From positions 3,238,515-3,302,514 of the forward strand of contig CAJINV010000002.1 of NCBI GenBank assembly GCA_905178155.1: a stretch of 64,000 nt of DNA, written 5' to 3'. Within the stretch, counting starts at the first letter, position 1. Every line of letters starts with the position of its first letter. Positions 1 through 64,000 of this stretch are shown piece by piece. The position numbers and the translations under genes are program-made. The notes under the pieces are model-generated. The model had not been told where the DNA came from. It worked only from the letters and a program-made list of their open reading frames with translations, and did not search any database. Source of the stretch: Amoebophrya sp. A120. Its lineage: Eukaryota > Protista > Dinoflagellata.

Positions 1-16
1 TACCAGCACAGGAGGC

Positions 17-3000
17 ATGGAAATAGCGAGTCCAAGAACAGACGACGATGAAGAAGGAGACCAACCAGAAGAGAAATACAGCAAGCAAAAACAATCTGAA
101 TACCCACTGACCCTCTTTCTCCCGGGCACGGGCAACATTAACTGGCAGGTCCCTGGCTGTCCCTGGTCCGGCGGGTTCGAGCTGTTGACGAATAAGAACA
201 AGCTCTTCAACAGCTTCTACATCATGCCCTTAATAGAGGACTACCGGTTGGAATCGGATATGGCGTTCTCAACTGTTACATCCTCAAGTGTTGCGATTGA
301 TTTGTGATGCAAGAGTGGAAAAAGTGAACGGGTTTACCTTGCGCGTCTTGCATGACAGATTTGGCACAGATTGTCAGCCTGCTTGGCGGCCCTCTGAGAA
401 TTTGCCATGCGAAGCAGCTTGCTGGTGTCGGTTCTGAACGTAATTTTGCATGACAAATCACGCAACAGGAACAGCTGAGAATGTAACATTTGAGAACGCC
501 ATATCGGATATGGTTTACATCGAGGACTCCTACGGACACTATCGGTACTATGAATTGCAACAGCAATATCGTACTAGTACTAGAACTTTGCAATCACGCA
601 TTACAAATCTTTTTCTCAAGGGAAATCAGCATTACAAATTTTATTTCTCATGCTGAGGAAATCGAAATTTGTAATGCATTTATACGAGTGCGATACTTTT
701 GCAATCCATAGGTACTGCGAGAAGACGATTGAACTGCTATTGAAACACGCTGTGCAGCATATCGAGGCGAATGCAGTATCCCGAGCAATAAAAGCATCGC
801 GATTGCACTCGTATAGAACAAGATCGCAGTCGTGCATGACGAATCTCCCTCCTTTAGGTGAATCAGCATGACAAATTCATCCACTTTCCGACTTGAAAAA
901 AATTGTAAATATATGCATTTTAGAGGTAGTCGTGCCATGCTTTAGCTTTTGCGATGCATCCGCCGCAATCAACTACAACTGTTACCTCGACTATGAGAAA
1001 TTCTACCTAACTGGCATCTCCATGGGCGGCACTGGGTGCTGGCAAATTCTGGCGCACTGCGGGAAATATTTCGCCGCTTGTGTTCCGATAGTTGGGAACC
1101 CGGATTGGGGCGTGACTGGGAAACGGATGGACTTGAACTTTGGGGTATACGGATTGACGGTAGGGTACAACGAGGAGGATTTTCTTGATCCGGCGGAAGT
1201 AGACACAGCGCGGACGGGAATAGCTGTTGCACCTACTTCGAGTGGTGTTGTTGATGGTGCTAATATTGCGACAGGTGGCGCAACAGGAGTCGAGCCTGCA
1301 ATTGTGCTGGCACAGCATCCCCATAATAAACCGGAGCCCGACCCCTTCGGATTCGATGCAGAATCCCTTCCAGACGACGACGCAGACCCAGAAGTTGCGA
1401 AAATCGTGGAGAAATTGCGGAGTAGAAGTTCCTCAAAGTGCACTAACATCTCCTGCGTCGACGAGCTTGAAACAGATTGTCATGCCGACACGCATGGTGC
1501 AGCTCCCTCCGATTGTCTTGACCACAACGCATCGGAACGGAACTGGTCCAATTTGGTCGGGAAATTGGTGGCGTCATTTTCCTCCAGTGCGACAGCATCT
1601 GAGGCAGCAGTTTCAGGGACAAGTTCTTCTTCAACTTCTACGAGAAGCAAGAACTTGTTCACGACGAGCAGCGGCAGCGTCACAACGACTTCCCTCAGCG
1701 GCCCGATCTCGATTTTCGAGCAAACTTTGGCGGCACTAGCGGAGATCTTCCTCAGTCGGCTGTTGCAAGGGACAGGACGAGGACGACGAGGACCGCGTTC
1801 ATCCGGGGACCAATCAGCATCTTCGGAGGACGATCATGTGGGCGGAGATTCTTCACGGCCGCAGTCTACAGATGCGCACGTCGCAACCTCCGTGGCAGTA
1901 GCTCCGGGCGAGAATCATGAAGAGAGCACGGGACGAGGACGACCTCCAAACGACCCGAACAACAAACACTCGAACAGCAATTCTGCGCTCCTCTCCTGCT
2001 TCGAGGCCGCCGCAGCAACTACGAAGCTTCCCATCAACACGCTCGTGCACCAGATTCAAGAAGACGGGGTCACAGTTTATAACCTGCTCAGGTGTTACAA
2101 TCTCAAACGTTACAATAGAATGTCGAAATCTGTGATGCAAGAGTGCGTGATCTAGCCAACGCTCATAGGATTGCGCATGACAAGTTCCGGAGCCCCAAAC
2201 CCCACTACAATCTGGCAAAATTTGTATTGCAAAACGTGGAACGCTGTGCGAGTCTGTCATGCTCATCATGCAACAATGCGGCATACACAATGCCATCCCC
2301 GCAGCAGCACAGTCTGTTTATGTCATGCTCATCATGCAACACAAATTCCAGATTCTATTGTAACGTTTGAGATTGTAACATCTGAGCGGGCCATACAGTT
2401 GTGATCCAGAAATCGGTCCGGGCTTTGCTCGCGAAGTTGCAAAAAGAAAACAGAAATAGAGCGAGGACCTCCAAGAGCGGTGTTGAAAAGGAGACGAATT
2501 TTGTGGAGCAGCAGCAATCTTACTACCAGAGAGCAGCACCCCTCATCCCCCCCCTTCCGCCGAAAAACTACTGGCCATATGAAGTAGATCTTCAAGAAGA
2601 TGATTCTACTTGTGCCGAAAAAGAAAACGTCAACACCAAACCTCTTTCCTTCGAAGAAAACTTCCAGTATTGCGGGATCTACCAAATTAACGTGAAAAAC
2701 GACATATGCCTTGCAAAAGTGTCGTGGTGCTTTACGTTGTTGCGTAAATCGCATGACAAATTTTTTCCCAAGAGAAAATGGAATTTGTAATGCTGATTTG
2801 GCAGCTAAGAGTAAGAAACAAGATTTGTCATGATGCGTGATTATTTCAGTAATTAGTACGAGTGCGATACTTTTGCAGAGCATACGACGTTCGGATTTGC
2901 CGCCCGCAGCGGCAGCACGTGGAACGGGACATGTGGTTTTTGGCGAACGCGCAACACAAGTTACCGGTACCTCCAGAGAAGGACCTTTACGAAGATTCCA

Positions 3001-4235
3001 CGGGAGAGCTACCCGGGATGCTGCCGGCGCCGGCCACTTCTTCTTCTTCTTCTTCTTTCGCAGGGGGTCGTGAAGATGGATCTTCTCCTACGCATGCTGA
3101 CCTTCTTGTTGGGGCGCCATCTTCTGTTCTCCCTGAAGGTCCTGAAGCTGCGAATGATGAAGCCTCCCGACGACCAGCTGGTCGCGATCATCGCATATGG
3201 AAGCGGCAGGTTTGAAATCGACAAAGTAGAAATGATTTGCCATGCATAAAATGCAAGGCATGCAGTGCCTGCCTTGCCGGGATGGCAAGTGAGGCCGATT
3301 GTGAGCCTGCTAAAGTAGCATGACAAAAGCAGTCTTCTGTGCCCAAACAGCATGGCAAAGTGGATTCCGGTGCTCGGTAAATTTGTCATGGGCCACTTGA
3401 TAGGTGGGCTTCCGACTGGTATCGGTTTTATGCATGACAAACTATTCCAACTTTGACGATTTCAATCCTGACACTCCCATATCGCAAGTCCCTGAAGTAC
3501 TGGAAACGATCCTTTCGGACACCAACAGAGGCAGAAAAACCGAACTGCCTCAAATATTCTGAGTAAAAACATCCCCACCCCAGAGTTGTCGTGCGAATCT
3601 GCATACCAAAAATGTTTCTCATGCGGAGCCCCATGCGAAGCATAATTTTTTCGACGTGTTTTAGTAGAATTTGTGATGCTCATCTTAGCATGATATGAGA
3701 GATGTGTGATGCTGCTGAACTAGCTAAGTAGGACTATACTACGAGGACAAAATTGTCATGCGAAAGAGCCAAAGGTGGTTGATTTGTCTAGCAGATTTTC
3801 CAACTTGACTATGGGGTGGGGACGTTTTTGCCCAGGATACCAAGTACACTTTCCTTGAAATCCAGGAGGATCCCATGGAAGACTGGCCGGACTGGCCAGA
3901 TCAGCACTGCGTCTGGTTCCGGGCGTATCAGTACGAGGAGTGGGAAGTTTACAAGTTCTTGGCGCAACATATCAAAAGTATACGTGTTATACGTATAACA
4001 GTTTTCACACATTGCAGTCATGCGTCACAAATGTAGCCCACTATGCATGCTATGCATGACAAATTTTGGCACGTTTAGTGATGCATTAGCATTGCTGCGT
4101 GACAAATTCCGTATAACGTTAATACAACTTTTTCCTGCGATACAACACAGATTACCGACGGAGAAGGCGGCGGGGAATAAGCAGGAACTTTTGCGGGACT
4201 CTATAGCGATGGGATGTGGGGTGGTGGTTGAATAG
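17..4235 (+). CDS. Alpha/beta-hydrolase (predicted peptidase/carboxylesterase-like), 9 exons, possibly 5'-truncated
   Basis: After removing 8 introners (1873 nt) the CDS is 782 codons. Motifs: YPLTLFLPGTG, nucleophile elbow FYLTGISMGGTGCW...FAACVPIVG, C-terminal KYTF...HCVWFRAY. The frame is open back to the window start. Confidence 0.75.
259..503. mobile_element. Introner, family A
   Basis: TIR TATGGCGTTCTC; DR TCGGA. Confidence 0.9.
549..710. mobile_element. Introner, family B
   Basis: TIR TATGAATTGCAA; DR GGTAC. Confidence 0.9.
777..960. mobile_element. Degenerate introner, family B
   Basis: Decayed TIR; DR TGCAG/CGCCG; ends uncertain. Confidence 0.6.
2078..2395. mobile_element. Introner, family D
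   Basis: TIR with GTTACAATCTCAAACGTTAC; DR CAGTT; internal duplication. Confidence 0.9.
2705..2884. mobile_element. Introner, family B
   Basis: DR CGACA/CGACG. Confidence 0.85.
3196..3481. mobile_element. Introner, family E
   Basis: TIR TATGGGAGTGTCAGG type; DR TCGCA. Confidence 0.9.
3555..3839. mobile_element. Introner, family F
   Basis: TIR TATYCTGAGTAAAAAC; DR TCAAA/CCAAG. Confidence 0.85.
3970..4142. mobile_element. Introner, family G
   Basis: TATC...GATA ends; DR CAACA. Confidence 0.85.
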
Positions 4236-5358
4236 CAGGACTACTCAGCGAATTTGTTATTCCTAAGAGTAGAAAACTACAACCTAGAGCATCCCGACTG
4301 CGACAGGTAGTTCCGATTTTTGCCGGCTGCACTAAGCATTTAGCATTATGCGCATGGTCCGCATGTAGCTGCCGCTTGATGTTTTTGAATAAAAAGCAAC
4401 TGAATTTGCTGTGATTGAAAGTTTCACTACAAATTTAAACGATATCCCCATAACATTTTTTTCGGAGAAGATGCAAAAAATCTACCTAGTCTTGTTTTTC
4501 AAGAGTTTAAAATTATCGTGGTAAAAACACACGAATTTCAATATTAATCAGAAATGTATGCAGAAGCTTTTCTCTGTGTTTTGTTCACCTGACATTTTCC
4601 TTCATTTGACCAAGAGAACAAGTCGCGCGCTTTTTTTGTCTTACAGAGTAGTAGCGGATATTGCTACAGCTGAAGAGGACAGTCCACCTTTACAGTATAA
4701 AAATGATGAGTACTTCTTGTGACAAAAGTATCAAAGAATGCTAGTACAACATGAATGGAGATGCTGCAGCTGCTGCATGCTGAAAATCTGCTTCTGCAAA
4801 AATGCAGTCGAAGAGCAGGGCTGCATGCATGCCTCCACGGCTGGTACAGCAAGATGTTTTTGATTGATGTTATAGCCCTTTGCTAGTTCGTGCTTCCTTA
4901 TCGACGCGTTTTGATGATAGTCGCTTCACCATCAAGGCTCCTGCTCGTGGTGCGCTCCAAATTTGATTTCGAATTCGATTCGACTTGAAGCTTCGACGCA
5001 TGATCTCGACGGTGTCGAAAGTTCGCGAAGATGTATCATCCCGAGCAGTAGGAGCGTTTTCTCGAGAGGGAAGTTGGGAGGGTATATAATAACTCAAATC
5101 ACAGTCCTCGGTCGTTCTTGTCTACGAGCGAACTCGAGAGGTCGTTCTGTTCTTTCGTGCTCGAAAGAGGTTTTGATTCAACATCGTCATGGTTCTTCTT
5201 GACATGGTCCTCACATAATTTGGTACTAGTTGTGCTATCACCACAGCTGCGGAACAGAACTACTAGAGCTGGTGGCGCTACTGATAGTACTTGAGCAGCA
5301 GCCTCCATGATTCTGTCCTGACCACGTTTTCAAAGAATAAACCACGGGAAGAAAAAAA

Positions 5359-8300
5359 ATGTTTCCTTCGACCAATGCTCCGAACCTGGCGGGAGGTTGT
5401 ACTACTTCCAGCTCGTCTTCTTTCTCCAACCTCCCCCATCAACCACCGATATTAAACACATCGCCCGACGACATTATCAGCAGTCATTTTGAAAAACAGA
5501 AGGAATATGATGAATCCCGGCGGGCAGTTGCTGGTCGACGACCTTCTGTAGGGCAAGAGGATGAAGCTCTTGGTGTCCAAGCAGAACTGGAAAAATCTTC
5601 AGGAGCGACGAGTAGAACTTCTTCTGGTCCGACCGGAGGGGGAGGTACTAGAACTAGCAACAGACATAAAACCAAGTCCGACACCACTCCCTACTACCAA
5701 GACCTTCTTCTCACTTTCGCCTTCTACAAGGCGTTCCAACCGGAGCACGCGTGGAAGGCGTTTTCGAGACAGTGTTCGAAGGTGGCCGCGACGGATATGG
5801 GATTCTCAAACGTTAAGTACACTCTTAACTGTTACATGGATTTGTCATGCAAAACTACCTTAAGCTGCCAGATGGTCAAGCGGCTACGCATGACAAATCT
5901 CCGAAGGGCTAAACAGGACGCAAATCTGTGCCAAATCTGTAATACGAAAGCAGCAAGCTTGTTTCTTCGGTTGTTGCTGTTCTTACATTACAAATTCATG
6001 TAACGGCTGAGAGCGACGTAACGTTTGAGAACGTCATAACGGACTTGGTCGATGTGCTTCGAAAGTACAAGAACAGCAACACAGAGGACTCCCCTTCTAC
6101 AACCACTACTACATTCACCTCCGAGGATTTCTTCGCCGATCTTTCTGATATCGTGGACAAGAACCAGATTCCGTTGTTCAACGAGGTCACCGTAAATAGC
6201 GAAGAGTTGATAACTGGGCTACATGAAGAATTCTACCACACTCAGGAAAGGGAAGATTTTTCGTTTTCCGAGGAAGAAAATGAAGATGACAAGAACATCC
6301 CGACCAAGGTAAAGAACGGCGCAGGTGGACGAGCAAATAGCAATATTACACGACCCACCAGTACAACTACTACAGTGAAGATCCCCTGGATTGAAGCCCT
6401 GTACGAGTCGGTCGAGAAGATCCAACTGCTTCGGACGCACCTGATTACCGTTGAGTCTGACACAAATTGGAATCTGGCAGTGGAGGAAGAAAATTTGAAA
6501 ATGTTCTACCAGATCGAATACCAACTGCAAATATTCCTGGATGTCTGGAAGGATGCAAACTTGTGATGCGCATTTCACATCGCAGGAAAACCTCTCATGC
6601 ATGGACAGCGATAAAGAATGCGCATGCCCATTTCTTGTGACCGAAAGCGAAACAGGTGATCTGTCATGCGGATTAGGCATTAGGAAGCCAAGCCTTCTCA
6701 ACAAGATTTGTGATGCTAGACCCGTACTCCATACCTTCTGGGGCATCCAAAACCTGCATGACAAAGCTGGCAATCTTCCAGACATCCAGGGATATTTATT
6801 GCAGTTGATATCGAAAAGTTAAAAGACGTGGACGAAAGCGACAAATCCCGGTCGACGACGTACGAAGCTCCGAGGTCCATCCTGCACACCGTCGCGGATA
6901 TTGTGCTTAAGGTGGACAAGAATTTAGAAGGTGTTGAGAAGGCGGACGAGAAAAATCACACGATTTTGGATTTCTACCACCTGGTGTCGCTCATGAAGGA
7001 AACGGATCTGCAGACCAACTGGCTCCCCATGGTGTTGGGGTACGGAACGGAATTATCGACGGCGGTGGAGAAGAAAGACCCGCGAATTTCACTCAACGGG
7101 TTTTGCAACAGTTTGGTCGGGTATTGGAGCTTGAACATGCCGTTCCTGACCAGAAGAGACCTCCTGGCGAAGATGGAGGTGTACCACAGTGAGCAAATGA
7201 ATAACTCTGGCGCACCTTGTAGTTCTCCTGGTGGTGCATCTGGTACTGGTAGTACAACGATCCCGGGGTCGACATTTCAGCAGATTGTGTTGGCGGAATC
7301 CGTGTCCGTGAACGATTTAGCGGATCCCATCGAAGCCGTGGCGAAATTTCCGAATTTGCTGTCCGAATTCAACAACGTGGTGCTGGATATCAAATGCAAA
7401 TATGTCTGGGTCTGGAAGAGTCCGAGTTTGTCATGCTAAATCTGATCGACACAAAAATCTGTATTTCGGGACCAGCAAAAGTCCTCACGTTTGGTTACCA
7501 GAAGGCGGCATTTCTCATGCGCATTCAGCATTGAAGGGCCTTCTCAAAACTTGTGATGCTAGTGCTCACATTCCAGACCTTCTGGCTCATGCGAAAGCTG
7601 CATGACAAAGCTTGCATCTTCCAGACCCAGACACTTTTGCACTTGATACTCGAAGAGGTAGAGCAGGAAGTAGCCGGGTTGAGTGTGACGGACGTGGAGA
7701 AGATGGAGAGGAAAAAAAAATCGAAATCTCCAAAAAACGGATCGAAGAACAGCGTGACTGGTGGGTCAACCACTTCGAGGAAAAGTTCACGGAGTTCCAC
7801 TAGCAGCGCGCCCGGGAAAGCGGTATTGAAGGTGCCGATCGGGAAATATTTGTTGCCGACAGCGAGAGCGTCGTCACCATCGTCACAGCAAAGACCGCCG
7901 TTGGGCGGGCAAGTAGAAGTACAGGCAGGACGAGCTATATCTTCCGGAACTGTAGCGGATTTTCCTGGTTCATCACCCAGTAGATCGCCGAACAATAAAC
8001 CGAAGCTGAAACCCTCTCCCACCTTCGTGGAAGACACGGGATTTCATTCCATGGTGCACACCGGCCACGCCAACATGGCAGCGTTGATGGTGTTCGAGAG
8101 GCTGCGGGCCAAGCAGACCGCCCGGTATAAAAGAGGAACAAGCGAAGAGCTGACGTTGTCCGGAGAAGCATCGGGTTTGAAATCTGTGAAAGAGAGGGCC
8201 ATATCCTGAGTAAAAACGTCCCCACCTCATAGTTGTCATGCAGATTTGCAGTCACAGGAAGATTTGTAATGTGCATCCCCATGAGAGGCATTGTAAAAAA

Positions 8301-11300
8301 AATCGTGTTTTGGACTTTGTGATGCCGTAAACAGGATGAGTAGATGGCTTTGTGATGCGGCTGCACTTGCTAAACTGCAGTACAATACAGAGAGGAACTT
8401 GTCATGCGTGACTCCCAAAACTTCTCGGCTTGTGTTGCGAGATTCCCGTCTTGACTCTGGTCCTCTGAGGCCGTTTTTACTCAGGATATGCCAGTGTAGA
8501 GAACTACGAGAATCTACCAGCATCGTCGGTGGAGGAGTTCATCGGGGAACAACAAGCGAGTACCGGCAGGGCGCGAAGTAAGCAACTTCTACCCGTTGAA
8601 CAAAATTACACGACTTCTGGCTGGGCGGGTGGAGTAGTAACTGCAGCAAATCCACCCTCACCGGTAATTTCTTCACCATCATCGAGCAACAGCGGTCGGA
8701 GGCGCGACCCGGAGCGATTCCAGGAGGGAAGACATCGTGGGGAATTAGCTAGTAAAACGTCTTCTGATCATGTAGAAGATGATGTCGATGAGAACAAACT
8801 CCTAGTAGAAGACCAAGACGTTGTATGAGAGTGCACAACTCACCCTCTCGCTCCCCCTCATTTGTATTCCATGAACCAACAGCAATAGAAACACCAGCAC
8901 ACGTGGAGCCTGTGCATGACAAACTCATGCGCCTAGTTTAGGACTGATTGGGCTTCCGGAATCTGTCATGCAAACGGTGCCACAGGGAAGCAGTTGGATT
9001 TGGGGTTTTGCATGACAAATGAGGGGAAGGGGGAGTTGTGCACTGTCATACGTTGAGGTGCTCGATGACGATGAAACCAGCTTTGCGGACTCCCGGTGCG
9101 GGTTCCCCCGATTGCGGATTGTGGGTGGGTATCCAGGAAAAAACACCCATCCTCCCCATCCATTTTTCGCACGACAAATAGTGGATTTTATGCATATTTT
9201 GCATGAGAAATTGGATGGGGATGGGTGTTTTTTCCTGGATAGTGGGCACGGATTCCAATCCTCTTGTGAAGGACTATCAAATGCAGAAATGTCTGGGTCT
9301 GGAAGAATGCAAGTTTGTCATGCTCGTCTGGCATCACTCGAGAATCTGTGTTGCATAGGGACAACAAAGCCCTCTTACCTTTCATGCAAAAACGCAGTTT
9401 GCCATGCGGAATACGTAAGACATGGCAGCCAAAAAATTTGTCATGCATAGCTGCGTATTGCAGTGCGTCTATCATTCACTTTTAGCATTACAAGTTTCCA
9501 GACACAGACATATTTGCAATCCATAAGGACCGAAGTTTGACGACCGCTCCTTGTACGAGCGGTGGCTATGACAGTGCACAACTCCCCCTCGTTCTCATTT
9601 CTCATGCAGAATACCGAATCCACGCCTTCCCCCCTGTCACTATCATGCATGACAAGTTCTGGTAGCCCAAATAGCACTATGCTCCACTGCAAATTTGCCA
9701 TGCAAAACCGGCATTCTTGCTGATGCTTGTATTGCCGTTCATGCTATACAAATGAGGGCGAGGGGGAGTTGTGCACTGTTATACTGGCTGCAGCAAGAGC
9801 AGAAGGAGGTCACCACAGATCCGATTGCAGGAGTAGAGATGGTGAACAATTTAGACGCGATCACAGGAGACGACCGCGACGGAGAAAGTGAAAGCGACAG
9901 CAACGAAGCTCCTCTTGAAGAAGACCCGGTCATTCATTTGGAGCACGGACTCGTGTTATCTGAGTCGGAACTTCTTCTATCGGATAATTTCGAACAACAG
10001 GAAAATTTTGAAGACCTGCAAGAATGGACGTCGTGGGCCTCTTTATCTGCACGACAGGACAAAAAATACGAAACCAAACCAGACGACGACATGTATTACG
10101 CGCACGAGAAAATAAACGATATTTTTGACGCACGCGATGCTGGTTTATTCATTCCAAACGAATCCCACGCTGAACCAGTACAGCATTATTTCAGCGAAGG
10201 CCACCATGGCGCCTCCCGGGACGCGAGCAGTAAGACCTCAAAAACCGGCTCCTCGCCGGACTCCGCACCCGGAGGGCAACAAAGAGCAAGGTCCCGCCCA
10301 CCCCTGGCCGGGCCGGAGGCGGCGCGACTGGACGCGTTTTTGAACGCCGATGAACAGGACCACATTTCGAATCTGTTGGAACAATATGCATTGCAAAAGT
10401 AAAAATATCGTATGAGTAGCTGTAGTAATCGCATCACAAAATCGCGTCGTGCGGTTGTTTTAGCATCACAAAATCGCGTCACAAATTTTTTCAGCATGTG
10501 GCAGACCGCATTTGCAATGCTGATTTGCCTCAGAAAAGAGAACTGTCATGCATGATTGCAATTACTACAACGAGTACTATGATAAAGTAATTTTGCAGGG
10601 GATAAACAAACGCGGCGGAGGTTGGTGCGGCCGGAAGGAGATGTTACGGCCAGTGATGTATCACGAGAAGAAAGTGTTACAGTTACACATTGTGTTGCAA
10701 GACCGGCAACACAGACAACCTTGCTCATGCAGGAAATGCTTGGGAGCCCCGTTTCCTTCCTGTTTTCCCTTATGATCTTTGCATTCCAAGTTCTCTTTCT
10801 CATGCGGAGAAAATTTGTGTTGCTAAAATGACAGCAAGTGTGCAACTGTAACACTTTTTTCTCGTGATATGATGCCGTCGGGAGTTATTTCTCCCCGACA
10901 AGTAGACGGAGCAACAGCAATGTACTAGATCGGAATAGTAGACGAATTACTCCCGGCGCCGCACAGCTCCAAGTACCGGAGGGCGAGCGAGGAGTCAGTC
11001 AGGTTCTTTCCTCGGGCCGCCTTGGCGGCTCGTCTTCAGAGAACGTCGTCGTGTCGCGAGATGAATCGTCGAGGAACGGTGAGAAGACTACTTCGGGGGA
11101 CAAATCCACAGGAAATTTTTATCACCAGTCGAAAATAAATCCGACGCCCCCACAGCAACACCTGGTGCTGAAATACGACGAAGAAGAATTCAACCACGTG
11201 AGGTGTGAAATCGTGAAACAACACAGCAAACCGACCGGGGCTTTGATTACCCCCAACTTCGATAACGACCCGAACCTTATCAAATGTAAAAATGTCTGGG

Positions 11301-14300
11301 TCTGGAAGGTTGGAACTTGTGATGCTAACTTTGGACTCTAAAAAAATGTGTATTGCATGACCAGCAATAGGAGCCCAGTTTGTGCTACGCGGGGACGGCA
11401 TTTGCCATGCGGGATAGGCATCAGGAGGGCCTCTAAAAATATGTGATGCCAGATCATGCATTACAGACATCCTGAGTCATGTAAAATATGCATGACAAAC
11501 CTCACCTGGCAACCTTCCAGACCCAGACACTTTTGCATTTGATAAACCTGATTCGACTGCAACTGTCTTTATCCATCGACCCGAAGCTGTATGACAGTGC
11601 ACAACTCCCCCTCATTCTCATTTCTCATGCGAAACCGCAAATCCATTTGCTGCCCTGTGGCACTGTTTGCATGACAAATTTCGGAAGGCCAAAGAACAGT
11701 ACTACTTTCGGCCGGTGAACTTATTATGCACAGGCCCCTGGACTGCTGGTGTTTCTATTGCAGTTCGTGCCATGCAAATGAGGGGGAGGGGGAGTTGTGC
11801 ACTCTCATAAGCTCTACACGATCCCGGATTTCCTGCTTGATTTCGGACTGATATGGGAGTGTCAGGATTGAAATCGTCAAAGTTGAAATAACTTGTAATG
11901 CACGAAAACGATACCAGTTGGAAGCCCAATTTTCAAGCGGTGCATGACAAATTTCGGCACAGTGTAAATCCAGTTTGTCATGCTGTTTAGGGACAGAAGG
12001 CGTCTTCTGCCATGCTACTTTAGCAGCTCTATTTCAAACCCCAAACAGGCTCACAATCGGCCTCGCTTGCCATCCCTGCAAGACAGGCACTTCATGCCTT
12101 ACATTCTATGCATGACAAATCATTTCAACTTTGTCGATTTCAACCCTGACACTCCCATAACTGAAGCAGGGCCCAACGGTGATGGTGGAGAAGTTGCTTT
12201 CCGAGCAGACGTATCAAGTGCAAATATGAGTCTGGAAGATTGCGAGATTTGTCATGCTAGTCTGGCATGACTCGGTACTCTGTATTGCGCGGCCACCAAG
12301 AGGTCGTCTTGCCTGTCATGCAAAAGCGCAGTTTCTCATGCGAAATACGCATCACAGAAGTACGAAAAAACTATGTCATGCTTGGCGGCGCATTAGAGAG
12401 CACTTATTGTTCACGGATTTGCATCACAAGTTTGTTTCCAGACACAGACATATTTGCAATGGATAAAACAGCAAACGAGTTGCTGCAATCGGTGACGTTT
12501 AAAGACCGGTATTTAGACGCCGATATCCCACAGAAAAAAGCAGGCAGGTCAGATTTGTAATGCAAAAATAAATACACAGGAAAATCTGTCATGGGCGAGG
12601 CCATAGCATGCTGTTTTGGGCATGCAATACAGATTTTTTTGTCTATTTATTTTTGCATTACAAATACAAATATGACCTGCCGGTCTTTTTCTGGGGGATA
12701 CCCGAAGATGCGTACTACGAGCGGTTACGGAAGGATTGTTTGAAATACAAGGGTATCCTGTGCAAAAGTATCGTATTCGTATTGCAATCATGCATTACAA
12801 ATCTTTTTGTTAAGTCCAATCCGCATTACAAATTTCATTTCTCATGCTGAGGAAATTTGTAATGCATTTATACGAGTGCGATACTTTTGCAGTGCATAAA
12901 GGGGATGCTGGGCGGGGTCGGGGAAATGAAAAATACAACATCGTCGAAAATGAAAACGAATGCTAGAGCGTTTAAAAAACTGAGTCTAACCCCGCACCAC
13001 CGGAAGGTGATTTGCGGCAAAACCGCGAAAATTGGGATGCGCGTCAGGAGGGGAGTGGATTGGTTCTGTGGCCGGAATGTAACCACGGTGCTTGGTAGTA
13101 TCAGTTCGGAACAATCGGGAGGACGAGAAGACCCGGTGGGAGCAGATGTAGGGCTGGCTGCAACCCCCGCTGGAGGAGCTACAACATCATCCAAACGGAA
13201 CAAGGCCTCGAGGAGCAGCGGCGCCATGGCGGCAAAAATAAACAGACCGCTTCTCCCGCCCTTCCACTTTGATCCCAGCCCGGCTTTCCCCTCCGCTGGT
13301 CCGTTCGCCGCTTTTGTGCACGAGTTTGAAACGAGTGATAGGAATCCGAACAAATCCTTTCCCGTGTATTCTTGCGGGAACCACTTAAAAAACCACTTCG
13401 ACCACACATTGCCGGAACAGAAAGACCAGTTATCCTGTGCAAAAGTATCGCGCTAGTATAAATCGCATGGCAATTGTTCTTCTCAGCATGCAAACGAAAT
13501 TTGTAATGCGGATCCACCTCCAGAAGGAGATTTGTATTGCGTCATTACCATTTCTACGAGCACGATACTTTGTTTGCAGGGGATAGCAGTACTTGTTCGA
13601 CGATACCAAAACGATCGGCGAGCAGTTTCCGAAAGTCGATGGCTCTGATCTTCCAGACGCGGTATCCAAAAAAATTGTGTGTATGTATGTCTGCAATGCA
13701 AAGCATGCAACACAGATACACCTGTCATGCTGGCCAGCCATGAAGTCCTGTTTTTATTATGTGATTTGCATTTGCAGTACTAGATGCGCATGAAAGGAGG
13801 TTTTCTCTGTCATGCAGAGCAAATTTGTCATGCTGTCACTCCAAGACACCTACACTTACACAGTTTTTTTCTTCCAGACGCGGCGTTCGGGGAGTACTAC
13901 ACCGGCGTCATTGTATGAGAATTCACAAGAACTCTAGTCCCTCCCCCTCGTTTGTAATGCAGAATACCAAGTCCACATCCTGCCTTCTAAGCACTGTCCG
14001 CATGACAAATTTTCGACCGACGCCTTAAACAATACGACGTACAATCTATCCTGTGTGCAGGAGCAGATTTGTGATGTGGGCACCACATTTGATCATGTGC
14101 AGCTCTCTGTGTTGCTGGCTGCTCATGTGATTCCGAGGAACAAGGGCGGGAGGGTGTGAAAGTAGTTGTTGTGCACTCCGATAGACTGTCGGCATTGACG
14201 AGAAGAATCTGACTTGTAGGGTGGAATACGGCTACGACGGGTTCTTCGGCGCGGTTTACGCGGAAGTGTTTGACGGCTACCGGATCGGGAAGGATGGGAA

Positions 14301-14666
14301 ATTATCCTGAGGAAAAACGTCCTCACCCCATAGTCACTACAGGAAATCTGCTACACAAATCCCTAAGGTGTGGCTGCCGCCCATGACAAATTTGGGCTCG
14401 TAATGTAGTTGTGTTTAGTTCGTGCAGCAGCATCACAGACCCTGTTTGTGATGCTGACTCGAGTATGAAAAATCTCAGATCACCACTCGAAAACGCCTCG
14501 CATGGATCTCCGCATGAGAAACATTTTAAGCATGCAGGTCTGCATTACGGGCGGGGACGTAGGACGTTTTTACACAGGATAGAAATACGATTTAGGAATT
14601 TGGTTCCCGGGAGAGGAAAAGACGGACGAAGACGACCGCAGAGCGGCGGCGGCCGGGGAGAAGTAA
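5359..14666 (+). CDS. Unknown ~1,531-aa protein, 21 exons; weak Tudor-like aromatic segment near the C-terminus
   Basis: Removing 20 introners (4712 nt) gives 1532 codons ending ...AAAGEK* (TAA 14664-14666). The Tudor-like call (FGEYYTGVI..IDEKNLTCRVEYGYDG) is by eye only. Confidence 0.65.
5796..6038. mobile_element. Introner, family A
   Basis: DR ACGGA. Confidence 0.9.
6519..6810. mobile_element. Introner, family H
   Basis: TIR with GTCTGGAAG; DR TCGAA. Confidence 0.9.
7388..7648. mobile_element. Introner, family H
   Basis: TIR TATCAAATGCAAA..TGTCTGGGTCTGGAAG; DR CTGGA/CTCGA. Confidence 0.9.
8202..8488. mobile_element. Introner, family F
   Basis: DR GGCCA/TGCCA. Confidence 0.9.
8824..9050. 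mobile_element. Introner, family C
   Basis: TIR TATGASAGTGCACAACTC; DR CGTTG. Confidence 0.9.
9130..9241. mobile_element. Introner, family I (112-bp near-complete hairpin)
   Basis: TIR TATCCAGGAAAAAACACCCATC; DR GTGGG. Confidence 0.9.
9275..9525. mobile_element. Introner, family H
   Basis: DR AGGAC. Confidence 0.9.
9567..9783. mobile_element. Introner, family C (reverse orientation)
   Basis: DR GTGGC/CTGGC. Confidence 0.9.
10385..10604. mobile_element. Introner, family B
   Basis: DR AACAA. Confidence 0.85.
10659..10869. mobile_element. Introner, family J
   Basis: TIR TATCACGAGAARAAAGTGTTACAGTT; DR TGATG. Confidence 0.9.
11278..11544. mobile_element. Introner, family H
   Basis: DR AACCT. 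Confidence 0.9.
11590..11809. mobile_element. Introner, family C (reverse)
   Basis: DR AGCTG/AGCTC. Confidence 0.9.
11852..12159. mobile_element. Introner, family E (opposite orientation to 3196)
   Basis: DR ACTGA. Confidence 0.9.
12212..12465. mobile_element. Introner, family H
   Basis: DR AGACG/AAACA. Confidence 0.85.
12524..12700. mobile_element. Introner, family K
   Basis: TIR TATCCCMCAGAAAAA..GGCAGGTC; DR GCCGA/CCCGA. Confidence 0.9.
12754..12898. mobile_element. Introner, family B
   Basis: DR AAGGG. Confidence 0.9.
13431..13585. mobile_element. Introner, family B
   Basis: DR CCAGT/GCAGT. Confidence 0.85.
13663..13878. mobile_element. Introner, family L
   Basis: DR CGCGG (extends to 13 nt); homologous to 43037. 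Confidence 0.85.
13914..14183. mobile_element. Degenerate introner, family C
   Basis: DR CATTG/GACTG. Confidence 0.75.
14303..14581. mobile_element. Introner, family F
   Basis: DR GAAAT. Confidence 0.9.
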
Positions 14667-15311
14667 GGAAATAGGACGTGGTGGTGTCTGTGGAATTGTT
14701 GTTCCACACGTATCTAGTACTAGATACGTGGTGATCGCAGATGAAATTTTGATTTTCTGATGCGATGAGCTCAAAATCTAAACTCGAATTTGACTCCTTT
14801 CAGCCACCGCCAAAGGCAGCTAGCACCAGATAAAGGCTGCGTACTTTAAGATTTGATTTTGAAGAAGGTCCAGTTTCCAAGAAAGATAAAAAACTATGAG
14901 AATGAGCACCAGCATTTTTACTAGCTGCAGCTGCCATCTATCGAGCAAAAGCTTAATCGGCGTCGAGGTATTGCTTTCTCGGTGTGTCGAAGTGGGGTCG
15001 GGAAGTGGGAAGATGCTGAGTGCTACCCCGGCATTTTTTCGATTCAAAGCGATCACCTCTTTCTCGTTGCAAAGTCAGTCTTGGTCGGTTCTTTCGTTGT
15101 GTTTCTGCGGAGCAGGAGACACGCTTTTGTGCAGAGTGTCAAATCTAAAGTGCTGTTGCGTAATGTGTCAAAGTTCGCTTGCATTGCGATTGGCCAAAGA
15201 TCCTATAATTTTTTTACCTTTTCCACCCGTTGCAGCCAAAATCTCTCGCGGCGGCAAATTTTCTCTCAAAAACTTCAAATCAAGACTGTTGGAGAAATAA
15301 ACGCTTCAAAA

Positions 15312-18300
15312 ATGCGCCCAAGACTCCCTCTCGTCCTGCTAGCGGCAGGTAGTTCAACAACATCTGCCAATGCCGCAAACCCGATTCGCAGGATTGTGAC
15401 CCTGCTGCAAGACATGGAGAAAGAGCTGCAAAACGAGGTCACGGAGGAGAGGAAAATGTACGCTAAGTATGAGTGCTACTGCAAGCAAAACGACGGTGCG
15501 CTGAGCTCTCAAGCAGCCGAGGCGATGGCCGAGCGGGACAAGCAAAGCCAGATCGAAGAGCAGAAAAAGGGCGAGAAGAAACGATTGGCCGAGGAGCTGA
15601 TTCAGCACAAGAAGGACCGGGAAGCAGCGAAAAAAGTTTTGGCGGTAACGATCGAGACGGAGAAGGAACGGGTAAAGGCGTTCGAGGCAGAGCACTCGGA
15701 GTATCCATCGCACAAATTTCCTTATTCTCGTCGCATGCCTGTACAGCGGCAAGAAAAATTTAAAAACTTATTTGCCTGCCAATGAAACATGAGACTTAAG
15801 TTTTGATACGGCAGGGTCAGATTTAGACTTAGTGTCATGCAAATAAAATTTTCGCGTGTTCTGGTAGGAAAATTTTCTGTGGATACGCTGTATTTAGATA
15901 CGATCCGGGCGATGGAGGCCGCTATTAAGGCGCTCTCAAAGGGCATGGGGAAGACAGCGTTCCTGCAAAGCGCAGTCGCATCAAAGTTGAAGAAGGTTAT
16001 GCAGGTACTGATAGAACTCATTCTACGCTGTTTTTTTTTAAATTTTTCGGCTTTCAGTTTCAGTTTCTTCATTAAAAGAATGATCGCCTGACAAGAAAGA
16101 GTTTCCCGCGTCCGAAGCTGCTTGCGGCGAAGTTGATGTGGCGCAGCTCCAGCTGCAATCGGGTACTTACGCATGTTGACAGAAAGTAGACTTTCTCATG
16201 TGTAATTCGCATCGAGATGAAAAAAGTGAAAATTTAAAACCTCAGTCTCCGCTCCTGTCGCAGTCTTCCTACAACCAGCTACACCAGGACGAGGACAACC
16301 AACGGGCAGTTTTTTCCTTCCTCAACAAGGATTACGCCCCGGCATCCGGCGAGATTGTCGGCATTCTGAAGCAGATATGGTGTGCAAATAAAGTATCGCA
16401 CTCGTATAAATGCAAGATTTGCATTTACAAATCTTTTTCTTAAGACAAATCCGCATGACAAAATCCATTTCTCATGCTAAGGAAATTTGTATTGCAATTT
16501 ATAGTAGTGCGATGCTTTTGCATTGCATAGCAGATGCTGGATCAGATGAACGAAGACATGGGCGGCGCCCTGGAAGAGGACAAGAAGGCGAAGGCCACTT
16601 ACCACCAGTATCAAATGCAAAAATGTCTGGGTCTGGAACAAAGCAACTTGTCATGCTAAATCTGAATCATAGAAAAATCTGTGTTGCGTGATTACCAAAA
16701 GCTGCTCACTTTTGACCTAATCGAGAGACTGTTTCTCATGCAGGATAGACATGATAGAACCCTCACAGAATCTGTCATGCTATGTCCTAGTACATACCAG
16801 ACCTCATGGGTTATGGAAAACCTGCATGACAAGTCTGGCACTCTTCCAGACCCAGACACTTTTACATTTGATAACCAGATGAAGACCGCGAAAGAGCAGG
16901 AGATTGCCGCCCTGTCGCAAATATGGATTGCAAAAGTGTCTGGGTCTGGAAAGTTGGAACTTGTAAAGCTGGTCTTGCATAATTGATTCCTGTGAAATCT
17001 GTATTGCATGACCAAGAACAGTGGTGGCCCCTTAGGTCATACAAAAACGCACTTTCTCACGCGGAGTTCGTATGAGAAGGCGTGCTGCAATCTTGTCATG
17101 CTTGCCTGCATAAGGAAGTGACTTCCTCTTGCACATTTTAGCATCACAAAATTCACTATGCCGTTCCGGAGCCTGTGGAGGCTTGCCTCCTCAGCTATGC
17201 TGGACAATGGCAATGTCGGTGCGGTTGTTTTAGCATCACAAATTTCCAGACCCAGACATTTTTACATTTGATAGCAAATGATCGAGGAGAAGACCGAGTT
17301 GAAAGGGAAAGTCGGCGTCGAGATCGTCCAGGCGATGAAGGCGAAAGAGGACGCCATTGCCCAGCTCGGCGACGCGCAGGCGTTTTTGGTGAAGTTGAAG
17401 GAAATGTGCGGCGACAAAAAGGACGAGTTCGCAATCCGGGCGGACGATGCGCAGAAGGAGATTTCCGCGATCCAGGAGGCCGTTGTGGTTCTGAACGGCG
17501 ATGATTCGCTGGACATCTTCAAAAAAGCGGACCCACGAGCGCTGCTTTTACAACAGCCGTCCGACAGCAACAAGGTTTCCTTTTTGCAGAAGGGCACATC
17601 CCTCCAGGCGCAGTCTTTTACCGTGAAAAAGCTCGTGCAAATGCTGGACTCCCTGATTGCGAAGATATCAAGTGCAAAAGTGTCTGGGTCTGCAAGGATT
17701 GAACCTGTGATGCGCATTTCAGAACACACTAAAATCTCTCAAGCATAGGTAGCAAAAGCTACTCACTTTCTGTCACCCAAATGGGGGATTTGTCATGCGG
17801 GTTCGGCATTGCGGAAGCCTCTCGAAACCTGTAATGCTCGAGCTTCCATGCCAGACCCTCTGTGTCATGCAGAGACAGCATGACTCTTCCAGACCCAGAC
17901 ATTTTTACATTTGATAGAAGAGCAGGGCGAACAAAAGCATGAACAAGGCCTTGTCCCTGCTCGCCCTCACCGCCAAATCGGAGCTGAAGCAGCAGTCGAA
18001 ATCTAAAGCGGGTGTGGACTTCTCGATATCATGTGCAAAAGTATCGTGTACTCGCACTAATTGCAAATATGCATGACAAATCTCCTTCCTAAGGTAAAAC
18101 AGCATAACAGATTGCGTTCGTTATGCTGAGGACATTTGTAATGCAATTCATGCTAGTGCGATTCTTTTGTATTGCATACTCGAAAGTCATTACCATGATC
18201 GACGAGATGGTGGAATTGCTGAAGTCCGAAGCCGCCAACGACCTCTATGGCGTTCTCAAATGTTACATTCTCAACTGTTACATGAATTTGCAATGCAAGA

Positions 18301-21300
18301 ACGACGAGAGTGAAAGGGGGAAGATTGCGCCTTTTGCATTACAAATTTGGCACAGAGTTAGATGCTGTTTAGCCCTTCGGATATTTGTCATGCGAAGCAG
18401 CTTAATCGTGGTGATCTTGGCGGCAAATTTGCATGACAAATCATGTAACAGCTGAGAATGTAACAGTTGAGAACGCCATAACCTCCATTCCCGGGACGAC
18501 TGTAATGCGGACTTGACCATGAATGAGGCCGATACGAAGGAAACAAAACACAAGCTCACCGCCGAGCAAGAGAAGGTCGCAGAGATGACGGAATTGATCG
18601 CTGCCAAGGCCTACCAAATGCAAATGTGTCTGGGTCTCTCCGGAAGGTTGCAACTTGTGATGCTGTCGTGTTTGGATTCGAAAGAAATCTGTATTGCATG
18701 ACCAAAAAGGGGAGCGCAGTTTGTCGTGCTACGCGCAGAGGGCATTGATTTGTCATGTGGAGTAGGGAACAGGAAGGGTAGTTCTAAAAATCTGTGATGC
18801 TAGGGCATACATCACAGACAATCATGGCTCATGCGACATATGCATGACAAACCCGGAATATTAAACTTTCCAGACCCAGACATGTTTGCAATGCATAGGG
18901 CAAAGTTGATTGAGGAAAACACGGCGAACATTGCGGAGTCGATATGAAAGTGCACAGCTTCCCCTTTCCCTCATTTGTCATGCAAAATTCCAAATCAACC
19001 ATTTGCCTGTTAGCACTGTTTGCATGACAGATTCTGGAATGCAAAACAGCACTACAAGCAATCTGCTAGGTGGAATTTGTCATGCAAAAGCTGCATCTTT
19101 GCCAGCGCTTGTGTTGCTGTTCATGCAAGAACACAGATGGGGGGGGGAGGGGGAGTTTTGCACTTTCATAGTCGAAAAAGGCCGTGCAGGAGGCGACCGC
19201 GCAGCGGGAAAAGGAGAATGCGCAGTTCATCACGACAGTATAAACTGTAAAAATGTCTGGGTCTGGAAGATTGCAACTTGTCGTGCTCAATCCGAATCAT
19301 GCAAAAATCTGTGTTGCATGAGTGCCAAAAGCTGTCCACTTTCGACCAAGTTGGGAGGGAGTTTCGCATGCAGGATAGGCATGAAAGAGACCTGACAGAC
19401 TCTGTCATGCTACGCCCCGCATTCCAGACCTCAAGGGCCATGGAAAACCTGCATGACAAGTTCACACTCTTCCAGACCCAGACATTTTTGCATTTCATAG
19501 ACAGTGGACTTGAACAACTCTGCGATCCAGCTCATCGACAAGGCCATCATATGAATTGCAAATATGTCTGGGTCTGGAAGAATGCAACTTTTATTGCTGC
19601 GCTTGGACTCCAAAAAAATCTGTATTGCATGAGCAGTAAAGGGAACGCAATTTTTTCTATGCGGAGGGGGCATTTGTCATGCGGAATCGGCATCACGAAG
19701 CTCTCAAAAAATCTGTGATGCTGCGGCATGCATCACAGACAGCATGGCTCCTGGAAAACGTGCATGACAAGTCTCAGAATCTTCCCAGACCCACACATAT
19801 TTGCAATGTATACAGCAACGTGTTGAACAAGTACTACAACCCGCAACTGTACAAGGCCCCGAAGGAAAAAGAGCTCTTATCACACAGAAAAAAGCAGGCA
19901 GGGCACATTATTTGTGATGCAAAAATAGATACACAAAAAAATCTGTATTGCGTATCCTACTAAACAGCGAGCTACGGGGCCACCCATGACAGATTTTTCT
20001 GTATCTGTGTATCTATTTTGCATTACAAATTATTATGCCCCACCAGCTTCCTTTTTTCACTGGGATAGCTCACGGAGGAAGAAAAGATCCTGCAGGCCGA
20101 GGGCCAAGACATCGGGGAGACCACGGTCACTTCGAAAATCGCCGGCACGGATATCGACGCTGTATTGCTGCAGAAGCAGCACGCCTCAAGCTCCTTCCTG
20201 CAGATTCAGGTGTTTAGCGTTGGTTCGGCTTGGAGGTCCACGGGACACTGAGACAAATCAAATCACTTTCATCTTCAAGTTGTCCCTTGTGTATCTAAAG
20301 TTTCAGTAGGAGATCAAAGCAGAGTAAGACTAAGACTTTTATTCACTATATTGTCTGTTGGTGGAAGATTGAGTTGCAATTTTTAAAGTGCTTTAACTTC
20401 AGGGAATTTGAATTATGTACCAAACCACTACACAACAGTCCCGTCAAGTCGTAGATCCGACGGAAAGCGCCCCGGAGATCTTCGAATCTGCCCAGCGAAA
20501 GAATAAATCGGGGAAGTCCAACTCAGTGGTGGCTCTCCTTATGCATTATGCAAAAGTTGTGCCGTACTAGTTTGAATCGCTGGAGAAGTTTTTTAAGAAC
20601 AAATAAAGTTGTGCAATTTGAATTTGTGATGCCGTTCTTTATTCCCCTAAGAGTAAGAAGTGGGCGGGGGCATAGATCTGTCGTGGATGAGTGCGAAGAT
20701 CAGATAGTACGAGTGCGATCCTTTTGCAATGCATACTCCTGCGTATGCTGCAAAGCGACATCAAGAAGGACTCGGCCGCCGTATCAATTGCAAAAATGTC
20801 TGGGTCTGGAAGAATAAAAGATTTGTGATGCAGGTTTTCCAGGACCCATGAGGTCTGGAATGCGAGACCCAGCATGACAGATTCTTTGAGGTCTCTATCA
20901 TGCCGTTCGCGCATGAGAAACTCCCTCTCAACTTGGTCAAAAAGGGTCAGCTTATGGCACTCATGCAACACAGATTTCTGCATGATTCGGATTTAGCATG
21001 ACAAGTTGCAATCTTCCAGACCCAGACATTTTTACAATCCATATGCCGTCGAATCGGACGAAAAAGTCGCTGAGAAGGACTACGTGGGCTTGACCACCGA
21101 CGCCTTCAAACAACAGGCGGAGTAACGAAGACAAGAATTTACCTGTTATGCGCAAGATGCATGACACAAATACTTAGGAAAGATGAAAGAAAAGACTGTG
21201 ATGCTAAATACGGATGCAGGACGGTTTTGTCATGCAGAAGTATACATTCTATCGCATCTGCGAAAAATTATAAACGGTAAATTTCCTCTGCATATTCAGT

Positions 21301-21744
21301 GGGGCAAGTCCATCGCGGATGCCACGAGCGACAAAGCCAGCTACGAGGAAGAGCTGCAGAAAGCGGAAACCTACGAATTGCAAAAGTACCATGCTCTGGT
21401 TGGAAAACTTTTTGCATCACAAATTGAAATTTATTCAGCATGAAAGAAGACGGAATCCGAATTTCCCATGCCGATTTATTTGTACCAGGCATGATTCTTG
21501 TCATGCAAGATTGCAACTTAAAGATTGAACCGACGAGTTCGGTAGTACTTTTGTGCAGGAGAAAACCATGGCGTCGGTGAATGAACTAGAGCTGGAGAAC
21601 TTGGCTACAACCCTGCAAGAACTGCACGTGAAATGCGACTTCATCATCGCCCACTTTGAGGAGCGCAAGGCCGCCCGCGAGAGTGAGATCGACGGGCTGC
21701 ACCAGGCGAAGGGAGTCTTGGCTGGGGCGAGTTTTGAATTTTAA
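15312..21744 (+). CDS. Secreted coiled-coil protein of the dinoflagellate trichocyst-matrix-like type, ~746 aa, 19 exons
   Basis: Signal-like N-terminus MRPRLPLVLLAAG; NPIRRIVTLLQDM, repeated (A/S)FLQ motifs, YAPASGEIVGILKQM, LNKYYNPQLY, and C-terminal LHVKCDFIIAHFEERKAARESEIDGLHQAKGVLAGA. Removing 16 introners and 2 GT-AG introns gives 747 codons. Confidence 0.7.
15702..15885. mobile_element. Introner, family M
   Basis: TIR TATCCA...AAATTTCC; DR CGGAG/CGCTG. Confidence 0.8.
16005..16245 (+). other. Canonical GT-AG intron
   Basis: CAG|gtactg...ctcag|TCT restores the frame. Confidence 0.8.
16376..16529. mobile_element. Introner, family B
   Basis: DR GCAGA. Confidence 0.9.
16609..16873. mobile_element. 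Introner, family H
   Basis: DR ACCAG. Confidence 0.9.
16922..17273. mobile_element. Introner, family H (long variant)
   Basis: DR GCAAA. Confidence 0.9.
17666..17916. mobile_element. Introner, family H
   Basis: DR GAAGA; close copy at 36299. Confidence 0.9.
18027..18178. mobile_element. Introner, family B
   Basis: DR CTCGA. Confidence 0.9.
18246..18480. mobile_element. Introner, family A
   Basis: DR ACCTC. Confidence 0.9.
18612..18897. mobile_element. Introner, family H
   Basis: DR AGGCC/GGGCA. Confidence 0.85.
18943..19170. mobile_element. Introner, family C (reverse)
   Basis: DR GTCGA. Confidence 0.9.
19239..19499. mobile_element. Introner, family H
   Basis: DR GACAG. Confidence 0.9.
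19550..19812. mobile_element. Introner, family H
   Basis: DR CATCA/CAGCA. Confidence 0.9.
19878..20067. mobile_element. Introner, family K
   Basis: DR GCTCT/GCTCA. Confidence 0.9.
20210..20438 (+). other. Canonical GT-AG intron
   Basis: CAG|gtgttt...aacag|TCC restores the frame. Confidence 0.8.
20540..20735. mobile_element. Introner, family B
   Basis: DR CTCCT. Confidence 0.85.
20782..21043. mobile_element. Introner, family H
   Basis: DR CGCCG/TGCCG. Confidence 0.9.
21123..21294. mobile_element. Degenerate introner, family M
   Basis: Residual IR AATTTACC/GGTAAATT; DR CGGAG/TTCAG; in-frame TAA forces removal. Confidence 0.7.
21372..21562. mobile_element. Introner, family B
   Basis: DR AAACC. 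Confidence 0.85.
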
Positions 21745-22837
21745 AAAGCAACTCTAAAACGTTGTGGCTTTTATTTAGAAGAAAGTCTTTATATATAGCT
21801 TGAATTTTCTTTTCCCTTTTCCAAATGTTGGAAAGTCTTTTGTCCTCTCGTTTCACGAATTTTTTAGCACTTTAAAAATACTGGCAAGATTTTCCAACAA
21901 CTCTAATGCTTCAGGATCAGCATTATACTCTTCAAACCATTTTATATTTACGTATTGACATCAGCAAAGAGAAAACAACAACTAGAATAGTATCAAGCAA
22001 AGAACGTAGGGTCATTTGATCTGTAGTTGGCGCGCAGAAGAAGTAGGATTGATTCTCTGCAGGTGCTGCGCCGTCGATGTATGATGTACTACTTCAGACC
22101 AGCGTTATGGTTGAAGCGTTTTTTCTCCACCGTCAGCACAGAATGTGGCGCTTGTGTACAACGACGTGAGACAGATTAGAAGAGGACACGCTGTTTTGAA
22201 ATAGTGGTGTAAACGTATAGAAGAGGACTGCAACTATTCTTTTCTTTCAGCATGGAAGGGAGATGAAAATTTTGGTTTGGAGATGGCGGATGTATGATTC
22301 GCTCCCGCTTTTGCCTTTGCCCTCGTAGGACGGGCATTTCAATAAATGCAAACGCCGGTGCTTCGTATTTACAACTAGAAAGTCGTTGTCGTGGTAATCT
22401 TCTCGTCGTATATATCCAAGCCGAAAGAAGTTCTCGTGGCAAGAGAGATTTATGTTTTGTCGGGGAGATGAATGAAACTGCGGAGCTGCGAGCAAATGAA
22501 GAATATCGTTTGTAGAGAACAAGTTTGAGTGATTTGAGTCTCGTCTGGTCGTGATTGTTGTCTCGAGCAAGCTCCGTAGCAGGGTCGTTGACCAGAAGGA
22601 TGTTTTCAGAATCCTGCAGAACAACACGACAAACTTGAGTAATTCTCAGTTGCTGTTGTGGTAGAAGCACCGGTATTAAGAGCACCTCTATGGGGTAGTG
22701 TCTAGCTAGATATTGACGTGGAATAGTAAGTCGTATACAGACGTAGAAAAAAAAATAAACAAACTCATAGTCGCTAGTACAACAGTGACAGGCTACTAAA
22801 GAAACTGGATTGTATCAGTTGATAAGTCACCTCCACC

Positions 22838-25298
22838 ATGGGTGGCCTCATCGCCAAGTACTGTCCTACGCGGTTTGGCCCCGCCGACGACAACGCGCCA
22901 GGGCGGAAGCTGGCCAAATTCTGTCTACACGGCGATGAACAGCTCGGGCAGGATGCGCACGAGGCGCTCAAGAGTAGCAACCAAATGTCCCTGATAACCG
23001 ACGACTTCGTAAGCGGCATGGCGGACGGAAAGATGATATCAAATGCAAAAGTGTCTGGGTCTGGAATTTTGCCGGGTTTGTCATGCAGATTTTGCATGAC
23101 CCAGAATGTCTGTAATGCATGACCTAGCATCACAGATTTGTAGAGGGCTTCCGGATGCCTAATCCGCATGACAAATGCCCTCCCCGCGTAGCACAAACTA
23201 GACGCCTCTTGCTGATCATGCAATACAGATTTTTTTGGAGTCCGGAGGTAGCATCACAAGCTCCAACCTTCCAGACCCAGACATTTTTGCATTTGATAGA
23301 TGATCGACGGAAACATCATGATGACATCCTTGAACGGGTTGTTTGACAAAGCGGAGGGGGATGCGCAGCGATGCCCGGTGATGATTGCACGGTACCTACA
23401 CGACCACAAGGACACGAAGAGGAAGTTCGGGAACGACTCGATGTATTCCGTGCAGAAGTTAGGGGTAGCTCAGGATACGCCCGACCAGGTCATGACCGAT
23501 TGCTGGAACGAGTTAAAGCAGCTGGATTTCCAGGGCGTGGAAAAGAATTCGGACGGATACCCACGAAAAAAACCATCCCCACCCAATTTGTCATGCAAAA
23601 CATGATGCACTAAGACTAAGTCCAAATCATTGTTTGTCATGCAGAAAATCGGTGAGGATGGGTATCTATTTTTCCCTGCATAACGGAACCGAAGCGAAGG
23701 AGGGCATGCAGAGCGCAACCTCTTCGACGGGCAGAGCAGTAGGAGGTATGATGAATCGGTTTCGCGGAAATAAAGGCGGGGCCGCGAAGGGCTCTACCGA
23801 TTGGACGAGTTCAACATCAGCTTCTGCGGCCGCGTTGGAAATCGAGGGCGACGGTGTGACGAAGCAGAGCAGTAGTAAAATAAACGAGGAGCAGCTCATC
23901 GCAAGAAAAACACTTTCATCTTCCTCTGATGAAGAAAAATCCTCGTCCACGGAAAGAACCCAGATGAACAAGAAGAAACTACCGGGCGACAAGAAGGTTA
24001 ATGCGGACTACGAACAGAAACAACCAGCCACGTCCAGTGGCGGTCCCAGCACTTCTTCTAAACATGGTCCCCCAGTTGTGGCAGCTGATGTGGAAAAACA
24101 AAAACAACTGCAATCTTCCTCTGCCCTCGAGATCGTCGGGATCCCAACCCCAGCAGCATCTCCGGAAGAAAAGAAACCGGGTGGAGGAAAGAAGAAGATG
24201 CTTCGACGGGAGGAGAAAAACAAGAAGAGCGAAGAAGAAATCAAAGTGCCAGAAGAACACGTAAAAATGGTTCCGTCTGAAGTAGAAGGAAAATCAGTCT
24301 CTTCGTCTTTCCACAACTTCTTCTCCCGCCCAACAGCAATTGCGCAGAAAAGCTTCGACCAATTGGTTCCGTCCGTGAACGCGATAAATGTATTCGCGCA
24401 CGAGCACAAATTCGAAGTCTTTTCCATTGCCGGAATCTTCCTGTTCTTCGTGTTGAAGCGAGTGCTGTGTGGTTCTTGTTTCAAGAAGTTGAGTAGCAAT
24501 AACAACTTTTCCGGAGGAGAGGACCAGCAAAAGTGGCACCTGATCAACGTGGTTCGCGGGGGTTTTCTTCCGCTACCAGCTTATGGCGCCTTAAACAGCA
24601 GCAGCAGCAGTAGTTCTTTCGGCGCGGATGAATTCGAGGAAGACTTGAGCTCCATGGTGGACGAGGACGATTTAGATTTTATGCGTTGCAAAAGCAACTG
24701 TAACGCTCCTGCTGTATAAATTGCATGACAAATTGTGGCAAGAAGAAAAGTGTAACTTGTAGTGTTGTTTTGCCTTGGAATGAAGATTTGTCATGCGTAC
24801 TTATTTGCAATTAGTACGAGTGCGATACTTTTGCACAGCATAGATTTAGAAAATCAGCAATTTTACTCCAGCAGTGGTTGCAGTACTGCGAGCTCGACCA
24901 GGAGCGGCGGTCATGGAGCTCCTCGGGGGACGAACTACTACAACTCTTCTTCTTCTTCTGCCTTTATTTCCGACAAAAATAATACCAGCCCAAACTCGTC
25001 CTCGCGTCCAAGTTCCGCCGTCATCCGGGGCACCACGATCGGGGTGGGGAAGTTGAGTCGTGCTGGGGAGAAGGATTTGTTTCTCGTCGCTGGTGGTTTG
25101 TCAGGAACAAGTGATGCATACAATTTGCAAGAACAACGCCAGGACCACGCAGCTGTGGCAACATCCTCTCTAGACCGGTGGATTTCGGACGAGGACTCCA
25201 TTTCCAGCCTCGATTACCAGTTTTACGACAAAGAGACCGTCTGCTACTACGCGGACAAGGCAACGGGCAGGATGGACAAGAACGCATCTACGGTCTAG
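22838..25298 (+). CDS. Unknown ~631-aa protein with one putative transmembrane helix, 4 exons; start uncertain
   Basis: Removing 3 introners gives 632 codons. Hydrophobic stretch VFSIAGIFLFFVL followed by KR. Confidence 0.6.
23037..23298. mobile_element. Introner, family H
   Basis: DR GATGA. Confidence 0.9.
23558..23682. mobile_element. Introner, family I
   Basis: Left end TACCCACGAAAAAAACCATCCCC; DR ACGGA. Confidence 0.85.
24680..24842. mobile_element. Introner, family B
   Basis: DR GATTT. Confidence 0.85.
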
Positions 25299-26396
25299 AA
25301 AGAAATCCCTATATTTTTCCAGCAGGAGCAGGAGGTGCGAGGGCATAAATTATTTCTAAATCACGAGAATAAAGAAGGGGTAGGACAACAAGATCGGTCC
25401 ATGCAAAAATAAGTGGCCCGACGCCAGGAAGTAATTCCAGGGATCAATCTCAGGATGCAAATAAACCTAGTTTCTAGAGGTAGAGAGCATTGTGGTGGAT
25501 TTAAAGAATGGCTTCTGTTTATCTACTTGTGAGCAAATCCACTCTATGTGTTGAGCAGCGTTAGTACCCGGTTTCAAAAAACTTGCTTCAATTTTCGATT
25601 GCAGATTATTTCTAAACGACGTTTCTATTCTCTTGTAAACACGAAAATTAATATCAGAAAATTTTCTACCCTTTATCACGTTTTATGCTTTCAGTTGTAA
25701 TTGTATACTCCATCCTCAGCTCCTCACCAGCGCACTAGTAAGATAGAAATGCAATTAAAAAGCAGGACCCTGTTATTACCAACTGTACCTGTAGCCAAAA
25801 GTAAGATGAAATTCAGCCTGCGCGTGGTACAAACTTGTGAAAGTTCAAAATCTAAATTTGATGAATGATAAAGACAATTGTGACAACAGCCTGTACACCA
25901 AAATGTAGATGACCGAAGCGAAAATGTTGAAAATAGTGGCGAGGATCAAGATGCCTAGTCATGTGCTAGGTATGAATGTGTAATCTCTTGATGGTCTTTT
26001 TCACAGCGTTCGAAATGCAATGAGAGAGATGCACGACGAGGATGGTACAGCTCGATCGGTCTTGTTATATGTTTCTGAAAAGGAAGAGGAAAATGAGCAA
26101 GCTGCGATCAACAGATGTGCTGATACTAATTGAAGTTCAAAATTTAAAGATCACGCTAGCCGTTGAAAAATTTCGTGATCACGGAAAACCGAAATTGATC
26201 AGGAGGATCTACTTCTGACCATGTGCCCACTGTGCCCGAAGGGAATGATCACAGCACCACTTGATGATGTCAGTAGCTCATTACAAAACCTTTGCACACG
26301 ACGACCTTTCTCAACCTCTCAACACCAAACAGGGACCCAGAGAATTCTGACTTGTCAGGAGTCACACCTTAACACACACAAAAACTCCTCTTCAAA

Positions 26397-27583
26397 ATGG
26401 CGAAGAAGCAGCTGCAGCCGCGCACTGAGGACCGCACCGTCCACGTGCACAAGCTGGTCTACAAGGTCCAGTTTAAGAAGCGCGCCAAGCGGGCTATCTC
26501 GGAAATCAAGAAGATGGCGACCAAGTGCATGGGCACCTCCGATGTCCGCATCGACACCAAGCTGAACAAGCACATCTGGAACAAGGGTATTTATATACTT
26601 TTGTTTTTGTTCCTTTTCATTCTGCATGTACACTTGCTTGATCGCGCACGACAGATTTAGATTTTATTGCTTGATTGCGCATGACAGAGTTAGATTTTAC
26701 ACTACTCGCGGGTTGCTGGGTCGTGCCATAATTCTTGAGAGCTGTGCAGTCTTTGAAGATGAGAGCCGCTGAGAGTAGTTGTTGTGATATTTTTTGCTCT
26801 TCGGTACTTCGTGCAGCATGCTGTCATGATGAGACACAATCGATAACAGAAATCCAACGCTGAGGCGCCATTTTGGTGCTGATGCGGATTTCGAATTTTG
26901 AGCTTTTTAACCCTGACTTTCACATGTTGTATTGCGTGAGCAGCAAGAGGACAAACGCCAGCGACCCGGGAGCCTGTGCGTGACAAATTTGTGCATCTGC
27001 TGTAGTACTGGTGTTGGCCCTTCGAAATTTGTCATGCAAACAGTGCCACATAGCAGCGGCTGGATTTGGGGTTTTGCATGACAAATGAGGGGGAGGGGGC
27101 ATTGTGCACTGTCATAACCAAACATGATGAGACACAATCGACTAAACAGAAATCCAACGCTGAAGCGCCATTTCGGTGCTGATGCGGATTTCGAATTTTG
27201 AGCTTTTTAACCCTGATCAACACATGCTGTTAGCATGTCATGTCTTGAGCAGGAATTATAGAGCGAACAGGAGTGGTTCAAGTAGAAAGCAACAACTCTT
27301 GAGGCGGCATTACAAAGAACCGACTACCTGTAACCTTCGAGTGCGAAAAAAATGCATGACAAAACCGCTTTCTGATGCGTGAACTGCATTTCACCAACCT
27401 CCGCAATCGATTATTTGGAATTCCACAGGTATCCGCAACTTGCCGCGTCGCGTTCGCGTGCGATTGTCCCGCAAGCGTAACGAAGACGAGGACGCTAAGG
27501 AAAAGATGTACACTTTGGTGCAGCACGTACCGGTTGACACCTTCAAGCGCTTGGAGACCGAGGCCGTCGGCGATGATGCCTAA
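26397..27583 (+). CDS. RPL31: 60S ribosomal protein L31 (eL31), exons 26397-26586 and 27429-27583
   Basis: Spliced 114 aa: ...[14 protein letters not shown]...[46 protein letters not shown], typical eL31. Confidence 0.97.
26826..26916 (+). ncRNA. Intronic box C/D snoRNA copy 1 (U36/snR47-like 18S guide)
   Basis: Box C ATGATGA 26826, D' CTGA 26860, hairpin, C' TGATG, D CTGA 26913. GAGCTTTTTAAC is antisense to the conserved 18S GTTAAAAAGCTC; ACAGAAATCCAAC is antisense to GTTGGATTTCTG. Confidence 0.85.
26927..27116. mobile_element. 5'-truncated family C element inside the RPL31 intron
   Basis: Right TIR GTGCACTGTCATA and body match 8824-9050; left TIR and DR missing. Confidence 0.8.
27124..27216 (+). 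ncRNA. Intronic box C/D snoRNA copy 2
   Basis: Near-identical to copy 1 with boxes and both guides intact (C 27124, D' 27160, D 27213). Confidence 0.85.
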
Positions 27584-28492
27584 GTAGCTACTTCGAGAAA
27601 GTAGCGGACTTTCAGCTTGTTGAGGGGTTGAAATTGTACTAAGTACTAGTAGGTACCTGTGTTAAAAGAAGATAACAAGACTGTTGTCGGTCATCGCACT
27701 TTCTGAATCTGCTCGAGTGTCTTCTGCTGTCTGCGGACTTCTATATGTGTCGTCGTTCGCGCACGACGCGTGACAGATCGCGTGCACAGTGAAGAATAAC
27801 TCGACTCACATTGAACATTTTATGACCAAATGGACAACATGCGCGTGACTCTGTGGTGACTTCGGAATTCAAAAAAAAGAAAGAGAGCTTTGTTGCAGTG
27901 CGAGCTTAGTGATGGGTCGCAGACTTGTGCAATTCAGGCGCAGGGGACATGTGTTCGTGATCTGTGGATGTCGGTTGCCGTTGCCTTTCCGAAATGGGCG
28001 CGCGAAGATCTCAAATTTTAATTTCTACATAAACGGATATTGTCACCACGAACTTCGTATCATGCCCAAATCGCATGCTTTTTGACGTCGTCATCCTCAC
28101 CAAAATCGCCTTATCAGTTCGTCTCCAAAAACAAATCTGGACCTTGTGCTTCTAGCTAAATCTGGGCGTCGCGCCGGAGGTTTTTGGTTATCTTCGTTCA
28201 GAATGTTGCCTTCACTTTCCAAAACCTTCTGTACTTCCATTTTCTTATCGCAGCTGAGAGATTGAAATAAAGTAGTTTCACAACGTCCTCAGGAGGACGA
28301 CTCTTTCTCTTCTCGAGTGATAACTCCTCGTACCAGAATAATCCCACTTCCCATTTTGTCACCAAAACTACATGTGTATTGAAAAAAGGTAAAGATGATA
28401 AGGTATTTCGTACCATCAACCACTCGATGGTATTGGCAGTAGGTTCATCTCCCGACAACTAGCGACACGTCAGCTAATCCCTAAAAAAAACC

Positions 28493-30109
28493 ATGACGCT
28501 CCAGCTGACTAAGCACTGGGCCTGCTACCCGCAGGACCAGTATGACACCAAGGTGAAAGCGACGCAGAACCAGGCCATGATGTTTAACCACAGATTAGCC
28601 GCCCAGCAGCGGGCGAAAAAGCTTTTCGGGAAATATAAGCGGGAAGGGATGCAGAAATCCTTTGCGTGCGTTCTAATGTGTTTCAACGCGGAGGGCCATC
28701 CTTGCTTGATTTTGAAGAAGAAAAATGATGGGCGCTTGAAGTTGGTCGGGGGGAAGATAAAAGTCGGCGAGTCCACGGTCGAAAAAGCACTGTACAGAAA
28801 AATGAAAGACATCGTCTTCGGCGGCCCAACGAGCTGCCAGATGGGGGAATTGCTCAGTGTCTGGTATTACAATGATTTAGTACGGTTGATGATATTTTGA
28901 TCCGTTCTGTAAATGCTGCTATAACTATTCTTTCGCGAAATGTTCATGTTGATAAAGGAGCTCCTTTTATTGAGCACGAAATGATCTGAAAACGCAAAAC
29001 TTCGTACTATACGGTCGGCGGCGGGTTGGTGGCTTCTCTTGTAGAAGTTGGCCCTTATACCTGTCCTCCTCTATCCCAATGGTACTAGAGCAAGTTACAA
29101 TGAGATCCTTATATGCTCGGAGTGTGTCCTAGCCGTATCGCTTCTAGGCGCTTTCGTGGCTTCGATTATGCTCAGCTCCTATCCAAAAAGAAGGGCGTCG
29201 AGTGTCTCATACAAGTGGCAAGATCAGATGAACACTGCTTTGATGCTACAAGATTTTAATTCCCAACATATGCAATGTGTGCGAATACAAATTTTATAGT
29301 CTATCTCTATGCAACACAAATCTGCAGGTACCGTCCGAATTTTGATGAGCTTCTTCTGCCCTACCTCCCGCTGCACGAAAACCGACCAAAGGAGCGCGTA
29401 GAGGTGTTATCCTGAGTAAAAACGTACCCACACCATAGTTGTCATGCGACTCTGCATGCTTAAAATGTTTCTCATGCGGAGCCCCATGAGAAGCATTTTC
29501 TAATGCGGTATTGAAATTTGTCATGCTCCAATCAGCACGAGATACTAGATCTGTAATGTTGCTGAACTAGCTCAAACAGCACTACACTACGCGGACAAAC
29601 TTGTCATGCCAAACAACCAAAGCTGGCTGATTTGTCTAGCAGATTCCCCATCCTGACTCTGGTGTGGGTACGTTTTTACTCAGGATAGGTGTACCAAGTT
29701 GTTCTTCCCGAGAAGTGCATACTACAAACCGGGTCGCCATTATGGAGAGAAAAAAGTTTATCACAGTCACTAATTTGCAGGGTTTGCATTACAAATTTTC
29801 TTAGCATCACAAATTTTCCTTGTATTGCAGAAACACTAGGGAAATCCCTGATAAAGTTTGGCTGCGATGCATTTTTACGCATGACAAACAGTTCTGTATT
29901 GCAAAAATGCGCATGAGTGATCGTGACGAACTTTTTTTGTTTGATAGCCATTGGAGGTGGTACCTTTGCACGAGTTGTCGCTGTTGCACAACGAGTGTCC
30001 GATTTTGGCAAGTCTTCCCGCGGCAATATCAAGGTTTGCTTTGAATCGGATGGAGAAAGATACGGAAGCCGCCAGTGGGCTTCCACCCGGGGCGGGGGCG
30101 GCAACGTAG
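28493..30109 (+). CDS. NUDT21: Cleavage factor Im 25 kDa subunit (CPSF5/NUDT21-like), 218 aa, 4 exons
   Basis: EGMQKSFACVL...HPCLIL...KLVGGKIKVGE...GELLSVWYRPNFDELLLPYLPLHENRPKE...PLHEL...ILASLPAAISRF matches CFIm25. One GT-AG intron and 2 introners removed gives 219 codons. Confidence 0.9.
28864..29327 (+). other. Canonical GT-AG intron of CFIm25
   Basis: TG|gtatta...ctgcag|G TAC gives the conserved WYRPNF. Confidence 0.9.
29408..29687. mobile_element. Introner, family F
   Basis: TIR TATCCTGAGTAAAAACGTACCCACACCA; DR GGTGT. Confidence 0.95.
29741..29946. mobile_element. Introner, family O
   Basis: DR GCCAT. Confidence 0.85.
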
Positions 30110-30853
30110 AAGAATTTCGAGCGACAGTTCTGTCGAGGAGGTTGAGCCTTTTGTTCCCTTCTTGTGTGATTTTCTTTCGCGACGCGCAGAGTGCGGATGA
30201 AAATGAACGAGCGAAAAAGAACGAATATCAAAGTGTATCAGTTTCATGGAAAAGAGACATACAAAACAAAGTAGCACAGATGAGGCCATTCTCTCTGGAT
30301 GCAAATAAGGCAACATGTTGACTATAGTTCCCCGAGGATGAAGATTCGTGTTCTCTGATGCGGCGACAGCAGCGCAGTTGCAATTTCGAAGAAGGTTTTA
30401 TGTTCTTCCACGTATGATCGTTGTCAGTTTTACGCCAGTTCGTCGACACCGCAGGATCATTTTCATCAGTCACAGTTTCTGTGCTCTGGATGAGCATTTC
30501 GTCGCGATGTCGTGGACAGACGAGTCAACTTTCATTCAACAGGGTGAGAACCTGTTGGTGCAGCCGCTTGTTTCGTATGAAAATCTACAATTTCAACAGT
30601 CTCACGGAACTTTATTTACAGTGGCACAGTTTCTTCTTTTTTGGTACGCACAGAACGACTGAGACTTTTTGAACACAAGTGTTTACCTATTTTTTTGGTT
30701 GCGCGACAAAAAAATCTTTTCCCGAGAAAAGACGGCACGGGAGATCATCGTCAACTACTTCATCGCATTTCTATCCGCCCAAAAACTCTTTTCTTTTCAC
30801 GGCAAAAAGTTTGTCTTCTACTTAACCCCCGGTTTTTTGGAAAAAGTTTGATA

Positions 30854-33800
30854 ATGTCCGCCATGTCTACTACTAGTCGGAAAACTCGGTCCCTTCTCAC
30901 CGCCACAAGCGCGAGTGCTTTCACGGTTCGGACGGCGACGTGGTTTCTCGCAACTTCATCTTCATCTTCTCTGAGTAGCAGCTTCAACGGTAGTACTGGG
31001 AGTGCTGCATCAAGAACCGGACAGCACGACATGATATCTTTTGCGGCAGCAGCTGCCGCAGCCGCTGCTGCTGCTTCTTCAACAAGCGGTGCTGCAGCTA
31101 GCGCTGGCAGTCGAGCCCCGATCTACACTTCGACCGGCTCTTCGTCCGCGTCTAGCATCGGCGGGGGAGGTGCTGTACAACCTGGGCGGAAAAAATGGCG
31201 AAAGAGAGGCGGTCGGGGCAATGGGAACAGCGACCGGGGAAGGTCCGCTTCAGTAACTGGGTCAGACGCTGGAGGCGCGGGTGGAGGTCAAACCGCTGGT
31301 GTTCTTGCTGCATCCTCTGCATCACCAGTTTCCCATGCCGACGGGGATGATGGCTGGGGCAGCAAGAATTATCATGCTGCTCCCTACAACTACGCGGACA
31401 CGACACCTGCGAGGCCCCCACACGAGATGAAACAACAACGAAATAAACCACCCAAACGGGGGACCGACTTCTGGGGGTGGTGGGCGCCAACCGAGCAACA
31501 GGCAGCGACGGCGCAAGGCAGTAGTAAACAACAGCAAATGTTGCGCAATACTGCTGGTCTGACCTGGACTCCTAGCCTGCAGTCAACGAGGAATCATACG
31601 CACAACTCTTCCGAACAAGTTTCAAAAAAGCAACCAGACGGCAGTTCGGGATCGGGTCACAAAGGCATTGAAGTCGCACTAGAACATCAACAAGCAGGTC
31701 GTGGTACTACTTCTGTTTCACAGACGTCGCCAAAGACAAGTGCAACAACTGATCTATTCGAGTCACCCAGCGCCGGCACGCTAGCTCCGCAGAACAGCTG
31801 GCGAAGCGAGCAGTCGCTGTCGGCCTCGAGCTTGCCAACCGGCTCGTTTTTAGAGGCGGCAAGCGCGGCACCCACGTTTGAGCACTTCCCGGCAGCTGGT
31901 GTACCGTACCCAAACCTCCATTGCGACGTGCGGTGGTCGCGCCAAGTTTCTGTTGCGAGTCAGCAAGAAAGCCTGCCGGACTCGGTGACCGATGGAGGTA
32001 CTACAGCAGCCGCAGGCGCTATGGGAATGTCAGGATCGAAATCGACAAAATCGAAAAATTTGTGATGCATAAACTCGATGCCAGTTGGAGCCCAGTTTTC
32101 AAGTGGTGCATGACAGATTTTGGCGGTACCTAAATCCAGTTTGTCGTGCTGTTTAGTCAAAGAAGACTGCTCCTGTCGTGCTACTCTGGCAGCGCATTGC
32201 ATACCCCTAGCCAGGCTTACAATCGGTCTCATTTGCCTGCTCCCCAATACAGGTCTCCAGTGCCCTACATTTTATGCATCACAAATTTTTCGATTTTGTC
32301 GATTTCGATCCTGACACTCCCATAGGCGCGGCGAGAACCTCATCTGCCGGTGCCGCACCGCAAGCCCAACAAGCCCTCCAACATCCGCTGCCTTACCACT
32401 GCCAACCGACCGAAAGTGGCACGACAAATCTCGGATCTTCTCTCCGGCAGTACCCCATCTACACACATCTGTCGATGGAGCAGCGGCTTGGAACTCAAGC
32501 TGCGCGTACTTCTACTGGAGCCGGAGCAGTAGGAGATGAACAAGTACCTGTCACTCCATCAAGAAGCGGCCCGGTCGGTGTAGTTTCTTCTATCTCACCA
32601 GGCACACCGACAAATTCTTTCCTTCTCCCCGGCGGCTCAAAACCCGGGACACCGAGTGGGAAACCGCCGCCTCCCCCGATTTTGCCACCCGAGTGTCTAC
32701 CTCGGCTAAATAATCCGGGGGGCGTGGTTATCAAATGCAAAAATGTCTGGGTCTGGAAGGATGCAAGGTTTGTCATGCACATTTTGCATGACTCCTGATG
32801 TCTGCGATGCATGCCCTAGCATCACAGATCTTGTGAGGGCTTTCTGATGCCTATACTGCATGAGAAATGCCCTCTCGCCGTGGCCAAAACCAGACCTCTT
32901 TTGCTGTTCATGCAATACAGATTTTTGGATAATGCAGACGCAGCATCACAAGTTGCATTCTTCCAGACCCAGACATTTTTACATTTGATAGTGGTGCACA
33001 ACACTGGTGCAGCGCCCACGACTCCGGCGTACGTAGATGGAAGTAGCGGTGCTGGTGGGGGTGTTCTTCCTTCTGCAGAGGCCAGCGCAAGAACTACACA
33101 CGACGAACTACAGCAGGAACAACAACCTGTGCCGATTGTGGTTACCACGCCTCCAACTTCGAATGCAGGAGCAGGAGGTAGTAGTTCAAGTTCTTCGCAA
33201 CAGCAGCAGCAGGGACAGGTTTTCACAACAAAATCAGGTCACCGAATCCGAGTCGGCGCTCCTGCACCAGCTGCACACAGTCTACCACAGGCTACAAGTT
33301 CCAGTGGCACTTCTGCGGGAAATAAGGATCAGGATCCTGGTGCTGACGCTGAGGTGCGTACACAGCGCCAGGCACTAGACCAGTGGTGGTTGCAGCAACG
33401 GCGAGCCGGATTATATTCCCAGCAACCTAGGCTCGTGGCAAATCTGGATCTGTCTAGCATGCTAATGTCCACAAAGCCCCCCGAAGAGTTGCAACAGAAT
33501 GGACCGTCGACCACCAGTACAACTAGCGAACAAACCGCGGGACGAGCTCATCTTTCGCAGCAAACAGGAGCTTCCACGCATGACGACACGCAGAATTATG
33601 CGCATTCTCAAATTGCGCATCATTCCTACGATTGGACACGAGAGGACGTGCCCCGTCGTGTTGAAGATCTCAGCAAAGCGTTACGAAACACCAGAAGAGA
33701 TGTCGCCGCTGCTTCCTCGAATGCGGCGTATGCAAACGCGACTGGAACTGCTCAAGAAGGTGGCCACAGTAGCTACTACAAGAACCAGCAACAGGGTGTA

Positions 33801-36800
33801 GCACGTGGGTTTTATCAGGGGAAAGGCATTGTAGGTTCTTCACAGCAGCAGCAGATGCCGACAACCAGCATCGCCAGCGGAAGTGGCACTACAACTCCGA
33901 TTAACAACATAGCCGCTGTTGACATGTCCACGGGGGCGTACGTCAACGCCGTTCCGTACAACGGGCAACAGCAGTCCGTTTTGGATCTCATGACGCAGCA
34001 ACAAATGTTTACCATGCAGCAACAGCAAATGCTGCAGATGCAGCAACAGCAACAAGCCGCGTTGGGTGCTGGAGCCGCGACTGCCACTACTTCTACCGGA
34101 ATGGCTGGTGGAGGTGCTGCTGCTGCTTCCTCTTCTTCTACGTACGTAGGTGCACCCTACGCTAATCCGCAGGTGGCTGTAGTCCCGATGCCAGCAGTTG
34201 TACAACACCATGATCTTGCGGGGGCTAGTACAACAGCTGCGAGCCCGCCTTATCATGGAGCTTACTACGCAGGAGTTCCTGCACCTTCAGTTGCAAGCCC
34301 TCAACATCAAAATGGAACTGCTCCGTTTGTAATGCTACCAACACATCATCATCAGCACTTCTACGCGCTCAGCAACAGTGGCGGAGGTTCCACGACGAAC
34401 GCGGCAGGATCTAGTCCACATGACCACCGGTTCCATTTCGGCGAATCAGAATACGATGAGAATGAGTTTGACGATGAGACGAGAGCGCGGGAACGGTTGG
34501 CGGAAGTGGAAGGGGGCGAGGATGGTTTGGTCGAACCAGATGCAGCAGAACCAGGAACTGTTGGTGCTGCTAAAGAAGCTGCGGCTGGTCGTCCATCCCA
34601 GGAACAAGACGAAGAAGCGCCACAACAAAATCAATCAGACGACATCGAAATCGTGGATGGACTTCAGGGAGCGGACTATGGCGGTTCACGACCAGCAGAC
34701 TCGTCATCGGGCTCATCCTCCTCGTCCTCATCCGGCCCAGAAGCTGAAGGCGATCCGCCTCCGTTTCCGTATCAGCCAGACTCGTATTTCTCCTCCTACA
34801 AAAGGCCCGAGGAAGTGTACCTCGATTTGATCGCTGACAGGGTGAAAAACCTTCCGCGCAGCAAGTCCGCGCCGCCAGGACTTTTTTCATCGAGACTTGT
34901 GGACGAGATGGAAACAGGTAGTTTTGCGAATGGTTTTGGTGGTAATGGTGTCTCTGGAGGAAGAGGGCCGGACCACGACCCGGATGGAGGTCATGATCCA
35001 CCGCCGGATGGCAGTACGGGGCCGAGTGGAGGAGGTGGCAGAACCACCAGCGGGGGCCCATCTTCATCTACATCTCGTCCCTCCCTCCGCCAAGCCAAAA
35101 CAGCGGATGAGCAGCTGTTACGGGAAAATCGGAGGACATCACATCAAGAGCGTGATCAGAAGCAACGTCGTATGCAATGTAAATTATTTCCTGGACATGT
35201 ACAAAATGCATGACAAATTTCGCTAACTTGCAGTGTCCAACTTGTCATGCTAGACTAGGACTGAAGGCAAGGTTTGTCATGCAGAGACTGCATTTGTACG
35301 TGTGCGGGGAATTTACTGTGGATAAGTTTAAGTCGTGGTGGTCCAAAGTGGTGGGAGGAAGAGGACGCACAGGAGTTTTGGGACGATGATGCTTCGAGTC
35401 GGTTGGAATTTAATTTTCAGCAGATGAACCACGGGGTTGAGCCGAACTGGTCTTGGCGCCAACAAGGGACTGCAAATAGTAATACCGGTTGGGTGGACAG
35501 CGGCGCGGGAACATCCACAAGAACCCCGTCTGTTTATCCTGCAGAACAACAGCAGCCGGCGCAAGTAGAAAGACAACTAGCACATCAAGCTTCTGCACTA
35601 CAATCCGGAGGTGGTGGCCGAAATGGTAATAAAGCCTCGAAGGGCAAAAAGCAGGCTGACCAGCAGCAGTGGCAGCCCCGGCAGTGGGCAGCGAGAGCGA
35701 CGGGGGATTACCACCAGCAACAAACAGAGTGGCCACCGGCGTCTTCTGTTGGCCGGGGTAGCGCTAGCGGTTCTGCTTGGTACAAAGACAGTAGTGGCGG
35801 ATATTCTTCGGCACACCACTGGTCCTCTTACCAAGGTGGATATGATGATCACTACACCTCAAGCTACAATTACGACTGGGATAAAGATTGGTGGCGAGGA
35901 TCCTCGTCCCATGACTCCCGCACAGCAGCAGGCAGCTCTTCCTGGGACTACAACAATAATCCGAAAAGCAACAACATTGGTCCGCCAACATCCCAGTCGT
36001 GGCAATCGCAATCCAGTTCGAGTGGGAAGCAACACGGACAATTATCCGATGAGGTTGAGCAAGCGCAGAGTGAACAGGCTGGAAATACAGCAGGCGCGGC
36101 GGGTGGTGCTGTTGGTTTTGAAAATGATCTGAGCAATGATGATGTTGTGGAGGACGACACAAACCCAGAGCTGCAAGACGGTGATCAGGCTGTTGCCGGA
36201 CAAGGCTCCTCCCCGTACGACCGAAAGCGGGACAAGAAGAAGGAGAAGGAAAAGCAGCGACAGCAAGCCCTGAAGGAACATAAGAAGACCAAGGAAGCTA
36301 TCAAATGTGAAAATGTCTGGGTCTGGAAGGATGTAACTTGTGATGCGCATTTCAGAACACACAAAAATCTCTGATGCATAGGCAGCAAAAGCTGCTCACT
36401 TTCTGTCACCAAAGTGGGGGACTTGCCATGCGGACTCGGCATTGCGGAAGCTTCTCGAAACCTGTGATGCTAGAGCTTCCACGCCAGACCTTCTGTGTCA
36501 TGCAGAAACAGCATGACTCTTCCAGACCCAGACATTTTTACATTTGATAGAAGCGGAGAAGTGGGCGCGAATGGAGGCGTTGGGACTGCTTTCCAAGATA
36601 ATTCCTGCCGCGGGTAGTGTAGTCGCAGGAGAAGATTCGGATGCAGCAGCGGTGAACAATCACAATGAAGGTGACAAACCTATGATTTTTCCCGATCCTG
36701 CTGGTGCTTCTAGCGGTCCAAGCTCTCTTATCACCAGCTTGCCGAGCGCGCTTGCAACTACTCGTCTTGAGGTGGGAGACACATCTTCACCGGCGCCCGA

Positions 36801-39800
36801 TATTAGCGAAGGCGGCGAACAACAAGAGCTGCAGGGGCCCGCGATAAACCTGCGCCAGAGTTTTGTTGCTACCGCGAGTCCGCCTGAAGTGCAAGCGCGA
36901 CCAAAAACAGATGAAACTTTGACAATGTCCTCGCCCGTAATTGCAGTTCTGGGTGAAGAGAACAGTTTAAATTTGATTGACGATCAGGACAGTGGCACAA
37001 ATGTTGCTGCAGGTAGTACCACTTCCAGCGCCGCGACTTCTTCCACCTCACAACAACCTTCCTTCTCCCCAAATGCAAATTCGAATGCAAATTCAAATCC
37101 AAGTTCGAAAAAGCAGAAATCGAAAAACAATTCCGGCGAAGCAAAACTCCTCGCGAAACTGATGCGGAAACCGAATTTGTTGATCAAGGCCTCCTCCCCG
37201 AAGGGAGGGCCGGCGGTTTCTACTTTAGACGTTCCGCCCGTCGTTTTGGAAGAGGCGGGTGAGGATCAGGACAATGAGCTTGAGCTTACCGGATTGGAAG
37301 ACGACAGAATGGAGGAGAACAAACAGCCTTCTGAAAAGTCCTTCATCGAGATCATGGGCTGGCCAGAAGACCCAAGAGGGTCCTCTTCGGCTGGATCAGG
37401 TCCGAACTCTGTCGGAAAAAACACCAGAACGCCGTCACCTACAGTTGAGGAAGAGCAAGAAGTTGACGAAAACGATGAAAGTTCTTTTGCGGACGCGGCT
37501 GCCTTCGTGCGGGCCGTTAGTGACGAAGCCACAAATCAATTTGCGAAGCTAGAAGACGGGATTCAAGAAGCGGAGTTTGTGCACGATGTTGACATGGCTT
37601 CCAGTAGTGCAGCCAGCGGTGCAAACCAAGAGCAGCAGTTCGGGACAGCGAGTTCTCCGAAAGAACAGGTTCTTGTTCCCGCATTCGCATCTTCCACGTC
37701 AACAAACCACTCTCGTTCCGCTTCTACTTCCACGACGGTTTCCGGTGTAGTTGAGCTGGGCACAACTTTGGGAATTAACATTGGGGGCGGGACAGGAATC
37801 GGAACTAGTACTTCTGGTGAAAGAAGTACTACTGTTGACGGCATCGCGCCAGTGCTTGACTTCAGCCGCGATTTTTGCAGTGCTGGGTCTACTACTTCAC
37901 AACCGCAAGAAGACCCGACAACAAATTCTTGCGGCGCTACAGGAGCGTCTACCGTAAACACCAGAGAATCGGATTTGTCTAGCGTCGACGGGGTAGCATC
38001 AAGTTCATGTCTACCGACCGGGAGGCGTTCCAGGATGCATTCTTCCTCCGCCACATCTTCCACTTCTGGTCTTGTCGATTGCCCCACACCTCCTCCACAA
38101 GGTGGTCATATATCACCACCACCAGGCGGCGAAAAATCGGAATCCACTCCCCAGATCGACCAAAAAAACGAGCTTTTCGCCATGCTGGAGCGCGCGAAGC
38201 AGAAAGAGGAGTTCCAAAAAGACCCTTCTTTCATGAACAAATTTACCGACCAAGCCATTTCCGGGATCGCAGATGACGTTTGGCGCGAAGCGCAGAAAAC
38301 CACGACGAGCTCCCGGGAAGTGGCGGAACAAGCGTCAAAGAAAGCGATCGACCATATCCTGTGCAAAAGTATCGCTTACTTGTATTGCAATCATGCGTCA
38401 CATTCACAAATCTTTCTCTTAGGGTAAATCAGAATTAAGTACAAATTTTGTTTCTCATGCTGAGAATGCGTTTTTTATACGAGTACGATACTTTTGCAAT
38501 GCATAGACCATTTAACCCAGCAACTCGCGAAAATGAATCTGGTGAAATCGCCTGGGGAATTCAAGGAGAGCATTCGAACCTCCGCGAACGATTTAACCAA
38601 GGCAGTGGAGGTATCAAATGCAAATATGTCTGGGTCTGGAAACTTGTGATGCTAAAGTGTGAATGATGGAAGCAATTCCGAACGCAGCCAAGCATGACAA
38701 CTTTCCAGAACGCTTTCTGATGCGCAGCTCGCATGAGAGACTGCGCGTTCGTATAGACAAAAGAGGCTGCGTATTTTGGTGGTCATGCAATACAAATTTT
38801 ACAGGAATGCGAGACCTGCATTACAAGTTCGAGATTTCCAGACCCAGACACGTTTGCAGTGCATAGGAGGAAGTAACCGCTTTAACCACCGAGTACTTCA
38901 AACAGTCACGGAAAGAGCACGAGACGCACATGGACCTGGAAGCGAATATGGCGTTCTCAGCTTTTACATTCCCAACCGTTACATGAATTTGTGATGCAAG
39001 AGTGGCGACAGTCAAAGAGGCAAGCTTGCTGCTTTCGCATCACAGATGTGGCACAGATTTAGATGCTGCTCAGCCTCTCGGAGAGGGAGATTTGTCATGC
39101 GAACCAGGTTGATCGCCAGGCGGCTTAAGGTAGTCTTACATGATAAATTCATGTAACGGTTGAGAATGTAACGTTTGAGAATGCCATAGCCAAAAAGCTG
39201 TTCGGGGAAGCTGGCACACAAACGGTGGCCGCGAAGCAATTGAAAGACGCATTGTTGTCTTTGGATGATGCGCACCACGAGAAATTGGAAAAAGCCGCGG
39301 ATAACACCCGTGAGTCCGTGGCATTGTTGTCCGAGATGGAGAAATTCGGGGGGGAAGCGGTGAAGGCGAAAATTGACAAAGAATTCGCCCGGGCGTTGAA
39401 AGTGGACGAATTGCTGCCGGGAGCGGATTATCAACTGCAAATGTCGTGTCTGGGTCTGGAAGAGTGGCAGACTTGTCATGCAGGTTTTCCATGACCCATA
39501 AGGTCTGGTATGTAAGACATAGCATGACAGATTCTGTATCTGTTTTAGTTCTATCATGCCTATCCTGCATGACGAGAAACTGCCTCACGATTAGGTCAAA
39601 AGAGGACAGCTCTTGGTAATCATGCAGCACAGATTTTTACAGGATTCAGATTCTGCATGACAAGTTGCTTTGTTCCAGACCCAGACACTTTTGCATTTGA
39701 TACGGACATTGCGGCCATGTTTGAGAAGGAACTGCTGAGTCAGGAAGATTATGCACGGCAAAAGGACCGCACTCGTACTCGTAGTACTATCCTATTCACT

Positions 39801-42800
39801 GCAAATGCAATTTCCATTATGCATGACAGATCTCGCTTTGTACGTGGGCTAGCATAGCAGATTCGAATTCCACCCTTCTTTCTGGAAAAATCTGTATTGC
39901 AACTTGTACGTAGTACGAGGAAATTTTTGCAATGCATAAAGACGTCGACTTGATCCACGGACTGTCGAGAGAGCGCCTCGAGCAGCTGAAGACGCGGATC
40001 GAGTTAGAGCAGATGAAAGAACGGCTGGAGACGGAATCGTGGCCGGGGAGCCTGACGTCTCCGACTCTGAAACTGGATGGTGCAGGAACGGCAACTACTT
40101 CCGGAACTACTCCAACCGCTGGCGCAACTGCGATGACGAATAAAGATCCGAGTGTAAACGTAGTTGCAACGCCCACAGCAGGAGTCACAGAAGGTCATAA
40201 AGGATCCACACCCGCATCACCGACAGGTCCTACAACTCCGAGCGCCAAGCCCACCCGTCGGGGGAAGAAGAAGAAGAAAAATCGCGAGGAGCAGGCGAAT
40301 CATGTGGCGGAGTCGGCTTTGATAGACGCGATGACGGGGTACATTGAATCCAACACGCAAATGATTCCGCCGAAAGGATTTAATTTACAGCAACCTGAAG
40401 AAGAATCACTTGTGCCCTCCTCGTCGGAGCAGCTGCAGCAGCGTCAATCGTCCAAGGACATGCCCCCGCCGGCGAAGCCCCCGGCGAACCGGTTGCAGAA
40501 AGAACTGAAAAAAGAGGCGATTGAAACAAGTGATCTTTCCCAGAACCCTTACGCGCCAACACCTGGGCAGCCAATCACTCTAGGTCCGAAGCCGGTGGCT
40601 AAAGACGGCGCGCAAAAGTTGTCCTCGCAGCAACAGGCGGCAGCAACAGCTCCTAAAGCCAAACCTGCTGCTGCTGCTGAGGCCGCGATAGGTAAAAAAA
40701 CAACTTCAGCGTCTACAACTTCCCCCACCTCCGCACCTAAACCCTCCACCGAACACTTGCAGTACGTGCGGAAGGTTTTGATTGATAGAAGGATTACGGA
40801 AGTGGAAAAATTGAATCGGTTGAAGCAGCAGCGGGTGGACTTGCTGACCAAAGTCACGCTCGGGATGATTCGCGTACAGAATTGCAAAATCGTGGCGGAC
40901 AGGGTGACGGTCAAAGAGTCGGCGGATCAGAAACAAGCCGACCTAGACGGGTTAGTGGATATTGAAATGGATGTGCATTTAGTAGAGGATGAGAAAGAGA
41001 ACCAGGACGAAAAGGGGCCTCAAGACGGTGTTCGTGCCGCCGCATTTTCACCTCCAGCACCAGAACCACGAGAGCAACACAGTACAACATCTAGTAAAGC
41101 CCCTCCTTCGACGGAGCTGATAGCAAAAGAACACCCGTGGATTTTGGACGCGGTTCGAGACTACGATCCGAACTTTGGCCGTGATAGCGAAGCCACGGGG
41201 GAGACGAAGATGCAGGTTGACACAGAACAATCACAAAAGCCCCCTCCGGAATTGTCAGCAGTACCCGCCAGTCCATCTTCCTCCAAACCGCCTGATCTCC
41301 TTACCCCCGAGGGGGCGAACGAGTTTTGCAAGACGGTGTTGGATTCTTCTGTGGAAGAGAGACAGGTGGACGTGATCGACGTCAACGACCTGCAGGACCG
41401 GGTGATCAAGAAGGCGTTTTGTTTGGACCAGATGAGCAATAACAGCCCGTCAGTCGTGGGCTCTTGCAGCGGTGCTGGTGGAAGTAGCAATTCCTCTTCG
41501 GTCGCTGGAAGCAGTCACTGCGCACGTGGAACTGGCAGCGTCGCTGGGTCGAGTAGGAAACAAAGTCTACAGGAAGCGCTCGCGGAGTACGATGAGTTAG
41601 AACAGCAGATCAAGGAATCGCCGGAACAAGTTGCGGAGAAAGCTTGCGAGGAAGTACAGCAGGAGCTGGGAGATTGTGGTGGTGATGATCGTCCTCAAGC
41701 AGGACAAGGACGAACAAATCAACCTCCGCAAGAACTACATCATACGAAAAATGCCACCGAGTGGCTGGAATCTGGTTGCTCAGAAAAAGAGCAGGAGATG
41801 ATGAAACAGAAGGAAGCTGATTCGGCGAATTTCCGCTCGATGTCGATTCTGATCGCGGAGACCAGTAACTTCATCGAGGAGCTGAAATGGCGAACTGAAT
41901 TTCTGCTCCGCTATGTCCAGAATGATCTCGAGCTGTTCGAGTTGAGAAACCAGTTGAACTACCACATCATGTCGGATCTGTACGAGATGCGGTTGAATTG
42001 GGACCGGATTCCGCAAACCTCGATCGGTTTCCACTTTCGGAAACAGGAAGAAGATTCGGCGTATTACTCCCGGATGCGGAATCTGGACTGGTTGAGTGGG
42101 AACATAAAAGCAGGGACGAGCACAACAAGTACAAAGGGCCGCCGCGGTGTGTTTGCGGAAAATGCAGCTTTCGCTGAAGAAGAAAGACATCAAAGAAATG
42201 CAGTCCATCCCCCAGGAACCACCACAGGAGGAGTGTCGGACGAAATCGCAGCGTTTCAGTTTTCCTCCTCTACAGCTACTGAGGTTGAAAGTAGTCCCCC
42301 GCCGGCTTTCGAAATGAGTGGTCACCAGCAAGAACACAAAGCCGGCGGCGCAGGTTCTCTGTCCGCCTCCGCCCCTCCCCCCACATCTCGCCCAACCTCG
42401 TTCCTCCGTAAAGCACTCGGCAGCGGCAGTCAGAAGCCGACAGTGTCTACCAAGTGGGGTGGGAAGCAGAATTGGCAGTACCAAGCCATGCAGGTGAGGC
42501 AGCAGACCTTCAAACAGGTGAAGCCGCACGCGTACAGAACTAGTTTAGCGCCACGGTTCTACGGGAACAATTCCTTCACGGAACAAGCGATTAGAAATGA
42601 GCAGGAGATACAAGGACTGGCGAATTATGCCACTGGTGCTGGAACCATGCAAGTTTCTGCTGGGCGGTTTTCTTCATCTCAAAATAACCAAAACAAAGCA
42701 GGACCAGTTTCTGCTGCGCATCTTCCGCAGGCACAGCATGTGCCAGATGGGTATGTTTCTCCGATTCTCGGGGAGTTTCGTGCCATACCGGACGATGCAG

Positions 42801-45800
42801 GAGCGGAGGAAGGTGTTTCTGACAAGGCTTTCTACGCCAACGCGCCTGCCGCGGACCTGCATGCGCCACAAGAATCAGAGACGGATGCTGTCATGCAAGA
42901 TGCGCAACAAGAACATACAGATCAGACCTTCATCGAAGAACCGCATGAGAAACAATTTCAACAGGCCCCGTCTCGCAAATCCGTCAACGACGAAAACCGT
43001 GACGTCGACACCAAATACTGGTTTTTCGAGCAGGAGTATGCAAGAAAAAAACTGTGTAACTGTAAATCTGTGATGCAGAACACGCAACAGAGTTACACCT
43101 GTCATGCCAGACAGCCGTGCAGTCCTCTTTTCATGTGTGTGTTTTTCTTACAAACCACGCATGACAGGTTTTCTCTGTCATGTAGAGCAAATTTGTGATG
43201 CTGTCAGCCAAAGGTAGTTACACTAACACAGTTTTTTTCTTGGATAAAGAACGCCCGGAGTACGTCCGACAGAACCATTTACAAGCAACCGCCGAAGACG
43301 TCGCGCTGTGGCAGGGACTGACGGAGATCATTCCAAACGACATATTTTTCGCCTCAGATTGGACCACGATATTCGCGCTCTTCCTCTCTGATGTCCACCC
43401 GGATGACGCGCTTGAGTACGAAGAGGGGAAGACGAATGCGGATGTCGCCATGGTGACGCATGAGTTGAACAAAATGCGGAGATTAGAAACTCTTTTACCG
43501 GAATTCGAGCACTGGCCGTCGGATTTGCGGAAGAAATTTTTGAAGAACAAAATGCTGGTCGACGTTGGTGACGAGGAGGATGATGATGTGATGACACTGG
43601 AGACGACAGCCAGTGACTTCTGCCACACAAGGACAAGTGAAGTTGCTGTTACTGCCCCTGCTGGTGAAGAGAAGGAAAAGGTCCTGTCTAACATCAGAAA
43701 AGACGTCGAAGACGCGAACAAGGGGAAATCATTCGGGAAAGTCATGAAAGAATTGTGGATATCCACAGAAAAAAACCCATGTCGCACATCCAATTTGTCA
43801 TGCAAAACACGTATTAAGAAGTACTGTGTTTGTCATGCAAAAAATGGATGTGGGTGGGTTTTCTTCTGTGGATAGTGGAAAAAGGAAGGCGAAAAACTCT
43901 GCGAGCAGGTTTTCGAAAAGAATGGGAAGACGAAGCCGAAGGAGCTGAAGTCAGTTGCGCACTACGCATTGCAGAAGCATCTCCGCCGGGCCCGGGGGCT
44001 TGTTTGAGTTGCATTGCATTTGCAAATTTCTTCAGATTATTAAAAAAGAGAATTTCTCATGCTGTTTTAGCTTCTGGATGTGATCTGTCATGCATGTTGG
44101 CTATGCAATTCCTACACTTGCGATGCTTTTGCATAGGATACGCAGGCGGCAATGGAGGACTTCATCGATCTGTGGGATTGCACGGAACAGGTTTGTGGTT
44201 TTGAGAAGAACAAAAGAAGCGATGGTAAGCTTCGGTGGAAGAAACAATCTGGAAGTTCATCAGGCACAGCAGCTGTTGCAGGAGCTTCTTCTTCTCAGGA
44301 CGACACTGGAAATAGACCCACTACAGATCTTCATTACAACTCTGAAAAGAACCTGGAACCCAAACCCCGCGCGTTCCTGGAACCGGATAGAGATACCGAC
44401 TTTAGCGACAGCGAATTACAGGAAAAACTAAGAATAGCCAGTGAGTTCGCGCGGGAAAACACGCTGGAGATTGACAAAGCGTTACTTCTAAAAGCCATGT
44501 CGAAAACCGAGGGCCCGAACATTTTCGAACTGGCGGACAATTTCGCGAAAAACCCTGACAAAGCGAGACCAGTAGAAAAACAAGTCAATGTCCACGGGAG
44601 GTTGCAATCCAGAAAGAGGGAATTCGGTTCCTTCCTCCTCACGGAACTGTTACTCGCAGGGATTGTCGGAGCCAAGCAAGCGAATTCCAAACCCAGCGCT
44701 GCGACCAACGGAGGTGGTGCAGGTGCACCACTGAAGCAGGCTAAAACGAGTGAATCGCAGAAACCACCCCTGCAAAGGCAATCCCCGTCTTTGCAACAGC
44801 AGTTGGAAATGGAACTAGTTCGACGGACGTCTGTCGAAACGCAAGCGCAGGCGGCCTGGATCACGGCGAGGTCAAAGCCGACGACGGGGGCAATGGCGAG
44901 CAAGATTCAGATGGAAACTTTATGGAAGTTCTTCTTCCAGGAGGATGGAGATCATGGGAGAAGTCAGAATTCTGAGACGATTGAAGCAAATGACGAATTG
45001 TTGGAAGCGTTGCGGGGCAGGATGTTCCAGACAGATGAAACAGCTGGCAAGACGAATACAGAGTCGCACTACGAAAAGGAACTAGATTTCGATGTCAACG
45101 TGTTCCTCCGTTCCTGCCCTCTCCTGTTCTACGGTGCGGCTAGTACGGTAAAAATTGCGAAAAGTTCCATCACTTCCGAGCGCACGACCAAGAATAGCTC
45201 CCCTGCGAACCGCGGGTCGTGTGGGTCTGCTGGAAATTTTTCCTCGCGGCCGCCATCCCGTGGGGGTATTTTGCTGTTCGCAACCGTGGCGAGAGTTATG
45301 ACCCTGTACATGGGCGGGCTGGTACCAAGGACATCAGCGACCGATAGTACGTCGACGAAACCCCCATCAACCGCCCCGCTTTATCAGAAATCTTCGACCA
45401 CAGAAACTTTCGCTCCTTCCCCCTTCGGATACTTCCGGAAATCCCTGTCAGCTTCAACGCAACTGGAGAAATTGATCGGCCCATATGACCCGCTAAAATG
45501 GTACAATCTCAAACGTTACAATAGAATCTGGATTGTGTATTGCATGATAATCATGACAGACCCGCACAGCGTTCCACTTTCTGCAATACAAATTTCGCCA
45601 GATTTTAGTGCGGTTTGGGACTCCGGAACTTGTCATGCGCAATCCTATGAGAGTTGGCTAGGTCATGCACTTCTTGCATCACAGATTTCCAGATTGTATT
45701 GTATCGCTTGAGATTGTAACACCCGAGAAGGTTTTATAGCCCAGACGCGGGTCTGTCCGAAATGATCCGGTCGGCGCAGCGAATGGTGAACGGGACTGCG

Positions 45801-48800
45801 GGTTATGCAATACAAATTTCCCGTACATGTACAAGATGCATGACAAAGCTCACCAATTTGGAGCGTAAAACTTGTCATGCTAAACTAGGATCGAAGCCAA
45901 GTTTTGTATTGCAGAGACCGCATTTGTGCGTGTCCGGGAAATTTACTGTGAATACGGGTCCGGATAACATCAAAGGACCACTGCCAGCTTCTCATTCTTC
46001 TAGCGGGATGACCCAGCTCTCCAACCCTTTCGTCAATGAGAAATTGACAAAGCAGTTTGCGATTATGACAAAGGAGCTGAAGATCAACGAAGTTCTATTC
46101 CAAGTAAAAACATCCCCACCCCAGAGTTGTCTTGCAAATTTGCATGCCAAAAAAGGTTCTCATGCGAAGCCCCATGAGAAGCTTTTTCTATTCGTGTTTT
46201 GGGATTTATTGTGATGCTAGAAATTGCATCATATGCTAGATCTGTGATGCTGCTGAACTACCACCTAAACAGGATTACACTTGGAGGACAAATTTGTCAT
46301 GCCAGACGACAAAAGCTGGCTGATTTGTCTAGCAGATTTCCCATCTTGTTCACTCTGGTGTGGGGACGTTTTTACAAATGATACGTTCTCGACGAGAAGC
46401 AGAAGATCAGGAACGGGAGAGTGGCGGCTTTAGATTTGAACGTGATGGACGAAATCGTGGAGCCGCTCATAATACCCTGTGGAAAAGTAACGTACTCGTA
46501 CTATTAATCGCATGGATGCATTACAAATTTCTTTCTCAACTTGAATCCGCATCACAAATTCCGTTTCTCATGCTGAGGACGAGATTTGTCATGCGATTCA
46601 TACTAGTACGATGCTTTTGCATTTCATACATAAAGGAAGTATCAGAACGACGCCAAGCCATGGGTCTGTTCCCCGGGATCTCCAGGTCCCCGTCGCCTCT
46701 GCAAGAGATGCCGCACGTTCTAGGGTTTATGAAGGAGAATCAAAGAGCAAAACAGATGGCAAGAGAAGCGATGTTGGCGAAGGCAGCAAGCGCTGCTAGT
46801 AGTACAACTGTGGGAGCAGCTCCGACAGGTGCAGCTACTGTGGCTGTCGGTGTCGGCCTTCCTCCAGCGAATATGAGAGGACCGAAGCTCACAAAGTTGT
46901 TTGAACCGCCGCCGAGAGCAGCAGAGCCGGCCAAGAAGAAGGTCACGTCTACAGGAGCTTCTTCTAGCGCTAAGAACAAAGCCAAAGCGTTGCTATGGAA
47001 AAATGCTACAAAAGACCAGGTTGCAGCTATGGACGTTGACGATGACGAAGTTCCCGCTTCTTTCAAAGTTCTCCGAGGCGAGAACCCTCCTTATCGGAAC
47101 GAATTTACCGTGAAGCTTCCGAACAATCAGGAACAACATGTCGAAGTGATCGGGAATAAGGAAATTCCGAAAGATCTAGACGCGCAGATCAAGCAGCAAG
47201 TGCAGCAGGTGTTTCAGGTGCAAGCGGCAGCGGAGGCTAAGCTGAAACTGCAAGAAGGACAGCAAAATAAAAAGCAAGAAACAGATCTCTTTTTCCCTTC
47301 CGTACTTCCCCTCCACGCACCCTCACCGAAGAGACCAGGGCAGCTGGAGGTGCCGGAAGAGATTATTTCCGTGAAAGAGGCAGAGCTTATCGCCAGAGCG
47401 GTGGAAAGTGTGAACCCTGTGGAGGCGCAGAAATACAACTCTCGCGGCGGAGGAGCTTCTGCACTAGGTAGCTCTACTTTATCCTCTCGCCACCACGCGC
47501 CGAAATTCGTCGTCGCTTCAGAAAGCCGGAGGGGGAGTAAGGACTCCAACCTTGCTATCAGAATGAAAAATCCCCCCTCCCCATATCAAAACGAAGTTTC
47601 TGATGCTGGATTTGCGCACACAAGTCAGATTTATCTTGCTGGCGAGGACTGCAGGCCCATATCAAGCCTGAGAAGACAGGTTTTGGCCTAGGCGCTCAGC
47701 ATGACAGACGTCTATGCTGTAGGAGCATGAGCATGACAAACCGCCTGTAGAATGCGGCGGAGCATGTGGAGTTGCTTTCATGCAACACAGAGACGATTTG
47801 TGGTCACAAATCAGCAACGCAAATTTTCGAAAACGTACCTTGTCAATATGGGGAGGGGGGATTTTTACTTTTGATACTTGCTGGGGCCACTTCTTCGCCG
47901 GAGCAACAGACGCTGGTTGCGAGAACAGATATAGAACTGCTGGATATCATCGCGCAGTATCAGCAGAGCCAGACCCGTATGCACTGCAAATATATCTGGG
48001 TCTCCTGGAAGAGTGCAACTTGTCATGCCGCATTTGGATTCTAGACAAATCTGTGTTGCATGAGCAGCAAAAGGAGTCCATTTTTTGCTACGCGGACACG
48101 GCATTTGTTATGCGGAATGGGCATCGTGATGCCTTCAGAAAATCTGTGATGCTAAAAATACATCACAGATGTCATGGCTCATGCAAAACGTGCATGACAA
48201 AGCTCCACTCTTCCAGACCCAGACATATTTGCAATGCATAGTTCGCTCGAGCAGCAAGGACAGCACCTGTGATTTAGCGGGAGATATCGTTTCTGATTCT
48301 GATTCTACTGTATCAAATGCAAATATGTCTGGGTCTGGAAGATTGCGAGACTTGTCATGCTAGGCTGGCATGACTCTGAATTCTGTATTGCGTGGCCGCA
48401 AAGACTTCCTCTTGCCTGTCATGCAAAAACGCAGTTTCTCATGTGGGGTACGCAACTCAGAACCATCGAAAAACTTGTCATGCTTGGCAGCGCATTAGAG
48501 TTCTCTCCGTATTCCCTTCCTTGCATCACAATTTCCCAGACCCAGACAGATTTGCAATCCATACACTGCGGTTGCTGCGCCGTTGACGTTATTGAAGAGG
48601 GTCGGAGGATCAGCGTCGTCGTCTTCTGGAAGTGTTACTGTGAAAGACCTAGCAGTTGCGAAGATGGAGGAGCAACGAGCAGCTGCAGCGGAAGGACAGA
48701 ACACTTGCACAACTCCGTCTTCTGTAGTGCCTCTACCTGCAACACAGAACAACGCAGCAAAGCCAACCACTGCCACTGCACCAAAATTCCCTTCTTCACC

Positions 48801-51800
48801 ATTCCCCAAAAATCCCGCGGCCATGGCCGCCGCCGCAGAAGCATCATTCCCTCCTCCCAGGCCAGCACCGCCCCGCGGCGGCAGCTTTGAACGGACAATC
48901 GAGATTCTGCCGAGGTTGACCTACGGCATCGACGGTGCGTTTGGGGTCAGGGCGAAGCAGGAAGAAGAGTTCAACGATGCCAGGATGGTGTTTTACGATG
49001 CGATGTTCGATTTGGGGAACCAAGGAACCATCAAGCCGTCGCACTTGCCCTTCTCTCCGATAGTGGAAATTCGGCAAAAAAGGATTCCGAGATATGAAAG
49101 ACTTTCGTATAGCAGGCATGCGCATCCGCATGTTGATGCTGAAGACGCCGGCCCGTGGGAGGTAGATGCGGATGCGCTCCCGGAAGGTGCGAGTATGGCA
49201 GAACAAGATGGAGAAGGCGACATGGCGGTAGGAGAGGCACTGACGGAAGATGAGGACATGCAAGAGCAAGAGGAAGATCTTCGGCCTACCCTCCGCGGAC
49301 ACTACGTTGCAGCAGCAGGAGAGGCCCAAGAACAGCGCCATGACCTCGAACAACCTCTACGTCCTCTTCCACGACACAGATATGCGAAAAATCTCCACGG
49401 CGCAGAAGTAGCCACGCAGCAAGATCCCCTCATCGTCGTGCCACCGCAGCCCTTCCCCGCACCCGATGGCACGACAAACAGCCAAGCGTTCCCCGTTGCG
49501 GGCGTCAGGAGATTTCTCACGCGGACGATTGAGAAAAAGCGGGAACAGTTATTGAATCTAGTGAAGAACGCGGTCACGTTGGTTCCGAATGTTTCCGTTA
49601 ATCCTCTGAACATCCGCGAGCAAGCAGCTTCGTACGTCGTCGATCTTTTCCGGTTCCGCGGGGATTTAGACCGGGCGGTTTTGTTAAAAGCCAGTTTGAT
49701 GTCGTTGTTGGATGAAGAAGGACGGAACCTTCATGCTGTAATGCAACAGTTGGCCAGGAAAGTTCTCGCGATAAGCGCAGGCACAAAACAAGTCCAGGCT
49801 TCAACAGCTTCTCCGATCGATTCCTCCGAGTCCCTTCTGTCCACGCAAAGTCAAAAAGACCAGTTGGAAGCCCATGTGAGAGATTTGGTGCATCGCTTGT
49901 TCTTCGCGGAGGACTTAGTATCCCAACCGGGCCAAACGCAGCCACGGCCACCAGCGACCGAGCAGGCGGTTAGCGAAACCTCGATTTTGGAACAGCACAT
50001 CCGTCAGCAGTATTCGGAAGTGGTGAAACTGTACAGCATGCGGAGGCACCGGAGTCGGCAGAGGGTGAAACAGAAGATGGAATTTGAAATGCGGGTACAG
50101 GAAGGAGAGGAACGTCAAACTGGAGCAGACATAACTGCAAAATCTCCTACAGTCTCTCGGCGTGGTGGTGCAGCCACTTCGTCGCGACAGCAGGGTTCAA
50201 TATTTTCGGGCAGTGAAGATGCCTCCCCTGGCGGTACTAGTTCTTCCTCCAGAACCGGATCATCTTGCGCTGGCGGCAGTTCTAGTCCACAACTTTGCAG
50301 CAGCGATAAAGACACCCCATGCTCCTCAGATTTCAAATCTTGTTCGCGGCAAACCAGCGTGCAAAGTAGCTTCACAGGAGCGGGCAGCCCTGCGCTCGGG
50401 CCGAAAAATGCGCCCACGATCGTGTTGCCAGAAGAGGAACAAGCTGAGGAACAAGCCGGTGCGCTTTCTGTTGCAGCAGATACAGGTACAGTAGCATCGC
50501 CAGGACGAGCTTCTGCAGCACCGAGCCGACAACGCTATTTCAATCCCTTCACCGACCAAGAGGTTGGGAAGCCGAAAACCTTGTCCCACGAGCCAACAAG
50601 GGCTTACCCGAGAAAAGTTGTACTTGCCTACGACCCGGATCCAGATGACGTGAGAGAGTTACAAGTGTTTGCGGATAAATACAGACTGCAGTACGAACAG
50701 CAGGCGGAGATTTACGGTGGCGGAGATTATGGGCGGCCCACCGTCACAGCTGAGGAATCAGGCGACGCTGCACCAGCAGGTTCTTCAGACCAGGAGGAGG
50801 CCAAACCCGGCAGCCGGCGCAAGATGAAGAAGCTAGAGCTGTTAGCTTCGAAGTACCACCTGATGCGCGTTTTCGAACTTTCATCCGCTGCACCAGCAGA
50901 AAATAAAGTAGAGTGCTTCACCTGGCAGGCTTGGAAACTGGATGAAGTGGATCATAGTTGGAAGAAAAGTCAAAGTAAATCTTTGATGCAGGATGAAGAT
51001 GCAACATCTTCCGACTCCCCCACTTCCTCGCAGGTGGACAATAATGATCATGCAGAAAAGGTCTACCCAACGCCAAACAGCTCGAAGCCGTCTTCTTTCA
51101 GCATTGCATCTTCCTTTGCCGCTTCTGACGAACGTCATTATCGCGCGACGCACTTGACGGCAAACCAGTTAGAGCAGCTGCACGAGATTCAGTCAAGGAG
51201 GAATAAAACAGAAGATGATATTGCGAGCGATCATGTGGGCGCCGGTTTTTCCTTGCCGGAAGCCGCTATGGATGTGGATGTTGCGACAGAAATTATGCCA
51301 GCTGTTCCCTCTCCGACCGAGTTGGACAACGGTTCTGAGAGGTCTCGTGTAAGAACCGCCACGCCAGATTGGGACAAAATGCAGGTTGAAGTAGATGAGG
51401 AAGTAGCACAATTAGAAAGAAGAGCCCACTCGAAAGAAACCGTCGGCGTTGCGAGTAGCGTCTCTTCCACGACGATGGCCTTCATCAAGGGGATGGATCA
51501 AGGCATGAACGCTGAGATGCAATCTGTGGTTTCTGACTCCGCGGTGTCTTCACCGAAACACTTGAGTAGTAGCGCAGCGGGCTCTTCTGTGGCGAACAGC
51601 AAGCCGCAATCACCGCAGCATAGCTGTTTACGAAACTACAATGTCGAGGAAGCAGGAACTGCGGAGAGTAACAAACGCAAAAACGGACCTTCTCTCGTTG
51701 CAGAACCCGCCGACGAACTTTCCAACCTGGAACGGGAGTTCATCACGCTCGCCCGATTACTCGACCAAGCGACCATGCACTTGCTCCATGTGGAATTGCT

Positions 51801-54800
51801 GGAGCGAAAATTGATTGAAGTTTCGTATCTCGTGAATTACAACGAATTGGAGGGAATCCGGCAGAACAATCATCTCCATTCCTTCTGGCTCTACCCCACG
51901 ATTTGGGTCCAAAACCACTTCAACATCGTTCTAGACCAACTGGAACTCTACCAATCCGTGCAGAAAACGTCGGAACTTTTCTTCGAAGGTATCCTCAGTG
52001 AATTTCCCGTACCCGACTAAAAAATGCGGCTTCAGCATGACAAAACTTGCCTCCGATCCTAGTTAGAGCATTGCAAGTGTTCTTACACTGCAAGTTGGCA
52101 AAATTTGTGATGCCTTTTGTACGTCGTGCCCGGGAAATTTGTATTGCATAGAGGGGAGCGATAGCCTACTAGCAAACCGGATCCCCAAGTCGGAAGTTAT
52201 GGCGCACAACGAGAACCACTTGCTCGCTTTGGAGATTTTTCAGTTCATGATGGGGGCAGATAAAGGGAGTTCTATGCGGGGGGAACACATGATGCACCAG
52301 CAGGAGCAGGAGGAACCCCATGATAATAGAGAAGCTTCTTCAACATCAACAGCGATCACTTCTGTTGGCGAGGTTCACTCCATGTTCCATTTACTCACAA
52401 AAGACCACAGCGCGACACTAGGGAACAAACAGTTGAAAATCACGCACAAATCTTGGTCGAGCTTTGGCACGATGGAGAAGATCTACGGTGGGTTCGTCGA
52501 GTGGATGGCGGCGCAGCATCAACAGCAGAAAGTTGTACTAGCGGACCCAAATCTGCACTCTCAATCGTCAGCAACGAAGGATTTTACCGTTTTCCATCTG
52601 TTTTATCAAGGGATTTCTGAGGGGTGGAGGAGGCGTTTCATGCTCCCGGAAGAAACGGCGAGAGGCATTTGCGGGAAAAAAACGGTAAAAATTGCAGGCG
52701 GCGGAGGATCAGGATCTTCCGTAATATCAGCGACGTCCATTGCATCAGCGACCACTTGCGGCTCCCGTGCGATGACAACCGCATTGATGAATGGGATTTC
52801 GAAAATCGGCAGCACCAAAAGCAGCGCGGCCACGGCGGTGTCGATGTTGGAAGGGAAGACGAAAGGAACATCTTCAAACAAGCCCCCAGGAACTACAAGC
52901 GATAGTAACATCAACTTGAGCACAAATAATCTTGTTCCCCCCCACGAGCTCCATTTCTCCAAAGTGACGAACTTCATCGTGACCGAAATCCAGAAATTCG
53001 TTGAGCCGAAACATGCGGACATTGAGCGGAGATCGAAACTAGAACTCCTGCATTTCCGGAAGCATTTTGATTTCCAACATTTTCTCGCCTACGTCACCGG
53101 GCCGGAGTTTTTGATTGCGAGTTTAGGTCATGAGTTCAAATCGCATATGCCAGCGGAGTATGTTGTAGATGAGGAAGGGGCGTCTGGTCTTCCGGTCGCT
53201 TCTCGGACCTTGGATTTGAACAATTCTGACACTTCTACTTCCACTGGTTTACAGTACGACGTGATCACCGAGGCGATTAAAGCGACATCAGATAAAGACA
53301 TGGACAAAATCGCGGAAGCGCTGGCGTTGGAGTTAGAAAGAGAGCAGGACCGGATAGAAAAGTTGAGCCTGCTGGAAAGAAATCTAGAGCAGATCAAAGG
53401 AGAGATGGACGAGAAGGCAGTAGGAGACGAGGAGGACTCAACAGATGAACTTGGTGCCGGGAATAGCAGATCTTCTCCGACGGAAGTTGCTGACAAAGCA
53501 AGACAAAAGTTTTTAAATCCACCGGCCGCGCTCGATCTCCAAACCGCTTTGACCCAAGCACCCGCGGAGAGTTTGTCTGAGAAAACACAGCAGACGAAGG
53601 CGGGCATTATTCAGAGTTTGCTCCAGCGGAAATACGCGGTTGCGCCACGACCTGGTGTAACACCTGCTGCAGGTGGAGGTCTGGTTTTGCCTCCCATTCC
53701 GAAGTTGTTTGATGAAAGAGCTAGTTCGACGTCCACAGGTTCTGCGTCTATAGCTCGACCTCTGCCCGCGTTGCCGCCGGCTGCTGGAGCTCCTGCGGAG
53801 AATGGTGCTCCTAACGCAGGAGAAGGAGAAGGCCCTTCCGCTGCTGGCAATGTCACCGTCGCCGCACCAGGGCCACGGCTACTGAAGCCGCCCAGTCCGG
53901 AGCTTTTGGCAGAATGGAAAAAGAGGAGAGAAACTGCGGTTGCGTCGAAATTGCCTCCGCCACCGGTAGGATCTTCGAAGAATGGGGGAGGTGATCTTGC
54001 GCCGGAAATCCCCCCTTTGCCGGTCTCGCTACCTGGAGGAGGTGATGAAGAAGATTCTACTTCAAGAACTAGCGTTCTTGCGTTGCCGACAAGCAACACG
54101 ACGCGCTCCTCGAGTGGTGCAACTACTGCTGCAGAGATGGCAGCCTTCGCTTTTGAATGGGAAAAGAAGGCGGCACTGGAGTTCCAACAGGGGCAACGGG
54201 ACGAGAGTGAAGTTGGAGAGGAAGCTGCTGCAGCTTCATCGACGATGAACGTGAACAGCAGTCTTTCAACACCGGACGGGATTTTTCCGCCAGTGAACAG
54301 CAGTCTATTCAACAAAAAAGCATTAGCGTTAGCGTTTTGGCATTTGCTGGCGAAAGCCAAATTTTTTTTCATTCTAGCTAGTGACGTAGCTGTGTTCCGT
54401 TCAGACAGAACCGCGCTAACTGGAAGCAGTGGAAGCAGTCTCTTCGGCCGAGAAGCGGATCGGAGATGATACCGCCAAAGATGTGGGCGACGGCTAGGCC
54501 GTGCACATGTCTGGGGCTTCAGGGACTTCCGGCTACGCGACCTCCTGGCCATGCGGGGGGCTGGCAAGCCGTCGCTCTTGGAGTGCCTGAAGACCCGTTT
54601 TTGGCTTGCGGCCTTTGAGCCCGAGCAAGATGATCAAGCTTCCCAAAGTCTGGCATTAGCGTTTCTGTCCTCGGAGGTCATTTTGACCCCCTGAGCAGAG
54701 GCGAAATTGCATGGTCGCAAAAGAAAACGCTAATAAACTCATGATAGCGTCGGAGGAGCGTCTCTCTTCTCAGGTTCACAAAAAACGCTAATAAACTCAT

Positions 54801-57800
54801 GGTAGCGTCGGGGAGCCTCTCACGAAAGAAAAGACGCACTTTTGTAAGTTCACAACTTCCCCACGCTATCATGAGTTTATTAGCGTTTTTTGAGCCTTGG
54901 CATAAGTTTACATTTTCCGCACGCTATCAAGAGTTTATTAGCGTTTTTTTTTGCGACCGTGCAAAAGTGCAGGACTTCGGCAAGAAGTCTTTGGGTATTT
55001 TGCTGGTCCCCCCGAAGGCGCTAATGGACGCCGGGTCGGAGCTCCAACCTGCGCTCCATCAAGCTGCTGTGGCGGGTGGGGCGCTTGTTTGAATGATATT
55101 GGATAGCAATCTTTCGTCTGAACGGAAAATAGCCGACTCGACATGCAAAATCAAAAAAAAAATCGTTTGTTCGAACAAATCTCAAAATATCCCACGAAAA
55201 TAACCCATCCCCATCGTAATTGCTATTTTTTTTGCAAAAAACGCTAAAAAAAATTGAAAAAAAAACAAAAAAATTGCTACCCATGCGGAAGGGCTTCGTG
55301 GTGTTAGCTAGCACGTGACGACTATGACAGAAGCAGCCTGAGACGATTCATCTAGAAGTGTTTGCTTTGAATTAGCTAGCTCAAGGCATCCCCGGCGAAG
55401 CCGCGACAACAAAGCCACCGAAAGATGGGCGTCAGACAGGGAGACAGCGCCGGCTACGGATACGCTTTAGGGCCGTCAGGGCCGTTGGTTTGCTTGCTTT
55501 TTCCCACATCACCGTCGCCATGTCTGCTTGCCACCACATCGCGACCATAGATGAAAGCCCGTGACCTGTTTTGTCCGTCGTTTTGGCCTCAATAGGTCGG
55601 CGAAAATTACCCATCCGGACAAATTTTTGCGACTTTTGAGCTTTTCGGATTTTTTCCGCAAATATCTGTTCAAAAAACCGGAAAAAATCAGATTTTTCTT
55701 TTTTTTGGCAAATTTCTTCAAAATTCCGAAAATGCAGAAAAATCTATCACGATGGGTTATTTTCGCCGACCTGTATAGGCAAAAAAGCCTACTTTTTTCG
55801 AAAAGTGGTCCGATTTTGATTTATCTGGATGGGTTATTTTCACCCGACCTGAGTCGGGCAAAAAGTTGCTCTTTTTTTGCTTCAAAGCCGGCTTTTTTGG
55901 GAAAAAAAAACTTGGGTTTTCGGGGTATACGGGTCGGCGAAAATAACCCATCCAGATGATTTGCAAAGTTTCGCTATTTTACAAAACCCCAAAAAAGGCG
56001 AGCAAAAAGCGCGCGCCTGCCCCGACCTGAGTCCGTTGATTTGGCGATTTTTTTTCTTTCAAAAAAGTAAACACTCTGAGCGACATTTTAGCCGGACTCA
56101 GGTCGGGGCAGGCGCGAGCTTTTTGCTCGCCTTTTTTGGGTTTTTGAAAAGTCACGAAATTTTGCAAATCATCTGGATGGGTTATTTTCGCCGACCTGTA
56201 TACCCCGAAAACCCCAGTTTTTTTTTTACAAAAAAGCCGGCTTTGAAGCAAAAAAAGAGCAACTTTTTGCCCGACTCAGGTCGGGCGAAAATAACCCATC
56301 CAGATAAATCAAAATCGGGCCACTTTTCGAAAAAAGTAGGCTTTTTAGCCTATACAGGTCGGCGAAAATAACCCATCGTGATAGATTTTTGGTCGATTTT
56401 TGATTTTGGCGAAAAATTGGAATTTTTTTGAATTTCTTCGCTTGCGTCTGCCCTCAACCATTTTTGCCGGACCTCCATTTCTGGACAAGCCAGGTGACCA
56501 GTTGCGCGACCATTCCGTCGCCGCGGACGCGGCCTAATTAGGGGCCAGGGAGGCGGAGGATAGGGCGGCCGCCCTTCCGGCGCGAAGCGGGCCTGTGCGG
56601 CCCTCCCGGAGGCCGCCGGCGCGCAGGACCTTCCGCGCCGCCACCGACCACGACCAGGAGCGCGGCCGCAGACCACGAGGAAGGGCCGCGCCCTCGGGAC
56701 AGAGACATTGCTGGCGGTTCTTCCCTGAGGATGCCTGGAGCTAGCTACTTTATTCACATCATCACTAGCGATTCCTCTCAAGCCGGCTGTTCTGACTAGT
56801 TATCACGAAGCTAACTGACGCCACGACTTTTTTTTTCGCAAAAAAAAATCAGAAAAGTCGCATTTTTTTTTAATTTTTTTGTTTATTTTAATTTATTTTT
56901 TTGCACCGTAAAAATGGCAATTACGATGGGGATGGGTTATTTTCGTGGGATACAAAACGCTAACGCTAATACTTTTTTGTTGGATACAGTCTTTCAACAC
57001 CGGACGGGATTCCGCCAGTGCCAACAGGTACTGGTGCAGAAACTTCTTCTGCAACGACAACTTCCGGCAGCAGTGCGGCTAAGCCAGCAGCAGGTTCAAA
57101 GAAAGGCACTAAGGAAAATAAAGAGAAGGCTAAGGCTGCCAAGAGCAATGGTGGGAATGGAAATGGGAACAACAACAAAGTCGGTGGAAAGCAGAGTACT
57201 ACTAGTAGGGAAAAGCAACCAGCAGACGGAACATCAACTTTAGCTGCAACCACAGCAGAAAATATTAACCAAGACAGCGGCGCCCCTTCTCTCGGCACCA
57301 GTCCCATTTCCGACATCATTTCCGTTCTTCACAATTTCGCGAAAAACCTCTTTCAAGAGTTCACCGAGCAGGACGATTTGAAATTCCTCCTATGAGAGTG
57401 CACAACCCTCCCTCCCCCTTATTTGTGTAGCATGGACGGCAATTATACAATTGCCAGCAAGAATGCCGGCTGTGCATGACAAATTTGCACACGAGTGTAG
57501 TGCTGTTTGGGCTTCCGGAGTTTGTGGTCATCCAAACAGTGCAAAGAGACGCAGTGCCTGGATTTGGTGTTTTGCATGACAAATGAGGGGGAGGGGGGGT
57601 TGTGCACTGTCATTCCTCCGGAAAGACATCGCGAACTTCTTGCGTAACGGGGTGTTGTGGGTCTGGTGGCGAAGAATTTACCTCGTGTTGGAGCACATTG
57701 GGCTTTCCGAAGTGTTGCAGACCTTCGCGCAGGAATATTTGTGGGAACAGACGACTACCGGTTTGCAGCAAGAAAATAGTACCAAAGGGAACAAGAAAAG

Positions 57801-59743
57801 TGGTGCTAAACCCCCACTGCAATTGCCGCAGTTAATCTCGATGCACTTTATCCCACCAGACCCCAATAGCTCACACGACTGCTCCATGTTTCTAGCGGCG
57901 GACGGAGACAAAGCTTCTTCACCGTCATCGTCCGCTGCCGCATCTACTTCACAAACCGATTTGTCCTCGTCGAACAAACGTCTTTCCAGCAAACCAGGCT
58001 CCAGTCCAGACCTGCGGAAGAAGATACAAGAGAACAACCAGGGCATCCCCGCAACGGCACAACCATCTGCGGATGTTACCGCAACTGCAGAGGCGCTTGG
58101 CATTGCGAATCCGCATATGGTGAAATCTGTAACCGCCTACAGCTATGGCAGAGACCACGAAGCGGATGAGGACCACGATGTTAATAGCCGTAGTGCTAGT
58201 GGCCGTGGCGCAGCCGCGGAAGATGGAAAAACAAACGGCGAACAGCAACAGCAAAACTGGCAACCCTGCACGGGCCCGCATTTGAACGCGAGAAAATATC
58301 GAAATTCCAACGCTCTGAGGCTCAGATTTCTACTCCCCTCTGACCTCCTTTCCGCAGAACAACTAGGGAAAGTGGTTTATTCCACCAAAGCACCAACGCT
58401 GACCCGGGCTGCTGGTGGTGGGGGTGCTGTAGGATCAGCCGCAGGAGCTACTGGTGGAAATAGTGGCAGTACTAAAGGTAACAGTAAAGAGAAGAACAAG
58501 ACGGGTGCTGGGGCAACTACTGCTCCATCTACTGCAGACAGTACCAACACGCTCCTGCCGAAGTCCGCCCAAGTGGTCGACGTTTATCTCAAACACGAAT
58601 TGGTCAACGGGTACGTGCGGAAGGTTCTGAGCGAGCAGTTGCGGTTAGAAGTGAGGACAGTGGTGGAGAGGACACAGCAAGCAGTCGAGTTAGCCGGGGA
58701 CGCGAATTATGAACTGCAAAAACATCGTACTAGTAGTAATTGCAATACAAATTAACTCAGCATGACACATGGAATTTGTCATGCTGTTTTGCCTTGGGAT
58801 AGAGATATGTAATGCATGACTGCGATTACTACGAGCGCGATACTTTTGCACAGGATACAAATGCAGAGCGGGGGGAGAGAGTTCGGTGGACCAGCCCGAC
58901 GGAAAAATATATCACCAGTTTGGCGGATGCGGTATCATTCGTGTTTTGCTGGACAAAGTTTTTGTCATGCATTTTCTTCATTTTCACAGTCTCTGACTTG
59001 TACAAGATCATGAGAGACTACATCTGCAATGCACGTTTGTGTTACATAGCGAAGTTACCCAACTTTTCAACAATTCAGGTCTACTACTCCCTCGAGTTCG
59101 ACGAGGTCATTGACGCGTTTCTGGAGCACCTTCGCGGTGACCCACACCAATCCGCAGACCACTGGATTTCTGTTGCTTCGTCCAACTTCGGGAAGGCGAT
59201 CGACGCCATCTATGGGGAGGAAGAAAATGTACCACCAGGACCAGCGAAGGGACAAGGACAACAAAATGCGGGTAATCATCAACATACAGGCTCATCTTCT
59301 CCCAACCTCAACCCGCACGCGTCGAAGGACCAGTTGCTGAACTTATTGAAGTATGAATTGCAAAAGTACTTTAGCCTTAGCCTTACTACTACTAGTAGAA
59401 AGCGCATGACATCAAATAATCTTCTCAGCGTATTAACACATGGAATTTGTAATGCGGGTCTGCCTTAACAACGGGATTTGTAATGCATACCGACGATCAC
59501 TACGATCACGATACTTTTGCAATGCATATGAAGCAGGAAATCACCAAACACGGGGTCATCCACGGAAACCATGCACAGGCACTGCAGAACATGCGGGGCG
59601 TGAATTCGGGACAGAGCTACGGGGTGCCCCACCACGTTCTCCCCGCGGTAGTGGCCAGTCCGGGGGCGTTTGCGCTCTACCAGTGGAACCTGCACTTCTT
59701 CACGTTATTGACGAGTCACGTTTTCATGTTGGGGGATTTTTGA
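30854..59743 (+). CDS. Giant low-complexity (S/A/G/Q/T-rich) protein of ~6,985 aa, 26 exons, function unknown
   Basis: Removing 25 insertions (7932 nt, including the 2.7-kb nested element) from the 28,890-nt span leaves 6986 codons, and flanking ORF pieces join in frame. The single-gene model depends on the 2.7-kb element being removed. Confidence 0.6.
32020..32324. mobile_element. Introner, family E
   Basis: Long TIR; DR GGCGC. Confidence 0.9.
32729..32990. mobile_element. Introner, family H
   Basis: DR GTGGT. Confidence 0.9.
35171..35324. mobile_element. Introner, family M
   Basis: Homologous to 45804; DR decayed (CGTCG/AGTTT, or AGTCG 6 nt further). Confidence 0.8.
36299..36549. mobile_element. 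Introner, family H
   Basis: DR GAAGC. Confidence 0.9.
38355..38505. mobile_element. Introner, family B
   Basis: DR GACCA. Confidence 0.9.
38612..38865. mobile_element. Introner, family H
   Basis: DR GGAGG. Confidence 0.9.
38947..39188. mobile_element. Introner, family A
   Basis: DR GCGAA/GCCAA. Confidence 0.9.
39429..39702. mobile_element. Introner, family H (reverse of the 16609 type)
   Basis: DR CGGAT/CGGAC. Confidence 0.9.
39750..39938. mobile_element. Introner, family B
   Basis: DR AAGAT/AAGAC. Confidence 0.85.
43037..43246. mobile_element. Introner, family L
   Basis: TIR TATSCAAGAAAAAAACTGTGT; DR AGGAG/AAGAA. Confidence 0.9.
43760..43874. mobile_element. Introner, family I
   Basis: TIR TATCCACAGAARAAAACCCA; DR GTGGA. 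Confidence 0.9.
43963..44140. mobile_element. Introner, family B (diverged)
   Basis: DR CGCAC/CGCAG. Confidence 0.8.
45484..45738. mobile_element. Introner, family D (reverse of 2078)
   Basis: DR GCCCA. Confidence 0.9.
45804..45954. mobile_element. Introner, family M
   Basis: DR CGGGT. Confidence 0.9.
46096..46383. mobile_element. Introner, family F
   Basis: DR AGTTC/CGTTC. Confidence 0.9.
46473..46628. mobile_element. Introner, family B
   Basis: DR CATAA. Confidence 0.85.
47556..47876. mobile_element. Introner, family N
   Basis: TIR TATCA..AAAAATCCCCCTCCCCATAT; DR CTTGC. Confidence 0.9.
47978..48240. mobile_element. Introner, family H
   Basis: Clear TIR; DR decayed ACCCG/GTTCG. Confidence 0.85.
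48311..48563. mobile_element. Introner, family H
   Basis: DR TACTG/CACTG. Confidence 0.9.
51990..52150. mobile_element. Introner, family M (reverse)
   Basis: DR GAAGG/GAGGG. Confidence 0.9.
55188..56952. mobile_element. Nested 1,765-bp foldback element inserted in the right TIR of the outer element
   Basis: TIR TATCCCACGAAAATAACCCATCCCCATCGTAATTGC; DR CAAAA at 55183-55187 and 56953-56957; degenerate arms over 200 bp; no transposase ORF recognised. Confidence 0.9.
55738..56390. repeat. ~298-bp-arm inverted repeat with ~57-nt loop
   Basis: 55738-56035 is a near-perfect reverse complement of 56093-56390. Confidence 0.9.
57391..57614. mobile_element. Introner, family C
   Basis: DR CCTCC; right end mutated to CATT. 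Confidence 0.9.
58708..58857. mobile_element. Introner, family B
   Basis: DR CGAAT/CAAAT. Confidence 0.9.
58932..59078 (+). other. 147-nt GT-AG intron with introner-like features
   Basis: GCG|gtatca...ttcag|GTC; contains TTGTCATGC. It is in-frame and stop-free, so intron status rests on composition. Confidence 0.6.
59352..59528. mobile_element. Introner, family B
   Basis: DR TGAAG. Confidence 0.9.
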
Positions 59744-62700
59744 GGCGGGAGTTCGGTTGTGTGGGGGATCATTTGTGGCGAAGATGGTGCAGTTCTTATT
59801 TAGCGGTGATTTTATTTATGATAAGAAAGCGACAGGAGACGAAGAACAAGATCATGATGTATGAGTAAAAATAGATAGGGTCTTCGATAATTTAGATTTT
59901 TGTTTGAGAATACTGAGCGTATCATGCAGTGATTTTTATATTTTTTTGGTTCGGTGAAGATGTTTATGGTTGAAAACTGTTTAGGAAAAGACGATCAACA
60001 TAGTTCATGAAAATCAACAAGATTCTTGCAAACGAAATATGCCACCTAAAGGTCACAAATTAGTTGCTATTTCAAAAGAAGAAGAACCCTGGCTATTAAC
60101 ATTTTGAGAATATAACACATCGCCGTAAAAGCGATAACCATCTTGTTGTCGATAAGCTTCCTCGCTAATTCTCTTTTTTTTTTTGTTTTCAGAATTTCTG
60201 CCAAAGTAAACAACTATTGTATGTAGTGAGGTCACCGAACGGTTCTAACCAGGGAGTTTTTTTGACAGCCAGACAGCAAAACGGCCGTCAGTTTTCAAGC
60301 GGGCGGAAGCGTTTTTTGACAAAAAAGATTCTCAATTATCAAGCGGGCAGAGCGTTGCTGGCAAACAAGCCCGGTCGAAAACTATCGATTCGCACTTGAT
60401 AAAACGACGCAGGGGAGCCGGCAAAAGGGGCGCCCTTCTGAGGCGCCCACCGCCTTGGTTTCTGCCGATTTGGGGAGCCCAAAAAGGGGCGCGCAAAAAA
60501 CGCGCCCAAAATCAGAACAGCGAAACAGCATGGCACGGCCGCGATTTCCGAGCATTTTGGGCGGCCGCGAAAGCGGCCGCCTTTTCGCCGGTTTTAGAGC
60601 CGGGGAAGCTTTGCAAAAAGCGCCGGCGGGAAAAATAAAAACGCGAAAAATAAAAAGCGCCCCAGACGCGCAAAGCCAATCCGCATGCTATGGGCCCGGT
60701 TTTTCTTCGCTTTTTGGGCGCCCCCCTTGGCACCCGGATCGGCCCCATAGCATCGGGGCTGGCTTTCGGAAAGGAATTTTGGAAATGTTCCAAAATTTGT
60801 GACGTTTCCCAAGTGGCCGCAATACCGTGCGGCATAACGTTACTCACGGCGGTATGGCGAGCCCAGAAATAGCAAAGCCGCGGCCAAGGCGGCGGTCGGC
60901 AAAAAAACGCCCACGACCTCACTACCCCCGCCCCGGCGGCTATATTTCGTATCAGTCGCTACAACCACACGAGTACGAAAGTCGTTGTGCCTTGAAGACT
61001 ATATCCAGCCCCAACTGCAGAAAGTCCATGCGGCCCGGCATTCCGGGTGATGTTGAGGTCGAAAACGTAGAGAAGAAATCTCTCCCATGATTTTTTGACG
61101 AAAGAAAGGACGATGAACGAAGGTGCATCATGCCTGCAAAATCTTAGGGTCATCTCAGCCACAGTGCATCACGCGCTGTGATCTACTACTTCGTTCCTAG
61201 AGCAACTGCTACGACTGACGAAAGGGAAATGATCAGAAAGAACTACAGAACGAACATAGTAAGAAATCGCTTGTGCTTATGCTTTTGTTTCGATTGAGTG
61301 GCTATTTCACGACGGGAGGCTTTTTGCCACAGGTGTTCATCGACTCTGGAACGAAAAGGGGGCAACGGTGTGAGGCTTGAGGGCTGCAGCGCAGACGCGC
61401 GCGCCCATTAAAAATCGACTCTGGAACGAAAAGGCTTGCAACGACGCGCGGGCCTGTGAAGGACTGCAGCGCAGACAAGTGAGCACGTGGCGGCGCCCAC
61501 AATTCCCAGCCCGGCGGGCAGTTGACTGCCTGGAGGGGGGCCGCGTTCTTCCCCCGCCCCAGAGGGAGGGCGCGAGCGTTTTGCGCAGCAAGGGCAGCGC
61601 GGCCGCGGCCGCGATCTGCCGGCCTGCCTCTGTTTGCCGGCGCCGCTGTCTGCGCCCGCGCGCGCGCGCCGGCAAGGGCCAGCGAAGGCGCCAGGCTACA
61701 CGCAAGCGGGCGCCCAGGCGGGCGCGCGGCGGCCTGGGGCAGGCCCTGCGACGCGCCGCACCCCTTCGGGCGCCCGCGGCGCCCCATTGCCCCCGGCCGA
61801 CGCGCTTGGGCGGCATGCGCGCAGGCGGGGACGCGGCAGAATTCAAAAAACGGGGGAGGGCGGGCCGTTGTGGAAAGCGTCCACATTTCTGCCGACTGCG
61901 GCGCGCGAAGTGTTTGGGCCTACATAAATTGCACGAGGCCCTGCGATCCGCCGCGATAGAATGGCCGACCGCGCGCGTCGGGGGGCGCGCCGTCTCATTT
62001 ATTTCGCCCAGGCCGGCGCATGGGCCGCCCGCCCGGGCGTACGAGATTGCCGGCGCCGACCAGCGGGGCGGGGCGCTAGCCGGGTGGGGCCCAGCCATTG
62101 CTTGGGGTGCTTCCGCCGCTGGGCCGGCGGAGCCTTGTCTACCGCGGGTGGCCCGGCAGGGCGTCCCCCGTGCCCGCCTGCCCGTGTTTCTGGCCCAGCG
62201 CCCCCCCCCCCCCCGCGGTGTTTGTGTGTTGATGCTGCGCCCCCGCTGCAGATTATGCGCAGGCGAGTGGTGGCGCCCGCGCCCGCCCGCGGGAGGTTGG
62301 GGGGAGAGGGGGCTGCAATTAACAAATGGGGGCCGGACGCCACGTTTGTCGTTTTGATTGATCCGTCGTGGGCCCGGTCGCTTTTCCTCTGTGTTTTTCT
62401 CAGCCGGCCGAGCAGCGATTCCCACGCACAAGGCCGGGCCACAGTGATACTTACACAGCTAGGCACCGACCTAGCGGTGCCTCGGGCAATTTTTTCTTGG
62501 CGCCCCCTGCCTTGGTGTGTTCCGTGGAATCTGGATGCCCGTGCACAATTGCCCGAGATTTTCATCACATCCAGCAAACAGCTAGTAGGGACAAGGGCTT
62601 TCCATTGCCATGGCTTTTTTTTTGATTGGTTTTGTAGAAGTGCTGAGAAAGCTAATGCTATGCCAACACTGTCCTGTATTAAATGCAAGTACTTTTGGAG

Positions 62701-63089
62701 CATTATGTCGAAAAAATCCCAACAATGTGCCATCGGTTCACTTGGTGCAAGAAAGCTATGTCCTCTTTTTTCGCAACCGAGAGCCATTTCAGCGATATCT
62801 GACGTTTTACTTTCTGTCACGAAATTTTTTTCCACCGAATATGCAACACTGTCTATTTTTGATGAGCATCCGTCGTCGTTCCTGTACTTACAAACAAGTT
62901 AAGAAAAACGACAGCACTGTTCCCTAGTCCACTCAAGAGATCAACAATACACGTTGACTTGATCAATAAAACACGCTCACATAAGTTAAGGCTCGAGTTG
63001 GTGCGTTCATCACACCGCCTCGGCGTCAGCTCCGCTCCTTCCTCTTAACTACTAGATAATTTGAAGCAGTACTGCGAAACCTCAATAAA

Positions 63090-64000
63090 ATGTCGCACTT
63101 AACAAGAACACAGAGTGCACGAGGCATCAGAATGCTGTCGGCTTTAATTTTGGTTCACTTTTCCGATTTAGCCACATGGGTCACGCTCTGTCACTTACTC
63201 GCTACTGGGGCCACTTCTACATCCCCAACCCTGGCTTCTACGACCTTCTTTGCAGAAGCGCGCCTCACAAGGAAAATTCAACGGAAAGTAAAGAGCGACG
63301 CTGCTGCCCATCTAGCAGCTTCTGGTGTACTAGAAGAACAGCACCACATTCACAACGGCAACGGCGCACCAACCGGCGCCAGCAGCAGCAGCGCTTCGGG
63401 TTCATCAGCCGATGTTCCTGCAGAAGTAGAAATTGTTTCCACGACGAACTTACTAAAGCGAAAAGGGCCAGACAACTTCTCTGCAGAAGCGGAGGAGTTG
63501 AGAGAGCACCAGATTCTGCAGTTGCAGTCCCAGCTTCAGGATATTGAGGAAGATGTGAAAACCAAGGCCGCCATTGTGGAAAAATTGTTGCTGGGAGACG
63601 AAACAAGTGCAGCTGTAGAGACATTGCAGCAAGAGCTACACCGGCTAGAGCAGCACCAGCAAGAGCTCTTACCGCAACTAGTGAACTTGCAAGACGAGCA
63701 ACAAGCGGAAGCTTTAAAAAAGCAAAAACGCAAGGAACTGGAAGAAATCGAGCGAGCTGAAACCATCAAACTGCAGCAGCAATTCGAATTTCTGCACGCA
63801 AGTGGTGTTTTCAACGAGTATCAAATCGTCGAAGCGGGGGGCGACGGGAATTGTGGGCTGCACAGTGTCCAATACGCTTGCAGGCAAAACCCGTTCTGTG
63901 TGGCAGGCGTGTTGTACAAATATGGAGCAGATGAGGGGCAGCAGCTGTTGAATGACGTGCAAGTCCTCCGGACGAAAATGATGGAGCGCATTCGGGACCC
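63090..64000 (+). CDS. Partial protein with hydrophobic N-terminus, coiled coil and OTU-like cysteine protease motif (runs off the window)
   Basis: Open frame from AAAATG at 63090 to the window end (absent from the ORF track): MSHLTRTQ...MLSALILVHF...; YQIVEAGGDGNCGLHSV...LRTKMMERI resembles the OTU GDGNC motif. Confidence 0.7.
   Translation, partial: MSHLTRTQSARGIRMLSALILVHFSDLATWVTLCHLLATGATSTSPTLASTTFFAEARLTRKIQRKVKSDAAAHLAASGVLEEQHHIHNGNGAPTGASSSSASGSSADVPAEVEIVSTTNLLKRKGPDNFSAEAEELREHQILQLQSQLQDIEEDVKTKAAIVEKLLLGDETSAAVETLQQELHRLEQHQQELLPQLVNLQDEQQAEALKKQKRKELEEIERAETIKLQQQFEFLHASGVFNEYQIVEAGGDGNCGLHSVQYACRQNPFCVAGVLYKYGADEGQQLLNDVQVLRTKMMERIRD

What the first reader, a model, noticed from the sequence alone, without database searches (positions are those of the whole stretch)
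259..59533. Genes riddled with ~74 TIR elements that must be removed by non-GT-AG splicing or excision
Seen: the elements start TA(T/C), mostly end ATA, carry family-specific TIRs and sit between 5-nt direct repeats (45 of 74 perfect by my count). Deleting element plus one repeat gives exact codon multiples in all six affected genes (782, 1532, 747, 632, 219, 6986 codons), including conserved CFIm25. Known: repeated non-canonical introns with inverted and direct repeats have been published for Amoebophrya, so the phenomenon itself is not new. Inference: a uniform TAT...ATA plus 5-nt DR rule across ~15 families implies one mobilising enzyme class and one removal mechanism that ignores GT/AG.
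Basis: partly seen in the sequence, partly recalled or inferred. Interest (0 to 1): 0.85.

Follow-up and report, generated by a model that had tools for sequence, protein, structure and literature searches.

The report
Transposon introns spliced without GT-AG
These are already-published transposon-derived introns of the marine parasite Amoebophrya A120; here they stay in the DNA and are missing from the RNA, and the junctions fit one fixed cut position, which suggests the cell's splicing machine likely reads a minimal 'TA' start signal and likely places the end cut by distance instead of at AG.

Summary
Observation confirmed: 74 TA(T)...ATA inverted-repeat elements with 5-nt flanking repeats (46 perfect) interrupt six genes. 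The gene 3 model equals an annotated Amoebophrya sp. A120 protein at 746/746 residues, so these are the introner elements of Farhat et al. 2021; the phenomenon and the TAT motif are in print. A DNA-type run keeps the elements; RNA-type runs lack element+5 nt at 34 of the 57 elements laid in full, and none of the listed gene-spanning RNA contigs retains one. Only 4 of 73 can be read as GT/GC-AG. Added here and not found in my searches: 13 imperfect repeats agree on a single register, intron = N+TA...ATA+NNNN. In 240 strand-called elements the donor T(+2) is invariant (240/240), +1 G and final AG are at background, A(-7) is kept in 238/240, and the stems show no G-U excess. Best reading: non-autonomous DNA transposons removed by a relaxed spliceosome with an NTA donor and a distance-set acceptor (about 0.6). 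A hairpin-cutting nuclease/ligase is the main rival. No transposase was found.

The parts
2..4235 (+). Gene 1 (5' end outside window; weak Peptidase_S9 hit below cut-off), 8 elements: 259-503, 549-710, 777-960, 2078-2395, 2705-2884, 3196-3481, 3555-3839, 3970-4142
   Evidence: RNA contigs X3/X6 are 804 nt across five elements, as predicted
5359..14666 (+). Gene 2 (1531 aa), 20 elements: 5796-6038, 6519-6810, 7388-7648, 8202-8488, 8824-9050, 9130-9241, 9275-9525, 9567-9783, 10385-10604, 10659-10869, 11278-11544, 11590-11809, 11852-12159, 12212-12465, 12524-12700, 12754-12898, 13431-13585, 13663-13878, 13914-14183, 14303-14581
   Evidence: 3 direct joints plus 468-nt and 677-nt length matches
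15312..21744 (+). Gene 3 (746 aa, identical to A120 protein P0001), 16 elements: 15702-15885, 16376-16529, 16609-16873, 16922-17273, 17666-17916, 18027-18178, 18246-18480, 18612-18897, 18943-19170, 19239-19499, 19550-19812, 19878-20067, 20540-20735, 20782-21043, 21123-21294, 21372-21562; GT-AG introns 16005-16245 and 20210-20438
   Evidence: 10 element joints and the 16005 intron in X6; 746/746 identity
22838..25298 (+). Gene 4 (631 aa), 3 elements: 23037-23298, 23558-23682, 24680-24842
   Evidence: frame only, no RNA laid
28493..30109 (+). Gene 6 (218 aa, NUDIX_2), 2 elements: 29408-29687, 29741-29946; inferred GT-AG intron 28864-29327
   Evidence: frame only
30854..59743 (+). Gene 7 (about 6985 aa), 24 top-level elements: 32020-32324, 32729-32990, 35171-35324, 36299-36549, 38355-38505, 38612-38865, 38947-39188, 39429-39702, 39750-39938, 43037-43246, 43760-43874, 43963-44140, 45484-45738, 45804-45954, 46096-46383, 46473-46628, 47556-47876, 47978-48240, 48311-48563, 51990-52150, 54306-56986, 57391-57614, 58708-58857, 59352-59528
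   Evidence: 3 low-depth joints in X6
777..960 (+). Decayed element (ends ATC, repeats TGCAG/CGCCG, fold z -1.5); RNA uses the left repeat copy at position 4, a lower bound on the register
   Evidence: RNA pieces start at 965 in X3 and X6 (partner piece not listed)
15702..15885 (+). Element with repeats CGGAG/CGCTG; joint 15700>15890; lower bound on the register
18612..18897 (+). Element with repeats AGGCC/GGGCA; joint 18607>18899; position 1 from the left copy and position 5 from the right; upper bound on the register
19878..20067 (+). Element with repeats GCTCT/GCTCA; position 5 from the right copy; upper bound on the register
   Evidence: X6 loose end behind 19876; residue T in P0001
21123..21294 (+). 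Decayed element (TAA...ATA, repeats CGGAG/TTCAG) that looks like a GT-AG intron; the GT-AG reading (178 nt) shifts the frame and the 177-nt removal keeps it
   Evidence: P0001 and the A25 orthologue P0002 read QQAEWGKS
54306..56986 (+). 2681-nt element, 34-nt inverted ends, perfect CAGTC repeats, no transposase frame found
   Evidence: an X6 contig ends at 54280, exactly where the spliced form makes a 31-mer branch: indirect
55188..56952 (.). 1765-nt element nested in the long one, perfect CAAAA repeats, 86-nt inverted ends, internal 327-nt inverted repeat

Best explanation
These are introner elements of Amoebophrya sp. A120 that stay in the DNA and are absent from the RNA, with junctions that fit one register, likely cut out by a relaxed spliceosome that likely reads only T(+2)A(+3) at the donor and likely sets the acceptor by distance. 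Shown: ends, 5-nt repeats, both orientations, retention in a DNA-type run, loss of element+5 nt in RNA-type runs. Well supported but resting on 13 sites: the intron is the last base of the left repeat + TA(T)...ATA + the first four bases of the right repeat, so the donor is N-T-A and the last four intron bases are free. Inferred for birth: an unidentified DDE transposase, possibly integrase-like, inserts non-autonomous TA-ended elements with a 5-bp target duplication; because both ends read TAT inward, either orientation offers a usable donor and the message is restored to the base. Inferred for removal: fold-back of the ends brings the two sites together, the spliceosome accepts any base at +1, and it cuts 7 nt after the conserved first A of ATA, which is a candidate branch nucleotide (about 0.3, untested).
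For: RNA removal: 16 two-sided joints of exactly element+5 and 18 more elements by exact length of contig gaps (804, 468, 677 nt); the same runs lack the GT-AG intron 16005-16245. DNA run X1 has unbroken contigs at depth 39-48 across 777, 13431, 13914 and 15702. Register: with k = repeat bases kept from the left copy, k=4 fits 13 of 13 informative sites, k=3 and k=5 fit 11, k=0 fits 1; chance 0.0016 if k were uniform per element. The prediction was noted before the second lay; its three new joints fit but only bound k loosely. Oriented signals: window, donor TA 74/74 and acceptor A(-7) 74/74. Independent set of 170 strand-called elements from a second assembly, variants at donor vs mirror end: position 1, 0 vs 3; position 2, 1 vs 4; position 3, 6 vs 2; p=0.04. 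Pooled 240 short elements: 0 vs 5, 1 vs 6, 13 vs 2; p=7e-5. No general strand bias in substitutions (A>G 314 vs T>C 320) and no G-U excess in stems (38 vs 36; 102 vs 113). G at +1 is 52 vs 53.2 expected and AG at the end 14 vs 14.9 expected, of 170. All 9 A120 and all 9 A25 'predominant' non-canonical sites in Farhat Table S4 have T at +2. Prp8, SF3B1-5, U2AF, Slu7 and U2/U4/U5/U6 are reported in A120, U1 snRNA is not.
Against: No lariat, branch-point or spliceosome data. The upper bound k<=4 rests on two sites, both in gene 3; the lower bound k>=4 rests on two, one of them one-sided. RNA evidence is assembled contigs from runs whose RNA nature is a guess (2 samples, 1 study); contigs drop minor isoforms, so rarer registers would be missed. 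P0001 may not be independent of those runs. A(-7) is G in 2 of 240, and one donor reads TTT. The bases before A(-7) do not match the yUnAy branch consensus (recalled), and donor +5 is not G-enriched (90 vs 100 of 240), so normal U2 and U6 pairing is not evident. A codon-likelihood test of the register on 33 imperfect repeats was uninformative apart from one stop codon that fits. 66 of 72 elements fold far better than shuffles, which fits a structure-cutting enzyme equally well. No transposase found.
Confidence: 0.6

Rival explanations
1. A non-spliceosomal nuclease plus ligase recognises the RNA hairpin and cuts 1 nt before and 4 nt after the stem, as proposed for euglenid and diplonemid non-conventional introns.
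For: Strong fold-back in 66 of 72 elements, median z -7.5; free +1 and free acceptor; U1 snRNA not found; euglenid introns have an offset stem and form circles.
Against: No G-U over A-C excess in the sense strand; elements 777 and 15702 with weak folds (z -1.5, -1.6) are still removed exactly; the donor-specific T(+2)A(+3) matches the host's canonical GTA starts (4 of 5 canonical introns).
Confidence: 0.25
2. The spliceosome removes the elements but the cut floats within the direct repeat, as the published figure legend says ('variable'); k=4 is only the commonest or a small-sample effect.
For: Only 4 of the 13 sites bound k tightly; 22 of 41 repeat mismatches in the window are synonymous by my hand count, which floating cuts would favour (about 44% expected under a fixed cut, my estimate).
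Against: No conflict among 13 sites; 21123 is not cut at the AG one base away; the end asymmetry is position-specific.
Confidence: 0.1
3. The elements are excised from DNA like ciliate IESs in some life stage.
For: TA-bounded ends; only one DNA-type sample was laid, and its joint table was truncated.
Against: X1 contigs run unbroken through four elements at single-copy depth; the runs lacking elements also lack a GT-AG intron and differ about 240-fold in depth on gene 3; register and end conservation follow the direction of transcription.
Confidence: 0.03
4. The junctions are reverse-transcriptase template switches across hairpins between direct repeats.
For: Hairpin plus direct repeat is the known signature of such artefacts.
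Against: 43 of 73 removals are not multiples of 3 and all are needed for the frames; the A25 orthologue is collinear without them; 777 shares only 1 base at the joint; 10 successive elements are gone in one contig of depth 652.
Confidence: 0.02

Closest known systems
Amoebophrya A120 introner elements (Farhat et al. 2021, PMC7789003)
   Same: Same organism and elements: TAT+7nt+AAA inverted motif, 3-5-nt direct repeats, about 240 nt, non-canonical RNA-supported junctions.
   Different: The paper's text reports no clear splice signature and an unknown, variable border; here one register, an NTA donor and a conserved A(-7). Its logos and Figs S19-S25 could not be seen.
Fritillaria borealis MITE-derived non-canonical introns
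   Same: TIR+TSD transposon introns removed by an adapted spliceosome.
   Different: There the sites are mostly AG-AC/AG-AT, with U1 retained and U2AF duplicated; here T(+2) is kept, the acceptor has no preferred bases, and U1 snRNA is reported missing.
Micromonas, Aureococcus, Symbiodinium and Polarella introners
   Same: Non-autonomous elements whose splice sites are recruited from element end and target duplication with no change to the message.
   Different: They need GY and AG from the element or target; these need neither.
Euglenid and diplonemid non-conventional introns
   Same: End-to-end pairing with an offset stem, repeats at the junction, no GT-AG.
   Different: Those are reported as R|Y-bordered and circularised; circles were not tested here and borders are base-free except T(+2)A(+3).
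IS3EU/GingerRoot and Ginger2/TDD integrase-like DNA transposons
   Same: IS3EU/GingerRoot have TA..TA termini; TDD-4/5 make 5-bp duplications. An A120 introner family with TIRs and Copia/Gypsy-like frames is published.
   Different: IS3EU/GingerRoot usually make 6-bp duplications and Ginger ends are TGT; neither matches both features, and no transposase was seen.

Membership tests
Amoebophrya A120 introner elements | Host is Amoebophrya sp. A120 | tested here: met
   gene 3 model identical to P0001, 746/746
Amoebophrya A120 introner elements | Inverted repeat starting TAT, 7 variable bases, then AAA | tested here: met
   position counts over 146 ends: TAT at 1-3, A-rich at 11-14; definition
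Amoebophrya A120 introner elements | 3-5-nt direct repeats at the borders | tested here: met
   5 nt, perfect in 46 of 74 and in 265 of 336 in the second assembly
Amoebophrya A120 introner elements | Repeated in the genome; removed from RNA at non-canonical sites | tested here: met
   summed element depth up to about 100,000 vs about 45 unique in X1; joints in X3/X6; 4 of 73 readable as GT/GC-AG
Non-autonomous TIR DNA transposon (MITE-like) | TIRs, fixed-length target duplication, both orientations, no coding capacity | tested here: met
   nested copy with its own 5-nt repeats
Non-autonomous TIR DNA transposon (MITE-like) | Cognate autonomous transposase and empty orthologous sites | not testable with these tools
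   no genome held; second-assembly records not searchable; no locus orthologous to the window
U2-type spliceosomal intron | GT/GC donor and AG acceptor | tested here: not met
   GT 21 of 73, AG 5 of 73; at background in 170 more
U2-type spliceosomal intron | T at +2, purine at +3 | tested here: met
   240/240 and 239/240, donor-specific; assumes the k=4 register
U2-type spliceosomal intron | Branch point and lariat intermediate | not testable with these tools
   only contigs available for this strain; A(-7) conserved in 238/240 is a hint
IS3EU/GingerRoot | TA..TA termini | tested here: met
IS3EU/GingerRoot | 6-bp target duplication | tested here: not met
   length 6 perfect in 1 of 73 and 0 of 336
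Ginger1/Ginger2 | TGTNR termini | tested here: not met
Ciliate-type IES | Absent from somatic DNA | tested here: inconclusive
   present in the one DNA-type sample laid; other stages not tested
Euglenid non-conventional intron | Excised as circular RNA | not testable with these tools
   no raw reads for this strain (X9 laid 2 reads)

The most novel reading that the evidence does not exclude
Amoebophrya has a spliceosome that needs neither +1 G nor an acceptor dinucleotide: it takes N-T-A from one transposon end, branches at the first A of ATA at the other end and cuts 7 nt downstream by ruler, so any TAT-ended transposon with a 5-bp duplication is a perfect intron in either orientation at any site; A25's TTA-starting elements would follow the same donor rule.
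Probability: 0.3. Interest if true: 0.85.

Novelty: already known. Interest (0 to 1): 0.5.

Why it matters
The elements are known, but how they are removed is stated as open in the source paper and a 2024 review. A fixed register turns 'hundreds of splice motifs' into one rule, predicts where lariats should branch, allows re-annotation of about 30,000 introns, and would explain why insertion is nearly free of cost in coding exons. If the spliceosome is responsible, it would be a natural case of splicing with no acceptor sequence and no +1 G.

Tried and rejected
No own genome held. 15 of 18 elements in 35001-54400 had no bridging contig listed, which says nothing either way; the sharp predictions for 35171, 39429, 39750, 43037 and 43963 stayed untested. 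Full-length proteins of genes 1 and 7 were not retrieved. Transposase: none in the 2.7-kb element (stop-to-stop frames inside it up to 172 aa, two scanned against Pfam with no hit); five elements over 450 nt in the second assembly have frames of at most 149 aa and look like secondary insertions. Main TIR absent from viral contigs. No Rfam or tRNA hits. GCATGAC as branch point: rejected as a general signal, since its position is variable, it lies on both strands, and it is absent from the long element and from 3 of 5 canonical introns. RNA-stem selection through G-U pairs: not seen. Acceptor-side conservation of the T-tract at TIR positions 11-14: not significant. Codon-likelihood register test: uninformative. 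Earlier scan notes: none. snRNA sequences in Farhat Figs S14-S18 are images and could not be read, so U2/U6 covariation is untested.

Full report
1. Observation. The elements are real. An unbiased scan found 61 inverted-end/perfect-5-nt-repeat pairs, 28 of them TAT..ATA, against 0-3 in three shuffles. A relaxed scan gave 70 candidates; I dropped 7 as false or mis-bounded and added 11 by hand, giving 74: 73 top-level and one nested. 46 of 74 have perfect 5-nt repeats, and no other repeat length from 3 to 9 shows signal. They cover 30% of the window, all top-level ones lie in coding frames, and none lies in 9.9 kb of intergenic DNA where about 22 would be expected. Removing element+5 nt restores frames of 786, 1531, 746, 631, 218 and 6985 aa; 43 of 73 removals are not multiples of three. 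Families occur in both orientations.

2. Identity. The first exon of gene 3 hit an Amoebophrya sp. A120 protein at 100%. My model, with 16 elements and 2 canonical introns removed, equals it at 746/746 residues, and the A25 orthologue (70% identical) is collinear at the six junctions shown. Farhat et al. 2021 (PMC7789003; passages, sections 11 and 12, supplement passages and Table S4/S6 rows seen; figures not seen) describe these introner elements, including the TAT+7+AAA motif, and state that no clear splice signature was found and that the border is variable or unknown.

3. DNA or RNA. Run X1 behaves as DNA: unique depth about 45, elements at very high summed depth, unbroken contigs through elements 777, 13431, 13914, 15702 and the GT-AG intron at 16005. 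Runs X3 and X6 are labelled RNA only by guess, but they lack that GT-AG intron and differ about 240-fold on gene 3. Of 39 elements wholly in 1-20000, 13 show two-sided joints of exactly element+5, 18 more are removed by exact contig arithmetic (804, 468, 677 nt), 2 show one side, and 6 are not in the truncated tables. Of 18 in 35001-54400, 3 are bridged and 15 have no bridging contig listed. For the 2.7-kb element, an X6 contig stops at 54280, exactly where the spliced but not the genomic form creates a 31-mer branch; this is indirect. Only 4 of 73 can be slid to GT/GC-AG with the same product.

4. Register. Where the two repeat copies differ, the message shows which copy was kept. With k the number of bases kept from the left copy, 11 RNA sites and 2 protein-only sites give intervals that meet only at k=4 (13 of 13; k=3 and k=5 fit 11). 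Two sites set the lower bound (777, 15702) and two the upper (18612, 19878). The intron is therefore N-TA(T)...ATA-NNNN. Element 21123 is telling: it offers GT...AG, but that reading shifts the frame, while the 177-nt removal gives the annotated and orthologous sequence. The sample is small and contigs hide minor forms.

5. What is read. A TIR search found the same families in a second assembly: 146 loci, 336 elements, 265 with perfect 5-nt repeats, none orthologous to the window. Ends were detected without using the first three bases and strands were called from flanking coding potential; 170 of 331 elements with adequate TIRs passed, and I excluded a few mis-bounded hits with 3/5 repeats and two or more end changes. 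Variants at donor vs mirror end were 0 vs 3, 1 vs 4 and 6 vs 2 at positions 1-3 (p=0.04), replicating the window; pooled over 240 short elements 0 vs 5, 1 vs 6, 13 vs 2 (p=7e-5). The window scan required a TA start, but the restored frames show no variant start was missed. There is no general strand bias and no G-U excess in the stems. G at +1 and AG at the end are at background. So T(+2), nearly always A(+3), and mostly A(-7) are kept according to transcription direction. Exceptions: two G(-7) and one TTT donor. All 18 'predominant' non-canonical sites in Farhat Table S4 have T at +2, though how their aligner placed ambiguous joints is unknown to me.

6. Mechanism. Shown: anatomy, DNA retention in one sample, RNA removal. 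Supported: one register and an NTA donor. Inferred: the spliceosome does the cutting, because T(+2) is the spliceosomal invariant (established knowledge), the host's canonical introns mostly start GTA, the machinery is reported present without U1 snRNA, and weakly folding elements are still removed. The acceptor must be set by geometry; distance-set acceptors are known for U12 introns and fused branch/acceptor motifs in Giardia and Trichomonas (recalled; search gave no paper I read). A(-7) as branch point is a guess: its context does not match the branch consensus and +5 G is not enriched. A hairpin nuclease/ligase remains possible (66 of 72 fold strongly). Birth by a DDE transposase is inferred from TIRs, a fixed 5-bp duplication, both orientations and nesting. 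TA..TA ends match IS3EU/GingerRoot but the duplication length does not (PMC10045372 passages); TDD-4/5 have 5 bp but Ginger ends are TGT (PMC2836005 passages). Gozashti 2025 (PMC12130899, passages and section 6; datasets not read) reports an A120 TIR family with integrase-like frames and assigns A120 introners to several transposon classes, so 'one enzyme' is not established.

7. Novelty. The system is in print. I did not find the fixed register, the oriented T(+2)/A(-7) conservation or the lack of G-U bias in searches, or in passages of PMC11282704, PMC9860276, PMC11453091, PMC12621601 and bioRxiv 2025.08.15.670264. Farhat Fig. [quoted passage not shown] The template-switch rival is from PMC4176328 passages.

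8. Verdict. Real, already known as a phenomenon, removed at RNA level; a sharper and directly testable splice rule is added. Interest 0.5.

Noticed in passing
all 72 short elements: Motif GCAYNASA occurs on both strands in 72 of 72 short elements (about 14/kb vs 0.7/kb in exons and intergenic DNA), with about 10.4-nt phasing; with one element per family p is about 0.01 at fixed period and 0.13 when the period is scanned. Possibly transposase or chromatin-protein sites on DNA; absent from the 2.7-kb element.
   Followed up: partly
window 13650-13883: Element 13663 ends CTTCCAGA instead of ...GATA, identical to the 8 bases before the left repeat, giving a 13-nt direct repeat; looks like conversion from the exon.
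   Followed up: partly
window 54251-54305 and 56987-57020: Tandem duplication of about 42 nt of coding sequence at the insertion site of the long element.
   Followed up: partly
window 26587-27428: The GT-AG intron of RPL31 holds half an element (about 26927-27116) between two copies of a 86-105-nt stretch; RPL31 has no element in its exons.
   Followed up: no
window 30854-59743: A frame of about 6985 aa, low in complexity; the two largest exons have no Pfam hit, one was searched for relatives with no full-length hit; patchy low-depth cover in X6 only.
   Followed up: partly
window 60200-62500: GC-rich non-coding-looking stretch with short inverted and direct repeats and GC-driven frames on both strands without Pfam hits; no TAT..ATA ends found.
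   Followed up: partly
L058 3997-4725: About 690-nt insert inside an element, with an A-rich tail and a 19-nt direct repeat, like a retro-insertion.
   Followed up: no
L067 4690-5560: About 870-nt GC-rich insert with GAGAGG/CCTCTC repeats inside an element.
   Followed up: no
window, exons between elements: 26 of 64 exons between adjacent elements are 28-74 nt, none shorter than 28; elements cluster in gene parts rather than spreading evenly.
   Followed up: no

What the first reader, a model, noticed from the sequence alone, without database searches (positions are those of the whole stretch)
54306..56991. 2.7-kb transposon-in-transposon foldback in a coding exon, with the same end rules as the introners
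Seen: the outer element (DR CAGTC) contains a second one (55188-56952, DR CAAAA) inserted in its right TIR. Both have TAT...ATA ends, 5-nt DRs and palindromic bodies with element-specific repeated motifs. Removing 54306-56991 rejoins VNSS|LSTPDGIPPVPTG in frame. Unlike the small introners, they lack the dense GCATGACA motif array. Inference: these are larger DNA transposons of the class that seeds introners, and a natural test of whether the termini alone suffice for splicing and whether nested removal is stepwise. A nested insertion with its own DR supports the DR being a true target-site duplication.
Basis: partly seen in the sequence, partly recalled or inferred. Interest (0 to 1): 0.8.

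Follow-up and report, generated by a model that had tools for sequence, protein, structure and literature searches.

The report
Nested transposon pair spliced as intron
In a marine parasite whose introns ignore the usual rules, one jumping-DNA element sits inside another within a gene, and RNA contigs show the whole 2.7-kb block cleanly missing from the message, likely cut out by the same fold-guided splicing that removes its short introns.

Summary
Observation confirmed. In Amoebophrya sp. A120, a 911-nt TAT…ATA element (5-nt duplication CAGTC) sits in a coding exon. It carries a younger 1765-nt element (duplication CAAAA) 29 nt from its right end. Neither has a recognisable transposase. RNA contigs of one sample (four runs) have no depth inside the block and show exactly the contig pattern predicted for removal of 54306-56991; the public protein model already crosses this junction. 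So it is a long, nested member of the published A120 introner class; kb-sized TA…TA, 5-bp-TSD introner families are already catalogued. What this locus adds: splicing occurs with no GCATGACA-like motif and no GT-AG register. Its 25-nt exact repeat is not used at the RNA junction, which argues against a reverse-transcriptase artefact; it may be the scar of an aborted excision. Not shown: stepwise removal (no intermediate seen), a seeding role, an autonomous partner, or that the RNA culture carries the inner element.

The parts
49258..59740 (+). Host gene, public model P0001 (2306 aa, Amoebophrya sp. A120, GSA120T00013816001 / CAD7932908.1), function unknown
   Evidence: 100% match over 717 aa; tblastn map; no Pfam family at cut-off
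52154..54305 (+). Upstream exon
   Evidence: RNA contigs, P0001 residues 910-1628
54251..54292 (+). Copy 1 of a 39/42-nt tandem duplication: an empty copy of the target site, with three extra T
   Evidence: (D15); present in DNA contig, in RNA and in P0001
54293..54305 (+). Start of duplication copy 2, ending in the left TSD CAGTC (54301-54305)
   Evidence: sequence
54306..56991 (+). 2686-nt segment removed from mRNA (nested element plus one TSD); cut can slide 5 left, 1 right; no GT-AG or GC-AG register
54306..56986 (.). Outer non-autonomous TIR element (911 nt without the insert), repeated motif AAAACGCTAA, several diverged relatives in the genome
   Evidence: extra DNA contigs with substitutions
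54306..54339 (.). Left terminal arm; predicted to pair with 56953-56986 even with the insert present
   Evidence: (I9), MFE fold of the nested RNA
54467..54469 (+). In-frame TGA reached if the element is not removed
54707..54964 (.). Internal palindrome of the outer element
55183..55187 (+). Left TSD of inner element (CAAAA)
55188..56952 (.). Inner non-autonomous foldback element, 1765 nt, repeated motif CGAAAAT(A/T)ACCCATC; young, about three identical copies by contig depth (rough)
   Evidence: X1 contigs with 0 differences at depth 120-193 against 40-46 for single-copy DNA, one ending exactly at 55188
55709..56419 (.). Central palindrome of inner element (327-nt arms, 57-nt spacer)
   Evidence: (I1)
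56953..56986 (.). Right TSD of inner element (56953-57) plus last 29 nt of the outer element: the outer right terminal arm
56987..56991 (+). Right TSD of outer element (CAGTC)
56992..57390 (+). Downstream exon; its first 26 nt complete duplication copy 2
57391..57619 (+). Small introner plus one DR in the same gene, spliced in the same RNA contigs (positive control; likewise 51990-52155 and 58708-58862)
   Evidence: table 5

Best explanation
This is a pair of TIR DNA elements without a recognisable transposase, one inserted into the other inside a coding exon, and the whole 2686-nt block (both elements plus one 5-nt duplicate) is absent from the RNA contigs, likely removed by the same end- and stem-guided splicing that handles the short Amoebophrya A120 introners. 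Shown: anatomy, 5-nt TSDs, exact in-frame removal, no GT-AG register, no GCATGACA-like motif. Inferred history: an unidentified transposase acting in trans inserted the outer element, then later the inner one, 29 nt from the outer right end. Inferred splicing: the RNA folds so that the outer 34-nt terminal arms still pair; the cut is set by the stem base and the TAT-N7-AAA ends, not by dinucleotides. I put removal in one step with the inner element as passenger at about 60%, because the inner element's right TSD is predicted to be buried in the outer stem; inside-out removal in two steps at about 40%. The adjacent 42-nt duplication is probably a scar of a polymerase skipping the hairpin and slipping back at a GTG microhomology (inferred, about 45%).
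For: RNA (four runs, one sample): depth 0 in all ten bins 54451-56860 in 4 of 4 runs; upstream contigs stop at 54280 in 4 of 4; downstream contigs begin 5 letters before 56987 in 4 of 4; a 69-nt contig matching 54254-54306 is listed in 3 of 4 (X3, X4, X5), and the 16 loose letters behind 54306, equal to 56993-57008, are listed in 2 of 4 (X4, X6). A k=31 graph simulation gives exactly these four features only for removal of 54306-56991, 1 of 5 models. Junction-contig depth (10.7, 13.6, 8.4) is no lower than upstream depth (10.2, 10.7, 7.0). Three small introns are skipped in the same contigs, so these runs are spliced RNA. In DNA run X1 the contig runs unbroken through 54280 into the element. 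P0001 reads across the junction. TSD length test; fold; no Pfam match in 16 element ORFs. Ends fit the A120 motif in PMC7789003 section 11.
Against: All RNA support is contigs from one sample; contigs drop rare forms and cannot show intermediates. The RNA sample differs from the DNA sample, and the inner element is young, so the RNA culture could lack it. The inner junctions were not seen in listed DNA pieces. The role of the spliceosome and of the stem is not tested here: the mechanism is unknown in print too. Only 4 of 49 small elements have a GT/GC-AG register, and no branch-point motif is enriched near their 3' ends, so nothing here ties removal to the spliceosome directly. No transposase was found.
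Confidence: 0.8

Rival explanations
1. True twintron: the inner element must be spliced first, restoring the full outer stem, before the outer intron can be removed.
For: The inner element has better ends (36 perfect nt, 43-bp predicted helix) and its own TSD; its removal lengthens the outer terminal helix and brings it in line with a 39-bp helix behind it.
Against: No inner-only form in 4 of 4 runs (weak, contigs drop intermediates). A helix that includes the 34-nt terminal arms is still predicted with the insert in place, and it includes the inner right TSD.
Confidence: 0.3
2. Only the 911-nt outer element is being spliced: the inner insertion is recent and absent from the culture that gave the RNA.
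For: DNA and RNA come from different samples; inner copies are identical, hence young.
Against: RNA exons show no letter differences from the window, so the strain looks the same; nothing shows polymorphism.
Confidence: 0.1
3. The junction is a reverse-transcriptase template-switch artefact across a hairpin flanked by direct repeats, not splicing.
For: Direct repeats plus secondary structure favour such artefacts (PMC4176328 passages); the ends are non-canonical.
Against: A 25-nt exact repeat (54259-83 = 56987-57011) is available yet not used; the 5-nt one is. Junction depth equals exon depth, and the reading frame needs the removal. Library chemistry is not on record.
Confidence: 0.05
4. The block is cut out of DNA in some life stage (IES-like elimination), so the RNA comes from an element-free template.
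For: TA termini and precise removal are reminiscent of ciliate IESs (recalled, no call).
Against: X1 DNA shows no empty allele: its contig is not broken at 54280 as the RNA contigs are. One DNA sample only was laid.
Confidence: 0.03
5. The 42-nt duplication is unrelated: an ordinary tandem duplication in a low-complexity protein that the element later hit by chance, or a product of cDNA-templated repair.
For: The protein is low-complexity here; the chance that one such duplication covers any of 50 junctions is about 7%. An empty-site copy is also what a spliced cDNA template would give.
Against: It is the only such duplication inside a mapped gene among 3 found in 49,878 nt of de-intronised window, and it covers the one large-element junction (about 0.15% for a given junction; a post hoc figure).
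Confidence: 0.4

Closest known systems
Amoebophrya A120 introner elements (Farhat et al. 2021, PMC7789003)
   Same: Non-canonical intron, inverted ends starting TAT + about 7 nt + at least 3 A, 3-5-nt direct repeat, no transposase, repeated in the genome.
   Different: 2686 nt, beyond that paper's 40-1000 bp analysis window; nested; long internal palindromes; no GCATGACA-like motif. 'nested' has 0 occurrences in its main text.
Long A120 TIR introner families in Gozashti et al. 2025 (PMC12130899, Dataset S2), e.g. fam38 (808 bp, '5-bp TSD, TA/TA Termini'), fam196 (811 bp), fam26 (730 bp), fam103 (about 1190 bp)
   Same: kb-scale TIR elements counted as introns, same termini and TSD for fam38.
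   Different: fam38 has ORFs with Copia/Gypsy homology; these have no Pfam match. No sequences were seen, so family identity is untested. That study filtered out secondary insertions into existing introns.
IS3EU/GingerRoot and IS481EU DDE transposons (PMC10045372)
   Same: TA..TA termini (IS3EU/GingerRoot), TNT..AYA termini (IS481EU).
   Different: TSD here is 5 nt, against 6 for IS3EU/GingerRoot and about 4, 15 or 25 for IS481EU; no transposase to place it.
Twintrons / fungal stwintrons (abstract starts only)
   Same: An intron-like element lies inside an end element of another.
   Different: Stwintrons are U2 introns with canonical signals and obligatory order; here order is untested and the outer terminal stem is predicted to survive the insertion.
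Euglenid nonconventional introns (review PMC11282704 passages)
   Same: Stem-joined ends, TSD-like repeats, non-canonical junctions, lengths up to several thousand nt.
   Different: Other lineage, other terminal motifs.

Membership tests
Amoebophrya A120 introner element | Removed from mRNA, RNA-supported | tested here: met
   (one RNA sample, contigs)
Amoebophrya A120 introner element | Non-canonical splice sites | tested here: met
   none of 7 registers is GT-AG or GC-AG
Amoebophrya A120 introner element | Inverted repeat joining both ends, starting TAT + 7 nt + at least 3 A | tested here: met
   both elements; definition
Amoebophrya A120 introner element | 3-5-nt direct repeat at the boundaries | tested here: met
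   CAGTC, CAAAA
Amoebophrya A120 introner element | Repeated in the genome | tested here: met
   raised contig depth and variant contigs in X1; rough, copies not located
Amoebophrya A120 introner element | Other copies also form introns | not testable with these tools
   no genome held
Non-autonomous TIR DNA transposon | TIRs, TSD, no transposase | tested here: met
Non-autonomous TIR DNA transposon | Mobilised by a cognate transposase | not testable with these tools
   no partner found; genome not held
IS3EU/GingerRoot | TA..TA termini | tested here: met
IS3EU/GingerRoot | 6-bp TSD | tested here: not met
   5 nt
IS3EU/GingerRoot | IS3-like DDE transposase | not testable with these tools
   no coding sequence in either element
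Twintron | Intron-like element inside another intron | tested here: met
Twintron | Inner element is spliced on its own, before the outer | tested here: inconclusive
   no inner-only form in contigs, which cannot show intermediates
Twintron | Inner element disrupts a signal the outer needs | tested here: inconclusive
   interrupts the TIR, but the terminal stem is still predicted

The most novel reading that the evidence does not exclude
The locus is a transposon-born twintron removed by a structure-reading, U1-independent splicing pathway that needs only paired TAT-N7-AAA ends at any distance, and the flanking duplication is a frozen intermediate of hairpin-driven precise intron loss: birth, nesting and aborted death of an intron at one site.
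Probability: 0.2. Interest if true: 0.72.

Novelty: new variant of a known kind. Interest (0 to 1): 0.45.

Why it matters
How Amoebophrya removes tens of thousands of non-canonical introns with no detected U1 snRNA is open (PMC7789003). This locus sets limits: a 2.7-kb nested block with no GT-AG register and none of the small introners' internal motif is removed precisely, at near-full efficiency by contig depth. That points to the ends, and suggests such TIR elements of any length can land in exons or in each other at little cost. Its 25-nt repeat is a built-in control against the reverse-transcriptase artefact that shadows all hairpin-plus-repeat introns. It also offers distinct predicted products (1770-nt versus 2686-nt excised RNA) to test splice order. 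The class itself is published, and the public gene model already contains this intron.

Tried and rejected
No whole genome is held, so no copy search, empty-site search or hunt for an autonomous partner. Raw RNA runs X9-X11 gave no depth on the gene (3, 5 and 7 partial reads): uninformative. Exact TIR patterns found 0 matches in metagenome contigs and 0 in viral contigs. Pfam: no family at cut-off for 13 window ORFs, 14 element ORFs or P0001. The homologue search of longer proteins returned only the gene's own model, 1 of 7980 scored candidates. Removal between the long repeats (54264-56991), inner-only removal, full retention, and two separate transcripts each predict a different contig pattern from the one seen. 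The two CTAAY motifs in the outer right arm look like branch points, but CTRAY lies at -50..-13 in only 1 of 49 small elements (antisense 2 of 49), so it is rejected as a general signal. Similarity between the outer and inner ends is no higher than shuffles in 4 of 4 comparisons. No other convincing nested pair among small elements. Earlier scan notes: nothing. Roy et al. 2023 (PMID 36543167) is not held and was not seen. Higher RNA contig depth downstream was not used as evidence.
Full report
Anatomy. The outer element spans 54306-56986 between two CAGTC repeats, with 34-nt terminal arms 94% complementary. The inner element spans 55188-56952 between two CAAAA repeats, 29 nt from the outer right end; its first 36 nt are perfectly inverted and it has a central palindrome of 327-nt arms. 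Without it the outer element is 911 nt and its ends align at about 75% over about 100 nt. Each element has its own repeated motif in both orientations. Stop-to-stop ORFs inside the block are at most 172 aa; 16 ORFs overlapping it had no Pfam match at E up to 0.1 (14, 2). Both elements are therefore non-autonomous as far as these tests reach.

Context. A relaxed scan gave 53 candidates. I kept 49 as small elements (112-352 nt) and set aside the two large elements and two long, weak pairs (10385-12664, 29308-32071). Of 56 TAT…ATA pairs chosen without regard to flanks, 30 have an exact 5-nt repeat; no other length from 3 to 10 gives any. The host exon matches one protein at 100%, annotated as Amoebophrya sp. 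A120. The ends fit the A120 introner motif of PMC7789003 (section 11). GCATGACA with up to one mismatch is in 49 of 49 small elements and absent from both large ones. The inner end resembles small elements at 9130, 23558 and 43760 (0, 0 and 4 of 5000 shuffles reach the score; these were picked as the best of 98 ends).

DNA check. In run X1, one contig covers 51000-54335 and another 56957-57418 with no differences at depth about 45, so both outer junctions and the upstream duplication are real. Four contigs over the inner element have no differences at depth 120-193, one ending exactly at 55188. That suggests about three identical copies and a recent insertion. Contigs over the outer element carry substitutions, suggesting an older, diverged family. 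The tool warns that summed depth is no copy number, so these are rough. The inner junctions were not among the 8 listed pieces.

RNA check. Runs X3-X6 (one sample) skip three small introns of the same gene and show no letter differences in exons, so they are spliced RNA matching this strain. They have zero depth in all ten bins from 54451 to 56860. No joint is listed for the large block, and the reason is instructive: after removal of 54306-56991 the mRNA holds a 33-nt repeat twice, which breaks a k=31 graph. Simulation predicts an upstream contig ending at 54280, a 69-nt contig matching 54254-54306 with a 16-nt tail, a downstream contig with 5 extra leading letters, and a 33-nt core at double depth. 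Observed: the first in 4 of 4 runs, the 69-nt contig listed in 3 of 4 and its tail letters in 2 of 4 (together all four), the third in 4 of 4. The leftover depth in bin 54210-54450 fits the core in the 3 runs computed (21.1, 22.3, 14.2 against 20.9, 24.3, 15.4 expected; an inference, as that contig is not listed). The four other models predict none of this. The public protein reads VNSSLSTPDGIFPPVNSSLSTPDGIPPVPTG across the junction, so the deposited gene model already removes the block. Limits: one RNA sample, contigs only, and a different sample from the DNA. Raw runs X9-X11 did not cover the gene.

How it likely works. None of seven possible cut registers is GT-AG or GC-AG, and only 4 of 49 small elements have one. 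In the three control introns, and a fourth read from a loose end, the removed length is always element plus 5. Where the two repeats differ, the left copy's letter is kept at positions 2-3, so the cuts lie close to the stem base. The nested RNA is predicted to keep the outer terminal helix, with the inner element as a separate hairpin beside it. I infer that paired ends, not dinucleotides, set the cut. Whether the U1-less spliceosome described in PMC7789003 does it is untested. The inner right repeat is predicted to be paired inside the outer stem, which mildly favours one-step removal.

The duplication. 54251-54292 is an empty copy of the target site with three extra T; the second copy holds the element. 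Three duplications of at least 20 nt within 300 nt were found in 49,878 nt of de-intronised window; this one lies in the mapped gene, while the others (26875, 61339) lie in stretches I did not map to genes. A polymerase that skips the hairpin between the two TSDs, copies about 29 nt, then slips back at GTG and copies through the element would leave exactly this (my inference; a search for such a case returned 0 papers). cDNA-templated repair or an earlier chance duplication also fit. It also tests the artefact rival: template switching is favoured by direct repeats and structure (PMC4176328 passages), yet the 25-nt exact repeat is ignored and the 5-nt one is used. Hairpin geometry could still favour the short repeat, so this is support, not proof.

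Comparison with print. PMC7789003 (seen: abstract, passages, sections 11 and 16, supplement passages) defines the class but analysed introns of 40-1000 bp. PMC12130899 (seen: passages, supplement passages, Dataset S2 parts 1 and 15-17, covering 50 of 58 A120 families) lists TIR introner families of 0.7-1.2 kb, including fam38 with '5-bp TSD, TA/TA Termini'. So long elements with these end rules acting as introns are known. Several short families there have alignment spans of 4-16 kb, which may mean members with large inserts (my reading of a table column). PMC10045372 (passages) gives TA..TA termini with 6-bp TSDs for IS3EU/GingerRoot, so that membership fails on TSD length. PMC11282704 and PMC12005148 were seen as passages. 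Searches found no description of nested Amoebophrya introners or of their splicing mechanism. Roy et al. 2023 could not be read, figures are not held, and the rest of the supplements may bear on this.

Verdict. Real, spliced, and a long nested variant of a published class. It is a useful test substrate for an open splicing question rather than a new kind of system. Interest 0.45.

Noticed in passing
window 56987-58933 versus 52154-54280: RNA contig depth is 1.6 to 3.3 times higher downstream of the junction in 4 of 4 runs. 3' bias is the likely cause; starts near the element end are not excluded; contigs cannot rank parts of a gene.
   Followed up: no
window 58933-59079: Decayed introner (ends TAT…AAT, repeats TGCGG/TCAGG); RNA contigs leave the window at 58933 and resume at 59081; it has a GT-AG register.
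   Followed up: partly
window 51990-52155: A further introner missed by my scans (repeats GAAGG/GAGGG), spliced in 4 of 4 RNA runs; the mismatch shows the left repeat is kept.
   Followed up: yes
window 48564-49257: The frame is open about 230 codons upstream of the annotated start of P0001, so the gene may be longer than the public model.
   Followed up: no
window 9130-9241, 23558-23682, 43760-43874: Small introners whose ends resemble the inner element's TIR; possibly moved by the same transposase.
   Followed up: partly
window 56960-56975: Two CTAAY motifs and a T-run before a possible AG in the outer right arm look like a canonical 3' intron end; not general among small elements.
   Followed up: yes
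window 60240-62700: GC-rich stretch (up to 63%) after the gene's end, with short repeats and no Pfam match; no long TIR found.
   Followed up: partly
window 54385-54754: At five positions all laid DNA contigs differ from the window: private changes of this copy or consensus errors.
   Followed up: no
window 26875-27217: A 42-nt direct repeat at 300-nt spacing; not examined.
   Followed up: no
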